From: Candidatus Firestoneibacteriota bacterium
GTDB lineage: Bacteria; Oederibacteriota; D2-FULL-39-29; JBBTED01
Length of the DNA stretch: 61,615 bases
Assembly (NCBI GenBank): GCA_038042445.1
Contig: JBBTED010000063.1
Span: 1 to 61,615, forward strand
Direction: 5' to 3'
The position numbers and the translations under genes were made by a program. Shown here in pieces: positions 1-61,615 of this stretch. The notes under the pieces were generated by a model. It was given only the letters and a program-made list of their open reading frames with translations. It did not search any database and was not told the origin of the DNA. Each line of letters starts with the position of its first letter. Positions within the stretch are counted from its first letter, which is position 1.

Positions 1-9
1 TCAAAGCCT

Positions 10-41
10 CTGGATTCCCGATAAGAACATTCGGGAATGAC
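10..41. repeat. Half of a GTCATTCCC...GGGAATGAC hairpin element (truncated by the window edge)
   Basis: ctggattcccgataagaacattcgggaatgac resembles the right arms at 27107-27133 and 59558-59588. Confidence 0.75.
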
Positions 42-86
42 AACATAAAATATAATCGTTATGACACAGTCTCTTAAAGGATGAAT

Positions 87-644
87 TTAAAAAAGAGATT
101 CTTTGTTTTTCAAAAAGAAGTCTAGTGCAGAAAATACTGATGTGACGACAGCACCCAACATCAAAAAATATGAAAAATTAAGGACAAAAGAATCGCTCAA
201 AATGTCTGGGATGTAAGCTTTCAAAGACAATGTTATTAAAACTAATATTATTGAAACCATTTGCCATATAGTTTTATGTTTGCCTGTTTTAGCAGCTGCA
301 ATAATTTTTCCTTTTGACAAAGCTACTAACCTTAAACTTGTAATTATGAATTCACGCGCAATTATAACAATTATCATCCATGCTGGAACTATATTGATTT
401 GCACAAAAGAGATTAATACGGATATTACCAATAATTTATCAGCTACAGGATCCATAAGTTTTCCGAATTCTGTAACCTGATTATTTTTCCTTGCAAGCAA
501 TCCATCGTATAAATCAGTTAAAGACGCCAATATAAAAACTAATAATGCTACAGGCATTCCACAGGTTTTTTCCATAAAGAAAAAGAACAGAAAAAATGGA
601 ATAAAAAGTATTCGTAAAACTGTTAAAATATTTGATATATTCAT
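87..644 (-). CDS. pgsA: CDP-diacylglycerol--glycerol-3-phosphate 3-phosphatidyltransferase
   Basis: N-terminal NILTVLRI and CDP-alcohol phosphotransferase motif DLYDGLLAR...GKLMDPVADK; follows rimO; start moved to ATG 644 (overlaps rimO stop). Confidence 0.95.
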   Translation of the reverse strand: MNISNILTVLRILFIPFFLFFFFMEKTCGMPVALLVFILASLTDLYDGLLARKNNQVTEFGKLMDPVADKLLVISVLISFVQINIVPAWMIIVIIAREFIITSLRLVALSKGKIIAAAKTGKHKTIWQMVSIILVLITLSLKAYIPDILSDSFVLNFSYFLMLGAVVTSVFSALDFFLKNKESLF

Positions 645-2062
645 AGCAAATTTCCACAAAGGTCATATACATCTGCAGAAGTTATTTTAACTCTTCTGAA
701 TTCACCTGCAACTGGTAATGCAAAATCCCCCCTACCCCCCTTTAATAAAGGGGGGTTCATTTCAACATATACTCTGCCGTCAACTTCTGGAGCATCAGAC
801 TCTGTCCTTGCTTCAAATATGACATTATCACTACTTATTGAGTCTACCAGCACTTCAAGTTCTTGTCCAATTTTTTTCTTATTTTTATTTAATGAAATAT
901 CCTGCTGAGTTGACATTAAAATATTGTAACGTTCGTTTTTTAGAGATGCTGAAATTTGATTTTTCATATCATAAGCAATAGTATCTTCTTCTTTTGAATA
1001 TTTAAAAACACCGATTCTTTCAAATTCAACATCTTTAATGAATTCTAACAAGTTTTTAAAATGCTTATCCGTTTCCCCTGGGAATCCTACAATAAATGTT
1101 GTCCGTATAGCAATATTTTTAACATATTTACGTAGTTTTTTAATCAAATTATTAATATATTGTTTATTTATCCCACCCCTACCCATAGCTTTTAATATTT
1201 CATCTTCGCAGTGTTGCAAAGGCAAATCAATATATTTACATATATTAGGTTCTTGGGCAATAATATTAATTAACTCATCACTAATGTGCGCAGGATGACA
1301 ATAAAGCAATCTTATCCATTTTATATTTTTTATATGTGAAAGTTTCTTTAAAAGTTTTACTAATTGGTTTTTGCCATAAATATCAGTTCCATAAAATGCT
1401 GTATCCTGTGAAATCAAATTTATTTCAACAACACCTTCTTTTGCTAATTGCTCAACTTCATCTATGATATGTTCAATTTGCCTGCTCTTATAACTCCCAC
1501 GTATTGCAGGAATAACACAATAGGAACACCTGTTATCACATCCATCTGCAATTTTTACATAAGCAGTATGAGAAGGTGAAAGCCTTCTTTTTGACAAATT
1601 AAAATCCCCCGACCCATCTTTCAGATGGGTACCCCGCCCTTTAATAAAGGGGGAATAAGGGGAATTATTTTTATCAGCTATCGCAATTTGAGATTTTTTC
1701 TTTAAACTTTTATTGGCTGCGGCATTACAGATTTCTGAAATTTTAGAATAATCATTTAAACCGACCAAAGCATCCACTTCAGGCATAAGTTTTAGAAGTT
1801 CGTCTTTATATCTTTGCACCATACAACCAGTCAAAATTAATGTCTTGTATTTTTTTTCTTTTTTTAATTTTCCAGCCATAATTATATTTTCTATAGATTC
1901 CTGCTTTGCCTCATTTGTAAATGCACAGGTATTAACGATTATTATATCACCGGAATTTTGATTTACTGCCACTTCAAACCCATTATTTGCCAATTGATTA
2001 AGTATAATTTCCGAATCAACCAGATTTTTGTCACAACCTAATGTTATAATGTTTACTTTCAT
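641..2062 (-). CDS. rimO: Ribosomal protein S12 methylthiotransferase, with two in-frame repeat-derived insertions
   Basis: TLGCDKNLVDSE N-terminus, radical SAM CDNRCSYC, C-terminal TRAM with APEVDG; the ORF extension to 2149 is repeat-derived, so start placed at 2062. Confidence 0.95.
   Translation of the reverse strand: MKVNIITLGCDKNLVDSEIILNQLANNGFEVAVNQNSGDIIIVNTCAFTNEAKQESIENIIMAGKLKKEKKYKTLILTGCMVQRYKDELLKLMPEVDALVGLNDYSKISEICNAAANKSLKKKSQIAIADKNNSPYSPFIKGRGTHLKDGSGDFNLSKRRLSPSHTAYVKIADGCDNRCSYCVIPAIRGSYKSRQIEHIIDEVEQLAKEGVVEINLISQDTAFYGTDIYGKNQLVKLLKKLSHIKNIKWIRLLYCHPAHISDELINIIAQEPNICKYIDLPLQHCEDEILKAMGRGGINKQYINNLIKKLRKYVKNIAIRTTFIVGFPGETDKHFKNLLEFIKDVEFERIGVFKYSKEEDTIAYDMKNQISASLKNERYNILMSTQQDISLNKNKKKIGQELEVLVDSISSDNVIFEARTESDAPEVDGRVYVEMNPPLLKGGRGDFALPVAGEFRRVKITSADVYDLCGNLL
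722..755. repeat. CCCCCCTTTAATAAAGGGGGG hairpin, in frame inside rimO
   Basis: aaaatcccccctacccccctttaataaagggggg, translated NPPLLKGGRGDF. Confidence 0.8.
1601..1666. repeat. Composite CCCC/GGGG hairpin, in frame inside rimO
   Basis: aaaatccccc-gacccatctttcagatgggt-accccgccctttaataaaggggg...; translated NSPYSPFIKGRGTHLKDGSGDF. Confidence 0.8.
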
Positions 2063-2083
2063 AATTTTATGTATTAATCTGTA

Positions 2084-2180
2084 GCCGATAAATCGGCAAC
2101 TACAAATTCCGAAGGCTAAAGCCTGCGCTGCGACTACCATTTTCCCCACACCCTCCCCTCTCCCACAAGGGGAGAGGGGA
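2084..2180. repeat. Cluster of three repeats: REP-1 (GTAGTTGCCGATTTATCGGC), a GTAG..GGCTTTAGCC REP and a CCCCTCTCCC/GGGAGAGGGG hairpin
   Basis: Read directly at 2084-2103, 2111-2137 and 2154-2180 in the yajQ-rimO spacer. Confidence 0.85.
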
Positions 2181-2197
2181 AATATAATGATGAGAGA

Positions 2198-2695
2198 TTA
2201 TTTGTAATTGGTAAATTGTAAGGGGGTTTTAAAATCCTTGGATTTGAGAAGTACAATTACTGTTTGAAGATCATCTTTGCTTTTGCCTATAACACGAATA
2301 TAATCACCAAGAATTTGAGTGCGTACTTTTAAACCTGCATCTTTTATTGTACGAGTGATTTCTTTGCATTTATCCGAAACAATTCCCTGTTGTATTTTTA
2401 CTATCTGCGTTACAGTTTGATTGGCAGATGGATTAATAGTCTCGAAGTCCAATGCTGAAATTGATATGCCACGTTTAATTAATTTGGATTCCAACACATC
2501 TATTACACTTTCTAATTTTGTTTCATTATCTGATACCAGAGTAATTTTATTTTCAGTTTTATTTAGTGTAATTTCACTCTTGCTACCGCGAAAATCAAAA
2601 CGTTGGCTTATTTCTTTTACTGCCTGATTAACTGCATTATCAACTTCCTGCAAATCAGCTTTTGAAACTATATCAAATGAACATTCACTTGCCAT
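2198..2695 (-). CDS. yajQ: YajQ family nucleotide/c-di-GMP-binding protein
   Basis: SFDIVSK..LQEVDNAVNQ..KEI..RFDFRGS and C-terminal PLQFTNY. Confidence 0.95.
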   Translation of the reverse strand: MASECSFDIVSKADLQEVDNAVNQAVKEISQRFDFRGSKSEITLNKTENKITLVSDNETKLESVIDVLESKLIKRGISISALDFETINPSANQTVTQIVKIQQGIVSDKCKEITRTIKDAGLKVRTQILGDYIRVIGKSKDDLQTVIVLLKSKDFKTPLQFTNYK

Positions 2696-3434
2696 AAGGG
2701 TTAATAACCTCCTCTTTTCCTGATAAAAGTTCTTTAGACAAAACCAATTCTTTAATTACTTTGCCTTTTTTCTCTTCAGGAATAAATATACGTTTTTTAT
2801 TTAAAAAAAATGTGGCACCTGCAGGATTACCAATCCATAGTATAAACTTATTATTTGAGTACCACTCCTTTTTATCACCTGCATTTAAAACCATTTCTAT
2901 AGGTGCATTGTCATCTACTATCAACTGTAACCATGTTGCATCTATAACTTCTACAGACAATAAAAGTTTATCAGAAACATATTCAGGCGTTTCGCTAACA
3001 GGAACTGTAGTCTCAACAGGAACATTATATGAAGTATTCGGTTTGGATAATATTTTCCAAAAAATAGCAATAAGTACAACTATTATTCCTATTGCTACTA
3101 ATACTCGCAAAAATATTTTGTTTTGTGCCAATTGGACATCTGTAAATCTTATAGTTGATGTTTTCTTTTTTGTTCTATAGATAGTTTCATCAGAAGGCTT
3201 TGGAGCAGCCTGTTCTTCATAAAGAGCCATTATTTCAGGAACATCCAACCCTAAAAACTTGGCATAAGACCGCAAGAATATTTTAATATATAATGGATTT
3301 GGCAGAGCATCAAAATCCCCCTTTTCAATTGCTTCAATAAATTTTGCATTTATCCGTATTTTATCCTGAATTTCTAAAAGAGATAAACCCAATGACTCAC
3401 GTCTGTGTTTTAGAATTGCAATTATGTTAGGCAT
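2685..3434 (-). CDS. rodZ: RodZ-like protein (HTH, TM segment, DUF4115-type C-terminal domain)
   Basis: N-terminal HTH (IEAIEKGDF..LP..LY.K.FLRSYAKFLGL), single TM, C-terminal WLQL..D...IGNPAG. Confidence 0.85.
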   Translation of the reverse strand: MPNIIAILKHRRESLGLSLLEIQDKIRINAKFIEAIEKGDFDALPNPLYIKIFLRSYAKFLGLDVPEIMALYEEQAAPKPSDETIYRTKKKTSTIRFTDVQLAQNKIFLRVLVAIGIIVVLIAIFWKILSKPNTSYNVPVETTVPVSETPEYVSDKLLLSVEVIDATWLQLIVDDNAPIEMVLNAGDKKEWYSNNKFILWIGNPAGATFFLNKKRIFIPEEKKGKVIKELVLSKELLSGKEEVINPYGK

Positions 3435-3445
3435 AATGATTTTAA

Positions 3446-3475
3446 TTATATATTAGGTGATTATAGAAAAGCAAC
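3446..3475 (-). promoter_or_regulatory. Possible sigma70 promoter for rodZ
   Basis: TTGCTT-18 bp-TATAAT on the minus strand just upstream of the ATG. Confidence 0.35.
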
Positions 3476-3487
3476 TAAAATAAGAAT

Positions 3488-3507
3488 GCCGATAAATCGG
3501 CAACTAC
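3488..3507 (-). repeat. REP-1 single copy
   Basis: gccgataaatcggcaactac. Confidence 0.9.
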
Positions 3508-3560
3508 ATATTGTGTTTTAGAATGATTAACCTATTACCTTTAATAAAGGGGTAGAATAA

Positions 3561-4517
3561 TTAAGGTATAAAGGATAGGGAAATGCGATGTGTTCCTGAA
3601 ACATCATTCATAAAATTAAATGGGATTATAAATGCATAGTCAATGCCTATTTGGGAAGAATCCATAGGAAGTTTCACCCCAAATCCAACACTTGCATTTG
3701 AGTATTTGTTATTACCTATTGAATATCCGCCTCTTGCTGCAAATTCAAATGGGTCTTTTATTGAAAATTCAACACCTGTATTAATACTATAGTCTGATTT
3801 GCGCCAGTCATACTCCAAATTTCCTGTAACTGATTCTAAAAGTTTAGAGGATACTCCTGCTCTGAATAACATCGGGACTATATCTTCTTTATTAACACTT
3901 ACATCCGGTTGAGTCAAATTTTCTGCTGATAATCCAATTGTAAGATTATTGGTTAATGCTATTGGTTTTATTAAAAGCGAAATGTCTGCTGTGTATCCCC
4001 AAGCAGATGTTTTATTTGCAAACGCAGAATTTGCACTTGTATATTCATTTTCACCATACTTTTTGTTTAACAACTTTAATTTTAAACCAACATTAACCTC
4101 ATGAGTTTCTATTTTGGCATATTTTGTAGGTGAATAAGCTAAGGCCAAAGAAATAATACTTTCTCTGTAACTTGCACTTGATGAATCAGCTATTAAATGG
4201 TCCCACCCGCCTGCTAAAGTTGAATATTCTGATAATGGGTAAACATAAGATATTTCTCCCTGTGCTAAACCCGGAACCCCTACATAAAGCCTGGTATAAG
4301 TAGTTAAAAACATAAATTTTTGCACCTGAACTAAACCTGCTGGGTTATAATGCAATGCATTTACATCATCAGAAATTGCCACGAATGCCTTACCCATACC
4401 GGATGGCCTGGCGCCGCTGCCAATATCCATAAAGGCAGCATAAGAAGAAAATGCAAATGATAAAGTAAATAACATTAGAATTAAGAACATTTTAATTTTC
4501 AAATTATAATTTTTCAT
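3561..4517 (-). CDS. PorV/PorP-like (UPF0164-type) outer-membrane beta-barrel, copy 1
   Basis: Signal peptide, then AFMDIGSGARPSGMGKAFVAISDD..ALHYNPAGL; C-terminal IDYAF..P.....GTHRISL; start moved to ATG 4517 because the extension is a REP. Confidence 0.8.
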   Translation of the reverse strand: MKNYNLKIKMFLILMLFTLSFAFSSYAAFMDIGSGARPSGMGKAFVAISDDVNALHYNPAGLVQVQKFMFLTTYTRLYVGVPGLAQGEISYVYPLSEYSTLAGGWDHLIADSSSASYRESIISLALAYSPTKYAKIETHEVNVGLKLKLLNKKYGENEYTSANSAFANKTSAWGYTADISLLIKPIALTNNLTIGLSAENLTQPDVSVNKEDIVPMLFRAGVSSKLLESVTGNLEYDWRKSDYSINTGVEFSIKDPFEFAARGGYSIGNNKYSNASVGFGVKLPMDSSQIGIDYAFIIPFNFMNDVSGTHRISLSFIP

Positions 4518-4527
4518 TTTTAACTTT

Positions 4528-4650
4528 CGCAGGCTAAAGCCTGCGACTACCACTAAAATACACTAGATTCCAGCTATTTGTCAGGCAAGATGCCTGACCT
4601 ATTGCATGCGGGAATGACTTAACTTCCCTACCCCTCTTATCAGAGGGGGA
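4528..4650. repeat. Repeat cluster: GTAGTCGCAGGCTTTAGCCTGCG REP, nested composite element and a CCCCTCT/AGAGGGG hairpin
   Basis: 4528-4550 REP; 4561-4618 GATTCC...GCGGGAATGAC arm interrupted by gtcaggcaagatgcctgacctat; 4631-4649 hairpin. Confidence 0.8.
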
Positions 4651-4659
4651 TAAGAACAA

Positions 4660-7600
4660 TTATCTTGCAAGTATTACTGTGCCTTTACCTGCTACATTAT
4701 TTCCTGTTTTTATCTGGAATAAATATATTCCGCCTTCAACAACATCTCCTATAGAATTTTTGCCGTCCCAAGAAACACTTGTGGAACCTCCAGCTTGTAT
4801 TTCGTCACGAATTAATCTTCCTGTTATATCCCATATTTTCAGTCCAACATCGTCTCCTTCGTTATTCGGGAAACTAAATGTGACTTTATTAAAAACACTG
4901 TCAGGGCCCATAGGTGTAAATGGATTTGGAGACAAAGTAAGCTCTGAAATCAAATCCTGCTTTATAACTATAGCATATTTAGTAAGATGCGAAGTTTTGC
5001 CTTCTACAAGAACATTCCCACTCTTTACTTTAATTGTACTTGGCAAAATCTGCCAATTTAAACCATCCCAATATGCTACTGCCAATTTATTTTCTGCATC
5101 AGCAACTCTTGTTTTAGGATCACTATTATCAACATATATTCCATCTACACTTGGCGCACGCAAAGTAACAGTTATTGCTCCCTCAAGTGTATCTATTGAC
5201 TTGCCTGATTCAGTTGCTGTAATGTCAAAACATACTATTGCTTTTCTAGGTTGCCTTTTACCTTCTGGAGCAGTAGTAACTTTCTTTATACTATAAGATA
5301 ATGTTTTATTTATCACTCCAGCAGAAATATTTAGTTTTACTTCTGTATCATCAGCACTTGCTATTTCTGCAGCCTGGCCAGCTGGTATTTTCGAAGAAAA
5401 TATTAGTGATTGAATGGAACCAGTTTGGACCTGTGGGGTATCTCCAGACACAGTAACAGTTATGGTTTTTACCTCTGCTACTTTTGATTTGATTGTTGCC
5501 TTAACTTCACCATTAGCATCTGTAACCGTGCTCGCCTGCTCAAGTGTATTACCAGAACCACTTACAGCTATTGTAATAGTTGCATTACTTATTGCTCCAC
5601 CACCTCGGCTTTCATATTTAACAGTTACAGTTGCCAAAGTTGTATTATCTGCAGGTAATTCGTTTTTATCAGATGATATTGTTACATAAGTTTCGCCAAG
5701 CCACAAAACAGTACTTCCTGATTCTACTGAATCAGCATTACTACCAACTATGTAATTCATAAAAGATAATTTCGTACTGCTTTTTGCAGTTACATTAGTT
5801 CCAGATGAAATATCATCAAAAGTACATCCATTTAGTGTTTTAGTCTGACCATTTGAAATATTCAAATACGTTCCAGCAGCCTGGCCCTGCCTGAAATCAA
5901 CATAATTTAATTTATTTATTGTTGAACCAGTACTTATCACTAAACCACTTGTATTTGTTCCTTTTATTGTTAAACCACTTATATCTAATGTTCCACCTGC
6001 CACATTCATTCCATAATATGTCCCAGTTTCCTGCGACTTTATTGTGGCTTTATTATTAGAACTTGCATTACAAGTAAAAGCTCCATTTATTGTTATAGTT
6101 TTACCTGAATACACTTCCCAATTAGCACCTGAATTAAGTGTTACAACTTTTCCAGTTGCGATTGTGTAATCCCCTGTTATTAAAGTGCCTGATATTGTAG
6201 CTGCATTTAATGTAAGAGTGTATAAATTTTGTGTGCTAAGTGTGCCACCGAAAGATATATTAAAATTGTTTGAAACTGTGCAATTTCCAGCCAAATTAGC
6301 CCAACCAACAATATTCAAATTATACCAGGTTGTTGATGTTATAGGATTTGTATCACCTGTGGAAGTTGTATAAGGAAAACTTCCACCTGCAAAATTAAAA
6401 GTGCTTGTTCCAGCAGATATAGACAAATCTGCATTAGTAAGTGTTCCTTTTGTTACAGAACCTCCACTGCTATTGCTATTAGTTGCAGTATTGATAACTG
6501 ATGGTGTATACCCACCTGTTACTGTCCATGTGCTTGAACCTGCATCTATTCCAAGACGAGACATATTTATTATCCCAGCACTAACATTACCTGAAGCACC
6601 AGAAGCATTATTTGCAACCATTGAAATATAAGGATTTATAGTTCCAGTTACTGTCCATTTACTACTTTCAGCATTTATATAAACTTTACCAGTAATTGAA
6701 GCACCTGATATTGTCCTATTGCAATTAGCACTATTAGTATAATTATATATACTTGCATACATATTAACACTACCTCCGAGTGTCCAAGTGCTTGTTCCAC
6801 CATTTATTATCGCACTGCCAGCAATTGTTCCAGGAGTAATTGCATTTGTAGAAGTAGATGCACTATTATCATAATTTAAACAATATAAATACATATTTAC
6901 AGAGCCTGTAATATTAAATGTGGATGAACCTGCATCTATCCTTGCTTCAGTATTTGAATCCATACCACCAGATGAAGCATCTATTGCACCAGTTAAAGTA
7001 ACCGCATTAGTATAAAAAGTTTGCTGAAGATATATATTTAAATTATTTGTAACATTCACAGTTCCTCCGTTTTGCCCATTTAATATAACTTTACAATTTG
7101 TCCAAGCAAGTACAGTTTGAGAAGAACCAGTCGCTAGAATAGTTTTATTCTGATAAATATTTAAAGTACCACAAGTCAAAGTTTTGCTATTTAAATTTAG
7201 AGTCATAGAATAAGCATCACGAGCAGTAACAGCAGTGTAATATAGATACATATTAAAAACACCTGTAGTTTTTAAATCTCCTGCAAGTGTAACAGTAGAA
7301 GTAACTGCAGCAAACTGCCGAATAATTATAGTACCAGTATAATTTGTATATCCGGGAATTGAAGCAGTAGCTCCTGTAACAAGAAACGTAATATTTACAG
7401 TTATTGCAGTAGTATCAGAAATAATAAGATTACCAGCATTAGCATCACCATAACTGTATATATTTAGTGTTCCACTACCACCAACATTTGCAAAAGTACC
7501 ACTTCCAAGTGTAACCGTGCCATAAGCATCAACAACCTTTGAAGAAGGTATAGTTGTTGTAGTACTTGGCTGTGCGCAGGTTAGATTATAAAATGGTGCA

Positions 7601-8772
7601 TTACCACTACCATCTGTTTCAACTGTACCTGTTCCACTAAGGGTAACTGTTGAAGTACTTCGGACAAAATATGCAGTGGTAGCTGTAGCTAACCAATTGC
7701 CTGAACAAGTTATTAAACTCGTTCCTGAACAATTAATTCTTCCAAAAGCACCTATTGTAATATCATTTGCTGAAAGGCCTGTAGATGAACTTGCTGCTAT
7801 ACTTATCTGAGCACGATCATTTGAATCAGTGCCAGTAAGTGAAATATCGCCAGTTACTGTGCAATCATAAGTGCTTATATTCAATACCGTATCAGCGGTC
7901 CCATTATTATTATCCAAAATTGTTAAATTTCCGCCAATAGTTAAATTGGCTCCAAGTGTCATTATACTACTTGCATTTCCTGCAGAAGTAATACCTAAAT
8001 CACCGTCTATTGTAAGTGCATTGCTAACAGTTATTGTTCCTGTATAAGTGCTAATTGAAAAAGTTGTAAGCGAATTTGCAGGAGCTACATTCACTGTGCA
8101 ATTAGCACTACTTGTAGCATTAAATGTAACAGTATCACCAGCAGCCTGCCCCGGATATGTCCCATCATTTAAATCCCAGTTTGTAGTTGTGCCCCAATTA
8201 TTATCCCCACCGCCATTATTCCAAACAAAATTTTTAGCATAGCAAAAAGCAGGAACAATAAGTATTATTGCAAGTATTATTGTAGTTGCTGATTTATCAG
8301 CGGTTTTTTTTGCCGATGGGCCTGGAACTACTGATTTCGCCGATGAATCGGCAACTACATTATAGATTTCTTTTAAATCTATTTTTTCTTTCAATGGATT
8401 ATTTTTTATATATTCGCGGATTTTATCCAACGCTTTTTCTGTTCTTATTATATGTTCATAATAACCTGGTTGCCATAACCTCCGACCAGATTCCAAAGAA
8501 CACTTGGATTTAAATCTCCTAATTATTTCACCTAAACTAAATTTAGCCCCATCTAAAACCACAATTAAATGAAAATGATTGTTCATTATTTGATAAAAAT
8601 CTATTTTTACCCCACTAAATTCATCTTCAATTTTCTTTGTATGCCGCAGAATTATTTCTTTTTCTACATCAGAAAAGTTTAGATGATAATTACTAGAAAT
8701 AGTTACAAAGTAAAAACCATTTGTAGTATAGTCATATTGTTTCAACCGTATATTTTTTATTGTTTGTACCAT
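4660..8772 (-). CDS. Fusion ORF: N-terminal RAYT (Y1 HUH transposase) domain + translated REP cluster + signal h-region + large beta-rich surface protein with Ig-like domain and T9SS-like CTD (cargo 1)
   Basis: aa 1-137: RLKQYDY..GFYFVTI, MNNHFH (HUH), WQPGYYEHIIR, YIKNNP; no stop before VVADSSA...DKSATT-IILAIILIVPAFCYA; C-terminal PNPFTP...IWDITG...WDGKN...GKGTVILAR. Confidence 0.8.
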   Translation of the reverse strand: MVQTIKNIRLKQYDYTTNGFYFVTISSNYHLNFSDVEKEIILRHTKKIEDEFSGVKIDFYQIMNNHFHLIVVLDGAKFSLGEIIRRFKSKCSLESGRRLWQPGYYEHIIRTEKALDKIREYIKNNPLKEKIDLKEIYNVVADSSAKSVVPGPSAKKTADKSATTIILAIILIVPAFCYAKNFVWNNGGGDNNWGTTTNWDLNDGTYPGQAAGDTVTFNATSSANCTVNVAPANSLTTFSISTYTGTITVSNALTIDGDLGITSAGNASSIMTLGANLTIGGNLTILDNNNGTADTVLNISTYDCTVTGDISLTGTDSNDRAQISIAASSSTGLSANDITIGAFGRINCSGTSLITCSGNWLATATTAYFVRSTSTVTLSGTGTVETDGSGNAPFYNLTCAQPSTTTTIPSSKVVDAYGTVTLGSGTFANVGGSGTLNIYSYGDANAGNLIISDTTAITVNITFLVTGATASIPGYTNYTGTIIIRQFAAVTSTVTLAGDLKTTGVFNMYLYYTAVTARDAYSMTLNLNSKTLTCGTLNIYQNKTILATGSSQTVLAWTNCKVILNGQNGGTVNVTNNLNIYLQQTFYTNAVTLTGAIDASSGGMDSNTEARIDAGSSTFNITGSVNMYLYCLNYDNSASTSTNAITPGTIAGSAIINGGTSTWTLGGSVNMYASIYNYTNSANCNRTISGASITGKVYINAESSKWTVTGTINPYISMVANNASGASGNVSAGIINMSRLGIDAGSSTWTVTGGYTPSVINTATNSNSSGGSVTKGTLTNADLSISAGTSTFNFAGGSFPYTTSTGDTNPITSTTWYNLNIVGWANLAGNCTVSNNFNISFGGTLSTQNLYTLTLNAATISGTLITGDYTIATGKVVTLNSGANWEVYSGKTITINGAFTCNASSNNKATIKSQETGTYYGMNVAGGTLDISGLTIKGTNTSGLVISTGSTINKLNYVDFRQGQAAGTYLNISNGQTKTLNGCTFDDISSGTNVTAKSSTKLSFMNYIVGSNADSVESGSTVLWLGETYVTISSDKNELPADNTTLATVTVKYESRGGGAISNATITIAVSGSGNTLEQASTVTDANGEVKATIKSKVAEVKTITVTVSGDTPQVQTGSIQSLIFSSKIPAGQAAEIASADDTEVKLNISAGVINKTLSYSIKKVTTAPEGKRQPRKAIVCFDITATESGKSIDTLEGAITVTLRAPSVDGIYVDNSDPKTRVADAENKLAVAYWDGLNWQILPSTIKVKSGNVLVEGKTSHLTKYAIVIKQDLISELTLSPNPFTPMGPDSVFNKVTFSFPNNEGDDVGLKIWDITGRLIRDEIQAGGSTSVSWDGKNSIGDVVEGGIYLFQIKTGNNVAGKGTVILAR

Positions 8773-8801
8773 ATAATTATAGCCGATAAATCGGCGACTA
8801 C
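8282..8801 (-). mobile_element. RAYT1 module: RAYT domain flanked by REP-1 copies
   Basis: REP-1 at 8782-8801 upstream and a 77-bp REP cluster at 8282-8358 downstream of the HUH domain. Confidence 0.85.
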
Positions 8802-9886
8802 AATTCTGTTAATGTTAGTGAAACTCTATGTGTGCCTGTAACACCCTCTGCAAAATTTAATGGGTATATGAATGCATAATCAAGAGTAGAATGGACAAAA
8901 CCCAGTGGAAGTTTCAGACTAATGCCTCCACTTGCATCTGTGTATTTTCTGCTGCCGTAGCTTACTCCTGCTCTTAAACCGAAATTAGTCCATGTGTCAG
9001 GCAAGATGCTTGACCTATTAGCTGATGAATTAGATGCCGATAAATCGGCAACTACAGGACCAAACAACCAGTATTCCACGCCGTTATGGATGCTCCAATC
9101 AATGCCTCTTATTTTAAATTCAAAACTTTCAGTTAAATTATAGTCTAATTTTGCTGAGAAACCTGCTCTTATTATTGATGGAACTGAGCTTGTTGCAGCT
9201 ATACCCATATCCGGCTCATTTATATTTGTCAAAGAAAAACCTAAATTAAACTCTTCAAATATCACATCTTTCATTTTAAATAATGCTCCTATATCTATGC
9301 CAAAATTCCATTTATTTAAAGTAGTAAATAATGTATTTGCTTTTGTCCATTCATTTTCTATATATTTTTTATTTAATGCTTTTATATTTAAGCCAACTGC
9401 CATTTTAAAATTGGGTTCTGTTTTTTGTGCCGATAAATCGGCAACTACATTTTTTGACGGTGATATGGCAAAACTGATGCCATATATACCTTCTGCATAT
9501 CCTGCATCTGCACCTGATAAATTAAATGTAGATGCCATAAGCCCAAGTTTAAAATGCTTGGAAAACGGATAAATATATTCTAATGTTCCGTCATATAAAG
9601 ATTCAGGTATGCCCTGATATAATTTCGTATAAGTGGCAGAAAAAGTCATTTTGTCAATAAAAGCCATACCTGCAGGATTATAGTATAAAGCATTTGCATC
9701 ATCTGCAAGTGCAACAAACGCTTTACCTAAAGCAGAGGGCCTGGCGCCATAACCTGTGTCCATAAAGGCAGCATAAGAAGAAAATGTAAAATGAAAATTG
9801 CAAATTACAAAAGTAAGAATTAAAAAAATATTTCTACTTTTTCTTTTGAATTTTACACTTTGCAATTTACAATTTACAATTTTCAT
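8798..9886 (-). CDS. PorV/PorP-like beta-barrel, copy 2, with two in-frame REP insertions
   Basis: AFMDTGYGARPSALGKAFVALADDANALYYNPAG...GTHRVSLTLTEL; stop TAG is the GTAG of a REP. Confidence 0.8.
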   Translation of the reverse strand: MKIVNCKLQSVKFKRKSRNIFLILTFVICNFHFTFSSYAAFMDTGYGARPSALGKAFVALADDANALYYNPAGMAFIDKMTFSATYTKLYQGIPESLYDGTLEYIYPFSKHFKLGLMASTFNLSGADAGYAEGIYGISFAISPSKNVVADLSAQKTEPNFKMAVGLNIKALNKKYIENEWTKANTLFTTLNKWNFGIDIGALFKMKDVIFEEFNLGFSLTNINEPDMGIAATSSVPSIIRAGFSAKLDYNLTESFEFKIRGIDWSIHNGVEYWLFGPVVADLSASNSSANRSSILPDTWTNFGLRAGVSYGSRKYTDASGGISLKLPLGFVHSTLDYAFIYPLNFAEGVTGTHRVSLTLTEL

Positions 9887-9905
9887 TTTTTTATAATAAT
9901 TTATA

Positions 9906-9947
9906 GCCGATAAATCGGCAACTACAAATCCCCCTTTATCAAGGGGG
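9906..9947. repeat. REP-1 plus CCCCCTTT/AAGGGGG hairpin
   Basis: gccgataaatcggcaactac then ccccctttatcaaggggg. Confidence 0.85.
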
Positions 9948-9958
9948 AAGGAAAATTT

Positions 9959-12900
9959 TCATTTTGCTAATACTATTGTGCCTTTTTTAGCTACAGTATT
10001 GCCTACTTTCAGCATATAAATATATACACCGTCTTCTTCTATATTCCCTTGCTCATTTTTGCCATCCCAGGATAAACTTTCTCCATAACTTGCGGTTATT
10101 TCTTTGATTAGTATTCCTGTTAAATTCCATATTTTTATACTTACTGCTTGAACACTTGCATTTGGGAATGAAAACTGAACAGAGTTAAAACTGCTATCCC
10201 CGCTTAAAGGCATAAATGGATTTGGAAATACTTTCACTTCTGTAATAGGAATTGACTTAACTATAACTGCGAATCTTGAAAGATGATCAGTTTCACCTTC
10301 AACTAAAATATCCTTGCCATCACCAGATACAAGGACAGTTGAAGTTAATTCAGCCCACCTTTTTGAACTTTCATCCCATCTTGCTAATGTTAATTTGTCC
10401 GGAGCATCACTTATTCTAACAGCTCTGTTTGTATCATCTACATAAGTGCCATCTCCTGTAGTGTGCAATGTTATTTTTATTTTGCCGGAAAGCTGGCTTA
10501 CTTTAGACGAAGTACTATTATCAGTAGCCCATATATCATATACTACTACTGTATCTTTTGAACCAATAACTGCAACAGTTACTTCACTTGATAAAACTTT
10601 ATCAATATGAAAATTTAAACTCTTGTCAAGAACACCACCTGGAATATATACTTTTGTTTTATTATCATCTGATGAATAAAGAGAAGCTTCCTCACCTACA
10701 TTCACTAATGTATTAAAATTTATACTTGAATTTTGATATGTTATAGTTGCAGTGCTATCACCTTCAACGCTCGCTGTTATAGTTTTTACTTCTGATTTTG
10801 AAGATTTAACTGTAATTTGAACTTTACCATCAGTATCTGTAACACCAGAAGTTCCACTTACTGTATTACTGGTTCCACCTACTGTAATATTAATTGTCCC
10901 CCCTGGAATAGGGATATTAGCACGAGAGGTCAAAATTGCCGTAATAGTAGCTATACTTATATTATCCGCTCTGACTGAAGAAGAAGAAACAGAAACTGTT
11001 AAAACATTTCCGTTTGCCCACACAACACTTGAACCTGATTCCACAGTGTCCCCATTTGTTCCAACAGTATACCCTATAAATGTAAGTTTTGTGCTATTTG
11101 AAACTTTAACATTTTTACCAGATGAAATATCACTAAAAGTACAACCTGATAATGTTTTAGTTGCACCATTTGAAACGTCTAAATGGACACCACTTGCTTG
11201 CCCATTTGCAAAATCAACTGAATCTAATTTAGTTAATGTAGAAGCACTATTTATAACAAAACCATTTATATTTAAATATGATAATTGCAAACCTGAAACA
11301 TCTACTTCCCCACCTATACATCTCAATCCAAAAAACGAAGCAATATTAACAGAACTGATAGTTGGTTTTGAAGTATTAGTAGACGGGCAATAAAGTTTTC
11401 CGTTTATTGTTATTGTTTTGCCATTATTAAGATACCATGCTGAACCGCTATTTAAAGTAGCAGTTTTCCCTGAAGCAAGAAGGACATCATTAGTTGTCAT
11501 AACACCTGTATTAGTAAGCCCTCCATTTAGAACAAGAATATTTGTGTTTAAAGTTCCTGTATTGGTTAATAAACCTGCTACAGTTAAAGTGCTTGTATCA
11601 TTAGTTGAAAATGTACCACTGTTGCCAAAAGTCCCATTTAAAACCAAATTAGTCGCGTTAATACTTGATACAACAGAATTATTAGTTAATATACCTGTTA
11701 CAGTTAAAGTGTATGAACTCAAATCAATATTATTATTTAATGTAAGATTATTATTTACTGTCCCATTTTTTGTTAATGTAATTGCTCCGGTTAAATCCAG
11801 ATTATACCATGTGGTTGATGTTATAGGATTTGTAGCACCACTTGCACTAACAACTGGAAGATTTGCAGTATTTGAGAATTTAAAAGAACTTGTACTACTT
11901 GATATTGTTAAATCAGCATTTGTTAAAGTTCCTATATTAGCAGCACCTGCCCCACCTTGTGTGGCAGTATTTGTAACACTTGGATTATACGTTTGACCTA
12001 CTACCCATGTGCTTGCTCCTGCATCTATACCTATTCTTCCCACATTCATTGTTCCAGATGAAAGAGCATTTGAACTGGTATTACTTACAGTCATTGTTAC
12101 ATAAGGATTGACATTACCCGCTACATTCCATGTGCTATTTCCTGCATCAATATACGCTTTACCTGTAATTGAACCACCTGATATAGTTGCAGATGTAGAA
12201 GCACCTGTTGTAGAATAGTCCATACTTGCATAAGTATAAACACTACCTCCTACTGTCCAAGTGCTTGTGCCACCATCTATCACTGCATTTCCTGCAATTA
12301 TACCTTGTGTAACTGTCATATCACTTCCATTTGTAGAAGAACTATCCAATAATAAATATACTTTTACAGAACCTGTAATATTAAATGATGCTGAACCTGC
12401 ATTTATTCTTGCTTCAGTATTTGAATCAAAAGTAGAAGCTCCAGCATTTACTGTATCATCATCGGTTTCAGCATCACCAAAATAACGTTGGCGTAAATAT
12501 ATAGATACACTGTCAGAAACATTCACTATCCCACCACTTGCTCCGCTTAGTATAGCTTTACAATTAGTAAAATTTAAAGGAGTATATGTAGCAGAACCCG
12601 AAAGATTTAAAACTCTGTAACAATAAACATTTAAATTAGTACAAGACAAAGTTTTTCCATTTAAATTTAACGTTATAGAAGTATTCGCCAAGGCATTAAC
12701 AGTATTATTATTAATATATACTTCAACAGGCCCTGTGTTTCTCACATCACCAGCAAGAGTAAGTGTTCTGGAAGAACTATTATTAGGATAAATATAGAAT
12801 ATCCCATAATTCTGATATGCAGGCAAAGAAGCATCTGCTGAAAGATTAAAAGCTAAAGCAGTACTTATTGCAGCCGGATTACTAGAAACATCAAGAGAAG

Positions 12901-13831
12901 CTGTAGTGCCGTAATTTTGCAAGACAATCAGATTTGAAACTAAAGAACCTGTTCCGGGTTTTAAAGTACCATATACGTATATACCCGAGCTTGAAACTGT
13001 AGTAGTATTACCTGATTGAGCACAGGTTAAATTGTAAAAACAAGCGTTTGCTGTCCAAGTTCTTGATGCAAGAGTCCCTGTTCCTGTAAGAGTTACTGTG
13101 GATGTAATAGTACTTGTGGCAAAACTTGCATTAGCATTTGACATATCCCAATTTCCAGAAGCAGTTATTTTAGAACCATTTACAGGAAGTATACTTCCAT
13201 AAGCACCTATTGTAACATCATTTGCTGAAAGACCTGTGCTCGAGCTTGCTCCTATTGTTATCTGACCATAGTCATTTGAATCAGTACCAGTAAGTGAAAT
13301 ATCACCTGTTACAATACAATCAAAAGTTGATACAGCTAATATCACATTGGTCCCTGTATTACCATTATCGTATATTGTTAAATTTCCACCAACTGATATA
13401 TTAGCTCCAAGTGTCATTACTGTCCCGGCTGTAGAAGTAATACCTAAATCACCAGTTATAGTTAAAGTATTGCTTACAGTTACAGTATTCGTATAAGCGG
13501 TAATATAAAAATTTGCAATAGATGTAGGTGCAGATGCATCCCAAGTGCAAGCCTTAGTACCTGTAGGAAAAGTTACACTATCCCCAACTACAGGAGCTAC
13601 ATCAAGGTCCCAATTTGCACCTGCAGATGCATTAGCCCCTGCATCACCACCGTCCCAAATCTTATTAGCACTATAGCAAAAAACAGGAGCAAAAATAATC
13701 ATTGCAACTGTTATTATTGTAGTTGCCAATTTATTGGCGATTTTTTGTGAAAATGGACCGGCACCTACTGAGTTCGCCGATAAATCGGCAACTACATCCG
13801 ACAAGAAAGTTTTAAATTTTACACTTTTCAT
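9959..13831 (-). CDS. Large secreted beta-rich surface protein with Ig-like domain and T9SS-like CTD (cargo 2), paralog of cargo 1
   Basis: Shares TGDISLTGTDSND, FYNLTCAQ, DSNTEARI, NPITSTTWYNL with cargo 1; REP cluster in the signal peptide; CTD FPNPFMP...IWNLTG...WDGKN...KKGTIVLAK. Confidence 0.8.
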   Translation of the reverse strand: MKSVKFKTFLSDVVADLSANSVGAGPFSQKIANKLATTIITVAMIIFAPVFCYSANKIWDGGDAGANASAGANWDLDVAPVVGDSVTFPTGTKACTWDASAPTSIANFYITAYTNTVTVSNTLTITGDLGITSTAGTVMTLGANISVGGNLTIYDNGNTGTNVILAVSTFDCIVTGDISLTGTDSNDYGQITIGASSSTGLSANDVTIGAYGSILPVNGSKITASGNWDMSNANASFATSTITSTVTLTGTGTLASRTWTANACFYNLTCAQSGNTTTVSSSGIYVYGTLKPGTGSLVSNLIVLQNYGTTASLDVSSNPAAISTALAFNLSADASLPAYQNYGIFYIYPNNSSSRTLTLAGDVRNTGPVEVYINNNTVNALANTSITLNLNGKTLSCTNLNVYCYRVLNLSGSATYTPLNFTNCKAILSGASGGIVNVSDSVSIYLRQRYFGDAETDDDTVNAGASTFDSNTEARINAGSASFNITGSVKVYLLLDSSSTNGSDMTVTQGIIAGNAVIDGGTSTWTVGGSVYTYASMDYSTTGASTSATISGGSITGKAYIDAGNSTWNVAGNVNPYVTMTVSNTSSNALSSGTMNVGRIGIDAGASTWVVGQTYNPSVTNTATQGGAGAANIGTLTNADLTISSSTSSFKFSNTANLPVVSASGATNPITSTTWYNLDLTGAITLTKNGTVNNNLTLNNNIDLSSYTLTVTGILTNNSVVSSINATNLVLNGTFGNSGTFSTNDTSTLTVAGLLTNTGTLNTNILVLNGGLTNTGVMTTNDVLLASGKTATLNSGSAWYLNNGKTITINGKLYCPSTNTSKPTISSVNIASFFGLRCIGGEVDVSGLQLSYLNINGFVINSASTLTKLDSVDFANGQASGVHLDVSNGATKTLSGCTFSDISSGKNVKVSNSTKLTFIGYTVGTNGDTVESGSSVVWANGNVLTVSVSSSSVRADNISIATITAILTSRANIPIPGGTINITVGGTSNTVSGTSGVTDTDGKVQITVKSSKSEVKTITASVEGDSTATITYQNSSINFNTLVNVGEEASLYSSDDNKTKVYIPGGVLDKSLNFHIDKVLSSEVTVAVIGSKDTVVVYDIWATDNSTSSKVSQLSGKIKITLHTTGDGTYVDDTNRAVRISDAPDKLTLARWDESSKRWAELTSTVLVSGDGKDILVEGETDHLSRFAVIVKSIPITEVKVFPNPFMPLSGDSSFNSVQFSFPNASVQAVSIKIWNLTGILIKEITASYGESLSWDGKNEQGNIEEDGVYIYMLKVGNTVAKKGTIVLAK
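13719..13795. repeat. 77-bp REP-1 cluster translated inside the cargo 2 signal peptide
   Basis: Same length and layout as 8282-8358; encodes VVADLSANSVGAGPFSQKIANKLATT. Confidence 0.85.
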
Positions 13832-13900
13832 TTTTATCTTCTTTGGTGGCTAATTTAGATAGTTTATCCCCTAATATTTTCTCAATTTTTTCCATAATAC

Positions 13901-13959
13901 ACTCCACTTTAACTCCCCTTAATCCCCTCTTTACTAAAGAGGGGAATCAAAGTGGAGTT
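13901..13959. repeat. AACTCCCC...CCCCTCTTTACTAAAGAGGGG...GGAGTT hairpin element overlapping a stop codon
   Basis: Outer IR actccacttt/aaagtggagt and inner cccctctttactaaagagggg; related copies at 37861-37941 and 55057-55113. Confidence 0.85.
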
Positions 13960-14960
13960 CACAATTCTGTTAATGTTACTGAAACTCTGTGTGTTCCTGC
14001 TATGCCTTCAGCAAAACCTACGGGCAGAATAAATGCATAGTCAAACTGAAAATTTGCGAATGGCATAGGGAACCCATAACTTGCACCCATAGTATACTCC
14101 ATAAAATCGCCTGTGCCAATCCCTAATCCACCACGAATACCAACGCCAACTTGTTTAAACCAATACTCTAACCCAAGCCTGTTTTTTACGTGTTTATTTC
14201 TGTAATCAATTTCTGTAGTAAGCAATGCATCTGCCATTTTAAGAGTTACACCGCCTCGGAGTAGTAAAGGAACTTTATCATTACTATACAATTTAATATC
14301 CGGTTCAGTTATATTTTCAAATGAAAAACCAACCATTAACCTGTCAACAATAGGAATATAAAGTAAACCCAAATCAAAAGTTACCCCAAGCAAATTTGTA
14401 TTTTTACCTGTAAAATCAGGGTTTATTTCAGTGTCCTGATTAGTTCCATACTTTTTATTCAAAAGCTTAACTTTAACGCCGAAAAATAAATCCTGATGTT
14501 TTGGGAAAAACTTAATTTCTTTAAGTGTGTTTCCAATAGGATATGCAAAAGCCAAACCAATATTATTTTCATAATAAGTTGCAGGTGAATCCTGCAATCC
14601 AAAATACTGCCAGGAAACACCAAAAACCCCAAGAGCCGAAACAGGATAGATTACACCCGCAAATCCATCAACCAAACCTGGAAACCCAACATATAATTTA
14701 GTATATGTACCAGTAAGTGCAAACTTGTTTAATTTAGCAATACCTGCCACGTTATAATACAGTGAATTAGCATCATCAGCTATTGCCACAAAAGCTTTAC
14801 CCATACCAGCAGGCCTTGCTCCTTCGCCTATATCAACAAATGCAGCATCGGAAGAAAATGCAAAATGCAAAATGCAAAATGCAAAAGTAAGAATGAATAA
14901 AACATTAATCTTTTTTATTTTGAATTTTACACTTTGCATTTTACAATTTACAGTTTTCAT
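13959..14960 (-). CDS. PorV/PorP-like beta-barrel, copy 3
   Basis: AFVDIGEGARPAGMGKAFVAIADDANSLYYN...GTHRVSVTLTEL; heptamer-repeat signal peptide. Confidence 0.8.
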   Translation of the reverse strand: MKTVNCKMQSVKFKIKKINVLFILTFAFCILHFAFSSDAAFVDIGEGARPAGMGKAFVAIADDANSLYYNVAGIAKLNKFALTGTYTKLYVGFPGLVDGFAGVIYPVSALGVFGVSWQYFGLQDSPATYYENNIGLAFAYPIGNTLKEIKFFPKHQDLFFGVKVKLLNKKYGTNQDTEINPDFTGKNTNLLGVTFDLGLLYIPIVDRLMVGFSFENITEPDIKLYSNDKVPLLLRGGVTLKMADALLTTEIDYRNKHVKNRLGLEYWFKQVGVGIRGGLGIGTGDFMEYTMGASYGFPMPFANFQFDYAFILPVGFAEGIAGTHRVSVTLTEL

Positions 14961-14969
14961 TTTATTTTT

Positions 14970-15018
14970 GTAGTCGCTGATTCATCAGCAGTTTTTTCGC
15001 CGATAAATCGGCAACTAC
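14970..15018. repeat. REP-1 inverted doublet (REPIN-like)
   Basis: gtagtcgctgattcatcagc-agttttttc-gccgataaatcggcaactac. Confidence 0.9.
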
Positions 15019-15019
15019 A

Positions 15020-16435
15020 TTATTTTTTATTTTTTTGTTTGTTTAAAAACTCTTCTTCTGCTTCTTCCTCTTTTTTTCTTCTTTCAAGACGCTCTTTTTC
15101 TGCTTTTTCTTTTAATTTTAATTCTTCTTCTTCTTTCTGCCATTCTTCAAACCTTTGTTTTTCTTTTAGTTTCGCTTTTTCCTGTTCTTTTAGTTTGTAT
15201 TCTTCTTCTGACATTTCTGTTTCTTTATTGGTTTCAGTTTTTATTTCTTCCTTTTGTTCAATCTTTTTCATTTCTTCTTCGGTTTCTTTTTCAAGTTTTT
15301 CTTTTTCTTCTTGTGCTGCTTTTTCTTCTTTTAGTTTAGCTTCTTCTTTTTTCTTCTGCTCCATTTTTTCTTTTTCTTCCATTTTTTCCTGTGATTCTTC
15401 ATCTTCAAGTTTTTCTTTTTCTTCTCTTTCTTGCTCTTTGGTTTTAATCACACGAACAAATGGTCGGACAGGTTCCATTATTGCAAAAGAAATTCTATGA
15501 GTCCCAAAACTTCCATCTGCAAAATTAAATGGATAAGTATATGCATAATCAAGCTGACCTTCAATAACATCTAATGAAAAATTATACCCTGCCCCAATAT
15601 TTGCATTCATATATTTATTCATACCTATACCAAAACCAGACCTTAATTCCACTGTGTTTTTCACAAGAGAATATTCAGCACCAACATGAGCTTTCCATTC
15701 TTTATTTCTGTAATCTGCTTCATAACTTGTAAGCAAATCATCTAATAATCTAAGTCCAATCCCAGTTCGCAGTAAAAGAGGAACCTTTTCATCGGACTCT
15801 AATTTCATATTCGGTTGATTAATATTTTCAGCAGATACTCCTATTGAAAGTGTTCCTGGAAAAGGAGAATATAATAACCCTGTATCTACAGAAAAGCCCC
15901 ATATCGCTAACTTGGAAAATACTGGGTTTATATCTGTCCAAAGATTTTTGCCATATTGTTGATTTAATGCCTTGATTTTAAAACCCGCAGATAATTCATG
16001 GCTTTCTGGAAAACCCATTTTAGTCATAATTTCATCTAATACATAGGCATACGAAAAACCTATAGTGTTTTCAAAATAAGTTGCAGAGGCAGCAGATTCA
16101 GAAACATTCAAATGTGTCCAATTTATTCCAACACACCCATATTCATTAGACTCACCCAAAGGCTGAATATAGCCAACAAATCCACCATTTAACCCAGGCA
16201 CTCCTGTATATAATTTAGAATAAGTAGCACTTAAAGTTATTGAAGTCATTCTTGCAATACCTGCTATATTATAATATAGTGAATTCACATCATCAGCAAT
16301 TCCAACATAAGCTTTGCCCATACCCACAGGTCTTGCTCCTTCGCCTACATCCTGGAATGCAGCCTCCACAGAAAATGCAAAATGTAAAATGCAAATTGCA
16401 AAAGTAAGGATCAAGAATTTAAAATGTTTATACAT
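15020..16435 (-). CDS. PorV/PorP-like beta-barrel, copy 4, with a ~140-aa Glu/Lys-rich C-terminal tail
   Basis: AFQDVGEGARPVGMGKAYVGIADD...GTHRISF followed by KEQEREEKEKLE... low-complexity coiled coil. Confidence 0.8.
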   Translation of the reverse strand: MYKHFKFLILTFAICILHFAFSVEAAFQDVGEGARPVGMGKAYVGIADDVNSLYYNIAGIARMTSITLSATYSKLYTGVPGLNGGFVGYIQPLGESNEYGCVGINWTHLNVSESAASATYFENTIGFSYAYVLDEIMTKMGFPESHELSAGFKIKALNQQYGKNLWTDINPVFSKLAIWGFSVDTGLLYSPFPGTLSIGVSAENINQPNMKLESDEKVPLLLRTGIGLRLLDDLLTSYEADYRNKEWKAHVGAEYSLVKNTVELRSGFGIGMNKYMNANIGAGYNFSLDVIEGQLDYAYTYPFNFADGSFGTHRISFAIMEPVRPFVRVIKTKEQEREEKEKLEDEESQEKMEEKEKMEQKKKEEAKLKEEKAAQEEKEKLEKETEEEMKKIEQKEEIKTETNKETEMSEEEYKLKEQEKAKLKEKQRFEEWQKEEEELKLKEKAEKERLERRKKEEEAEEEFLNKQKNKK

Positions 16436-16477
16436 AATGTTTCCTCCAATTTATATGTTATGTCATCTATTATAATT

Positions 16478-16527
16478 GTAGTCGCTGATTTATCAGCGAT
16501 TTTTTATGCCGATAAATCGGCAACTAC
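16478..16527. repeat. REP-1 inverted doublet
   Basis: gtagtcgctgatttatcagc...gccgataaatcggcaactac. Confidence 0.9.
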
Positions 16528-16532
16528 AATTA

Positions 16533-19500
16533 CTATTTTGCTACTATTATTGTGCCTTTGCCTATTATACTATTTCCTGCTTTAACCTGATAAATATATA
16601 CTCCTGATTCAACAGCTTCTTCTTTTTCATTTGTGCCATACCAAGGAATTGCATTAGAAACACCACCATCTATAGTTTTAACCAAAGTACCTGTAATATC
16701 CCAGATTTTCACTTCAACATTTTCATTAGCATCATTTGAAAAAGCAAATGTAACTTTATTATAAAGACTATTACTGCCATAAGGCGTAAATGGATTTGGA
16801 GTTACACTTAAACCCGAAACAGTAGATTCTTTTGCCAGCACACCATAAATTCCAAATCTTGATGTTTTTGTGGATATTGTTATATCATTTCCACTTATTT
16901 CAACTGTGCCAGAAACTGGCTGCCAGAAAATTCCTGTCCAGAATCCAAGTGTTAATTTAGTTTTTACTTCATTAACAGAACAAATCAAATTATTAAAAGT
17001 ATCATAGACATTGCCATTCGTACTTTTATAATGCACATATATGCCTACTGGTCTTGTTATATTTAACTCTTTATCCGTAGTTGGGTCAAGTGCTCTAAAA
17101 TCATAAGCAATCGCAGGAGTTAATTTGGAATTATTTCCTTTTTCCGGGTTATCAACAAGTGAAATACGAAATTTTACACTCCTATTATAAACATAAGCAG
17201 GCACAGTAATTTTTGTAAGAGAGTCATCTGTATAAGTTACCTCACCTGATACTCCTGTAGCAATAACTGTTCCTTCAGAGGACTGTGGAGATTCACCTGA
17301 CATTGTTATATTAGTAAGAAGTATGGCAGTTTCACCATAACCATTCACACTATCTGAAAGAGTCGCAAAAAAAATTGCATCAGGCCAGTAAAGAGGCGAA
17401 GTTGTTTTATTGTAAAGTGTTGTTATTTCAGAAGTAGATAATTCCCTATTATAAATAGCTATATCTGAAATTATAGCATTAACATGTTTTGTTGTTTCTG
17501 CAGAACTTCCTATAAACATATTTCCACTTAAACTCGGCTGAGTAAAATTTGAAGTTGATGCAACCAAACTACCATCAATATAAAGTTTTAAACCTGAACC
17601 CCAGGTAGCAATTATATTATGGTCTGTAGTTGTTACCCAGGTTATTGCAGTTGAATTAATAGTATTTGCACCATCTGTAAATACTATTTGGTTTGAGGTG
17701 TTTTTATATAATGCAAATTTGCCTGTGTCAAAAAATCTGTGTTCTTTTTGATCTATTGACCAAGGAGTTTCAGGAGAATTAGTTGAAGTATCCGGAGTTC
17801 TAATCCATAAACTAATTGTTCCAACACTTTCTTTTATATTATTTTGCATAGCATATGACAATCTTTCAAAAGCGCGTAAATCAGAGCTTCCCGCAGGAGT
17901 AGACGTATATGTCGTAGGAACACTTGACACTTCCAATTGCGCAGAATCAACATAAAATTCGGATGTAGGACCTCCTGAAGTACTTGCATCATTATCATAA
18001 GAATAAATTCGGACTTGCAAATCATATAAATTTATCTCCGGCATTTGCTGAGTTACCACATATCTTTTCCAATTTAAAGCAGTATTATTATTTGTATATA
18101 CCAATGTATCGTTATTCACATCATTACTATACACAGCAGTTCCTCCTACATGTACAGCTGCTGTAGTTGAAAGAGCCCCTCTTGTGCAATTAATAAAAGA
18201 AGTTGGAGTTATACTTGTATATTGCAGGACCTCACTGTCTATATATATATAACCTGCACTTAAAAAACCAATAGTAGAAGCAACTGAAACATTACTTGTA
18301 CCAGTAGACCCAATATAGTAGTATACAAGAGTTGATGCAGTATGCTCAGATGCTGTTCCCCTTGTACAACCAGTAAAAGAAGTTGGAGTCACACCTGTAT
18401 ATTGCAATATTTCACTATCTATTCTTATGTAACCTGTACCTGGAAACCCAGCAGTAGATACAACTGCAATAGGAGTCTGAACAACTGTGCCAATATGATA
18501 ATATACAATAGCAGATGCAGAATGCGCAGCTGCTGAAGTTGAAAGCTGTGCCCTTGTGCAACCAGTAAAAGAAGTTGGAGTTACACCTGTATATGATATT
18601 TTCTCACTATCTATCTTTATATAAGCTACAGTAGTAGGAGTTACAAATCCAGCAGTAGATGTAACCGGAATAGTAGTATCTCCAGCAGTAATTGAAGTAC
18701 TTAATACAGCACTACTAATTAATGTGGTAGTCGTATATAATGTTGTAGATTTTTTCGCATAAATACTTATACCTACTGTCTGACTTCCACCAGCAGTAGC
18801 AGTCACACCTACCTGTTTTATCCATGCACTAAATGTCAATTGTTTACCTGCAAAATAACTTGCTGTAAGTCTGGTATTAAAATACATATATTCACTTCCA
18901 TTCAGTGCAGAACTATCAATTATATGCATACTGAAATTACCGTGAATTTTTTCTGAACTTAGAAGTTCTGCAGTTGCTATACCTGCCCCTCTAACCCAAT
19001 AATATGGAACTTCCGATGGTTCATCATAATACTCAAAACTTGAATTATAAAGATAATTCGTTATTCCTTCCTCTATATATAAACCTTTTCCAAATTTACT
19101 TGTTAAAAATCTTGGCACACTATAATTTGAAACATCCTGGACACTACCGCCTGTTTCATACGAAGCAATTGAAGAACGGGTAAAAATGCCAGAAACTGAA
19201 GGATAAATTCTTGAAAGCTCTGCTTTTGCAGATGTAGACTCATTTGGGCTATTATAATATACAAAATAATTGTTATCAGTTTTACCGGACAAAATTACAG
19301 ATTGTAAACCAAACCATATTTCTTTTGTATCAGAAAAATACAATCTGTCAATTTCCGTATTTTTCGTTCCATCATAATGGACAATTCGCAAATCTTTTAA
19401 ATCTGTTCTTAATTTACCTGCTGCAACCAGACTTTGTGCATCAAAACTAAATTTCACTGCCATTTGCGAAGAAACATCCGAATTAGCAGCTACTGTAATC

Positions 19501-19601
19501 TGACGCCTATAAATATAAGAATTATCCCACCAGGGTACTGCCTGTGCCATTCCCTGCAGCAACATTACTATACCTATAATTATGCAATATTTTCTAATCA
19601 T
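16533..19601 (-). CDS. Secreted protein with DUF2341-like N-terminus, three internal ~60-aa repeats, LamG-like domain and T9SS-like CTD (cargo 3)
   Basis: PWWDNSYIYRRQITV; GTISLWI...LYIDG...ISDIAIYNRELS (LamG-like); PNPFTP...IWDITG...GKGTIIVAK. Confidence 0.75.
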   Translation of the reverse strand: MIRKYCIIIGIVMLLQGMAQAVPWWDNSYIYRRQITVAANSDVSSQMAVKFSFDAQSLVAAGKLRTDLKDLRIVHYDGTKNTEIDRLYFSDTKEIWFGLQSVILSGKTDNNYFVYYNSPNESTSAKAELSRIYPSVSGIFTRSSIASYETGGSVQDVSNYSVPRFLTSKFGKGLYIEEGITNYLYNSSFEYYDEPSEVPYYWVRGAGIATAELLSSEKIHGNFSMHIIDSSALNGSEYMYFNTRLTASYFAGKQLTFSAWIKQVGVTATAGGSQTVGISIYAKKSTTLYTTTTLISSAVLSTSITAGDTTIPVTSTAGFVTPTTVAYIKIDSEKISYTGVTPTSFTGCTRAQLSTSAAAHSASAIVYYHIGTVVQTPIAVVSTAGFPGTGYIRIDSEILQYTGVTPTSFTGCTRGTASEHTASTLVYYYIGSTGTSNVSVASTIGFLSAGYIYIDSEVLQYTSITPTSFINCTRGALSTTAAVHVGGTAVYSNDVNNDTLVYTNNNTALNWKRYVVTQQMPEINLYDLQVRIYSYDNDASTSGGPTSEFYVDSAQLEVSSVPTTYTSTPAGSSDLRAFERLSYAMQNNIKESVGTISLWIRTPDTSTNSPETPWSIDQKEHRFFDTGKFALYKNTSNQIVFTDGANTINSTAITWVTTTDHNIIATWGSGLKLYIDGSLVASTSNFTQPSLSGNMFIGSSAETTKHVNAIISDIAIYNRELSTSEITTLYNKTTSPLYWPDAIFFATLSDSVNGYGETAILLTNITMSGESPQSSEGTVIATGVSGEVTYTDDSLTKITVPAYVYNRSVKFRISLVDNPEKGNNSKLTPAIAYDFRALDPTTDKELNITRPVGIYVHYKSTNGNVYDTFNNLICSVNEVKTKLTLGFWTGIFWQPVSGTVEISGNDITISTKTSRFGIYGVLAKESTVSGLSVTPNPFTPYGSNSLYNKVTFAFSNDANENVEVKIWDITGTLVKTIDGGVSNAIPWYGTNEKEEAVESGVYIYQVKAGNSIIGKGTIIVAK

Positions 19602-19610
19602 AATTTTGCT

Positions 19611-20180
19611 GTCATGCTGAGCATCAGCGAAGCATCTCGTCTTTTTTAAAAACTACGAGATTCTTCGGCTTTGCCTCAGAATGACTCAAATTCTTGCAAT
19701 TGTCATGCTGAGTATCAACGAAGCATCTCGTTTTAAAACTACGAGATTCTTCGGCTTTGCCTCAGAATGACTCTGCTAAATCCTTAAATTCTGAATTTTT
19801 ATTCATTATTAATTCTATTTTCTTTTTTCTAATCCATCCCTTAATTCTCTTTTCAGCGCAAATTGCTTCTTCCGGTTCATTAAATTCTTCAAAATAAACT
19901 AATTTGGTAACATTATATTTTTCAGTAAAACCTTTAACTAACTTATTTTTATGTTCATACATTCGCCTTTCTAAATTATTTGTAACACCAGTATACAAAA
20001 CAGTATTCCTTTTGTTAGTAGTTATATAAACATAATATTTCTTCATAATTTTGTTGTCATGCTGAGTGTCAACGAAGCATCTCGTTTTAACTGCTTTTAA
20101 CTACGAGATTCTTCACTTCGTTCAGAATGACATCACTTTGCCTCAGAATGACATCCTCAAAGGATGACGCTTCGCGTCAT
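19611..20180. mobile_element. GIY-YIG gene embedded in three direct copies of a ~70-75 bp GTCATGCTGAG...CTCAGAATGAC hairpin element
   Basis: Copies at 19611-19685, 19702-19771 and 20056-20131, plus partial arms to 20180. Confidence 0.75.
19762..20046 (-). CDS. Small stand-alone GIY-YIG nuclease
   Basis: YYVYI...VLYTGVTNNLERRMYEHK...FTEKYNVTKLVYFEEF...AI.AEKRIKGW.RKKK; stop TGA lies inside the flanking repeat. Confidence 0.9.
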   Translation of the reverse strand: MKKYYVYITTNKRNTVLYTGVTNNLERRMYEHKNKLVKGFTEKYNVTKLVYFEEFNEPEEAICAEKRIKGWIRKKKIELIMNKNSEFKDLAESF

Positions 20181-23100
20181 CGTGCCACAACAACCGTTCC
20201 TTTATGTAACACTTTTGTTCCAACTTTTATCTGGTAGATATATACTCCACCTTCAACTATATTACCCTGTTCATCTTTACCATCCCAGGAAGTTTCATTT
20301 ACCCCGCCTCTAATTACCATTTTTCGCATCAACGTTCCTGATACATCCCAGAATTTTATTTCTACTTCTTCAAAATTTGTATTTTCAATTCCGGAAAATC
20401 GGACTTCTCTAAATGAAGTGTCACTGCCTAAAGGAGTAAAAGGATTAGGCCTAGCATCCAAAGAAGAAGAACCAGCAGATTTAACAATAACAGCATAATA
20501 TCCCATCAAAGTTCCTTTTGCACGTATTATGACATCCTGATTATTTGGATAAACTGTGACACTACCACCTAATTTTGTCCATTTTTTAAATTTTTCGTCA
20601 TATACTGCAATACTTAAATTGTCTTTTGCGTCGGATATGGAAATAGACAGACGAGATAACTGTCCTACGTTAGATGGAGCTGTTCCGTCTATTGTGGCGC
20701 TGTTTGTGGCTTTAATATGAAAAGAAAATATTATAGGTGCTTCAAGCCTTGTAATTGCTACGCCATCTGAATCTTTTGCTCTTATGTCATAAGTAGTAAT
20801 TAACGTTTCACCTGCAGAAATATTCAAAGAACTCACCTCATCTGATAACAGCTGTTTAAAAGTATATGTAACAGGCCTATTTATAACACCTGTTGGAATT
20901 ATTATCTTACTCATTGAATCATAAGCTCCTGTTATTTCTCCGCCTATACCAGCTGGAATTAAACTCGTTGTACTCATAAGATAGTATGCCACAAATGTCT
21001 CTGTTGAAAAATCGCTTTCCAGAGCTGATGAATCTACAGATTTTATCTTGTAATAATAAGTATTTCCTTTTTGCACTGTTGTATCTTCATAAGAAACTGC
21101 AGTAGATGAAACAGTGCTTGTGTTAAGTTTTGAATAACCTGTGCCCGAACTCGTGCTTCTGTATATATCATAGCCTGCAAGTGTGCCGTCTGCCCCTAAA
21201 CTTGCATTCCAGGTAAGCTTAACTCTATCTATTTGTGCAGATGCAGAAAAATTCGCAGGTACACTTGCAGATTCATAACTATATATCATAACCCTGTTAT
21301 TACCATTATCTGCAATTGCCATTTTTTTACCATCTGTCCACAAGTAAGATGGCATATAAAACTTTGTATTACTTGTCCCATTAGTCCTGCCTGAAAAACC
21401 TACTTGTCCAAGCACTACATCACAAGCTTTATAACTTGTTAAACTATTAATATCATTCCATATCATTATTCTATTATTATATCTGTCAGTAACATAAAGT
21501 TTTTTGCCATCTGACCAACAGGCAATTGGGCTACGCATACCTGAAGCATTCGGAGTCGAGCTTGAAGCAATACCAGTGCTGTTATAATAACTTTCATTAA
21601 ATGCATCCTGGCCCAATACAACATCCGCAGCTACAAAATTTGAAGTTGGAATACTGTTATAAACTAAAACTCTATTATTAGTGTAGTCAACTATAAAAAG
21701 CTTTGTTCCATTTGACCATACGCATGTTGGATTGGACAGTGATTTTTCATTAACTGAAGTAGTTGCATCATCTCCTGTGCCATTATTACTAAGACGAGAA
21801 TTAAAATTTGGCTGGCCTATAACTACATCTGCAGATGCATTGTTTGATGTTGGAATTTTATTATATATTAAAACTCTGTTATTAGTTTTATCTGCAATAA
21901 AAAGCCGTGTGCCATCTGAAAATGTATGAAATGGATAATATAGTGAATAAGCATAAGCAGATGTATTAGTAATTGTTGTTCCCTGATTTATTGAAGTGGC
22001 TGTCATATTTCCCTGGCCTATAACTATATCTGCAGCAACACCATTTGTAGTAGGAATTGTATTATAAATTAATACTCTATTATAAGTCCAGTCTGTAATA
22101 AAAAGTTTTGTTCCATTAGAAAATACACCACACGGAAGCGACATTCCATAAGGAGAACCAGAACTACTCATACCATTAAAATCTGGCTGGCCTACAACTA
22201 CATCTGCTGATTTGCCACTTGCAACAGGAAAACTATTATAAATTAAAACACGTGCATTACCCTGGTCAGCAACAAAAAACTTAGCTCCATCATAATACAC
22301 GCCGGAAACATCAACCCCTATAGGATTAGTAGTTCTTGGACTTTGCAAAAAAATTCCGTTTGAATCTACGCGATAATCAGGTATTGTAGTTAAACTCGTT
22401 TGTCCTAAAACAAAATCAGCATTTGCATTATCTGACGTTGGAATAGTATTAAAACATAAAACTCTGCCATTACTCCTATCTGCAATAAAAAGCCTCGTAC
22501 CATCTGAAGTAATACCTTTAGGATTATTTAAACTATTTGCAGTTGCCATTCCACCACCTCTATTTATACCGCCTAATAAAGTTAAACTTGACTGGCCTAT
22601 AACTACATCTGCAGGCTGGCCAGAAGTTGGACTTGTAGTATTAAAAATCATCACCCTGTGGTCATTAGTATCAGATATAAAAATTTTACCTCCAGATACA
22701 CATACACCTTGAGGACTCGAAAGTCTTTTTACATATTTTGTAGAATCAGTTATAACAGCACTTGCAGTCATTGATTCCTGACCAAGCACTACATTTGCAG
22801 GTTGATTACTTGTAGGACTTATTGTATTCCAAATCAAAACTCTATTATTACTTCTATCAGCTACATAAATTTTTGAGCCATCTGAATAAACACAAGTAGG
22901 ATAATTAAGTGTATTTGCAGCAACACTTCCACCCTGATTAGCACTAGAATTTGTCCAATTTGTCTGACCTAATACAATAGACGCATTTGCATTAGTAGAT
23001 GGAATCCCGCTAAAAATCAAAACCCTGTGGTCATTTGGACTTGCTATATAAGTATTAGTTCCATCATAACAAACAGAACTTGGAGTCTCAAACCTATTTT

Positions 23101-23638
23101 GTGCTGCAGTAGCACTTCCAGCTGTTACAAGATCAACTGCACCAACTGCTATATCTGTTGCTGCACCATTTTTTGATGGAATAGAATTGTAAATCAACAC
23201 TCTTTGATTCATATTATCTGCTACAAAAAGATATGTTCCATCAGAATACACAGCACTTCCATTAGGTAAACCCTCACCAAAAAAGAAACTATCTGCAGAA
23301 ACTACCAAGTTACCATTATAATATGACTCACTCGTCCAAAAAGAAGGCTGGCCTACAACCCAACTTGCTTTTGCAGTTGAAGATGATGGAATAGAATCAT
23401 ATATAAGAACTCTGTTATTCTGCAAGTCAGTGATAAACAATTTTCCACCTGCAATACAAACACCATCCGGATATTTTAATTCATAAGAACCATCACCAGC
23501 ATTTGGTATCCCATTTAAAAAATTACTCTGTCCCACAACCGCTGTTGCAGATTTTTCGCCACCTGCAATCCAATTCACAGACCAACAGTTAATAGGAATT
23601 AACAAAACAAGTATTAGTACTACTATGAAATATTTCAT
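20177..23638 (-). CDS. Secreted NHL-repeat-like beta-propeller protein with FN3-like domain and T9SS-like CTD (cargo 4)
   Basis: Many DG.KLFIAD..NNRVLIYN.IPT....ADVV.GQ repeats; VKLTW..S...GYDIYRS...YYYKIKSVD; PNPFTP...FWDVSG...WDGKD...KGTVVVAR. Confidence 0.8.
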   Translation of the reverse strand: MKYFIVVLILVLLIPINCWSVNWIAGGEKSATAVVGQSNFLNGIPNAGDGSYELKYPDGVCIAGGKLFITDLQNNRVLIYDSIPSSSTAKASWVVGQPSFWTSESYYNGNLVVSADSFFFGEGLPNGSAVYSDGTYLFVADNMNQRVLIYNSIPSKNGAATDIAVGAVDLVTAGSATAAQNRFETPSSVCYDGTNTYIASPNDHRVLIFSGIPSTNANASIVLGQTNWTNSSANQGGSVAANTLNYPTCVYSDGSKIYVADRSNNRVLIWNTISPTSNQPANVVLGQESMTASAVITDSTKYVKRLSSPQGVCVSGGKIFISDTNDHRVMIFNTTSPTSGQPADVVIGQSSLTLLGGINRGGGMATANSLNNPKGITSDGTRLFIADRSNGRVLCFNTIPTSDNANADFVLGQTSLTTIPDYRVDSNGIFLQSPRTTNPIGVDVSGVYYDGAKFFVADQGNARVLIYNSFPVASGKSADVVVGQPDFNGMSSSGSPYGMSLPCGVFSNGTKLFITDWTYNRVLIYNTIPTTNGVAADIVIGQGNMTATSINQGTTITNTSAYAYSLYYPFHTFSDGTRLFIADKTNNRVLIYNKIPTSNNASADVVIGQPNFNSRLSNNGTGDDATTSVNEKSLSNPTCVWSNGTKLFIVDYTNNRVLVYNSIPTSNFVAADVVLGQDAFNESYYNSTGIASSSTPNASGMRSPIACWSDGKKLYVTDRYNNRIMIWNDINSLTSYKACDVVLGQVGFSGRTNGTSNTKFYMPSYLWTDGKKMAIADNGNNRVMIYSYESASVPANFSASAQIDRVKLTWNASLGADGTLAGYDIYRSTSSGTGYSKLNTSTVSSTAVSYEDTTVQKGNTYYYKIKSVDSSALESDFSTETFVAYYLMSTTSLIPAGIGGEITGAYDSMSKIIIPTGVINRPVTYTFKQLLSDEVSSLNISAGETLITTYDIRAKDSDGVAITRLEAPIIFSFHIKATNSATIDGTAPSNVGQLSRLSISISDAKDNLSIAVYDEKFKKWTKLGGSVTVYPNNQDVIIRAKGTLMGYYAVIVKSAGSSSLDARPNPFTPLGSDTSFREVRFSGIENTNFEEVEIKFWDVSGTLMRKMVIRGGVNETSWDGKDEQGNIVEGGVYIYQIKVGTKVLHKGTVVVAR

Positions 23639-24201
23639 AATTTATATTTTATGTTACTTTTTTGTACCTTTTGTTCTTGTAGCTTTTGTTCTTGTAGCTG
23701 CAAAGCGATAGCTTTGCTATCGTTTTTGCAATTGCATGCTTTAGCAGAGCTTCGCTCTGCCGCTACATTATAAAATTGTTTTACATCTATCTTTTCTTTA
23801 TATGCATTGTTATCTATATATCCCCTAATTATAGTTAAAGCATTTTCATTTCGTATTATATGTTCATAGTAATTTGGTTGCCAAAATCTTTTTTCATTAA
23901 ACCCATTATTTTTTATATCCAAAGTAGACTTAGATTTAAAATATTGAATTAGTTGAGGTAATGATTTATCCGTTCCCTCTAAAATTAAAATTATATGTAT
24001 ATGTGTAGGCATAATTTTATAATAATCTAATTTTACACCTTTATATTCAGATAAACTTTGTAAATGATTTTCAATAGTTTTGTTATAGTTTAAGCAAAGC
24101 TGACGCTTTGCAGCTACATAACTACAATGTATTGTTACAAAATAATAGCCATTTGTAGAATAATCATAATGTTTTAACCGTATATTTTTACGCAATTTCA
24201 T
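23635..24201 (-). CDS. RAYT (REP-associated tyrosine transposase), copy 2
   Basis: RLKHYDY..GYYFVTI, MPTHIH (HUH), FWQPNYYEHIIR, YIDNN; start moved to ATG 24201; C-terminus reads through its REPs. Confidence 0.9.
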   Translation of the reverse strand: MKLRKNIRLKHYDYSTNGYYFVTIHCSYVAAKRQLCLNYNKTIENHLQSLSEYKGVKLDYYKIMPTHIHIILILEGTDKSLPQLIQYFKSKSTLDIKNNGFNEKRFWQPNYYEHIIRNENALTIIRGYIDNNAYKEKIDVKQFYNVAAERSSAKACNCKNDSKAIALQLQEQKLQEQKVQKSNIKYKL

Positions 24202-24288
24202 AAATATTTGTTTTGTTGCTTTTGTAGTTTTTTGTAGCTGCAAAGCGTTAGCTTTGCTGTTGTTTGCAGAGCTTCGCTCTGCCGCTAC
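23694..24288. mobile_element. RAYT2 module flanked by direct copies of a private REP doublet
   Basis: gtagctgcaaagcg(a/t)tagctttgc...gcagagcttcgctctgccgctac at 23694-23766 and 24234-24288; single arm inside the gene at 24094-24117. Confidence 0.85.
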
Positions 24289-24325
24289 AAAAACAGCTAC
24301 ATAAATTAAACAAAATACATTACCA

Positions 24326-27025
24326 TTATTTCGCTACTATTATTGTGCCTTTGCCAAGCAGACTATCTGCAAGTTTAATCTGATAAATGTAAACGCCGCT
24401 CTCCACTATGCTTCCATCTTCCTTTTCGCCGGACCAGGATATTCTTGTGCCACTTCCTGACAAAACCCTGATTAGATCACCTGTAATATTCCATATCTTG
24501 ACTTCTGCAGTTTCATAATTATTATTTAAAAAAGAAAAATTAGCGATACTTAAATTAGAATTACTTGAAAGTGGCGTAAAAGGATTTGGTGAAACTTCCA
24601 ATTCTACACTTTTACCTGTTGAATTTACCACGATTGCATATTTGCCAAGCTGAGTAACTTTGCTTGATATAGTTATATCATTTCCACTTATGCTAATTGT
24701 TCCACCAATAGGGATCCAATTCATTCCATTCCAATAAGCTAATGTCAAAGATGTTCTTGCATCACTTAATAAAACTACTGGGTTGGAATTTGCTATTATA
24801 AAACCATCGTATGACTTACAATGCAAAGTTATAGTAACTGCTTTGTTAAGATTTTTTAGAAGTGCATTGCTAACATTATCATAAGCACTAAATTCATAAG
24901 CTGTTACTGCAACAGATGGCTCAAAACTACCAACAGGCGGTGATGTAAGTTTTGTTATGTAGTAAATTGCTCCATTTATAGTTGTCCCTGTTGGTATTGA
25001 TATTTTCACAAGAGAATCCTCAGGATATGTAAATTCGTATGATTCTGCTTTTAGAACCAATCCACCACCATTTAATTCTTCAGTTGCTGAAACAAAACTC
25101 GTTGGCTCTGAAGTCACTATGGGCCTTGTCCAACCATCTATTGTATCCTTAAAATTAGCAAAAAATGAAGCGCCTTTATACATTCTTGATTCTGTTCCTT
25201 TAGTATATATATCTAAAACATCCTGATCTGAAATAGGAAATTTATACAGTGCAAAATCTGAAATTATTGCATTCACATTATAATTCTTGCCTCCACCAAT
25301 ATAAATATATGGACCTAATATTTCAGGAAGCCGTGTATTTGAACCAGTTCCAGCTTTCACTCCATCTACATATAAAGTAATATACCTATCCCACCATTTA
25401 ATGACAATATTATGCCATTCATAACCAGTCCAACCTGCGCCTGCAGTATTAAAATTTGGAGCACTATACTGTGTTGTGCCTACAGGCCCACCCCATACTG
25501 CAAAATACAATCTATTATCTGTATCCCGATATATTATAAACTGGTGATAATCAGTTGCCACATTTTCAGAAAATAGAACATTATATGTGCCATCACTACC
25601 TGTCCACCTTGGATTTATCCACATAGATATACTACCACTCGTTATATCAAATATACCATTTGTTGGATATGCAAGACGTTCAGGTGATCTTATTGGATAA
25701 GCTGAAGTAACTATAACATCGGTAAAAACATAACTTGTTCTTGGGACCACAATATTAGAATCTAACCAATCCCTTTCAAGTTGATAACAATCAACCCAAA
25801 CACTTCTTCCTGCAATACTATCTGCTTTTTTAACTTTAACACCACAAAACCACATTACATTTGTTACTCCTGTAAAATATGCAAATATGCGGTACCAACC
25901 ATTAACAATAGGAACAGAATAAGTTGTAACTGGAACATCATAAGATACGGAAGCAGTAGCAGCATGTGTAGCAGCAGTTGTTCCAGAACTCCCTCTTACG
26001 ACTCCCAAAAAACTTGTAGTAGTTACACTGGTATACTGCATTATTTCATTATCAATCTTTAAATAACCATTAGTCGCTGGGAAATTAGTAGTTGAAGTAA
26101 CAACAATTATAGAAGTACTACTATTAACAGCATAAGTCAATTGTGATTCCAAATTTGTTGTAGCAAAAATAGAGCAGACTGAAATAGGATTGGTTCCATC
26201 ATAATAAACATAAGCAGATGCAACATGAGGAGTCGAAGTCAATATTCTTAACATATAAAAACTGGCATCTGTTGTTGTAGAGTAATTTGTAACTTTAGCA
26301 GAATAAGTTCCATTTAAAGCACGTGTATTATCTATCACAGCACCTATTCCAGTTTCTGCGAGCCAACTCCTGGGAGAACCAGAAGATACTTCAGAAGTTT
26401 CAAAACTTGAGTCTGGAATAAGATTTTTAACTCCCTGCTCCTGTAATATACCTTTATCAAATTTTCCTGCTACAAATCTTGGAATATTGCGGTTAAGACT
26501 TTTAATTTTATTATCTATTGGATCTAAATAAGTGGCAACACCATCAGTTTCAGCACCACTTGTTATCATATCAGGCCTTGAAAAAACACCTGGAACAACT
26601 GTATAAATATTTTTTAAATCTGATGGCGCTAAATCTGTCTCCTGTGGTGCATCATAATATATATAATAATTACTGTCACTACTATTTGCAGCAATTGCTG
26701 TCTGGAGTTTAAACCATGTTTCATTTACTGCAACATAATCCCTATCAAGTTGGACATTTTTTGAACCATCCCAGTAGACAATTCGTAAATCTTTCCTATC
26801 AGACTGAATTTTACCAGCAGTAACCAAAGAAGATGTATCAAAACTTGTTCTCACAACATATCCTTTAGGCACAGCATAAGCACCTGTTGAAATTGTTAAT
26901 TGCCGCCTGTTATGATATTTCCCATTCCACCAATCAACAGCAGAAGCAGAAGAAATAAATGCAAAATGTAAAATGAAGAATGCAAAATGCAAAATTTGTA
27001 TTTTTTTCACTAATAATTTTCTCAT
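24326..27025 (-). CDS. Secreted DUF2341-like/LamG-like protein with T9SS-like CTD (cargo 5)
   Basis: DWWNGKYHNRRQLTI; SGSISMWI...LYVDG...ISDFALY; PNPFTP...IWNITG...GKGTIIVAK; paralogous to cargo 3. Confidence 0.75.
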   Translation of the reverse strand: MRKLLVKKIQILHFAFFILHFAFISSASAVDWWNGKYHNRRQLTISTGAYAVPKGYVVRTSFDTSSLVTAGKIQSDRKDLRIVYWDGSKNVQLDRDYVAVNETWFKLQTAIAANSSDSNYYIYYDAPQETDLAPSDLKNIYTVVPGVFSRPDMITSGAETDGVATYLDPIDNKIKSLNRNIPRFVAGKFDKGILQEQGVKNLIPDSSFETSEVSSGSPRSWLAETGIGAVIDNTRALNGTYSAKVTNYSTTTDASFYMLRILTSTPHVASAYVYYDGTNPISVCSIFATTNLESQLTYAVNSSTSIIVVTSTTNFPATNGYLKIDNEIMQYTSVTTTSFLGVVRGSSGTTAATHAATASVSYDVPVTTYSVPIVNGWYRIFAYFTGVTNVMWFCGVKVKKADSIAGRSVWVDCYQLERDWLDSNIVVPRTSYVFTDVIVTSAYPIRSPERLAYPTNGIFDITSGSISMWINPRWTGSDGTYNVLFSENVATDYHQFIIYRDTDNRLYFAVWGGPVGTTQYSAPNFNTAGAGWTGYEWHNIVIKWWDRYITLYVDGVKAGTGSNTRLPEILGPYIYIGGGKNYNVNAIISDFALYKFPISDQDVLDIYTKGTESRMYKGASFFANFKDTIDGWTRPIVTSEPTSFVSATEELNGGGLVLKAESYEFTYPEDSLVKISIPTGTTINGAIYYITKLTSPPVGSFEPSVAVTAYEFSAYDNVSNALLKNLNKAVTITLHCKSYDGFIIANSNPVVLLSDARTSLTLAYWNGMNWIPIGGTISISGNDITISSKVTQLGKYAIVVNSTGKSVELEVSPNPFTPLSSNSNLSIANFSFLNNNYETAEVKIWNITGDLIRVLSGSGTRISWSGEKEDGSIVESGVYIYQIKLADSLLGKGTIIVAK

Positions 27026-27039
27026 AATATTTCTTTTTT

Positions 27040-27133
27040 GTCATTCCCAACTTGATTGGGAATCCAGTGTCTTGCTTTTAATGATGCTTTACCATATTTA
27101 AAGACTCTGGATTCCCGCTTTCGCGGGAATGAC
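27040..27133. repeat. GTCATTCCC...GGGAATCCAG / CTGGATTCCC...GGGAATGAC double hairpin
   Basis: Read directly; second full copy at 59508-59588. Confidence 0.85.
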
Positions 27134-27277
27134 GAGCTTGTGCCAAAACTCCATTTTGTCATCCTGAACACATTCGTTTTACTCAGTGTAAACTCCGTGA
27201 AGGATCTCGTTTTTAAAAGACTTTTAAACGAGATTCTTCGGCTACTGCCTCAGAATGACACCTTTTGGCACAGGCTC
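27134..27277. mobile_element. MITE-like element with 15-bp terminal inverted repeats, flanked by TGAC direct repeats and containing a nested GTCA...TGAC hairpin
   Basis: gagcttgtgccaaaa / ttttggcacaggctc (1 mismatch); TGAC at 27130-27133 and 27278-27281; inner element 27158-27259. Confidence 0.6.
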
Positions 27278-27289
27278 TGACGCTTCGCA

Positions 27290-28261
27290 TCATTTAAACA
27301 CAACTCCGAACTTATGTGTTCCATACACAGATTTAATTCCACTTAAGGAATAGATAAACGCATAATCAATACCTATCCCATGTTTTAAATAAATACCTAA
27401 ACCTGTTGTTGCATCCCAAAAATTATAATTGCCAAAACCTGTGCCAAGACGTAAAGCTATATTATCACCAAATAAAAAGTGTTCAAGTCCAATTCGTATT
27501 TTATAAAATGCGGCACGAAAATCAACATCTGATGCAAAAATGGTATCAGCTTTTGCACCTAATCTATAGGCAAAACCGCTACGAATACTAAATGACACAG
27601 GATTTGAATCACCTGTAAAACTTAAAGATGGCGTATTTGCATTCAAAAATCCAGCCCCAAAGCTAAACCGAGCAGATGGCTTAAATAAAATACCTACATC
27701 TACTGCAAAAGTAGAATCATAAAATTTTATTAACGCAGAATTTATATCTGTGTATTGATTCTTTTCAAGAGAAATTGATAACATTTTAAAATTTGCACCT
27801 ACATATATCTCTCCAAAAGTTATTTCAAATACTGCTAAAGGTAAAACAAAATTATCCATAACTTTAACACCGTAGCCAAAATGAAATTCTTCTTCCCCAT
27901 AAGAAGAAACAACACCTCTTCCTGTCCAACCTAAAGATACTACACCCAAATCAGATGGAATTGGATGCGTATAATAAATTGCTCCATCAAATATTTTGCT
28001 TTCATCTGTAAGACCAATGTATAATCTTGAATATTGCAAAGACAATTCACGTCGGGCAAGAAACCCAAGCCCTGCAGGATTATAAAAATACGTTGCACCA
28101 TCATCTGCAATTGCAGTATAAGCACCACCTAAAGCATCTGCACGTGGAGAAATACCGGAATCCTGAAAGGCAGCAAAAGAAGAAGTAGCAAATTGCAAAA
28201 TGAAAAATGCAATAGCAAAAATCAAAGAAATATTTTTTTTGTTAGTTTTTTTACTTTTCAT
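27290..28261 (-). CDS. PorV/PorP-like beta-barrel, copy 5
   Basis: AFQDSGISPRADALGGAYTAIADD...YFYNPAGL...IDYAF...GTHKFGVVFK. Confidence 0.8.
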   Translation of the reverse strand: MKSKKTNKKNISLIFAIAFFILQFATSSFAAFQDSGISPRADALGGAYTAIADDGATYFYNPAGLGFLARRELSLQYSRLYIGLTDESKIFDGAIYYTHPIPSDLGVVSLGWTGRGVVSSYGEEEFHFGYGVKVMDNFVLPLAVFEITFGEIYVGANFKMLSISLEKNQYTDINSALIKFYDSTFAVDVGILFKPSARFSFGAGFLNANTPSLSFTGDSNPVSFSIRSGFAYRLGAKADTIFASDVDFRAAFYKIRIGLEHFLFGDNIALRLGTGFGNYNFWDATTGLGIYLKHGIGIDYAFIYSLSGIKSVYGTHKFGVVFK

Positions 28262-28602
28262 TTTTTATTATCTTCCAATATAGATTTTATCTGCTTTTTT
28301 AAATTTGGCAATTCATGTTTTATGTTTTCCCAAACTGCAGAAATATCTACCCCAAAATATTCATGAATTAGTATATTTCGCAATCCTTTCATACTTTTCC
28401 ATGGTATGTGCGGATAATTCTTTTTAATCTCGTCTGAAATATTCTTACTGGCTTCGCCAATTATTTCAAAATTTCTTATAACCGCATCTATAGTTTTTCT
28501 ATCTTTTTCAAATTCCTCAAATAAAATATTTTCTGTGTATTTTTCTATTAAAATTATAGAATCAAAAATATGCTTAAGGTAAATTTTGTAATCTTTATCC
28601 AA
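28258..28602 (-). CDS. HEPN (DUF86/HepT-like) toxin
   Basis: DAVIRNFEIIGEA...IPW..M.GLRNILIHEYFGVD with R-X4-H motif; TTG start overlapping the MNT gene. Confidence 0.9.
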   Translation of the reverse strand: MDKDYKIYLKHIFDSIILIEKYTENILFEEFEKDRKTIDAVIRNFEIIGEASKNISDEIKKNYPHIPWKSMKGLRNILIHEYFGVDISAVWENIKHELPNLKKQIKSILEDNKK

Positions 28603-28885
28603 TCGCTTCTGCCTCTCTTAAAATATATGGTTCTACATATTTATTTAATCCATTTTTTGACACCACACTCACATCTTTTTCTAAAATTTCTGAAAGACAA
28701 TTTTGAAAATCAATAAGTTCAAATAATGTCACATCTTTATCAAATTCCACAAGAAAATCTATATCGCTATTTTTTTTTTGTTCATTTCTCACATAAGAGC
28801 CAAAAAGTGAAATAGATATCACTTTGTATTTTTTTAAAAGTATTTCATTTTTTAATATAATATTTTTAATTTCTTCTTTTGTCAT
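28595..28885 (-). CDS. Minimal nucleotidyltransferase (MntA-like antitoxin)
   Basis: LFGSYVRNEQ..SDIDFLVEF; 96 aa; directly upstream of HEPN. Confidence 0.9.
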   Translation of the reverse strand: MTKEEIKNIILKNEILLKKYKVISISLFGSYVRNEQKKNSDIDFLVEFDKDVTLFELIDFQNCLSEILEKDVSVVSKNGLNKYVEPYILREAEAIG

Positions 28886-28894
28886 TTTAAACCT

Positions 28895-29033
28895 GCCGAT
28901 AAATTTTCTCTCTTTCGGCGACTACAGATCCTTCGCTTCGCTCAGGATGACGCTTCGCGCAGATCCTTCGCTTCGCTCAGGATGACGCTTCGCGCAGATC
29001 CTTCGCTTCGCTCAGGATGACGCTTCGCGTCAT
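28895..29033. repeat. Interrupted REP-1 followed by three tandem 35-bp units
   Basis: agatccttcgcttcgctcaggatgacgcttcgcgc starts at 28926, 28961 and 28996; the last unit ends in the ATGACGCTTCGCGTCAT hairpin. Confidence 0.9.
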
Positions 29034-31675
29034 TTTGCTACTATTACTGTGCCGTTATATCTGGAATTTCCTACTTCTATTTGCCAGATATGTATTCCGC
29101 TTTCAACAACTGTATTAGATGAATTAACACCTGTCCATTCAATATTTTGTGATGAAGAAAATGTATCCTCTCGGATCAAAGCGCCCTCAAGATTGAAAAT
29201 TTTAAGAGACACTGAATTACCTTCAGCATTATCAACACTAAATACAACTTTATTATTAGGAGAATAATTTGGGGTAAATGGATTTGGGCCAAAAGCAATA
29301 CCGCCTTTCTTTTCAACCATAACCATTATAGTAAGTGCCTGGCTAATAAGACCTGTGCCTTTTGCTTCAACTATATAAAATCCAATCATTTTAGTTTCGT
29401 TTGAAGACAACGTATAACTAACCAAACCTGTTAAATCTGTACTTGTATTTACAACATATTGGCTTTTATCTGGCCTTGTAATTGTAATAGTTATCGCTAT
29501 ATTAGACAAAGGATTCCCTGCTTCGTCTTTTGCCGACCAATTTAAAACAACACTATTGCCTGTTATAATATTTTGATTGCCAGATGTTGGAACTAAATTC
29601 TTACTGCTTTCAGAACTAACACTAATTGTTGGCTCAGATAAAACTACAGGTCTTTTATATGCATTTAAGCTATTTGCAAATGGAGCAAAAAATACTGCAT
29701 CAAAAAGACACAAAGGCTGATATGTTCTACTATAAATTGCCCTTATTTCTGCATCAGTTAATACTCTATCATAAATAGCTACATCTGAAATAATAGCTTC
29801 AGGATTATTATTACCAGGTGCAAAATACATTCCGTTACTATAATCTCCTACAATAGACGATTTCATAGAATTTGCATCACTACTTGCCTGGTAATCCGAA
29901 TTAACAAAAATTTTTGCACCTTCACTACCCCAGGTATATGCAAGGAAAATCCAGCCATCTGTATCTAAATGTGTAAGACTGCCAAAATAACTTGAGTTTG
30001 ATATGTAATAGTCTAAATTCTTCAACAAAAATGGAGATGGCAAAACAAAATCCACATACGAACCAGATAATTTAAATACATCTGTCAATTGCCTACGCCA
30101 TCCTGTAAATTTCATATTGTTACTATCGGACCCATAAAATCTTAATATATGATATTCTGACGCTGTTACAATATAAAAATAATTGTACACACCTATATCA
30201 CCTGCAATACTACCATATCTTGTATCAGTCGTATAAAACTCAGGTTTCACCCACATAACCAAAGTTCCTTTATCTCTATTAAAATTTCCTGAAGTAATTG
30301 GATAATATAATGTTTCAACAGCACGTGTGGTATTCGAACTTGGATTTGCAACTAATGGTGGAGTAAAACTTGTAGGATGAAAACTTTCTTCAATCTGAAC
30401 ACAATCTATATCTACAGAACCACCACCATCTTGATAATAGAAAAACGCCACCTGTAAATATCTAACGTTTGAGGTCGGAACTATATATTTAAGCCAAAAT
30501 CTCTCCCACGTATTTGCCTTTGTGTTTCTTATATTCATTGGAGTTATGTCAATTCCAGAACCTGTTGCAGGAATATTAGCATTATAAGTAGTACTATCTA
30601 CTTTCCATCCTATAGGAGCAGCTGATGAAGTTATATTAGAACCAGTAGAATCAATATTTCTTATTCCTACCATATATCTTGCAGAAGTACTACTTGCCCT
30701 TCCATACCAGGAAATTATAACTGTTTTCCCATCCCAATTTGTTGATGAGCTACTAGGATCATACAGCATAACATTTTTTGCAATTGCTATTCCACAATTA
30801 GTACTTGTTCCATTTCCAAGACGCACATAACCACTACCTTTTGCTCCACCATCGCTTTGCCGGGATATTCTACCGCTTGAACCACCTATGCTCGTATCCC
30901 AATCCGTAGAAGGATTTATACCTATATCATTCCAATTTGAAAGATCTGTTTCAAAATCTGTATTTATAATATAATTTCTGACATATCGTTCAAGCAGTAT
31001 TCCTCTGTCATACTTGCCGTAAGTAAAACGTGGTGTATTAGTTCCTACTTCTGTTAAATCGTCCGGCTGGCATGCACTTGACCCTCTGGTAAAATTTGGT
31101 ATTTGCGCCACAAATATTTTATCAAGATTTTTTGGTGGAAATTCTGTCTCTTTTGAATTTCCATAATAGATATAATAATTTTCATCTATTGCACCTGTAA
31201 GTATATTTGTTTGTAATCTAAAATAAGTGGAAGAAACTGAATATACCAAACCAGTATCTAATGTTATATCATTATAATTGGAGTCCTGGTCAGGAACATA
31301 ATATCTATCTAACTCTGTCCATGCTAAACCGTTCCAATAAAGAATACGCCAGTCTTTTCTATCCGGCGTGATTCCTGTAAATGCCTGAAGCCCGCCTGTT
31401 TTTTGCAAAGCAATTGTATCAACTGAAAGTTTGACAACATAATTGGTATCTAATGTATAAGGTACAGTATTTGTAATTGTAATTTTTTTTCTGTATGTAT
31501 AGCCGGTAAAATCTTTATTTCCCACTATAGTAGGCCAAGGCAAAGAAGCAGATATACAAGCAGAAACAAATGCAAATTGCAAAATGTAAAATGCAAAATG
31601 TAAAATTAAAGAATTAGTAATAAATTTTCTTTTTCTTAATTTTGCAATTTTCATTTTGCAATTTTCATTTTGCAT
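29030..31675 (-). CDS. Secreted DUF2341-like/LamG-like protein with T9SS-like CTD (cargo 6)
   Basis: YTYRKKITITN; KGTLVMWVKP...ISDVAIYDRVLT; GPNPFTP...IFNLEG...NGTVIVAK. Confidence 0.75.
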   Translation of the reverse strand: MQNENCKMKIAKLRKRKFITNSLILHFAFYILQFAFVSACISASLPWPTIVGNKDFTGYTYRKKITITNTVPYTLDTNYVVKLSVDTIALQKTGGLQAFTGITPDRKDWRILYWNGLAWTELDRYYVPDQDSNYNDITLDTGLVYSVSSTYFRLQTNILTGAIDENYYIYYGNSKETEFPPKNLDKIFVAQIPNFTRGSSACQPDDLTEVGTNTPRFTYGKYDRGILLERYVRNYIINTDFETDLSNWNDIGINPSTDWDTSIGGSSGRISRQSDGGAKGSGYVRLGNGTSTNCGIAIAKNVMLYDPSSSSTNWDGKTVIISWYGRASSTSARYMVGIRNIDSTGSNITSSAAPIGWKVDSTTYNANIPATGSGIDITPMNIRNTKANTWERFWLKYIVPTSNVRYLQVAFFYYQDGGGSVDIDCVQIEESFHPTSFTPPLVANPSSNTTRAVETLYYPITSGNFNRDKGTLVMWVKPEFYTTDTRYGSIAGDIGVYNYFYIVTASEYHILRFYGSDSNNMKFTGWRRQLTDVFKLSGSYVDFVLPSPFLLKNLDYYISNSSYFGSLTHLDTDGWIFLAYTWGSEGAKIFVNSDYQASSDANSMKSSIVGDYSNGMYFAPGNNNPEAIISDVAIYDRVLTDAEIRAIYSRTYQPLCLFDAVFFAPFANSLNAYKRPVVLSEPTISVSSESSKNLVPTSGNQNIITGNSVVLNWSAKDEAGNPLSNIAITITITRPDKSQYVVNTSTDLTGLVSYTLSSNETKMIGFYIVEAKGTGLISQALTIMVMVEKKGGIAFGPNPFTPNYSPNNKVVFSVDNAEGNSVSLKIFNLEGALIREDTFSSSQNIEWTGVNSSNTVVESGIHIWQIEVGNSRYNGTVIVAK

Positions 31676-31720
31676 TGTCCTTATTCCCCTGTTCCAAACA
31701 TAGCATCAGTTAATCTACTT

Positions 31721-31771
31721 GTAGTCGCTGATTTATCAGCAGTTTTTTTATGCCGATAAATCGGCAACTAC
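31721..31771. repeat. REP-1 inverted doublet between two copies of the pilX-like 3' end
   Basis: gtagtcgctgatttatcagc...gccgataaatcggcaactac. Confidence 0.9.
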
Positions 31772-31780
31772 ATTATTCTG

Positions 31781-34700
31781 CTATTCTCCTGTTCCAAATA
31801 GTGAATCAATTAATCCACTTGTAGTATTAGCTACTATAGTTTCAGGCATATCAAGTGAATTTTTTAAATCAACTAAAAAATCCTCTGCCTGACTTGGCTT
31901 AGTTTCCTGCCAATTTGTAATTCGTATATCTATTGGCATATGAGGTGGTAAATCCTTTCTGAAACTTGTAGCATAAGACCACATTATGGCATCATTATAA
32001 TTACTGTAAGAATGATTTGTAATTAGCTCATCTATATATCTATCAGCATAATATGCATCTTTTGGATCTGTTTTTGAAACATTGATACTATTTCCCAATA
32101 TATTTGAACCATATAACCAGCAATTATTATAATCCTTATTTAATGAACGTGGATAACCTCCTAAACTAAACAATCTATTTCCCTGGGTAATTGCTACTAC
32201 TTTATTGAGTTTCATAAAAAACGCCTGATCAGTTGAAGATAATTCAAACACTGGTTTAGCTATATTATTACAATAGAACTTAAATACATTTTTTGCTGTA
32301 ACTATTCCAACTGGATTTGCACGTTCATCATCCCAGGTTAAATTACTAGAACGATATGTCCCATTTTTACTTAAATCACCATCATTATCATAATAACCAG
32401 CATTTATAGTTGATAAATATACATCCTCTGTAGAAACAACAGTAATTTTTTTCTTTGGAATACCGAAAACTACAATCGGAACTTCAGAAAATATAACACC
32501 ATCTTTAGGATAATTAGCTTCAGGTATATCGGATAAATTAATAGATATTGCTTCAACATAAGGATCCGTACCAATAGCATACCCTTGTGAACTTGGATTT
32601 GCAATTTGAACATTTAGAGTTGTAGCTTCAGTGTCGGTGGAATTATATGAAATTGTCAGTAATTTACCGCCTTTTAAATTAGGAACATTATTTGCAAACT
32701 GAATCATTCCAGAAGCAGGAAAATTCGTATATGTATAATAAGGATATTGCGCATCATTTGGATATATCTTACCAGCAGTGCCAAAACTTGTATCAACTGT
32801 ATTATCAAGCTTTATTACTTCAAGATATGCATAGTATCCCGGAAATATAGCCCTACTATTAACACTAGACGAAATAATATTAATACTCAGACAACCAAAC
32901 CACCATTGTGTTGGAGCAGTTCCTGTATCATAAACTCCATTATAATTCGGAATCATTGGACGCCTGCTAATTGTAACACCATAGAGACAGCGTATCGCAC
33001 CAAAAGTTTTATAACCAGTTCCAAAAGAAGTACTAGGCAAAGAACGTGTGTTTATTACTTCATTAACATATAAACCAAAATCGCCTCCAGAAGGCAAACC
33101 CAACATTTTAAATCTTGGGTCACTACTATTACCATAGTTTCCACCATAAGTAAAACCACTTGACGCATCATATAAAACATCATTTCCTTCAAGCCCACCC
33201 TCTCCAAGTGGATGTGAATGCACACCACTTGTAGGATTATATACTGCCATAGTGTAACTATAACCAGGTATAGCCCCATTATCTGCTACAATATCTACAT
33301 TTCCTGACAATATAAATTGTGGCAACTGGTACAAAGGAACGTTATAATGTCCTGCGCCATCTGCTACTTTCATCGGCCCATTTATTTGCGAAGCAAGTGT
33401 TATTGTATTTGTCAAATCATCTATATTAGCTATATTTATATCCGGCATAGTATATACTACTTCCTGTGTAGAAGGATTAATTGCATATAAATATTTTAAT
33501 CTATTTGCAGAAACTAATTTACCTGCAGTAGTTACACCTTGATTAAATATTATATTAGATTTCATCGTTGATGTCTCAGCTCCACTTCCTATAAATGAAG
33601 GCAAATATTGATAGTCAACATCATTAGTTAAAGGCACAGTAGTTGGCTGATTTTCTGAAACAGCAACATCAACTCTAACACCTGCTACTATACGTTGTGT
33701 TCCAGGAGCAATATCTACTAACATAGGCGTAAATGCTGACCAGTAAAAACCATTATTTGCAACATCAATTTTATCCATTGCATCTGTTTGAATAGAATAA
33801 GGAAACCTTTGGCTGTTTTTTGCCCTATAAGTAGCAGACGGACCTGCATTCCATGGATTAATTGCTCTAGTAGTTCCTATATATTCTGTGCCATGATTTT
33901 TAAATTTATATTTATATTCTGAAATTTTCTCAAGTGGCTCTTTCTTTTTTATAACATCATTATAAAACCCGACTTTTTTACCATAATATGCAGATGCAGA
34001 ATCAACACTTTTTATATGCCAACGTTCATCAATAAATGGTTTAAAAGCAGTAACAATTTCAGTTATTGATGGAATTTTAATTGTCTGTCCCCCATGCAAA
34101 CCGTCCATTAAAAGTCTCTCTATACTTCCATCTGTTTTTGTAATCTGAAATGTTACATCAGGTGATTTTCCACCTGAATAAGACGGCAAAGGAACATAAG
34201 GGTCTTTAACTCTTGTCGTATTATTAACATATCCAATTGTATTAAATCTATTTGATAAATAAAACCTTCCTGTATCAAGTTCATTGATGCTTGTTCCATA
34301 ACTAAAACTTGATTCATCTGACCCTTGAGTCATATTGAATTTAACTTTACCCATTCCAATTATTACCTTGCTTTCCGGGGTAGTATAATTAGAACCAGCA
34401 GAATTAGTCCACTTTTCAGTGCATTTCCCACGCCATACTATGCCAGTACAAGATACAGCTGGCCCTTTTAATTCCTCAGGCTTTAATATTATAGTAGCAG
34501 ACCCTGGAATTTGTATACTTGAATAAGGTGCCATTGTCCCAGAAGGACCAGAATCTATAAAAATTGAACCATTCGCATGAACAGGACCATATACTTTAAG
34601 TGGAACCCAATAACCTTCATTTATATTCATACTTCCAAATAATGCACCATTCCCATTAAAAAAAAATAAAAAATCTGTAGGGCAGGTTATACTTACAGCC

Positions 34701-35107
34701 ATTATTAACGCCTGCTTTGATAATTTTGCCTCTTCACCTATTTGTTTTGCATTTGAATATTCATTCGTTGAAACTGCAAAACCTTCTGCAGCTATATTCA
34801 TTTCACGCACACCTAAACCTTCAGTAGGCGCCATTCCTGCTTTAAACATTCCTTCTCCAAAATCTACTCCTGCAATATAATCGTACTGCAATTGCTTAAA
34901 TTTATCTGGGTCATCAAAATAATATTTTCTGATATCGTATAGTATCTGATTTGCACCTGCTTTAGCTATCCATCTTGCCTTCACAACATCACCCTCAACA
35001 GAAACCAACTTAAACTGCGTAACAGTAAGCGATAAAAATGTCCCGGCAAGCACAAGTAAAACAGACATAACAACAAGACTCAATATCAGAATCGAACCTT
35101 TATCCAT
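31781..35107 (-). CDS. Very large PilX/GspK-like minor pilin (~1,108 aa)
   Basis: MDKG|SILILSLVVMSVLLVLAG...KARWIAKAG is a PilX-type N-terminus; YGPVHANG; the upstream ORF extension is REP-derived. Confidence 0.65.
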   Translation of the reverse strand: MDKGSILILSLVVMSVLLVLAGTFLSLTVTQFKLVSVEGDVVKARWIAKAGANQILYDIRKYYFDDPDKFKQLQYDYIAGVDFGEGMFKAGMAPTEGLGVREMNIAAEGFAVSTNEYSNAKQIGEEAKLSKQALIMAVSITCPTDFLFFFNGNGALFGSMNINEGYWVPLKVYGPVHANGSIFIDSGPSGTMAPYSSIQIPGSATIILKPEELKGPAVSCTGIVWRGKCTEKWTNSAGSNYTTPESKVIIGMGKVKFNMTQGSDESSFSYGTSINELDTGRFYLSNRFNTIGYVNNTTRVKDPYVPLPSYSGGKSPDVTFQITKTDGSIERLLMDGLHGGQTIKIPSITEIVTAFKPFIDERWHIKSVDSASAYYGKKVGFYNDVIKKKEPLEKISEYKYKFKNHGTEYIGTTRAINPWNAGPSATYRAKNSQRFPYSIQTDAMDKIDVANNGFYWSAFTPMLVDIAPGTQRIVAGVRVDVAVSENQPTTVPLTNDVDYQYLPSFIGSGAETSTMKSNIIFNQGVTTAGKLVSANRLKYLYAINPSTQEVVYTMPDINIANIDDLTNTITLASQINGPMKVADGAGHYNVPLYQLPQFILSGNVDIVADNGAIPGYSYTMAVYNPTSGVHSHPLGEGGLEGNDVLYDASSGFTYGGNYGNSSDPRFKMLGLPSGGDFGLYVNEVINTRSLPSTSFGTGYKTFGAIRCLYGVTISRRPMIPNYNGVYDTGTAPTQWWFGCLSINIISSSVNSRAIFPGYYAYLEVIKLDNTVDTSFGTAGKIYPNDAQYPYYTYTNFPASGMIQFANNVPNLKGGKLLTISYNSTDTEATTLNVQIANPSSQGYAIGTDPYVEAISINLSDIPEANYPKDGVIFSEVPIVVFGIPKKKITVVSTEDVYLSTINAGYYDNDGDLSKNGTYRSSNLTWDDERANPVGIVTAKNVFKFYCNNIAKPVFELSSTDQAFFMKLNKVVAITQGNRLFSLGGYPRSLNKDYNNCWLYGSNILGNSINVSKTDPKDAYYADRYIDELITNHSYSNYNDAIMWSYATSFRKDLPPHMPIDIRITNWQETKPSQAEDFLVDLKNSLDMPETIVANTTSGLIDSLFGTGE

Positions 35108-35108
35108 A

Positions 35109-35231
35109 TTAGTTGCCGATTTATCGGCTTGTAGTTGCCGATTTATCGGCAAAAAAAACGCTGATGAATCAGCAACTACAAAACAATTATTATAATAATA
35201 TTTGTAGGGAACAGGCATGCCTGTTCCCTAC
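35109..35231. repeat. Three REP-1 arms plus GTAGGGAACAGGCATGCCTGTTCCCTAC palindrome
   Basis: Arms at 35109-35128, 35131-35150 and 35160-35179; perfect palindrome at 35204-35231. Confidence 0.9.
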
Positions 35232-35253
35232 AAAAAATGACGGCTACTATTTC

Positions 35254-36897
35254 TTAGTCTTCTGGTATTGTTATTACTGCATTATACTTTGGATCCGGAG
35301 ATGTTGCCTGTTCCATATCAGATGGATTTACAGAAGTAACCACATAATAATATGTGCGACCTCTTCTTTTTGGTGATGTATCAACAAAAGAAGTTGCATC
35401 TCCTGAAATGTTGTTATATAAAGGTTCTAAATCAGCCGTACTTACTATTGGCTCTCTGTCACGGTAAAGTTTGTATTTAAATATACCATTTGCACCCCAT
35501 GGAACATCTTCTGACCAATCTATAAGAACATCTGTTCCTTCCTGGAATATTGCTTTCAATTTACTTATCCATGGAGTTTCTTTACATCTTGGTGGTGTAA
35601 AATCATATATATGCGGGCTTACAAATATGTTAAGTTCAACTTTATCAACTCTTGGATTTGTCTTTTTAAACAACAAGCCGATTAAAGGAATATCCCCAAG
35701 AATTGGAATTTTTTCTTCACTTATAGTAGTTTTATCTTTTAAAAACCCGCCCAAACGCACAGTTCCACCATTTTTCACAAATAAAGTAGTTTTAATTTCA
35801 CGCGTATCAATTATAGGAACATCATTTGAAACAGATAAACCACTACCATCAGTACTACTACTACCACCAACAGACGTTATACTTTTATATCCAAAAACAT
35901 CTCTTAATTGCGGATATAAGCTTAACTGAATATTACCGTCTTTCTGTGAAGAAGGTGTAACTGTAAGAGTTATATTAACATCTTCATAAGTAATTGTAGT
36001 TGTTATTACACCTTGCGAAGCAGTTGTCTGAGCTATGGGCTCACGTCTACCTATTACAATTTTTGCTTCTGTTCCATCAGTAACAAGAACTTCCGGCTCA
36101 GCAATAATATTTACATTAGTTGATGATGCAATAGCAAACAATTTTGCTGTTATATCTTCTATTGACATTGCCCAAGGGTAATAGAAATATCCACCTGCTT
36201 GTGATGCTGACACTAATCCACTTGTAGAATTATAAGATACTGGAGTTGAAAAAAATGTGCCATATCCAATAGTAGCTTCACCTGTTTTTCTCTTATTATA
36301 TGCCTCTACATAAAGTGCAGTATTAGTTGATTTAGTAGATTCAATTAGTTTTAATTTAACCACAACAAGTTTATTTTTTCGTTTTTCTACATCCATTTCT
36401 TTTATTATTTTCTCAACTCCGTCAAAAACTGTAGGAATATCTGTAATAATCAAAGAATTTGTTGCTACATCTGTATTTACCTGACCATCTGCTGTCATAG
36501 CAGAGCGGATAATTCTTGTTAATTCCAAAGGATTTGCATAAGTTAAAGGATATATTTTAGTTGCTAAAGCCATTTTGCCAGCAGATATGCTAATAGTTTT
36601 AGTTCCTATATGATATATTCCATCTTTATCCAAATTCCATGCTATAGTTTTAGGCTTAAGCAAATTATCAAGCACATCATCAAGCTTCATCCTTTGCGTA
36701 AGATGTATTGTAACTTTTTGTCCCTCAACTCCACCCTCTATTAAATAGTTTTGTTTTACCTTTGTAAAAATAGTACCTAATGCAGTTTGCAAGTCTGTAT
36801 TTTCAAAATCCAACGGCGGCTCAATTGTTATATCTGCTGCCCAAGAAACTGCAGACAAACAAATAAAAGCTATACAAATAGCTATTTTCTTTACCAT
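35254..36897 (-). CDS. Secretin (PilQ/GspD family) with an extra C-terminal FN3-like domain
   Basis: N3-like DVATNSLIITD; secretin signature KIPILGDIPLIGLLFK...ELNIFVSPHI; AGGAGG RBS before ATG 36897. Confidence 0.9.
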   Translation of the reverse strand: MVKKIAICIAFICLSAVSWAADITIEPPLDFENTDLQTALGTIFTKVKQNYLIEGGVEGQKVTIHLTQRMKLDDVLDNLLKPKTIAWNLDKDGIYHIGTKTISISAGKMALATKIYPLTYANPLELTRIIRSAMTADGQVNTDVATNSLIITDIPTVFDGVEKIIKEMDVEKRKNKLVVVKLKLIESTKSTNTALYVEAYNKRKTGEATIGYGTFFSTPVSYNSTSGLVSASQAGGYFYYPWAMSIEDITAKLFAIASSTNVNIIAEPEVLVTDGTEAKIVIGRREPIAQTTASQGVITTTITYEDVNITLTVTPSSQKDGNIQLSLYPQLRDVFGYKSITSVGGSSSTDGSGLSVSNDVPIIDTREIKTTLFVKNGGTVRLGGFLKDKTTISEEKIPILGDIPLIGLLFKKTNPRVDKVELNIFVSPHIYDFTPPRCKETPWISKLKAIFQEGTDVLIDWSEDVPWGANGIFKYKLYRDREPIVSTADLEPLYNNISGDATSFVDTSPKRRGRTYYYVVTSVNPSDMEQATSPDPKYNAVITIPED

Positions 36898-36935
36898 TTT
36901 ACTACCTCCTTTTATATATTTCATTTTGTATATTT

Positions 36936-36992
36936 GTCATCCTGAACTTGTTTCAGGATCTCAATTAGATGCTGAAATAAATTCAGCATGAC
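36936..36992. repeat. GTCATCCTGAACTTGTTTCAGGATC...GATGCTGAAATAAATTCAGCATGAC double hairpin
   Basis: Inverted relative at 47023-47094. Confidence 0.85.
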
Positions 36993-37018
36993 AATATTTT
37001 TACATTAGCCCTATTACA

Positions 37019-37047
37019 AATATATGTAATATATTTATTTTTGTCAA
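37019..37047 (-). promoter_or_regulatory. Sigma70-type promoter upstream of the secretin gene
   Basis: TTGACA-17 bp-TATATT on the minus strand. Confidence 0.6.
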
Positions 37048-37139
37048 CACAAACTAAGGTCTAAAAACAGACTTACTACAATTGTGCCTTTTATGCTAAT
37101 ACCAAAGTGCTATTATCAATGAACTAACGGACAATTCTT

Positions 37140-37194
37140 GTAGGGACTTGATTTATCAAACCCGTGCATCGGGGCGGATAAATCCGCCCCCTAC
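37140..37194. repeat. GTAG REP doublet of another family
   Basis: gtagggacttgatttatcaaaccc...ggggcggataaatccgccccctac. Confidence 0.8.
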
Positions 37195-37195
37195 A

Positions 37196-37846
37196 TCAAT
37201 CTAATAAATGCGCGCTTGAGTAAATTCTTGCTATTGCTTCACTTCTTTTTCTGACTTTTAATTTTTTATATAAAGAAGAACAATAGTATTTTACTGTTCT
37301 CTCTGCTATACCTAAAGTGTTAGCCATTTCTTTATTAGCTTTTCCTTCTATCAAAAGCTTAATCACAGTTCTTTCACGAGAAGTAAAAGGTATATTTAAA
37401 CTTTCCGGAGAAATAAAACGTCTTATTTCTTTTATCAAAATTGTGATTAAAGCTCTCGGCAAAATTATTTCTCCCTCTTTTAGAAAAGACAACGCCTTAT
37501 TTAATTCTTTTATCCCCCATTCTCTGGAAATATACCCGTCAATACCTGCTATTAGCTCTTCAAGAATATAATTTGTTTTTTCCGGTTCAGAAATAAGAAT
37601 AATTTTTGCAGACGGAAAAGTATTTTTTACTGTTTTCATCATTTTAATATCTACTCGCTGTCCTAATTCAGTCTCTCCTATAAAAACCATTTCCGGCTTT
37701 GTATTTTTTTTCATATCCCCCAAAGCAGATTTAATATCGCAAGCATACCCTACAACCTGTATATTTTCCAGTTTGGAGAATATACTAACCAAACTTTCTC
37801 GTATTAACTTTCTAAATTCTATTATATATATTTTAATTTTAGTCAT
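37196..37846 (-). CDS. NarL/LuxR-type regulator with a degenerate receiver domain
   Basis: FTSRERTVIKLLIEGKANKEMANTLGIAERTVK HTH; start moved to ATG 37846. Confidence 0.85.
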   Translation of the reverse strand: MTKIKIYIIEFRKLIRESLVSIFSKLENIQVVGYACDIKSALGDMKKNTKPEMVFIGETELGQRVDIKMMKTVKNTFPSAKIILISEPEKTNYILEELIAGIDGYISREWGIKELNKALSFLKEGEIILPRALITILIKEIRRFISPESLNIPFTSRERTVIKLLIEGKANKEMANTLGIAERTVKYYCSSLYKKLKVRKRSEAIARIYSSAHLLD

Positions 37847-37860
37847 ATCCCTTTTTTTGC

Positions 37861-37941
37861 AACTCCCCTTAATCCCCTCTTTAGCAAAGAGGGGAAACAT
37901 TTAATTCACCCCTCTTTACTAAAGAGGGGGCTGGGGGAGTT
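37861..37941. repeat. Two CCCCTCTTTA.CAAAGAGGGG hairpins within AACTCCCC/GGGGAGTT ends
   Basis: Read directly; right end overlaps the pilO stop codon. Confidence 0.85.
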
Positions 37942-38843
37942 TATTCTTCTCTTTGCAGCAGAATTTTTTTTGCACCTTTTTGGATTAAAATAACTTCACC
38001 TGATGCAATTGAAAAAATTTTGATTCCAGGAGCTACTTCTTCATTAGTTCTTTTATACACTACAGCACCATTTACACTTATTGCAGCAACATCAGAAACA
38101 ATACCTACACATTCTAAAGATGGCCATGATATAGTTTCTGCTTGTGCAACTTCTGTTCCTGCTAATGCTTTAAATATATTTCTTGAATAAACTGGAATAG
38201 GCGATGTACTTTCTAATACAATTTTTGCAGGTTTTGGTTCAATACCGGGATATATATTGGCAATTCTTGATTTTAAATTCTCAGTTAAAATAAATCCGTT
38301 AATCGTTAATGCCATTTGGACTTTTCCTACACCTGTTGCACGCAAACTTAAATGGCCTATTTCTACAAATTTATTTGTATTTTCTAAATAATGCATGAAT
38401 TTAAGTAACGAATCGTATGCTATTTCCATACTTAAAATAACAGGAGTTCTTGAATAATCCCCCTGAACTTGTTCTGTTCTTGGTATAGCAGAAAGACTTT
38501 TAGCACCAAATTTCAAAGCAGTATTATTTAAGAAAGCTACAAATTCAGCCTTTTCACGGTCAACAAGGAAACTATTCTGAAGTTTTGCAATTTTGACAGG
38601 TAATTGTTCATAATTTTCTCGTAACACATCTTCTGTTGTCCCCAATTCTTCTGAAAATTTTAATTTCTCTTGGACATTTGTAAATTCTTTTTTTGTAGAA
38701 TTAATATTTAAAATTGACAGGGATAATATTGCTATGCAAATTAATAGGACTCCACTGCAAATTGCATATAGTATTATGTCAAAATTTTCAAGTTTTTTCC
38801 CTGTAAAAACCAGATATTCATTTTTTTTAGATTTATCTTCCAT
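37941..38843 (-). CDS. pilO: PilO-like alignment protein
   Basis: N-terminal TM, coiled coil, Y.RTPV.LSME.AYDSLLKFMHYLEN..KFVEI; follows pilM/N. Confidence 0.65.
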   Translation of the reverse strand: MEDKSKKNEYLVFTGKKLENFDIILYAICSGVLLICIAILSLSILNINSTKKEFTNVQEKLKFSEELGTTEDVLRENYEQLPVKIAKLQNSFLVDREKAEFVAFLNNTALKFGAKSLSAIPRTEQVQGDYSRTPVILSMEIAYDSLLKFMHYLENTNKFVEIGHLSLRATGVGKVQMALTINGFILTENLKSRIANIYPGIEPKPAKIVLESTSPIPVYSRNIFKALAGTEVAQAETISWPSLECVGIVSDVAAISVNGAVVYKRTNEEVAPGIKIFSIASGEVILIQKGAKKILLQREE

Positions 38844-38885
38844 AAATTTACATCCTTATCCTTTCTTTAAACATTCTTCAAAATT

Positions 38886-38949
38886 GTCATTGCGAGAAAC
38901 GAAGTGACGAAGCAATCTCGAGATTGCTTCGCCTTCGGCTCGCAATGAC
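38886..38949. repeat. GTCATTGCGAG...GAAGCAATCTC/GAGATTGCTTC...CTCGCAATGAC palindromic element
   Basis: Near-perfect long inverted repeat. Confidence 0.9.
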
Positions 38950-38987
38950 AAATAAACGTGACGGTGTTCAGTGAAGGGTTTTGTCAC

Positions 38988-40793
38988 TTATTCTCTTCCT
39001 TTCACAGGTGATGTTTCTGCTTGGCTCTTATCTCTTCTTGCAAGTGAAAAATCAAGAATTCCACCTGTATCAATTAAAGAAGCTGTCTGAACACCTTTGA
39101 AATATTTTGATCCCTCACACTTAAACATAAGCTCATCTATCTCACTTCTAAACTCAGATTTAACTTTTCCATCAATCCGTATTCCACCAGTATTTCTTAT
39201 AGTATACTCCTCAATCCATATATTTGATGGAAGCATATTACAAAACTCTACATACGTCTGAAGATTACCTTTATTACCAATATTAACATTTTTTAACTCA
39301 TTTTCAAATGCAGAAACTTTATCCATAGTATTTTTCATTGCGATAAGTTCTTTTGTTTGTGGAGTCAGTGTATTTAACTTCTCTCTTGCAATTTTCAATT
39401 CATTTTTAAGATTGCTTTTTTCTTTAGTTTTAAACCATATACCCCCTAAAATAATTAAAAATAGAACACAAAAGATTGTTATAACATTTGATCTTTTTGA
39501 TTTTAGTTTTCTTTGCAATAAATGTTCAAAAGGCAAAAGATTTATAGTGTTTTTAAATTGAATAAGTCTTCTAAGTGCTGCTCCAATTGCAATATCTAAA
39601 ATTGGCAAACAATCAGAAAGTTCTGCTTTTTTACTAATGCGCAATCTTGGGTTAGGCTTATCTAAAATTTCTACATTCCTTTCAAGTTTTGCTTGTAAAT
39701 ATATACCTAAATTTGCCAATTTTGAATTGCCACCACTTAAGTATATCTTCGCTACAGGTTTACTATCTGGCCTGCTTTCATAATATTTTAATGCACCTGA
39801 TACCTGCCTAACTAAATCTTTAAGTTTTATCTCAAGCTGTGGTAAAATTTCTTTATCAATTTGTTCGTCATTGCGAACTACATTCTCTTCACTCAGTGTA
39901 GACTCCGGCGAAGCAATCTCTTGAGATTCTTCGCTTTGCTCAGAATGACCATTCGGATCATTTATTAATCCACCAAAATCTAATGTCCTTTTTATTTCAT
40001 CTGCCTTATCAAAATTCGCATCAGTTTTTTGTACTATATCAACATTAAGGTCAGACGAGACGTCTGACCTATTATCACAATCTAAATTTAATTTTTGTGC
40101 TATAGCAAGTGTTAAATCATCACCTGCCCATGGGAAATCCAAATTAAACCGTAGAGTCTGACCTTCTATAATATTAAGACTTGATGCTTTAGCTCCTAAA
40201 TTTATTATCGCTATACCTTCTTTTCCCTCCACCTGTGACAAATTAAAATATAGAAAATTTGCCATAGCCATAGAAGGAGCCTCAAGGACATCCGGTACAA
40301 TATTTAATTCTTCAAATAATTGGAGATGAGATGCTATCATCTCTTTTTTAGCAACAATTAAAGTAACATCCATCTTCTGTTTTCCATCTGCATCAAGCTC
40401 AGCTTTTCGTCTATACCATCGAGACACCTGTATATCCCACACCATATCTTTTAAATCAAATGGAATATATTCAGGCATACCACCCCAAAATATAGCTTCT
40501 TTTAAACTTTTTTCAGATAAAACCGGCATTGTAAAAAATCTTATATTTATTGCTTCTTCAGGTAAAACACTAACCATATTCTCTTGTTTTAACTTATGTT
40601 CTTTAAAAAGCTGTTTTATCACTGATGCAATTTTTTTATTTTTCAAATCTACAGATGTAGATTCCTCAGGTGTAAAATCCAATTTATGAATTATGTAATC
40701 ATCAATTTTTATATTTGCACCAGATTTTTTAAGCTTTACTATTTTTATATAACGACTTCCTATATCTATCCCTATACTTGTATCTTTAGCCAC
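38988..40793 (-). CDS. pilM: PilM-PilN fusion protein with two in-frame repeat insertions
   Basis: IGIDIGSRYIKIV, IINLGA, IYLSGGNSKL, AIGAALR (PilM), then INLLP, TM and LPSNIWIE (PilN); GTG start with GAGG RBS. Confidence 0.85.
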   Translation of the reverse strand: MAKDTSIGIDIGSRYIKIVKLKKSGANIKIDDYIIHKLDFTPEESTSVDLKNKKIASVIKQLFKEHKLKQENMVSVLPEEAINIRFFTMPVLSEKSLKEAIFWGGMPEYIPFDLKDMVWDIQVSRWYRRKAELDADGKQKMDVTLIVAKKEMIASHLQLFEELNIVPDVLEAPSMAMANFLYFNLSQVEGKEGIAIINLGAKASSLNIIEGQTLRFNLDFPWAGDDLTLAIAQKLNLDCDNRSDVSSDLNVDIVQKTDANFDKADEIKRTLDFGGLINDPNGHSEQSEESQEIASPESTLSEENVVRNDEQIDKEILPQLEIKLKDLVRQVSGALKYYESRPDSKPVAKIYLSGGNSKLANLGIYLQAKLERNVEILDKPNPRLRISKKAELSDCLPILDIAIGAALRRLIQFKNTINLLPFEHLLQRKLKSKRSNVITIFCVLFLIILGGIWFKTKEKSNLKNELKIAREKLNTLTPQTKELIAMKNTMDKVSAFENELKNVNIGNKGNLQTYVEFCNMLPSNIWIEEYTIRNTGGIRIDGKVKSEFRSEIDELMFKCEGSKYFKGVQTASLIDTGGILDFSLARRDKSQAETSPVKGRE

Positions 40794-40818
40794 GTTAATA
40801 CCTCACTTTCAAAACATG

Positions 40819-40846
40819 GTAGGGAACGGTCGCGACCGTTCCCTAC
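40819..40846. repeat. GTAGGGAACGGTCGCGACCGTTCCCTAC perfect palindrome
   Basis: Read directly. Confidence 0.9.
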
Positions 40847-40850
40847 ATTA

Positions 40851-41690
40851 TCATTTTTCAGAAGCACTTTGCAACAAACCCATATTTATCAAACTTATCA
40901 TTGTTGCTATGTTTTTTGTCCTTGACTCCTGTCCCTTTTCACCCCTTATTAAATATGTTAACTCAACACGTATACTTTTTGAAGATTTAAGAGCTGTATA
41001 GTCAAAACCATAAGTATTTTCTTCACCTTTTGAATCATACGGAATAAATTTAATTGTCTGCAATAGAAATTCCTTACCTTTTTCAGGCTCTACAACATCT
41101 TCATATTCATATTGTTTGGTTATTCTTTTTCCTGTAACAGGATCTTTAATATCCGGCAAATATCCATCTGTATCCAATTCCTGTGGATGTCCAAAAACTT
41201 GTGTCCATTCGTATTCAGTTTTTTTACTTTGAATAATCAAATAATCATTTCCATATAAATCGTGTGCTTTTTCTACTTTATAATTTATAATTTTACCGTT
41301 AATTAACTGATCATTAGTAGTGGAATCTGTACTTAATACTTTATCCTTAAATATATCCACTTCTATAGAATCCCTTGTAGAAGAAATATAATTTATCCGT
41401 GAGGCGAATTGAAAATCCATAGTCATTTTCCCAAATAGTATCTTTATCAAATTTTCTTCATTTACTAAATCTGTTCCTTTATCAAAGAAATTTTTTGAAA
41501 CTATAAAAGCTTCATATATAACCATCATAATGATAAAAGATATCCCGGTTGCTACAATTATTTCAAGTAAAGTAAAGCCATGGGATGTACCTGAACGAAG
41601 TGAATGGTTCACCCCTGCACCATTCGCTTTGCTCAGGTTCAGGGCACGCCCTTTATTGCGACAGAAGTGTCTCAAGCTGATATGTTCCAT
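40851..41690 (-). CDS. Minor pilin/pseudopilin (PilW/GspJ-like) with a repeat-expanded leader
   Basis: G|FTLLEIIVATGISFIIMMVIY prepilin motif. Confidence 0.8.
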   Translation of the reverse strand: MEHISLRHFCRNKGRALNLSKANGAGVNHSLRSGTSHGFTLLEIIVATGISFIIMMVIYEAFIVSKNFFDKGTDLVNEENLIKILFGKMTMDFQFASRINYISSTRDSIEVDIFKDKVLSTDSTTNDQLINGKIINYKVEKAHDLYGNDYLIIQSKKTEYEWTQVFGHPQELDTDGYLPDIKDPVTGKRITKQYEYEDVVEPEKGKEFLLQTIKFIPYDSKGEENTYGFDYTALKSSKSIRVELTYLIRGEKGQESRTKNIATMISLINMGLLQSASEK

Positions 41691-42216
41691 CCTTCATTTC
41701 TTTTCTCGGATCTGTCCATTTAACTATCACCCATATATGAACAAGAAGCGGTCGAACATCTTCTACTTCCCATTCAACGTTCCTTGTGTAATTTACCCTA
41801 TAAGAAGCGTCTCTTAAACTATCAGAAGTATCTTTTGTCTCTTCACTTAATATTCTTCTCTCACCAAGTACTATTGTTCTACTTTGAACAAGATCCCATG
41901 CTGTTACTGTCCCATTTTTCAAATCACTTATTACAGCGTCACTTAAGCCTATATAAAGTGGGTTTTCAAAATTTGTCAGGCGCACCATTTCATTATCAGC
42001 TAAAGTAACTGCCTGTGCCTTAACATCTCCAAAGCTTATATTCCTATATGAATCAAAAAACGTAGTTGTAATAAAAATATAAATTGCAGAGACAAAAGAA
42101 ACCGTAATTATAACCTCTAACAGGGTAAAACCTGCACCATTTCGGTGCAGGGGTGAACTTGAGCAAAACGAATAGTTCATCCCACCGTTTTTAAATCTAT
42201 TTAATTTAAAATTCAT
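41653..42216 (-). CDS. Minor pilin/pseudopilin (PilV/GspI-like)
   Basis: G|FTLLEVIITVSF; C-terminal IWVIVKW...YQLETL. Confidence 0.8.
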   Translation of the reverse strand: MNFKLNRFKNGGMNYSFCSSSPLHRNGAGFTLLEVIITVSFVSAIYIFITTTFFDSYRNISFGDVKAQAVTLADNEMVRLTNFENPLYIGLSDAVISDLKNGTVTAWDLVQSRTIVLGERRILSEETKDTSDSLRDASYRVNYTRNVEWEVEDVRPLLVHIWVIVKWTDPRKEMKDGTYQLETLLSQ

Positions 42217-42233
42217 TTGTATTGCGTTTTTCT

Positions 42234-42316
42234 GTAGTTGCCGATTTATCGGCGATTTTTAAAACAGTGGTTTGTCTTTTTAGAACAAACCACAACGCCG
42301 ATAAATAGACAACTAC
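42234..42316. repeat. REP-1 doublet with an internal hairpin
   Basis: gtagttgccgatttatcggc...gtggtttgtc/gaacaaaccac...gccgataaatagacaactac. Confidence 0.85.
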
Positions 42317-42327
42317 ATCTTACTATC

Positions 42328-42762
42328 CTATTGCGAACCACCTGCAGCTTTAAATGAATGACGTTTTGGATTCACAGGTGCCTCTACATCATCATCAGAA
42401 CCATTCCTGCCATCAGGACCAGAACTTCCAAGCAAATAATTACTTGCTATTGTAGAACCACCTTCTTTTTTAGGTTGATAATTATACACATTACTCCATG
42501 GATCTTTATCTGAACCTTCTGAAACATATCCTTCTGTAATCAATGCCTGTAGATTATCTGGATAATATTTGTAATGAGTGTAATAAAGTTCCAGACTTGA
42601 CTGTATACCACGCAAACTTGCTGTGCAAGCTTCCCTATTTGATGTTTCACGTGTTTTAAACATATCAGGAATTACTATAGTCATCAGCAATCCGATTATG
42701 CCCAACACTATGAGCATTTCAATTAAGGTAAATCCTCTTTCATTTTTTCTTACCATTACCAT
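42328..42762 (-). CDS. GspG-like major pseudopilin
   Basis: RG|FTLIEMLIVLGIIGLL; KDPWSNVYNY and SSGPDGRNGSDDD typical of GspG; GGAGG RBS before ATG 42762. Confidence 0.85.
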   Translation of the reverse strand: MVMVRKNERGFTLIEMLIVLGIIGLLMTIVIPDMFKTRETSNREACTASLRGIQSSLELYYTHYKYYPDNLQALITEGYVSEGSDKDPWSNVYNYQPKKEGGSTIASNYLLGSSGPDGRNGSDDDVEAPVNPKRHSFKAAGGSQ

Positions 42763-42812
42763 TTCACCTCCATTGTGTCTTAGATATAGAACAGAAGACA
42801 AAAAATATACAA

Positions 42813-42835
42813 GCAAGGCTAAAGCCTTGCCCTAC
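42813..42835 (-). repeat. GTAGGGCAAGGCTTTAGCCTTGC REP
   Basis: Same GGCTTTAGCC core as 2111-2137, 4528-4550 and 60687-60706. Confidence 0.8.
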
Positions 42836-42851
42836 ATAAAAAATTTTATCA

Positions 42852-44084
42852 TTAATATGTCTTTCTCAATAACTGATGCATACGAAACACAGGTAAATAC
42901 AATCCAACTACAACTGAACCAACCATACCAGCTAATAATAGCATTAAAGCCGGCTCTATTATTGACATTAAAGCTGCTGTGGAAATATTAACCTCCTCAT
43001 CATAATATTCAGCTATTTGATCCATCGCTTCTCCAAGCTTCCCTGTCTGTTCTCCAACTTTTATCATTTGCACAATCATTGGAGGGAAAAACGCATATTT
43101 ACGCAAAGCTTCAGCTATTTTTTCACCCTCTTTAATACGTTCCCTTGCCTCATTTAAACTCTTCTCTATAGGTTTACTACCAACTGTTTTTGAAAGCAAA
43201 TCAAAACATTCTAAAATTGGCACACCACTTGTAACAAGTATGCCCATAGTATTTGAAAATTTTGCAAAAATAACTTTCTGTATATAAACCCCAAGTATTG
43301 GAAGTTTTAATATTAAACTATCGAATTGCATTTTACCTTTTTCTGTCTGCAAATAATTTTTCAATAGTACCCATCCAACGAATAAACTACCAAAAAATAT
43401 TACATTTACCGGAGTTTTTAGAATTAAAAAACCTATTCCATGACTTAAAGCTATAAGCACATTCGTAAGAGCAGGTAAATTGGCTCCAAACTGCCCATAT
43501 AATTTTTCAAATTGGGGTATAACTACAGTCATAATAAAAATTACAACTGCTATGGCAACACAAATAACTATTAATGGATAAATCATAGCATTTTTTAATT
43601 TTGACCGTAACCTTGCAGAACTTTCCATATATTTTGCAACTCGTATTAAAACCACAGGAAGTTTTCCTGCAGCCTCACCAGCTTTTACCATTCCTGCATA
43701 TAGTGGAGGAAATAATTTTGGATATTTTTCAAATGCAGTTGATAAACTATTTCCTGCAATTATATCGTCTTGTATCTTTTTTACTATTTCTTTAAATTTA
43801 GGATTCATTGTTTGTTCAGCTAATACTCCAAAACATTGATCAAGTGGTATATTTGCTTTGACTAAAGCAGCTAATTGCCTGCTGAAATTCAAAACGTCTT
43901 CCATTTTTATTTTAGCGCCTGAGCCTTTAAGTTGCTGCAAAAACATAGAAACTTTTCTCATACTGGTAACAATAAGTTTTTGGGACTGAAGTTTAGCAAC
44001 TAATGCTTCTTTGCCATCAACTTCCATTGTTCCAGATACTTCCTCACCTTTATCATTTACTGCCGTATATTTAAAAAGTGCCAT
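42852..44084 (-). CDS. pilC: Inner-membrane platform protein PilC/GspF
   Basis: FSRQLAAL, MVKAGEAAGKL, AMIYP, MIKVGEQTGKL, IEP.. Confidence 0.92.
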   Translation of the reverse strand: MALFKYTAVNDKGEEVSGTMEVDGKEALVAKLQSQKLIVTSMRKVSMFLQQLKGSGAKIKMEDVLNFSRQLAALVKANIPLDQCFGVLAEQTMNPKFKEIVKKIQDDIIAGNSLSTAFEKYPKLFPPLYAGMVKAGEAAGKLPVVLIRVAKYMESSARLRSKLKNAMIYPLIVICVAIAVVIFIMTVVIPQFEKLYGQFGANLPALTNVLIALSHGIGFLILKTPVNVIFFGSLFVGWVLLKNYLQTEKGKMQFDSLILKLPILGVYIQKVIFAKFSNTMGILVTSGVPILECFDLLSKTVGSKPIEKSLNEARERIKEGEKIAEALRKYAFFPPMIVQMIKVGEQTGKLGEAMDQIAEYYDEEVNISTAALMSIIEPALMLLLAGMVGSVVVGLYLPVFRMHQLLRKTY

Positions 44085-44099
44085 TTTTTTAAAATTATT

Positions 44100-44142
44100 G
44101 TAGTTGCTGATTTATCAGCTATGCCGATAAATCGGCAACTAC
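44100..44142. repeat. REP-1 doublet whose GTAG supplies the pilB stop codon
   Basis: Minus strand GAG-TAG-TTGCCGATTTATCGGC. Confidence 0.9.
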
Positions 44143-45839
44143 TCTGTGCTTGCTACTGCTACTCTTAAAACTTCCTCTATTGTTGTTGCACCCTTAAGTA
44201 CTAAATTTATTCCACTTTGCATAAGTGTATTCATTCCCTGCTGAATACAAAGCTTTCGTATAACATGGTCAGGAGACCTTTTCATTATCAAATCCCTTAC
44301 TTCATCGGTCAGAGTCATTATTTCAAACAAAGCAATTCTGCCACTATAACCAGATTTACCACACAGCTCACATCCTTCTCCCCTAAAAAACTCTATTTTT
44401 TCCCCTTCTTTGTAAATTCCAAGTTCCTTAAGCTGTTCATCAGAAGGTAGATATGGTTTTTTACATCTTTCACAAGCTTTTCTAACCAATCGCTGTGCAA
44501 CTACCATATGCAAACAGGAGTTTATCAAAAATGGCTCTATACCCATATCAATAAGTCTTGTAACTGAACTTGGAGCATCATTAGTATGAATAGTTGAAAA
44601 AACCAAATGTCCTGTAAGAGATGCCCTCATTGCAATATCAGCAGTTTCGAAATCGCGCATTTCACCAACTAAAACTATATCTGGATCCTGTCTCAAAAAA
44701 CTTCTAAGCGCTCTTCCAAATGTTAAACCTATTTCTTCTTTAACTTCTGTCTGGCCTATACCTACAAGAGAATATTCCACAGGATCTTCAACAGTAAGAA
44801 TATTATGACCTGGGTGATTTATTCTGTTTAATGCTGCATAAAGAGTTGTCGTTTTACCTGAACCTGTAGGACCACTGACTAAAATCATTCCATGAGGTCT
44901 TTTAATTGCAGCCTCAAGTTTTCTCAGGTCATCACCTGCCATTCCCAAAGCTTCAAGACTTAATAAATTTATACCTCTATCTAAAATTCTTAATACTACT
45001 CTTTCGCCAAACTGATTTGGAATTGTTGATACACGAAAATCTATGTCTCTTCCTTCAACTTTTCTACTTATGCTGCCATCTTGCGGTAATCTGCTTTCTG
45101 CAATATCCAATTTTGCCATAATCTTTACTCTTGATACTATTGCAGAATATATTGCAAGTGGAGGAGATGGAACCTCGTGTAACACACCGTCTTTTCTATA
45201 TCTAATACGGCAATGTGTTTCAAATGGTTCTAAATGAATATCAGTAGCTCTATCTTTAACTGCATTTAAAATTATAAAGTTGACAAGTTTAATAACAGGA
45301 GCATCTTCAACAAGCTCCTGCATTTTATCCTGATTGGTATCTTCAAGAAGTTTCTCATCAATTTCTTTTACCATATCACGCATTCCATCCGGCAAACCAA
45401 AATATTGGACTATTGCTCTTTCTACAGCTTTAGAAGAAGCTAACAAAGCTTTTATTTCCTTATTAGTAATAAATTTTATATCATTTATGGCACTATAATT
45501 AAGAGGATCTATCATCGCTACAGTCAAAACATTGTTCTCATACGCTATAGCTAAAGCCTGATAACGTCTACAAGCATCCTCAGGCATCATTTTAACTACA
45601 TCAGGATCTATTAAAGTTTCATTAAGATTTACAGTCTCAACATCAAGCTGCTTACCTAAAGCATCAAGCAAATCTTCTTCCTTTATATATCCTAAATCCA
45701 ATAAAATATGCCCGATCTTTTTACCTGAAACTTTTTGTTCAGCTAAAACCTTATCAAGCTGCATCTGATTTATTTTATGAGATTCTTTTAATATCTCACC
45801 TAATGTAGCATGCTTTGATTTATTTGTTGTTTCAGCCAT
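44139..45839 (-). CDS. pilB: Assembly ATPase PilB/GspE
   Basis: N-terminal LGEIL/IGHILL (MshEN-like), GPTGSGKTTT, LRQDPDIVLVGEMRD, TGHLVFSTIHTN, CERC/CELC. Confidence 0.95.
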   Translation of the reverse strand: MAETTNKSKHATLGEILKESHKINQMQLDKVLAEQKVSGKKIGHILLDLGYIKEEDLLDALGKQLDVETVNLNETLIDPDVVKMMPEDACRRYQALAIAYENNVLTVAMIDPLNYSAINDIKFITNKEIKALLASSKAVERAIVQYFGLPDGMRDMVKEIDEKLLEDTNQDKMQELVEDAPVIKLVNFIILNAVKDRATDIHLEPFETHCRIRYRKDGVLHEVPSPPLAIYSAIVSRVKIMAKLDIAESRLPQDGSISRKVEGRDIDFRVSTIPNQFGERVVLRILDRGINLLSLEALGMAGDDLRKLEAAIKRPHGMILVSGPTGSGKTTTLYAALNRINHPGHNILTVEDPVEYSLVGIGQTEVKEEIGLTFGRALRSFLRQDPDIVLVGEMRDFETADIAMRASLTGHLVFSTIHTNDAPSSVTRLIDMGIEPFLINSCLHMVVAQRLVRKACERCKKPYLPSDEQLKELGIYKEGEKIEFFRGEGCELCGKSGYSGRIALFEIMTLTDEVRDLIMKRSPDHVIRKLCIQQGMNTLMQSGINLVLKGATTIEEVLRVAVASTE

Positions 45840-46879
45840 TAAAGTTTTTTCTCCATTTTATCTAATTTTTCTTTTATTACGATATCCTCTGGATTATCTT
45901 GAAGCCATTCCTTACAAGTTTTAACAGCTTTATCATACATCCCAGAAGCTTCATAAATATCAATTAATAATGATGATATTTTTCCTGCATTTTTTTTTGC
46001 TTCTTCAATTACTTTTCCTCTCCTAATCAAAAAGAATTTATCCTCTGTTATACCTGGAATTAAATTGTATGGAATCCCTTCTTCTATAAGCCTTGATTTT
46101 TCAATTGCATCATTGGGACGACCCAACTTACCAATATAATTATTAAAATTTTCAACTGCATTAGTATAATCTGAAATTTTTTCATCTGAATCCTTATGGT
46201 TTTTTAAAAAGTAACTGTATCCAATCATACAATAGCCCCGTGTAAAAAAAGAATCTTCATTTATAGATTTTTCAAAACCTGCCAATGCTTTCTCATAGTC
46301 AAAAGCCTTAAAATCCTCATACGCAGTTTTGTAAATGTTAGCAAGATTTTCCTGCTTTTTTATAAAACCTGAATTTTCTTTAATTATTTTCTCATTATAT
46401 ACAACAATACGTTTATTTTCTCCCTCTATCAGCTGATTTTCTGTAACAGCTTTTTCTTTTTCTTTATGTAATTCTATTCCCTGAAACAATCTGTTAATAC
46501 CGTCAAAAAGCCCTATACCAATACCAATTCCTCCTGCAAATGATAATGTCCTTCCTTCTTTAATTCCATACTTATTAGGATCTGCGCCTACTATCAAGCT
46601 TGCTACTCCAGCAAGAATAACTATACCATCTGAAATATATCCCCACCTATTTGCATCTATATTCTCATCATATTCTTCTATCTTTTTATACTTTTTCAAA
46701 GGAATAATTGGGAGGTCTACCTGATTTATTGTCCACTCAGGATTAATCTGGCCAACATCGACACCTGGGAATAATCTAATATCCTTAGGTTGTATATCTT
46801 CTGCATTCGCCTCAGACGAATTAAATACAATAACAGCCAGGAATATAAATAAAATTATACTATAGTTTTTTATACCCAT
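45839..46879 (-). CDS. Exported/membrane TPR-like protein
   Basis: Signal peptide, two short hydrophobic segments, TPR-like helices (YEKALAGFEKSI, YDKAVKTCKEWL..NP). Confidence 0.55.
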   Translation of the reverse strand: MGIKNYSIILFIFLAVIVFNSSEANAEDIQPKDIRLFPGVDVGQINPEWTINQVDLPIIPLKKYKKIEEYDENIDANRWGYISDGIVILAGVASLIVGADPNKYGIKEGRTLSFAGGIGIGIGLFDGINRLFQGIELHKEKEKAVTENQLIEGENKRIVVYNEKIIKENSGFIKKQENLANIYKTAYEDFKAFDYEKALAGFEKSINEDSFFTRGYCMIGYSYFLKNHKDSDEKISDYTNAVENFNNYIGKLGRPNDAIEKSRLIEEGIPYNLIPGITEDKFFLIRRGKVIEEAKKNAGKISSLLIDIYEASGMYDKAVKTCKEWLQDNPEDIVIKEKLDKMEKKL

Positions 46880-46948
46880 GTTCGGTTCTCCAACATTCCT
46901 TTTACCAAGGACTGAGGCTTTGTCACCATGGCAAAAATATTAATAATT

Positions 46949-46977
46949 ATTTTAACTGTATTTTCATATACAGTCAA
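46949..46977 (-). promoter_or_regulatory. Sigma70-type promoter heading the TPR-pilB-pilC operon
   Basis: TTGACT-17 bp-TAAAAT. Confidence 0.55.
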
Positions 46978-47022
46978 TAGTTTTATTTAAAAAAGTAGTG
47001 GGGACACTGAATGAATGAAATT

Positions 47023-47106
47023 GTCACGCTGAATTTATTTCAGCATTTAATAAAAACAATGTGTTTTGAGATCCTGAAACAAGTTCAGGATGACGCTTCG
47101 CGTCAT
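47023..47106. repeat. GTCA...TGAC double hairpin ending in ATGACGCTTCGCGTCAT over a stop codon
   Basis: gtcacgctgaatttatttcagc...gatcctgaaacaagttcaggatgacgcttcgcgtcat. Confidence 0.85.
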
Positions 47107-48998
47107 TTTGCAACTAACAGGATTTCTACTTTTCTATTTCTTATATCACTTTTATCTGATTTAGTTGAACCATAAGCTAAAACTATTATTCTCTGCCTTT
47201 CTATTTTTTCTTTATTTATAAAAAAATCAAATACTGCATTTGCTCTATCCATAGAAACCTTCAAAAGATCACTTGCAGTTTCTGTTTTGTCTGAATACCC
47301 TTTAATTTGAACAGAATACGATGAATATTTTCTTATCATTTCAGCAGCTTTAGATAATTCTTTTTCATCTGATGGTCTCAATGTAGCATTACCATTATTA
47401 AAAAATATATTGGCAAGTGTAATAACCAAAACTTTGCTTGACGCCCTCAACAAATCCACAATAATTACGCCATTACTTTCTAATGTCCCACCTGCATTAC
47501 TTACAATACTAACTGCAAAATTATATATTCCCGGATCTGCAATTTTACCGTTATTATCTTTACCATCCCATTTAAAAGTATCTGGTGGATTTATAAAGGT
47601 TTTTATAACTTTATCATCTTTTAAAATATTAAATGTTTTTGTCCTTATATCATTTTTATCAAGATTCATCTTCATAATTATTTTTGTTTCTTCCCGGGAT
47701 GAAGGAGAAAAAATTTGTGGAGATACAAATACTGATAATTTTGGTTTAAATGTCTTTACTGATATAGTTTTTGTTGGAGATACTGATTTAAACCCGCTAC
47801 TGTCTGTAGCACTAAAAGAAACAATATAATCTCCGGGATCAATAACTTTACCTTTATCACTTTTACCATCCCATTTGATTTCTTTTGAAATATCTTTATA
47901 TCCATAAAATGTTTTAAAAACCGTATCGCTTTTATCCTTAATCGCCAATTGCCAGCTTTCAGGATTTCCTTCAACAGTAATTTTAAAATTAAAAATAATT
48001 TCGCTTGTAACTCCTAATATAAATTCAGTAGAGCTCATATCAAATACAGCAGAAATTGGGCAACAAGACAAAACAGTTCCATTATCGCCAACTATCCAAC
48101 CACCCCAATCCGCAAAATATCCACCATATAAACTTTCCTGTGTATCAATTGCTTCCGGATTCCATGTGCGTCCTCTATCAGTTGAATGCAATAGTGCGCC
48201 ACTTCCAACAATTGCCCAAATATTAGAGTATCCAATAGCATAAATGTTTTTTATTGCTTCTCCACCAATTTTAGTAAGCAATTTCCAGGTTGAACCTGAA
48301 TCAGAAGATTTTATTATGGTTCCAAATGCCCCAGCAGCATATCCTTCATAGCTTCCTAAAAAATTTATTCCATAAAGATTATCTGTAACTTCTACATTTT
48401 TAACCTGCCACTTAGTTCCACCATCAGAACTCATAACAATAGTTCCACCATTGCCAACAGCCCATATATTATTAGACTTTGCATAAACTCCATAAAGATC
48501 AGTTGCTACAGAAGTCTGTAAAGAAATCCATGTTTTGCCACCATCACGTGTAGTAACAATTGTACCATTTGTACCTACAGCAAATCCTTTATAAAAACTG
48601 GAAAATGTTATCCCAAAAAGTGAATTCATTACATCACATTTAGCATTTTGCCAGGTATTTCCTCCATCAGTAGTATATATTGCAGTTCCTCCAATACCAA
48701 CAGCACAACCTGAACGGTCATTTGAAAAATATACTCCGTTGAGATTTACCCCTGTTCCACTATCTTGCTGTTTCCATGTATCGCCAGCATCATTTGTATA
48801 AAAAACCGCTCCCTGATTTCCAACTATCCAACCATTCTTTCCATCTTCAAGAAAATGCACTGCTCGTAAATCCACATTTGTTACTGGCAAGGTCTTTTTT
48901 GTCCATGTTGCTGATTCTACAGAAAATGCAAAATGTAGAATGTAAAGCATAAAAACTATGATTGTATTTTTTTTAATAGCATTTCTTGCCATTATCAT
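47103..48998 (-). CDS. YCF48/BNR-type beta-propeller + two FlgD-like Ig domains + OmpA-like domain
   Basis: Repeated GWIVG..G....T.DGG.TW; two WDGK...G....PG.Y; C-terminal IFF...A.L...IKGYSD...SMDRA...NRKVEI; start placed after AGGGGG. Confidence 0.8.
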   Translation of the reverse strand: MIMARNAIKKNTIIVFMLYILHFAFSVESATWTKKTLPVTNVDLRAVHFLEDGKNGWIVGNQGAVFYTNDAGDTWKQQDSGTGVNLNGVYFSNDRSGCAVGIGGTAIYTTDGGNTWQNAKCDVMNSLFGITFSSFYKGFAVGTNGTIVTTRDGGKTWISLQTSVATDLYGVYAKSNNIWAVGNGGTIVMSSDGGTKWQVKNVEVTDNLYGINFLGSYEGYAAGAFGTIIKSSDSGSTWKLLTKIGGEAIKNIYAIGYSNIWAIVGSGALLHSTDRGRTWNPEAIDTQESLYGGYFADWGGWIVGDNGTVLSCCPISAVFDMSSTEFILGVTSEIIFNFKITVEGNPESWQLAIKDKSDTVFKTFYGYKDISKEIKWDGKSDKGKVIDPGDYIVSFSATDSSGFKSVSPTKTISVKTFKPKLSVFVSPQIFSPSSREETKIIMKMNLDKNDIRTKTFNILKDDKVIKTFINPPDTFKWDGKDNNGKIADPGIYNFAVSIVSNAGGTLESNGVIIVDLLRASSKVLVITLANIFFNNGNATLRPSDEKELSKAAEMIRKYSSYSVQIKGYSDKTETASDLLKVSMDRANAVFDFFINKEKIERQRIIVLAYGSTKSDKSDIRNRKVEILLVAK

Positions 48999-49008
48999 AT
49001 TCCCCCTT

Positions 49009-49030
49009 GTTGCCTTACGGCAACCGCTAC
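49009..49030 (-). repeat. GTAGCGGTTGCCGTAAGGCAAC REP-like hairpin
   Basis: GTAG tag plus gttgcc-ttac-ggcaac stem; single copy. Confidence 0.55.
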
Positions 49031-49073
49031 CAATAACCTGCATCCGCCTAAGACAAACGCCCACATTAGCATA

Positions 49074-49700
49074 TTACAAATTGCGAATTTTATATCTATC
49101 CATACTATCTTTTAGCTTTTTTACCAAATCAACAAGTTCTTTTATTTTAGCATCACTACTTTCTGCAGAAATCTCTTCAAGTTTTACACTAATTGTATTT
49201 GTAAGATTTTTATCTTCATTAATTGCATTTGATATTGCAATATTTACTTCTTCAATTTCCGGCTCAAGTATTTTAAGGTCATCTTTCGTCCTAAATTTCA
49301 CAGGAATACTAAAATCGTAATTTTTTATACTTATCATCCATTTATTGAGCCGAACTAATGGGCCTGCAAAACGATGTGACATAAAAACACTAAAAATAGA
49401 AAATGCTCCACCTAACACCACAATAACTATAGGCATCCACAATAACACAAATTTGTCAACATCAGTGAATATGATTTCACTCGTAAGTTTTTGTTCCATT
49501 ACATCAGTTAATCTAAATAGTATAGCTTTCTTTACTAAGTAATATATTCCACCTCCAAATGTAACAGCACTTATAATAGCTGATGCAAAAACTCCCGCTA
49601 AAACTAATTTCATATAACTAAATTGCAGTTGTTTATTTATCCAGTAATGTTTTCTCTTATAACCTTCACTATTTTTATTTTCTTCCATTTTGCCCTCCAC
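49074..49700 (-). CDS. Two-TM membrane protein with HAMP-like segment
   Basis: RKHYWINKQLQF, two TMs, SHRFAGPLVRL...FRTKDD. Confidence 0.6.
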   Translation of the reverse strand: MEGKMEENKNSEGYKRKHYWINKQLQFSYMKLVLAGVFASAIISAVTFGGGIYYLVKKAILFRLTDVMEQKLTSEIIFTDVDKFVLLWMPIVIVVLGGAFSIFSVFMSHRFAGPLVRLNKWMISIKNYDFSIPVKFRTKDDLKILEPEIEEVNIAISNAINEDKNLTNTISVKLEEISAESSDAKIKELVDLVKKLKDSMDRYKIRNL

Positions 49701-51005
49701 TTATTTCTTTGATTTTGTTGACGATGTTGTTTTTGACTTCGGTGCTAATTTTTTTACTTTTTCTAAAACTGCCTTAGCATCTATATTTGCTTTATCAGCT
49801 ATCTCTTTAGCTTTAAGAATATCTGATTTCATTATATCAGATGCTAAACTAAGTGAATCTTCTGCTGCTTTCAATTCATCAGGACAAAGTTTTTCTGCAT
49901 TTAATTTTTTCGCTGATACTATTGCATTCTTAACCTCTTCTAAAAGTTTTGCTAAAGATTCCTCTGCTCCCTTTTTTTCACTTGTTTCCTTTGCAAGTTT
50001 AGCATCTGTAATAACTTTGTTTGCAATTTCTTTAGCTTTTGCAAAGTTTTTTTCAGTAACTAAAGTTTTAGCAGAAGCATAAGAAGTTTCTATAGATTTT
50101 AATAAATCCGGACAATATTTCCCTGCAGAAACCTGTTTAGCTGAATCAATCATTTTTGTTGCATCATCAATTAATTTAGGCACTTCCACCTCAAGCGATT
50201 TTTTGGCTGATTCAATACCTTGCATAACCTGTTTTGCCAAAGATATAGCTTCGCCTGCTTTTTTAATTGCAATATCAAGTTTTTTATCGCTATAAAAAGC
50301 TGTTCTCGCATCCCGCAAAGCTGTATATGCCTTATTATATAAATCAGGCATATATATACTTCCATCCATATCACGCACATTATAAACTTCTGTTCTTGCC
50401 TGTTCAACAGAATTATTAGCATTATCAATTGTAGCCTTTGCATCAGTTATACTTTTATTTATTGAATCTGCAAGAGCTTTAGTAGTAGAAAAATCATTCT
50501 CATAAAATGCTTTCTGGGCTATAACAATATTTTTGTCTGAAGTATCCAGTAAAGCAGAATAATATTTTCCTATATTTTCATCGGTTTTTGCAGTAGTAAG
50601 TGCAGACATTGCATTATCTAAAGATTTCTTAGCATCCAAAGGAAGCTGAACTATCAATAATAAATCATAAGTTGCTTTTGATGCAAACTCCTCAGCACGT
50701 TCATATTGCTTTGACTCAAACAATGATTCTGCTGTTGCAAGATACCCTTTGGCTCTGTTATATACAGTTTTATTTGTTTCTCCTGCTTTTAATTTATTAG
50801 CAACTTCAATATCATTTTTTGCTTTTTTTATAACAGCTTCAGCTGATGCTTTTACATCAGCCTGTTTTTTCTGCGCCTCAATTTGCTCACTTCCAGTATT
50901 CCCTGCGGTCACAAGTTTTTCTTGCGCATTACCATTTCTTGAAATACTGCCTATACTTAAAAAAAATACAACTCCAACAACTAACATCATAAATTTTCTT
51001 GCCAT
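49701..51005 (-). CDS. Exported Ala/Lys-rich helical-repeat protein
   Basis: Signal peptide; repeated A.KY.PD.L..A...Y..A.....K.F..A...A units. Confidence 0.6.
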   Translation of the reverse strand: MARKFMMLVVGVVFFLSIGSISRNGNAQEKLVTAGNTGSEQIEAQKKQADVKASAEAVIKKAKNDIEVANKLKAGETNKTVYNRAKGYLATAESLFESKQYERAEEFASKATYDLLLIVQLPLDAKKSLDNAMSALTTAKTDENIGKYYSALLDTSDKNIVIAQKAFYENDFSTTKALADSINKSITDAKATIDNANNSVEQARTEVYNVRDMDGSIYMPDLYNKAYTALRDARTAFYSDKKLDIAIKKAGEAISLAKQVMQGIESAKKSLEVEVPKLIDDATKMIDSAKQVSAGKYCPDLLKSIETSYASAKTLVTEKNFAKAKEIANKVITDAKLAKETSEKKGAEESLAKLLEEVKNAIVSAKKLNAEKLCPDELKAAEDSLSLASDIMKSDILKAKEIADKANIDAKAVLEKVKKLAPKSKTTSSTKSKK

Positions 51006-51017
51006 ACTTACACTCTC

Positions 51018-52031
51018 CTATTTAGTTTTAACACTATCTTCCTTTGGCGGAGATAATGCCTTTAATGAAATATTTGATAATGTTTGTGATTTAATTATTG
51101 AATCATCTATCATTTCTGCAATTGAAACTGCCTTATCAATATCTTTAGCTGACACTTCTTCTGCAATTCTTGACAAAGTATACATTTTTGCACTAGGAGT
51201 ATCCAATTCCTGAATAAGTGATAATGCAAGATCCGCATCAACCTTTGCTTGTTTAATTGCCAAAGAACTCGCAGCACGTCTTTTACAAGTTGCATCATCT
51301 ATTGTTTTAATAAAATCCAATGCTTCATTTAAATCTGTTTCAGCTATTATATCTACTATACTAGCTACAGTTTTAGCCTTAAGATCAATATCATCTATTT
51401 TTTTTGCAATTTTCATTGCAGCATCTGCATCAGTTTTTGCCTGCTCTATAGCCAAAGTACTTAAAGCCTGAAATCTAACTTTATCATCCTGAATTTTTTC
51501 TAAAACTGCAAGCGCTTTTTCAGGATTAGAAATTGTCTGCTTTGCAACTATTGCACTAAGTGTTTGCGACTTAACAGCTTCATCATCCAATTTTTCAGCA
51601 ACTAATAATGCTCTTTCAAAATCTCCGACTTCTGCAAGTTCTTTTGCAATAAAATCATATCCTTCATTACGCATCTGCTTAGCACGATTTGTTTCATCTG
51701 AAGCTTTTTTAACAGACATTGGTCTTGGATTAACTATATACAATCTGTCTAACACATCTAATGCCCTGTCAACCTTACCAATTTTTATAAACCCACGTAT
51801 TATATCATACATCACTTTTACTCTTTTATTATCTTTTAAACTTGCGTCTTTTATATCCTCTGCAACAGACAACGCTCTTTCAAGCACAACCTTTATCTTA
51901 TCAGCTTTTTCTGAATCCAACTGTACCGTTTTAGTAATTACAACATTCCCTTTAGTCTCAGGTTCTAGGGCAAATATATTGTATGGAATTACTAATAACA
52001 TAATTATGATTACTACCAATATTTTACACAT
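51018..52031 (-). CDS. Exported helical-repeat (TPR/HEAT-like) protein
   Basis: Signal peptide; ~33-aa repeats D.D.AL.IA.KIDD...K...L..IA. Confidence 0.6.
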   Translation of the reverse strand: MCKILVVIIIMLLVIPYNIFALEPETKGNVVITKTVQLDSEKADKIKVVLERALSVAEDIKDASLKDNKRVKVMYDIIRGFIKIGKVDRALDVLDRLYIVNPRPMSVKKASDETNRAKQMRNEGYDFIAKELAEVGDFERALLVAEKLDDEAVKSQTLSAIVAKQTISNPEKALAVLEKIQDDKVRFQALSTLAIEQAKTDADAAMKIAKKIDDIDLKAKTVASIVDIIAETDLNEALDFIKTIDDATCKRRAASSLAIKQAKVDADLALSLIQELDTPSAKMYTLSRIAEEVSAKDIDKAVSIAEMIDDSIIKSQTLSNISLKALSPPKEDSVKTK

Positions 52032-52108
52032 AACCTCTCCTGTTTTAAAAAGTAGTTAGTAGTTAGGGAAAATCCTTTCTACTACCTACTTTTTCCTACT
52101 GCCTACCT

Positions 52109-53584
52109 TCATCTACAACCTACCTTTTTACGTTGGCTCGCAGTAAGTATTCTTAATTCTTCCCTATATTTATTTACAGTTCGCCTTGCAATATTTATTC
52201 CTTTTTTTACCAATTCATTCACTATATCCTGATCACTTAAAGGATTTGATAAATCTTCATTGAGCAGTATGTCTTTTACAGATTCCTTAACACTCATAGC
52301 ACTAATAGGACTATTAGTATTTATTGATATAGAAGAAGTGAAAAAATATTTCAAAGGAAAAATCCCTTTTGGAGTCTGAATATATTTATTTGCAACTACC
52401 CTACTCACTGTAGATTCATGCATACTAATTTTTTTTGCTATATCATCTAACGTAAGTGGCTTAAGTGAAACTTCTCCGTTTTTGAAAAATTCATTTTGAA
52501 AATTAAATATTTCGTCAATAACCTTACAGAATACCGTTTTCCTTTGCTCAATCCCATTTATTAATCCTATTGCTTTCTGGAATTTATTTTCCATAAATTT
52601 CTTTGTAGACTCAGGGAGAGATTTAATATCCTTAAGTAATTTTTTATATATAGAATTTATTTTTAATTTTGGCAAGCCTTCATCATTTAATGAAATTATA
52701 TATTTGTTATCATCTTCTTCTATAACTGCATCCGGATATATATATCTTGGTTCAATATTTCCTATTGACCTTCCTGGATGTGGATTAAGTTTAGATATTA
52801 ATACTGCAGCATTACAAATATCTTCTATGGGAATATTCAGACTTTTTGCAATATCTTTATATCGTTTTAATTTAAAATTATCCCAATGCTCTTTGATTAT
52901 TTCCTGTACAAGTAAATTCTCACTTCCAGTATTCCTTTCAGTCTCATTTTTAATTACTTTAAGCTGTAGAAGCAAACACTCTTTTATGTCACGTGCACCT
53001 ACACCTATTGGCTCAAAAGTCTGAATTATATTTAAAATTTTTTCCACATTACTCACAGGCAACTTCATATCAGTTGCAATTTCTTCTACAGAAACTGTAA
53101 GATATCCATCATCATTTATGTTAGCAATTACCTCTTCCCCTATATCATATTCTTCTTCCGTAGTAACAACAAAACTTAATTGCTCCCAAAGATACTCTGC
53201 CAAAGATTCAGGTTTTTCTATGGACTCCTCATAAAATTTTTTTCTATCTTCACTATCAGCATTTGTCCTAACATACCCAAAATCGGTAGCTCCATCATTT
53301 ATATACTTATCCCAATCCTGGAGTTTTATCTCAGAGCTATTTTTTAGAGAAATTTCTATATTATTTTCTTTATCTTCATCTAATACTAATTGATTTTCAG
53401 CAGAAACAGAATTAATATCTTTGGTAGAATCTCCTTCTTCAAGAAAAGGATTTTCAGAAATTTCCTTATTGAGTAATTCCTGTAATTCTAAAGTCGGAAG
53501 TTGTAATATATGCAACGCAGTTTGCAAAGCAGGAGTTAAAACAAGTTTTTGTTGCTGTGATAGTACTAATCCTAATCCTTTCAT
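52109..53584 (-). CDS. rpoN: RNA polymerase sigma-54 factor
   Basis: QQQKLVLTPALQ..L.ILQLP, ENPFLE, GVGARDIKECLLLQL, HESTVSR, RpoN box ARRTVNKYRE. Confidence 0.97.
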   Translation of the reverse strand: MKGLGLVLSQQQKLVLTPALQTALHILQLPTLELQELLNKEISENPFLEEGDSTKDINSVSAENQLVLDEDKENNIEISLKNSSEIKLQDWDKYINDGATDFGYVRTNADSEDRKKFYEESIEKPESLAEYLWEQLSFVVTTEEEYDIGEEVIANINDDGYLTVSVEEIATDMKLPVSNVEKILNIIQTFEPIGVGARDIKECLLLQLKVIKNETERNTGSENLLVQEIIKEHWDNFKLKRYKDIAKSLNIPIEDICNAAVLISKLNPHPGRSIGNIEPRYIYPDAVIEEDDNKYIISLNDEGLPKLKINSIYKKLLKDIKSLPESTKKFMENKFQKAIGLINGIEQRKTVFCKVIDEIFNFQNEFFKNGEVSLKPLTLDDIAKKISMHESTVSRVVANKYIQTPKGIFPLKYFFTSSISINTNSPISAMSVKESVKDILLNEDLSNPLSDQDIVNELVKKGINIARRTVNKYREELRILTASQRKKVGCR

Positions 53585-53587
53585 TTT

Positions 53588-53673
53588 AGATTCTTCACTT
53601 CGTTCAGAATGACCCTCTGGGTCATTTTACATTTTACAATTTACATTTTGCAATTTATGCTTTACGTTTTGCG
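53588..53673. repeat. Half GTCA/TGAC hairpin followed by a non-coding heptamer run (CATTTTA/CAATTTA/CATTTTG)
   Basis: agattcttcacttcgttcagaatgac-cctctgg-gtcattttacattttacaatttacattttgcaattta... Confidence 0.7.
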
Positions 53674-53700
53674 CTACTATAATATATGCCACAAAACGGG

Positions 53701-55014
53701 TCATTTGTCAAATGAACTTTCACCTTTAAATACTGTGCGAAGAGTCAGAAATAATATTTTTATATCAAGCAGTAGTGACTGATTATTTATATATAATATA
53801 TCATATCTAAGTTTGTCTTTTGCAGAAGTGTCATAACCACCTATAACCTGCGCCAAACCAGTTATACCTGGTTTTATCTTAAATCGCTCTAAATATCCAG
53901 GCACGGTTTTTGCAAATTCCTCAACAAAATTAGGCCTTTCTGGTCTGGGTCCAACTAAACTCATATTACCCTTTAGAACATTAAAAAACTGAGGTATTTC
54001 ATCTATATGTAATTGCCTCAAAATTTTTCCTGTTCTGGTTATTCTGGAATCTTCTTTTATGGCAAAAACAGGCCCTGTTTTTTCTTCAGCATTTGCAGAC
54101 ATTGTCCGAAATTTGTAAATTGTAAATATTTTCTCTTTCTCACCAACGCGCTTTTGTTTATATAACACATTCCCTTGTGAATCAAGTTTAATTACAAGTA
54201 TAACACCTATTGACAATGGCAATGTAATAATAAGAATAAGTATAGATATTAAAATATCAATAATCCGTTTTATGTTCTGAACTACACCTGAATTTGGCTC
54301 TCTTGATACTTCTACAAGAAACATATTACCAAGCTGCTCAATTCTACCTTTTCCAACTAAAATAGCATAAATATCCGGAAGCATTTTAAAATTAACATCT
54401 CTTTCTTCACATTTCAAAATAATATCAAGTATTTCCTGATGTGTAAAATCAGAATCAGCAATAATAACATCTGTTATTTTAAATTCATCAATTGTTTTTA
54501 TTATGTTATTTTTATCTTCCTTTTTATTCAAAAGTTTTACAATTCTTCTATTTAGGTGTCCCATATTTATTATTCTGGATAATCTTTTTCCTTCTTCATC
54601 GCCACCTATCATTAGTATTCTCTCTTCTTTGTTTTGGTGCGACAAATTAAAAAGTAGTCGCCAACCACATACGAAAATTATGTTGAACACACAGGATAAC
54701 AAAAAAACAGAAGTAGGGAATGCAGAAGCCACATCACGAAAAACATAAGTTGCTGCCATAGAAATCAAGCTGGCAATCACTATTGCACTGGAGACCCGTG
54801 AAATAATATCTAATGGAAAAATTTTACGCCTCTTAGTATAGAGCTCAAAAATATATATACACGTTAGATTAACCAGTGTCATAAATAAATATATACTTTT
54901 AAAAGCATTGAAATTGAATTCAGGAAGAACACCACCAAATCTAATAAGAAAAGCAAGAATCGTGCCAAGATTTACAAGAATTGCATCAAGAATTACAGAA
55001 AACAACGTATTCAT
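53701..55014 (-). CDS. Polyprenyl-phosphate sugar phosphotransferase (WcaJ/WbaP family)
   Basis: Four N-terminal TMs; KRIIDI, YKFRTM, IDEIPQFFNVLKGNMSLVGPRPERP, KPGITGLAQV. Confidence 0.93.
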   Translation of the reverse strand: MNTLFSVILDAILVNLGTILAFLIRFGGVLPEFNFNAFKSIYLFMTLVNLTCIYIFELYTKRRKIFPLDIISRVSSAIVIASLISMAATYVFRDVASAFPTSVFLLSCVFNIIFVCGWRLLFNLSHQNKEERILMIGGDEEGKRLSRIINMGHLNRRIVKLLNKKEDKNNIIKTIDEFKITDVIIADSDFTHQEILDIILKCEERDVNFKMLPDIYAILVGKGRIEQLGNMFLVEVSREPNSGVVQNIKRIIDILISILILIITLPLSIGVILVIKLDSQGNVLYKQKRVGEKEKIFTIYKFRTMSANAEEKTGPVFAIKEDSRITRTGKILRQLHIDEIPQFFNVLKGNMSLVGPRPERPNFVEEFAKTVPGYLERFKIKPGITGLAQVIGGYDTSAKDKLRYDILYINNQSLLLDIKILFLTLRTVFKGESSFDK

Positions 55015-55022
55015 ATTGACAT

Positions 55023-55050
55023 TTTATACTTTTACAGTCTCTTCTGTCAA
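55023..55050 (-). promoter_or_regulatory. Sigma70-type promoter, near-leaderless, for the sugar transferase
   Basis: TTGACA-16 bp-TATAAA, 8 nt before the ATG. Confidence 0.5.
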
Positions 55051-55056
55051 TATCTT

Positions 55057-55113
55057 AAACTCCCCTTTAATTCCCCTCTTTACTAAAAAGGGGATTGGGG
55101 AAAGTTGGGAGTT
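55057..55113. repeat. AACTCCCC...GGGAGTT hairpin element overlapping the lolA stop codon
   Basis: aaactcccctttaattcccctctttactaaaaaggggattggggaaagttgggagtt. Confidence 0.8.
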
Positions 55114-55771
55114 ACTCAAACAACTTAGCTTCTACAACTTCCACACCTTGAGGAATTTTAAATTCAAATACAGAAGAATCTATTGTTTTGTTGAGCTGAA
55201 TATCTTTAAAAATCACAAGTAATTCTGACGAATTTGTATCTGTAATTTTTATTTGCACGGGCAACCATAATTCTTTTGAAATCCAGGAAACCATTTTAAA
55301 ATCGCCTACAGCATTTTGTTTTGGAATAAATTCTATAACACAAGTATCTTTACCATTAACTTTTTCCTCACGTATAAACTGTGTATTAAAATTATCCGCA
55401 ATAACTTTAAATGAACGTTCAAACTCCATAAAATATGGCAACTTACCACTCTTATCTGAAATTTCCTGTTTTACAACCTGATTTAATTCACGAGCATACA
55501 TCCAAATCGTCTTTCCATTTGATACTATAATTTGACTGGTTGGCTTGGTAAATTCAACATACATTTTATCCGGTTTTTTTAAAATAAACCTGCCCTCCAA
55601 AATCTGTTTCTCAGGAATTCCTTGGACAGAAATCTCTTCTAATATATTCGTATTCATACTAATTAATTTATCCTGCGCAATTTCCATATTTTTTAAAACT
55701 TCATCTATTGTTATGGCATAAGAAAATGATGGAAATAAAAAAATTGCAAATAGTAAAATGTAATATATCAT
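55112..55771 (-). CDS. lolA: Outer-membrane lipoprotein carrier LolA family
   Basis: G.FILKKPDKMYVEF..P..QIIVSNGKTIWMY..ELNQV; FEFKIPQGVEV; downstream of ftsK. Confidence 0.85.
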   Translation of the reverse strand: MIYYILLFAIFLFPSFSYAITIDEVLKNMEIAQDKLISMNTNILEEISVQGIPEKQILEGRFILKKPDKMYVEFTKPTSQIIVSNGKTIWMYARELNQVVKQEISDKSGKLPYFMEFERSFKVIADNFNTQFIREEKVNGKDTCVIEFIPKQNAVGDFKMVSWISKELWLPVQIKITDTNSSELLVIFKDIQLNKTIDSSVFEFKIPQGVEVVEAKLFE

Positions 55772-55782
55772 AATTTTAAAAA

Positions 55783-55844
55783 CACTGGATTCTCACCATT
55801 TGTCAGGCAAGATGCCTGACCTATTGTCTACATGCGGAAATGAC
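55783..55844. repeat. Nested composite element, second copy of 4561-4618
   Basis: cactggattc...tttgtcaggcaagatgcctgacctattg...catgcggaaatgac. Confidence 0.75.
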
Positions 55845-55851
55845 AGTCGAA

Positions 55852-58035
55852 TTAAAGTTCTTTTAGCTTTTCTTCTATTTTATCTAAATAAATTTCTCTT
55901 GGCTTGGAACCCTGGTCAGGACCTATAAAACCCAACATTTCCAATTCACTTGCTAAGTTTGTTGCTTTGGGCCCGCCTATTTTAAAATAACCCTGCAATG
56001 AAGTAATAGAAACACGTTTTCTTTCTTTTATTAATAATAATGCTTCTTTTATTAGTTTTTTATCTTCTTCCTGCTCCACTGTTCCAACTTCTTGTGCTTT
56101 AGGTTCTAAAGCCTTTTCCAAAATATATAATGGCAAGCTCTGATTTCTCCAAAATTCCACTACTTTTTCAGTTTCTTCTGTTGAAACATACGCAGCCTGA
56201 CCTCTTATAGGCTTCGGCGAACTAACTGGAGAAAAAAGCATATCTCCTTTTCCAAGCAACTTGTCTGCTCCATTTGTATCAAGAATTGTTCTGGAATCAA
56301 CTTTTGAAGCTACCTGAAATGCAATTCTGGATGGAAAATTTGCTTTTATAACTCCTGTTATTACATCAACTGACGGACGTTGTGTGGCTAAAATCAAATG
56401 TATTCCAACACCACGTGCAAGTTGTGCAAGCCGGGTTATTGAAGTTTCCACTTCCCTTGCTGCTACTAACATTAAATCTGCCAATTCATCTATTACAACT
56501 ATTATATATGGCATTTTCCCTTCTGACTGTTTATTGTTATAAGCAGTTATATCTCTTGCATTAATTTCAGCAAATTGTTTGTATCGATTTTCCATTTCAA
56601 CAACTAATTTTCTTAAACTTACTGTAGCATATTTAGCATCATTAACTATTGGAGAATACAAATGTGGAATATCATTATAAATCATAAGTTCAACTCTTTT
56701 GGGATCAACAAGAAGTAATCTTAATTCTTTAGGTGTAAATTTATAAAGCAAGCTCATAATTATTGTATTAATACATACACTTTTTCCAGACCCAGTAGCC
56801 CCTGCTATTAATAAATGCGGAAGACTAGACAAATCTGATAATAATAATTTCCCATCTATAGTCTTGCCAAGAGCTATAGGGATCCTTCCTTTATATTTAT
56901 TCCATTCTTCTGCTTCTAAAATTTCGCGCAGTGCAACTAAAAGCGACTGACTATTTGGAACTTCTATTCCAACAGCAGCTTCCCCAGGAATAGGAGCTAC
57001 AACTCTGATATGTGTAGCCCTTAACACCAATGATAAATCATCAGCCAAACTTGTAATTTTGCTGACTTTAACTCCTTTAGCCGGCTCCAATTCGTATCTT
57101 GTTATTACAGGACCACATACTGTCCTATGTATTTTTACCTCAATTCCAAAATCTTTTAGTGTATTAATTAAAAGCTCTTCATTTATTTTTATATCCGCAG
57201 GAGAATCCACATCAGACTTATCTAAAACATTTTGGTTTAAAAGTTCGAGTGGAGGAAGTATATAATTTATTGCCGATACCACTGGTTGTGGTATTTTAGA
57301 AACTTCCTTTTTTTGATTTTTGATTTTTGATTTTTGATTTTTGAAATTTTCCTCGCTGGGTTCAATTTTTATCTTACCTGAATATGCTTTTTCTATTACC
57401 TCTTCAACAGGAGGCACAGGTGGTAAAGATATAGTAGCTTTTTTCTCAAGTCTTCTGATTTTATATTTAGCAAAATATTCTTTTATATCAACTTGTACCT
57501 GCTTAGAAAGTGACAGAATTTTGCAAAATAAAAGTGTTGTCCAATTTTTAAGCTTTTTTATCCCATTCCACACAGTAATTTCCCACTCAAGCAAATATAT
57601 AGCCAAAATCAAAAATGCAATAGAAAATATCCATGCACCTGTTTTAGCAAAAGCAGAAATTAAAATTCTGCTGGATAGTAACCCAAGTTTTCCACCAGTA
57701 AAACCAGGATTTTCTATAAGCACAAAAATAGTACAAAAGGATATAAGAAGTGCTAATACTCCTGCTCCGTGTATATAAGGTTTTTCTATTGTTTTACGCT
57801 TCAGTAAATAACCAGATATAACACCTGTAAGAAGTGGAGAAAAAAATGCCATACAACCGAATACATAAGTTAAAAGTTTTTCAATGCCTAATCCTACAGG
57901 TCCAAGATAATTTGAACTTTGTGGATGAGGCCAAAGACTTATTAAAAGCAATACAGTAATAAATAACCATATAATACCTATAAATTCTTCTTTTCTGTCT
58001 TTTTTTACCTTTTCAAAAAGTTTTTTATATTTCAC
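55852..58035 (-). CDS. ftsK: DNA translocase FtsK
   Basis: N-terminal TMs, GPVITRYE, PHLLIAGATGSGKSV, IDELADLM, ATQRPSVDVITG, C-terminal gamma domain. Confidence 0.97.
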   Translation of the reverse strand: MKYKKLFEKVKKDRKEEFIGIIWLFITVLLLISLWPHPQSSNYLGPVGLGIEKLLTYVFGCMAFFSPLLTGVISGYLLKRKTIEKPYIHGAGVLALLISFCTIFVLIENPGFTGGKLGLLSSRILISAFAKTGAWIFSIAFLILAIYLLEWEITVWNGIKKLKNWTTLLFCKILSLSKQVQVDIKEYFAKYKIRRLEKKATISLPPVPPVEEVIEKAYSGKIKIEPSEENFKNQKSKIKNQKKEVSKIPQPVVSAINYILPPLELLNQNVLDKSDVDSPADIKINEELLINTLKDFGIEVKIHRTVCGPVITRYELEPAKGVKVSKITSLADDLSLVLRATHIRVVAPIPGEAAVGIEVPNSQSLLVALREILEAEEWNKYKGRIPIALGKTIDGKLLLSDLSSLPHLLIAGATGSGKSVCINTIIMSLLYKFTPKELRLLLVDPKRVELMIYNDIPHLYSPIVNDAKYATVSLRKLVVEMENRYKQFAEINARDITAYNNKQSEGKMPYIIVVIDELADLMLVAAREVETSITRLAQLARGVGIHLILATQRPSVDVITGVIKANFPSRIAFQVASKVDSRTILDTNGADKLLGKGDMLFSPVSSPKPIRGQAAYVSTEETEKVVEFWRNQSLPLYILEKALEPKAQEVGTVEQEEDKKLIKEALLLIKERKRVSITSLQGYFKIGGPKATNLASELEMLGFIGPDQGSKPREIYLDKIEEKLKEL

Positions 58036-58453
58036 AATGAAGTTCTCCTTGTTTCCCCTGTTTTACTTCTATTAAAAACCCGTCAGGGTCTTTGCAGAAA
58101 AAATATCTTGAATCAAATATTTCTGTTATAAATTCAATATTGTTCTCTTTTAACTTCCTATATGTAGAATTAATATCAGCTACACTTAATGAAAAATGAA
58201 CTAATTTAATTTCGTGTAATATTTCACATATTTGATTTTTGGTATTTGATTTTTGATTTTCCATACTTGTCGTATATGGCTGTAAAAATTCAATTAAAAA
58301 ATCCCCGAGTTTAATTACTGCACCTTTTAATTCCAAATCCGGTTTGTCAAATCTTTTAATTTCCTCAATTCCAAAGTTGTCTTTATACCACCCAATAGCT
58401 TTTTCAATATCTCTAACAGTTAATCCTATATGCTCAAATTTTGCTTCACTCAT
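58025..58453 (-). CDS. VOC/glyoxalase family protein
   Basis: EHIGLTVRDIEKAIGWY, HFSLSVADI, FCKDPDGFLIEV. Confidence 0.9.
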   Translation of the reverse strand: MSEAKFEHIGLTVRDIEKAIGWYKDNFGIEEIKRFDKPDLELKGAVIKLGDFLIEFLQPYTTSMENQKSNTKNQICEILHEIKLVHFSLSVADINSTYRKLKENNIEFITEIFDSRYFFCKDPDGFLIEVKQGKQGELHCEI

Positions 58454-59489
58454 TTTTATTTGGTATTATTACAACTTTAAGGCATTGTTTCCCTTCGCTT
58501 GCTATTTTAAATCCTTCACCTATTTCATCAAGATTTAACCTATGAGTAATCATATCCATAACCTGAACATTGCCGGCTCTGATTAATTCTAATGCCTGCA
58601 TATTATCTAATGGCGCTGCGCCATAACTTGTTTTGAAATTTATATCATTTCTCCAGTAAGAATTAAAATCCATTGCAACAGTTTCACCAGGTTTTGGCAC
58701 AGCAAAAAACAATATAGTTCCACCTTTATCCACTGACTGCAAAGCCTGTTCTACTGCAGGTAATACACCTGTGCAAAGAACAACTTTGTCCACAAGTTTG
58801 CCATTATTAATTTTTTTTATATTCGCAGAAAGTTTATTTATATCAACCGTTGCATTAAACACATATTCTGCGCCGAATTTATTTGCTGATTCAAGTCTGT
58901 AATCACTAACATCTGTTGCAATAATTCTACCAGCACCTAATGCTTTAGCTAATTTTACATTCAACAATCCTGCAATACCACATCCAAGTATAAGAACACT
59001 ATTTCCGGGATGCAAATCTATCATTCTCAATCCTCTTACTACTGTCCCTAACGGTTCAACAAATGTCCCCTGTTCATAAGACATTTCATCTGGAAGTATA
59101 AATGTGCCTGTATCCAAACTTTTTCCGGAAATTTTTAAATATTCAGCAAATCCTCCTGGATGAAAATTATTTTTTGTATGAAATGTTTCACAAGCTGTTT
59201 CGTGATTAGTCAAACAGTAATAACATTCACCACAAGGAACATGGTGTGTTGAAACAATCCTATCTCCAACTTTATATTTTTTTACATCCTTACCAACTTC
59301 TACTACTTTTCCTGCTAATTCATGTCCTAAAACCAAAGGAGCTCTTTTTATCCTGTACCATTCCATTATATCACTACCACAAATACCACAAGCCATAACT
59401 TTCACTAATATATCTTTATCTCCAATATCAGGCTTGAGCATCTCTTCAACTCTGACATCCCTATTATTATAATACATTCCTATTTTCAT
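58446..59489 (-). CDS. Zinc-dependent alcohol/polyol dehydrogenase (MDR family)
   Basis: CGICGSD, LGHE, CGECYYC...C, GCGIAG. Confidence 0.92.
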   Translation of the reverse strand: MKIGMYYNNRDVRVEEMLKPDIGDKDILVKVMACGICGSDIMEWYRIKRAPLVLGHELAGKVVEVGKDVKKYKVGDRIVSTHHVPCGECYYCLTNHETACETFHTKNNFHPGGFAEYLKISGKSLDTGTFILPDEMSYEQGTFVEPLGTVVRGLRMIDLHPGNSVLILGCGIAGLLNVKLAKALGAGRIIATDVSDYRLESANKFGAEYVFNATVDINKLSANIKKINNGKLVDKVVLCTGVLPAVEQALQSVDKGGTILFFAVPKPGETVAMDFNSYWRNDINFKTSYGAAPLDNMQALELIRAGNVQVMDMITHRLNLDEIGEGFKIASEGKQCLKVVIIPNKNE

Positions 59490-59507
59490 CTAAAAATTCC
59501 CTTGTAT

Positions 59508-59641
59508 GTCATTCCCGCAATTATTTAGCGGGAATCCAGTGTCTTTAAAACAAGACTCTGGATTCCCAATTAAAACCTTGGGAGTGACAAAAAAATAATT
59601 GTAACACAGTCTGTTTTTGGGGCGGGTAAACCCGCCCCTAC
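59508..59641. repeat. GTCATTCCC double hairpin plus GTAGGGGCGGGTTTACCCGCCCC REP
   Basis: 59508-59588 and 59619-59641. Confidence 0.85.
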
Positions 59642-59649
59642 GCGAACCC

Positions 59650-60534
59650 CTATTTTTTATTTTTAGCGAGTTTGTTATAAAATCTATATGCTTCTTCTGC
59701 TGTATTACCTTCGTGAACTATAGATCGAACTGCCTGTATCATAGCAACAGGATGTTCATTCTGAAAAATATTTCGTCCCATATCAACACCAACAGCACCT
59801 GCTTTGATTGCATTATAAGTAAAATCTAGCGCTTCTTTTGTAGGTTTTTTTGTTCCACCTGCAATAACAATTGGCGCAAGACAGGACCCAACAACTTCTT
59901 CAAAACCATCACAGTAATAGCTCTTGACTATATCCGCTCCATCTTCAGAAAGAACGCGACAAGCATGTTTAAGATATTTAAGTGCCTCTTTTTTATCCTC
60001 TGAAGTAAGTTCTCCGCCATCTTCTCTTTCTCCCTTAACAAATTTTGTAAGTTTCGGATCACTTCCCACTGCTGTTATTCCTATTGAAATTAAACCATAT
60101 TTATGTGCCTGATTTGTTAAACTAACCAAATTACCTATTGTATCTTTCTGATGTGGCAAACCTATATATGCCGAAGCAGTAAATCCAATAGCATTTGTTC
60201 TTATAATTTCATCTACAGAAACAGTAACTATTTCATCGTCTAAGTCTGCTGGTTTTGTCATACTATTACCACCAGTTGCCCTTAAAATAACCGGAGTTTT
60301 CATCCAGGGATTCATATTTGTTTTCAAACCACCAATAGTAGGACTAATTGCATCGCAATAAGGTAATAATGGTTCAATAGTTTTTCTCAAATTTTCAAGA
60401 CCTTTCGGTGCGCCCTGAAAATACCCATGGTCAACTGCAAGCAAAACTGTTCTCCCAGATTTCGGATTAAACATTTGCGCCAACCTATTCTCCAACCCAC
60501 TCCATTCAACCTGATAATCAAATACTTTTTTCAT
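59650..60534 (-). CDS. lsrF: Class I aldolase/thiolase, LsrF/DhnA family
   Basis: G.ENRL...FNPKSGRTVLLAVDHGYFQG, GADIVKSYY, PIVIAGG, GVDMGRNIFQ. Confidence 0.8.
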   Translation of the reverse strand: MKKVFDYQVEWSGLENRLAQMFNPKSGRTVLLAVDHGYFQGAPKGLENLRKTIEPLLPYCDAISPTIGGLKTNMNPWMKTPVILRATGGNSMTKPADLDDEIVTVSVDEIIRTNAIGFTASAYIGLPHQKDTIGNLVSLTNQAHKYGLISIGITAVGSDPKLTKFVKGEREDGGELTSEDKKEALKYLKHACRVLSEDGADIVKSYYCDGFEEVVGSCLAPIVIAGGTKKPTKEALDFTYNAIKAGAVGVDMGRNIFQNEHPVAMIQAVRSIVHEGNTAEEAYRFYNKLAKNKK

Positions 60535-60686
60535 ATTAACGACCCCTCCTTTTTTGTTAATTATTTATCAATTATCAATAAAAGTCAATGTTAAAATCCG
60601 TGGAGTTTCCCCATTTTTATAAAAATAGTACAAACATTTGCCAACAATTCAATGCACCTAAGATGTCATTTTCACAAAACAATAAT

Positions 60687-60744
60687 GTAGAAGAGGCTTT
60701 AGCCTCGGTATTTTTTCTTTATCCGCCTCTAAAGAGGCTTCTAC
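60687..60744. repeat. GTAG REP doublet in the divergent intergenic region
   Basis: gtagaagaggctttagcctc...gcctctaaagaggcttctac. Confidence 0.75.
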
Positions 60745-60846
60745 ATAAAAATTTCATTTCCACATTCTAATTTTAAAAAATCCTTTATTTATCTATACTT
60801 TCTTACATTTAGTGCAGAATTTTGGGGAAACTCCATTAAAATCCAC

Positions 60847-60875
60847 TTGACATAGTCATAATTTTTAAGTAGTTT
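60847..60875 (+). promoter_or_regulatory. Sigma70-type promoter with a very short leader for the ECF sigma gene
   Basis: TTGACA-17 bp-TAGTTT, 11 nt before ATG 60887. Confidence 0.5.
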
Positions 60876-60886
60876 TAAGTTCATAT

Positions 60887-61510
60887 ATGGATTCCAAGCA
60901 AGTCAATTCAGAGCATACTGATGAACAAGAATTAATAAAAAAAGTACAGGAAAAGGACAGAAACGCATTTAATCAATTGGTTAAAAAATATATGGAAAGA
61001 GCGTATGCTATTGCTTATAGAATAACACATAATCATCATGATGCCCAAGACTTGTCTCAAGAAGCATTTATTAAAGTATGGAATTCTATAAATTCATTCA
61101 CAGGAAAATCAAGTTTTTATACATGGTTTTATCGTATTCTTGTAAATCTGTGTATAGATTTTCAGCGGAAACATTCTTTTTTAAAAATTTTTTATACATC
61201 GGATTCTAATTCGGATAAAAACCCTGAAATGGGACACGCTACACACAACATCTGGCAAAATTCTTCTAACCAAGAAAATCCTGAAAAATCTTTATTGAAT
61301 AAAGAACTTGAATATAAGATAAATAATGCACTTAAAAAATTACCTGCAAAACAAAAAGTGGTTTTTGAACTAAAATATTATCAAGGTCTACAGTTCTCTG
61401 AAATTGCAAAAATTTTAAAATGTTCAGAAGGAACAGTAAAAAGCCATATGTTTCGTTCTACAAGAAAACTACAAAAACTATTAGTGCAGACTACAGACAT
61501 TAGACTATAG
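60887..61510 (+). CDS. ECF sigma-70 family factor
   Basis: AFNQLVKKY, DAQDLSQEAFIKVW, FYTWFYRILVNLCID, EIAKILKCSEGTVKSHMFR. Confidence 0.95.
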   Translation: MDSKQVNSEHTDEQELIKKVQEKDRNAFNQLVKKYMERAYAIAYRITHNHHDAQDLSQEAFIKVWNSINSFTGKSSFYTWFYRILVNLCIDFQRKHSFLKIFYTSDSNSDKNPEMGHATHNIWQNSSNQENPEKSLLNKELEYKINNALKKLPAKQKVVFELKYYQGLQFSEIAKILKCSEGTVKSHMFRSTRKLQKLLVQTTDIRL

Positions 61511-61615
61511 TGTGGTGTCCCTAACAGTTCTTTACATTTGATCTAACAGATGTGGTTAGGCAAGTTAAGGAAGTAGTAAAATGTTAAGGCTATTTGAAGC
61601 TGTCTGTCATTCTGA

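Follow-up and report, generated by a model that had tools for sequence, protein, structure and literature searches.

Heptamer Arrays in the Window

The window, i.e., the whole stretch of 61,615 nt that was analyzed, belongs to the genome of Candidatus Firestoneibacteriota bacterium, an uncultured groundwater organism (2.8 Mb, 90% complete). It contains a cluster of surface-protein genes, and in the leaders of several of them lie in-phase runs of a 7-nt unit, either T-rich (ATTTTGC) or A-rich (GCAAAAT) on the coding strand (Table 1). All the leader runs listed in an earlier note on this DNA were found, on the coding (-) strand, that at 48921-48948 being weak; a non-coding run, claimed for 53623-53673, was located at 53624-53651. 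The note also held that two arms together supply the start codon, n-region, and h-region. Only three genes of the window carry the pair of arms (8798-9886, 13959-14960, and 29030-31675); the other four have the T-rich arm only.

Table 1. Heptamer arms and arrays in the window (a caret marks the putative cleavage site)
Feature	Gene	Position	Strand	Remarks
A-rich arm with start codon	Barrel gene 8798-9886	9850-9886	-	MKIVNCKLQSVKFK
T-rich arm, degenerate	Barrel gene 8798-9886	9786-9806	-	h-region ...FVICNFHFTF; c-region SSYA^AF
Three-unit A-arm-like fragment	Cargo gene 9959-13831	13809-13831	-	GAAAAGT GTAAAAT TTAAAAC; below PWM threshold, read by eye; supplies the start MKSVKFK; an in-frame REP of the GTAG type and an h-region of ordinary kind come next
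A-rich (left) arm with start codon	Barrel gene 13959-14960	14917-14960	-	ATGAAAAC, then GTAAATT GTAAAAT GCAAAGT GTAAAAT TCAAAAT; encodes MKTVNCKMQSVKFK; open in one of three frames, the gene's own
T-rich (right) arm	Barrel gene 13959-14960	14853-14887	-	4 perfect and 1 partial ATTTTGC unit; h-region (LT)FAFCILHFAF; c-region SSDA^AF; mature part of homologues begins AF(F/V)DIGEGARP
T-rich arm only	Barrel gene 15020-16435	16370-16404	-	MYKHFKFLILTFAICILHFAFSVEA^AF; ordinary GGAGG and ATG start
T-rich arm only	LamG-type cargo gene 24326-27025	26961-26995	-	MRKLLVKKIQILHFAFFILHFAFISSASA^VDWW
T-rich arm only	Barrel gene 27290-28261	28188-28215	-	...LIFAIAFFILQFATSSFA^AF
A-rich arm with start codon	LamG-type cargo gene 29030-31675	31639-31675	-	MQNENCKMKIAKL
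T-rich arm, 5 units	LamG-type cargo gene 29030-31675	31572-31606	-	LILHFAFYILQFAF, then VSA
Weak T-rich run, about 3 poor units	BNR/FlgD_ig/OmpA gene 47103-48992	48921-48948	-	MARNAIKKNTIIVFMLYILHFAFSVESA^T; periodicity no better than in codon shuffles
Non-coding A-rich array, 4 units	5' leader of rpoN (52109-53584)	53624-53651	-	No frame open through the array; downstream of promoter-like TTGACA...TATAGT; second repeat GTCATTCTGAACGAAGTGAAGAATC after it

Distribution of the Heptamer in the Genome

The heptamer consensus, derived from 122 units, is imperfect: A[T/A/C]TTT[G/A/T]C. Consensus units account for 37 of the 122, and the majority of arrays are imperfect; tracts of 4-5 perfect units were found at 14853-14887, in the C90 secretin gene, and at C44 8746. 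In the window, two units with at most 2 mismatches gave 33 matches vs. 3.5 ± 2.0 in 100 dinucleotide shuffles, none of which reached 33. In the genome, three units with at most 3 mismatches gave 59 matches vs. 5 in a control read backward. Chaining of in-phase units with a position weight matrix (PWM; at least 3 units) yielded 43 arrays of 3-7 units vs. 6 in the reversed genome. A chance origin in an AT-rich genome is excluded by these shuffles and reversed controls, together with copies in loci of 50-74% GC.

The arrays are concentrated at gene boundaries. Within -120 to +150 nt of a gene start, as called by our simple ORF procedure, lie 37 of the 43, in a zone that makes up 22.5% of the genome (binomial P = 1.4e-18). 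By gene context, 22 arrays are located between tandem genes, 2 between divergent and 0 between convergent ones, 18 inside called ORFs (mostly leaders), and 1 at a contig edge; tandem pairs represent 90% of the gene pairs in this genome, which makes 5' and 3' association inseparable. Four of the six arrays away from called starts (two in C18, one each in C59 and C150) resemble weak or chance three-unit matches. Inverted convergent pairs were found in six coding cases and one non-coding case (C36). The loop between the arms measures 10-30 nt or contains another small repeat, and it carries no gene.

Read as consensus, (ATTTTGC)n gives ILHFAFC and (GCAAAAT)n gives AKCKMQN in all three frames without stops. 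The earlier statement that the repeat is stop-free in every frame is valid for this consensus only: of the two-arm leaders actually present, six in number, four can be read through in one frame only, because the common A-rich variants GTAAAxT and (T)GAAAAT introduce TAA or TGA. The gene frame is open through all six (open frames 2, 1, 1, 1, 1, and 2 of 3; chance 0.0055). The left arms of two-arm leaders are kept open in the frame of the gene.

Non-Coding Copies and Copies in Other Phyla

Eleven arrays lie entirely upstream of gene starts, before rplB, fusA, rpoN, argH, ribE, nuoB, glgA, xseA, and others. A-rich arms are untranslated ahead of the housekeeping genes rplB, fusA, rpsF, and rpoN, and before many other genes such arms alone either serve as n-regions or stay untranslated. 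Among non-coding arrays in the genome, the A orientation is in modest excess over the T orientation (11 vs. 4). Promoter readings of the arrays, made by eye (sigma-70 -35/-10, sigma-54 -24/-12, and Bacteroidetes-type -7), were rejected: the 7-nt spacing gives no canonical spacers, and arrays occur inside operons (rpsG-fusA).

The same heptamer was found in at least 123 loci from many phyla. Where both arms are present, the A-rich arm comes first in 13 of the 14 fetched loci. Use in leaders was read in the loci L037, L080, L086 (a pilin), and L091, and an intergenic copy lies in a GC-richer metagenome contig (L022). A general orientation rule across phyla found no support, the sense strand carrying the A-rich arm in 7 loci and the T-rich arm in 6 (13 of 80 judgeable, flank strand unclear in 47).

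In two of the 80 fetched loci, L057 (a Verrucomicrobia MAG) and L074 (an Oscillospiraceae MAG), the arms bracket a gene for a PF05635 protein (profile matches of 94 and 102 bits). PF05635 is the 23S rRNA intervening-sequence protein, a four-helix bundle. These cassettes have the same GCAAAAT and ATTTTGC arms, A-rich arm first, whereas the copies in the genome studied here are without a PF05635 gene: in this 90% complete assembly there was no profile match at E ≤ 0.01, and the best tblastn hit was no better than E = 2.3. Taken together, non-coding copies before genes for cytoplasmic proteins and copies in other phyla support, in silico, the repeat being a DNA-level element independent of coding.

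Heptamer-Built Leaders of Exported Proteins

Eleven predicted signal peptides owe their hydrophobic core to the T-rich arm; they belong to at least six unrelated exported families on four contigs: PorP/PorV-like barrels (five), LamG cargo (two), BNR/OmpA, secretin, M16 peptidase, and PKD/FlgD_ig. No mutual homology is detectable between these families. Ten of the 14 T-oriented arrays lie at +16 to +145 nt of ORFs and, with the array at 26961-26995, make up the 11 leaders. Six are two-arm leaders, in which the A-rich arm just upstream gives the ATG and a Lys-rich n-region; the other five use the T-rich arm alone. Seven of the 11 are located in the window, within a span of 40 kb and in the one surface-protein gene cluster, and local duplication with gene conversion among neighbors could explain much of the spread.

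The leaders have the features of signal peptides. Net charge ahead of the h-region is +1 to +7, and hydropathy over the best window of 10 residues is 2.0-3.3 in 10 leaders and 1.68 in the remaining one, that of the PKD gene of C44. The c-regions carry small residues at -3/-1 (SSDA^A, VEA^A, ASA^V, SFA^A, VFA^G, AFA^G, VSA^G, SYA^A, and ESA^T); these sites were read by eye. Our own cleavage heuristic misplaced sites, e.g., after the first Cys. His and Cys in the h-region are unusual for signal peptides. Lag-7 identity exceeds that of synonymous-codon shuffles in 8 of the 11 leaders (reached by at most 21 of 2000 shuffles); it is no stronger than in shuffles for 15020-16435 (275/2000), 47103-48992 (1277/2000), and the C11 gene (740/2000).

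Mature domains begin 3-6 residues past the T-rich arm, so the true starts cannot lie downstream of the repeat. In homologues P0002-P0012 the mature part begins directly after the array position, and those with an N-terminus, 10 in all, have different leaders. In the nearest genomes compared, 12 of the same class, each best match has a short leader of ordinary type, and lag-7 identity is 0.20-0.34 there vs. 0.45-0.64 here. Ordinary leaders were also found in 13 of 19 barrel paralogues in the genome; a degenerate version, FLILMLFTLSFAFSSYA, is present in 3561-4553, the closest paralogue. The LamG paralogue 16533-19601 starts with an ordinary leader, MIRKYCIIIGIVMLLQGMAQA^VPWW, and its alignment with 24326-27025 starts at residue 19, vs. 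residue 27 of the latter. Between barrels 2 and 3, the leaders share 53/63 nucleotides, vs. 515/865 in the mature part. A 21-nt loop/arm junction is shared without a mismatch by the C90 secretin gene and a barrel gene unrelated to it. In metagenome contigs searched for barrel 2, no close relative was found, only one distant barrel (L021) and one unrelated contig matching the leader alone (L022).

By these in silico comparisons, the heptamer array stands precisely where exported proteins of unrelated families have their signal peptide, and the leaders probably act as Sec-type export signals. The earlier proposal that a simple repeat has been exapted as a portable export signal is borne out insofar as a DNA element stands at this position and paralogues and orthologues have ordinary leaders.

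Comparison with Known Repeats

Short tandemly repeated repetitive (STRR) sequences of cyanobacteria are dispersed heptanucleotide tandem repeats at gene boundaries. Related arrays have been described for TAACTGA in Beggiatoaceae, cyanobacteria, and Bacteroidetes (MacGregor, 2015; PMC4679880), and for GGGAATC/GGGGAYT in Xanthomonas and Nostoc (Rehm et al., 2015; PMC4692102). As far as the portions of these papers considered here go, that class shares with our arrays the 7-nt unit, arrays of 2 to about 7 units, and tens to hundreds of dispersed copies. Its members likewise lie within tens of nucleotides of a start or stop codon, between genes that run in the same direction, among them those of ribosomal-protein operons, and frequently form convergent inverted pairs (70-75 in Xanthomonas), with function described as unknown. 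Tandem multi-copy 7-nt arrays, gene-boundary placement, and hairpin-capable inverted pairs are all found here. Unlike the present heptamer, TAACTGA has stops in all forward frames and so allows no read-through, and the G-rich GGGAATC-type repeats are discussed as quadruplexes (PMC4692102). In the text of PMC4692102 considered, "signal peptide" occurs 0 times and no array is given as one, and the in-ORF cases of PMC4679880 (its section 15) are peripheral inserts. The heptamer studied here is AT-rich, its consensus is stop-free on both strands, and a quarter of its arrays are translated leaders.

The "coding repeat" of Neisseria opa genes, consisting of CTCTT pentamers in leader-peptide codons, is similar in being a non-triplet tandem repeat that encodes part of the leader of an outer-membrane protein (PMC3960869, in part). 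According to the same portion of that source, opa repeats are perfect and number-variable, with proven switching at about 1e-3 per generation, whereas the units here are imperfect, and no variation in array length was observed. In addition, the heptamer, unlike the opa repeat, has an inverted partner and also occurs in non-coding form at unrelated genes.

Rickettsia palindromic elements are in-frame palindromic repeat inserts. PARCELs are inserts of the same kind, associated with membrane-targeted proteins (Roske et al., 2010; PMC2996958). In both, as in our leaders, palindromic repeat DNA is translated within genes and tolerated because it is open, but the elements described in the part of the literature considered are internal amphipathic domains of at least 25 residues, neither N-terminal signal peptides nor heptamer-built. 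REPs/REPINs mobilized by RAYT, a Y1 transposase, are short palindromes with a GTAG or CGTC tag, often in doublets; the heptamer arrays lack such a tag. Y1_Tnp ORFs at 23635-24243 and 8398-8658 adjoin a different repeat, GTAGTTGCCGATTTATCGGC. No relevant report of heptamer repeats encoding signal peptides was found in the literature outside subscription journals.

Proposed Origin and Alternative Explanations

We consider it probable that the element belongs to a widespread class of heptamer-hairpin cassettes, as a copy that has no gene and has been reused as a signal peptide. The cassette has the layout (GCAAAAT)n-loop-(ATTTTGC)n, A-rich arm first, would form a hairpin, and lodges at gene boundaries. 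Every junction of A-rich units reads ATG, GTG, or TTG, the arm coding for Lys, Asn, Gln, and Cys; the consensus T-rich arm codes for Ile, Leu, Phe, His, Ala, and Cys in three stop-free frames; and the cassette, being roughly its own reverse complement, presents the same arm order in either orientation. By these three properties, a copy directly 5' of an exported mature part would be translated as start codon, n-region, and h-region of a Sec-type signal peptide, leaving to unique sequence only a short c-region and the cleavage site. In this manner the cassette, or its T-rich arm alone, may have replaced ordinary leaders in 11 genes of at least six families. Beyond the observed repeat, its placement, the homology boundaries, and the occurrence across phyla, the peptides would drive export, the cassette would spread, and the leaders would have arisen by insertion or conversion rather than by convergence. 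The hairpin is not needed for the leader role, because five leaders use the T-rich arm alone.

That same observation bears on the view, which we regard as unlikely, that two-arm leaders are primarily regulatory RNA hairpins, in which an AU-rich stem sequesters the start codon or offers a site for a double-strand RNase, leader coding being secondary and a set of surface-protein genes being co-regulated, e.g., by temperature, a helicase, or translation coupling. The predicted folds of the six two-arm leaders have minimum free energies of -23.7 to -37.1 kcal/mol (z of -2.5 to -6.3 vs. dinucleotide shuffles) and place the AUG within the stem or at its base; masking of the start codon is a thermodynamic prediction. 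In the leaders at 9.8k and 14.9k the sense RNA, with 5-6 G-U pairs, is 7-11 kcal/mol more stable than the antisense, and the gene cluster holding 7 of the 11 leaders would suit co-regulation. However, the sense RNA is the more stable in just four of the six; besides the five leaders with the T-rich arm only, there are many genes whose sole arm is A-rich; arrays of this type are also found ahead of genes for ribosomal and metabolic proteins and in phyla that are not related; and an Rfam search of the window gave zero matches. Coupled translation could also stop the stem from forming. Ordinary descent, i.e., one ancestral leader inherited by duplicated genes and homogenized by gene conversion, with the 7-bp periodicity and non-coding copies incidental, fits the clustering within 40 kb, the five leaders in a single barrel family, the degenerate leader of paralogue 3561-4553, and the better conservation of leader than mature part in barrels 2 and 3. 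It is nevertheless very unlikely in view of the at least six non-homologous families on four contigs, the at least 11 non-coding copies, the same array type in many phyla, including around a PF05635 gene, and the 12 of 12 same-class orthologues without a heptamer leader.

Phase variation, which the earlier note proposed, is not borne out. Arrays acting as contingency loci, in which slipped-strand change of one heptamer (7 mod 3 = 1) switches surface genes as in Neisseria opa, are highly improbable, even though 7 is not divisible by 3, the arrays are placed early in the coding regions (5' part) of genes for surface or exported proteins, and tracts of 4-5 perfect units exist. Against this, imperfect arrays predominate, all 11 leaders are in frame in the assembly, and arrays also precede essential genes. 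No 7-nt indel was found across 12000-31900 in contigs of four runs from four studies, although this is weak evidence, as contigs hide rare variants. The arrays at 16.4k, 26.9k, and 28.2k (three runs) and the right arm at 31.6k are bridged without gaps, and the 14.9k array is unbridged. The run contigs break at repeats, and the joints at 14890, 14892, 16403, and 31606-31653 represent other repeat copies joined to other DNA, not rearrangements of the locus.

Implications for Export Signals

The usual view of signal peptides is that they diverge slowly along with their genes. Here, they appear to be provided wholesale by a simple repeat, selfish or neutral, in at least six families of one genome and sporadically in other phyla. 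If the peptides export, reuse of the cassette would show in concrete, testable form how proteins may acquire or exchange export signals, and the long-unexplained bacterial heptamer repeats would obtain one clear phenotypic consequence. Annotation would be affected as well: gene callers place starts inconsistently in the arrays (one database entry puts the start of barrel 2 at the second ATG), and repeat-masking would strip real leaders. More tentatively, and on balance doubtfully, the cassettes might act across phyla as a plug-in by which N-terminal export signals are created or renewed, because a copy inserted in whichever orientation and phase before a mature domain would give start codon, n-region, and h-region at once. 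In that case, uncultured bacteria would routinely draw signal peptides, and long pilin leaders too, from repeat DNA, and the hairpin might add RNA-level control as a by-product.

Heptamer Arrays as Predicted Leader Sequences

Eleven genes of the Firestoneibacteriota genome, seven of them in the window, carry predicted signal peptides in which the T-rich arm, (ATTTTGC)n, forms the hydrophobic core. All long ORFs near the heptamer leaders of the window are on the minus strand. The T-rich run was found at every site named in the earlier note, the run at 48921 being weak. The N-terminus of barrel 2 translates as MKTVNCKMQSVKFKIKKINVLFILTFAFCILHFAFSSDA, followed after the putative cleavage site by AFVDIGEGARP. 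The translations proposed for the consensus units hold in all three frames: (ATTTTGC)n reads ILHFAFC and (GCAAAAT)n reads AKCKMQN. The logo of 122 units is A-[T88/A18/C15]-T-T-T-[G74/A30/T16]-C; therefore, in the A-rich orientation, the junction triplet is ATG, TTG, or GTG in 121 of them.

Features of heptamer leaders and neighboring elements (window positions unless a contig, C, or a locus fetched from metagenomes or other genomes, L, is named)
Feature	Position	Strand	Description
PorP/SprF-PorV-like barrel	8798-9886		Pfam
Barrel paralogues	13959-14960 (barrel 2), 15020-16435, 27290-28261		Linked to 8798-9886 by BLAST; one C44 gene in same group
LamG-type cargo with CHU_C/FlgD_ig tails	24326-27025, 29030-31675		Pfam
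BNR/FlgD_ig/OmpA protein	47103 to about 48992-49064		Pfam
Array genes elsewhere in genome	C90, C11, C44		Secretin, M16 peptidase, PKD/FlgD_ig protein, respectively (Pfam)
Barrel 2 5' end, A-rich arm	gene 13959-14960	minus	ATGAAAAC then GTAAATT GTAAAAT GCAAAGT GTAAAAT TCAAAAT
Barrel 2 5' end, loop	between both arms of gene 13959-14960	minus	32 nt
Barrel 2 5' end, T-rich arm	gene 13959-14960	minus	CTTTTGC, 3 x ATTTTGC, ATTTTCT
Prevotella locus	L091		Leader MKKLLILFTLHFSLFTSTAQQ
Cloacimonadota locus	L080		Array in leader
Blastocatellia locus	L037		Array in leader, both arms
Brocadiia MAG locus	L086 380-640		GCAAAAT-type two-arm hairpin as 41-residue leader MQNAKCKMQSAKCK..., then pilin-like AFTLIEMLVV
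GTAG-type REP hairpins (GTAGTTGCCGATTTATCGGC...)	9895-9930, 13740-13800, 14965-15010, 31700-31775		Flank leaders
ORFs with GTAG-type REP copies at N-termini	4660-8772, 9959-13831, 31781-35218		
IS200-like Y1 transposase (RAYT-like) frames	23635-24243, 8398-8658		Pfam Y1_Tnp
TCAAAAA array	57310-57344		Five perfect units, read FKNQKSKIKNQKK
TCAAAAA-related run	58231-58260		Read ENQKSNTKNQ in next upstream gene
Other-family heptamer sites	C7 3413-3510, C59 21273-21353 and 76451-76533, C87 4561-4631, C86 15692-15768, C160 6940-6988		One perfect 7-unit TATTGTG array among them
HepT-like ribonuclease ORF	28258-28602		Stop overlaps (ATGA) start of barrel gene 27290-28261
Type II secretion/type IV pilus-like set	35254-46879		Secretin, PilM/PilO-like, pseudopilins, T2SSF, T2SSE
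rpoN	52109-53584		After type II secretion/type IV pilus-like set

Signal Peptide Features and Gene Starts

Before the h-region, the leaders have a net charge of +1 to +7, and their hydropathy is high. The c-regions are 3-6 residues long and have small residues at -3/-1, the cleavage sites being putative and our own cleavage heuristic poor. These features match those of Sec signal peptides, and an export function is predicted for the leaders.

Barrel 2 has 31 matches outside the genome, with Elusimicrobia in their source names. In the 11 homologues examined, one of them truncated at the N-terminus, the conserved part starts AF(F/E)DIGEGARP behind unrelated leaders such as MKKMSVVVIGILFLSASYSYC. 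The alignment of the LamG gene 24326-27025 with its paralogue 16533-19601 (leader MIRKYCIIIGIVMLLQGMAQA) begins at ASA-VDWW vs. AQA-VPWW, hyphens marking putative cleavage sites. The conserved parts thus begin right after the leader, and therefore the true starts cannot be 3' of the T-rich arm. A comparison with orthologues, proposed in the earlier note, found a short, ordinary leader in the best match from all 12 same-class genomes (lag-7 identity 0.20-0.34). Among the 19 barrel paralogues of the genome itself, arrays of at least three units were found in 5 and other leaders in 13; the remaining one (3561-4553) has a degenerate look-alike of an array leader.

The claim that the repeat is free of stops in every frame stands for the consensus and fails for real A-rich arms, where GTAAAxT and TGAAAAT units each close one frame by a TAA or TGA. 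Both arms are present in six genes (one each on C11, C44, and C90, and three in the window), and one non-coding two-arm copy was found on C36. The six two-arm leaders have 2, 1, 1, 1, 1, and 2 open frames of three, and in all six the frame that runs on into the T-rich arm and the mature part is open (chance 0.0055; the genes were picked for having both arms, openness not being a criterion). For non-coding A-arrays, 18 of 33 frames are open. The left arm is probably translated in the two-arm leaders. Both start and n-region come from a lone A-arm in an SBP lipoprotein (C121, with AGGAGG ahead), a 306-aa exported protein (C77), and the cargo gene 9959-13831.

Enrichment and Genomic Placement

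Two units with up to two mismatches gave 33 matches in the window vs. 3.5 +/- 2.0 in shuffles. For three units with up to three mismatches, 59 matches were found in the genome vs. 5 in a backward-read control, and 0-7 in each of 40 further genomes from this class or phylum. PWM chaining yielded 43 in-phase arrays of at least three units vs. 6 in the reversed genome, and 27 vs. 1 at a stricter threshold. Lag-7 nucleotide identity is 0.39-0.65 in the 11 leaders and 0.22-0.37 in three ordinary leaders from the window. When the 7-bp periodicity was compared with 2000 synonymous-codon shuffles, a test the earlier note had named as potentially refuting, it held for most leaders, not all: 8 of 11 exceeded the shuffles (at most 21 shuffles matching), the exceptions being 15020-16435, 47103-48992, and the C11 gene.

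The assembly, of which the window is contig C63, comprises 2.81 Mb in 181 contigs with 32% GC; gene starts were taken from our own simple calls of 2340 ORFs. Of the 43 arrays, 37 lie at -120 to +150 nt of a called start, a zone covering 22.5% of the genome (P = 1.4e-18). Sense-strand ATTTTGC arrays (14) lie at +16 to +145 nt, i.e., within leader codons, in 10 cases and 10-105 nt upstream of the start in the other 4. Sense-strand GCAAAAT arrays (23) span -116 to +48; 11 are entirely upstream of the start, often beginning no more than a few nucleotides from the preceding stop codon, and 12 overlap the called start. Judging by N-termini rather than Pfam, the upstream GCAAAAT arrays precede rplB, fusA, rpoN, argH, ribE, nuoB, glgA, and xseA, as well as an aconitase-like gene and an aminotransferase gene. 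Association with 5' and 3' gene ends is inseparable, because 90% of gene pairs in this genome are co-directional.

Predicted Hairpin Folding and Possible Phase Variation

Predicted folds of the six two-arm leaders have MFE of -23.7 to -37.1 kcal/mol (z -2.5 to -6.3) and put the start codon inside the stem or at its foot; in four of the six, the sense RNA is predicted to be more stable than the antisense. The locus was found, as contigs, in metagenomes that are all from groundwater. Over 12000-31900, no 7-nt indels were listed in contigs of four runs from four studies, in which rare variants are invisible. The arrays at 16.4k, 26.9k, and 28.2k (three runs) and the right arm at 31.6k are bridged gap-free, and the 14.9k array is not bridged by contigs of the four runs. 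Phase variation of the arrays is thus unsupported by these contigs, in which rare variants would escape notice.

Other Repeats and Genes Nearby

GTAG-type REP hairpins are translated in frame as VVADLSA/VVADSSA peptides, and two copies lie in frame within the barrel gene 8798-9886. Read-through fuses the Y1_Tnp frame 8398-8658 with the cargo ORF 4660-8772, which is 1370 aa long. Units of TCAAAAA, another translated heptamer family, fall in frame in the linker of an FtsK-like ORF (55852-58035). TRF detected more heptamer families, several as adjacent inverted pairs (TAGACAA/AGTCTAT and GTTCTAT/ACTTAGA types); there are several heptamer-hairpin families in one genome. Depth in the bin 26608-27271 is 165-1385 in all four metagenome runs vs. 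about 2-13 in adjoining bins, and many metagenome contigs have loose ends at 27100-27136. The peak and loose ends, at about 27100-27135, point to a short repeat, highly abundant and widely shared, that lies between 24326-27025 and 27290-28261.

The Heptamer in Other Genomes

When one genome per species was scanned for at least four units, with an IUPAC pattern that takes in several related units, at least 123 loci were found, many in surroundings of 50-74% GC. The matches listed include Bacteroidota, Acidobacteriota, Planctomycetota, Bacillota, Verrucomicrobiota, Omnitrophota, CPR, and others. Among 80 fetched loci, 14 have both orientations, the A-arm coming first in 13. In two (L057 and L074), the arms bracket a gene for a PF05635 "23S rRNA intervening-sequence protein" (94 and 102 bits); this gene is absent from the Firestoneibacteriota genome (whole assembly searched, completeness 90%). 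In L022, a metagenome contig whose genes are richer in GC, ATGAAAACTGTAAATTGCAAAATGAAAAATGTAAAT...ATTTTGCAATTTGCACTTTACAATTTGCATTTTG lies between two genes. By reading, the array was found inside a leader in at least four loci (L091, L080, L037, and L086).

Possible Origin of the Leaders

Rickettsia palindromic elements are translated palindromic repeat elements. PARCELs are likewise translated palindromic repeats (PMC2996958), opa has a non-triplet repeat within leader-peptide codons (PMC3960869), and TAACTGA (PMC4679880) and GGGAATC/GGGGAYT (PMC4692102) are dispersed intergenic heptamers, single or in convergent pairs near start/stop codons. No description of heptamer arrays encoding signal peptides was found in the literature searched.

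Barrel 2 and another barrel gene of the window, barrel 3, share 53 of 63 nucleotides in the leader and 515 of 865 in the remaining gene, and barrel 2 has exactly the same loop/arm junction, TTATTCATTCTTACTTTTGCA, as the unrelated secretin gene on C90. Next to many non-coding heptamer arrays lies a second small repeat, GTCATYCTGAACRAAGTGAAGRATC (e.g., at 53585-53623 of the window), which is also nested in frame within two leaders, those of the M16 peptidase (C11 3975-4030) and a barrel gene (C44 11450-11515). The findings are most simply explained by a gene-less heptamer-hairpin cassette that belongs to a widespread class and is reused as a putative signal peptide. Such a cassette would lodge at gene boundaries and would be tolerated, and later kept, where its arms can be read as a signal peptide's n- and h-region. 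With the A-arm leading, near self-complementarity would give the charged-then-hydrophobic order in whichever orientation, and the 7-nt period would give the same class of peptide whatever the frame.
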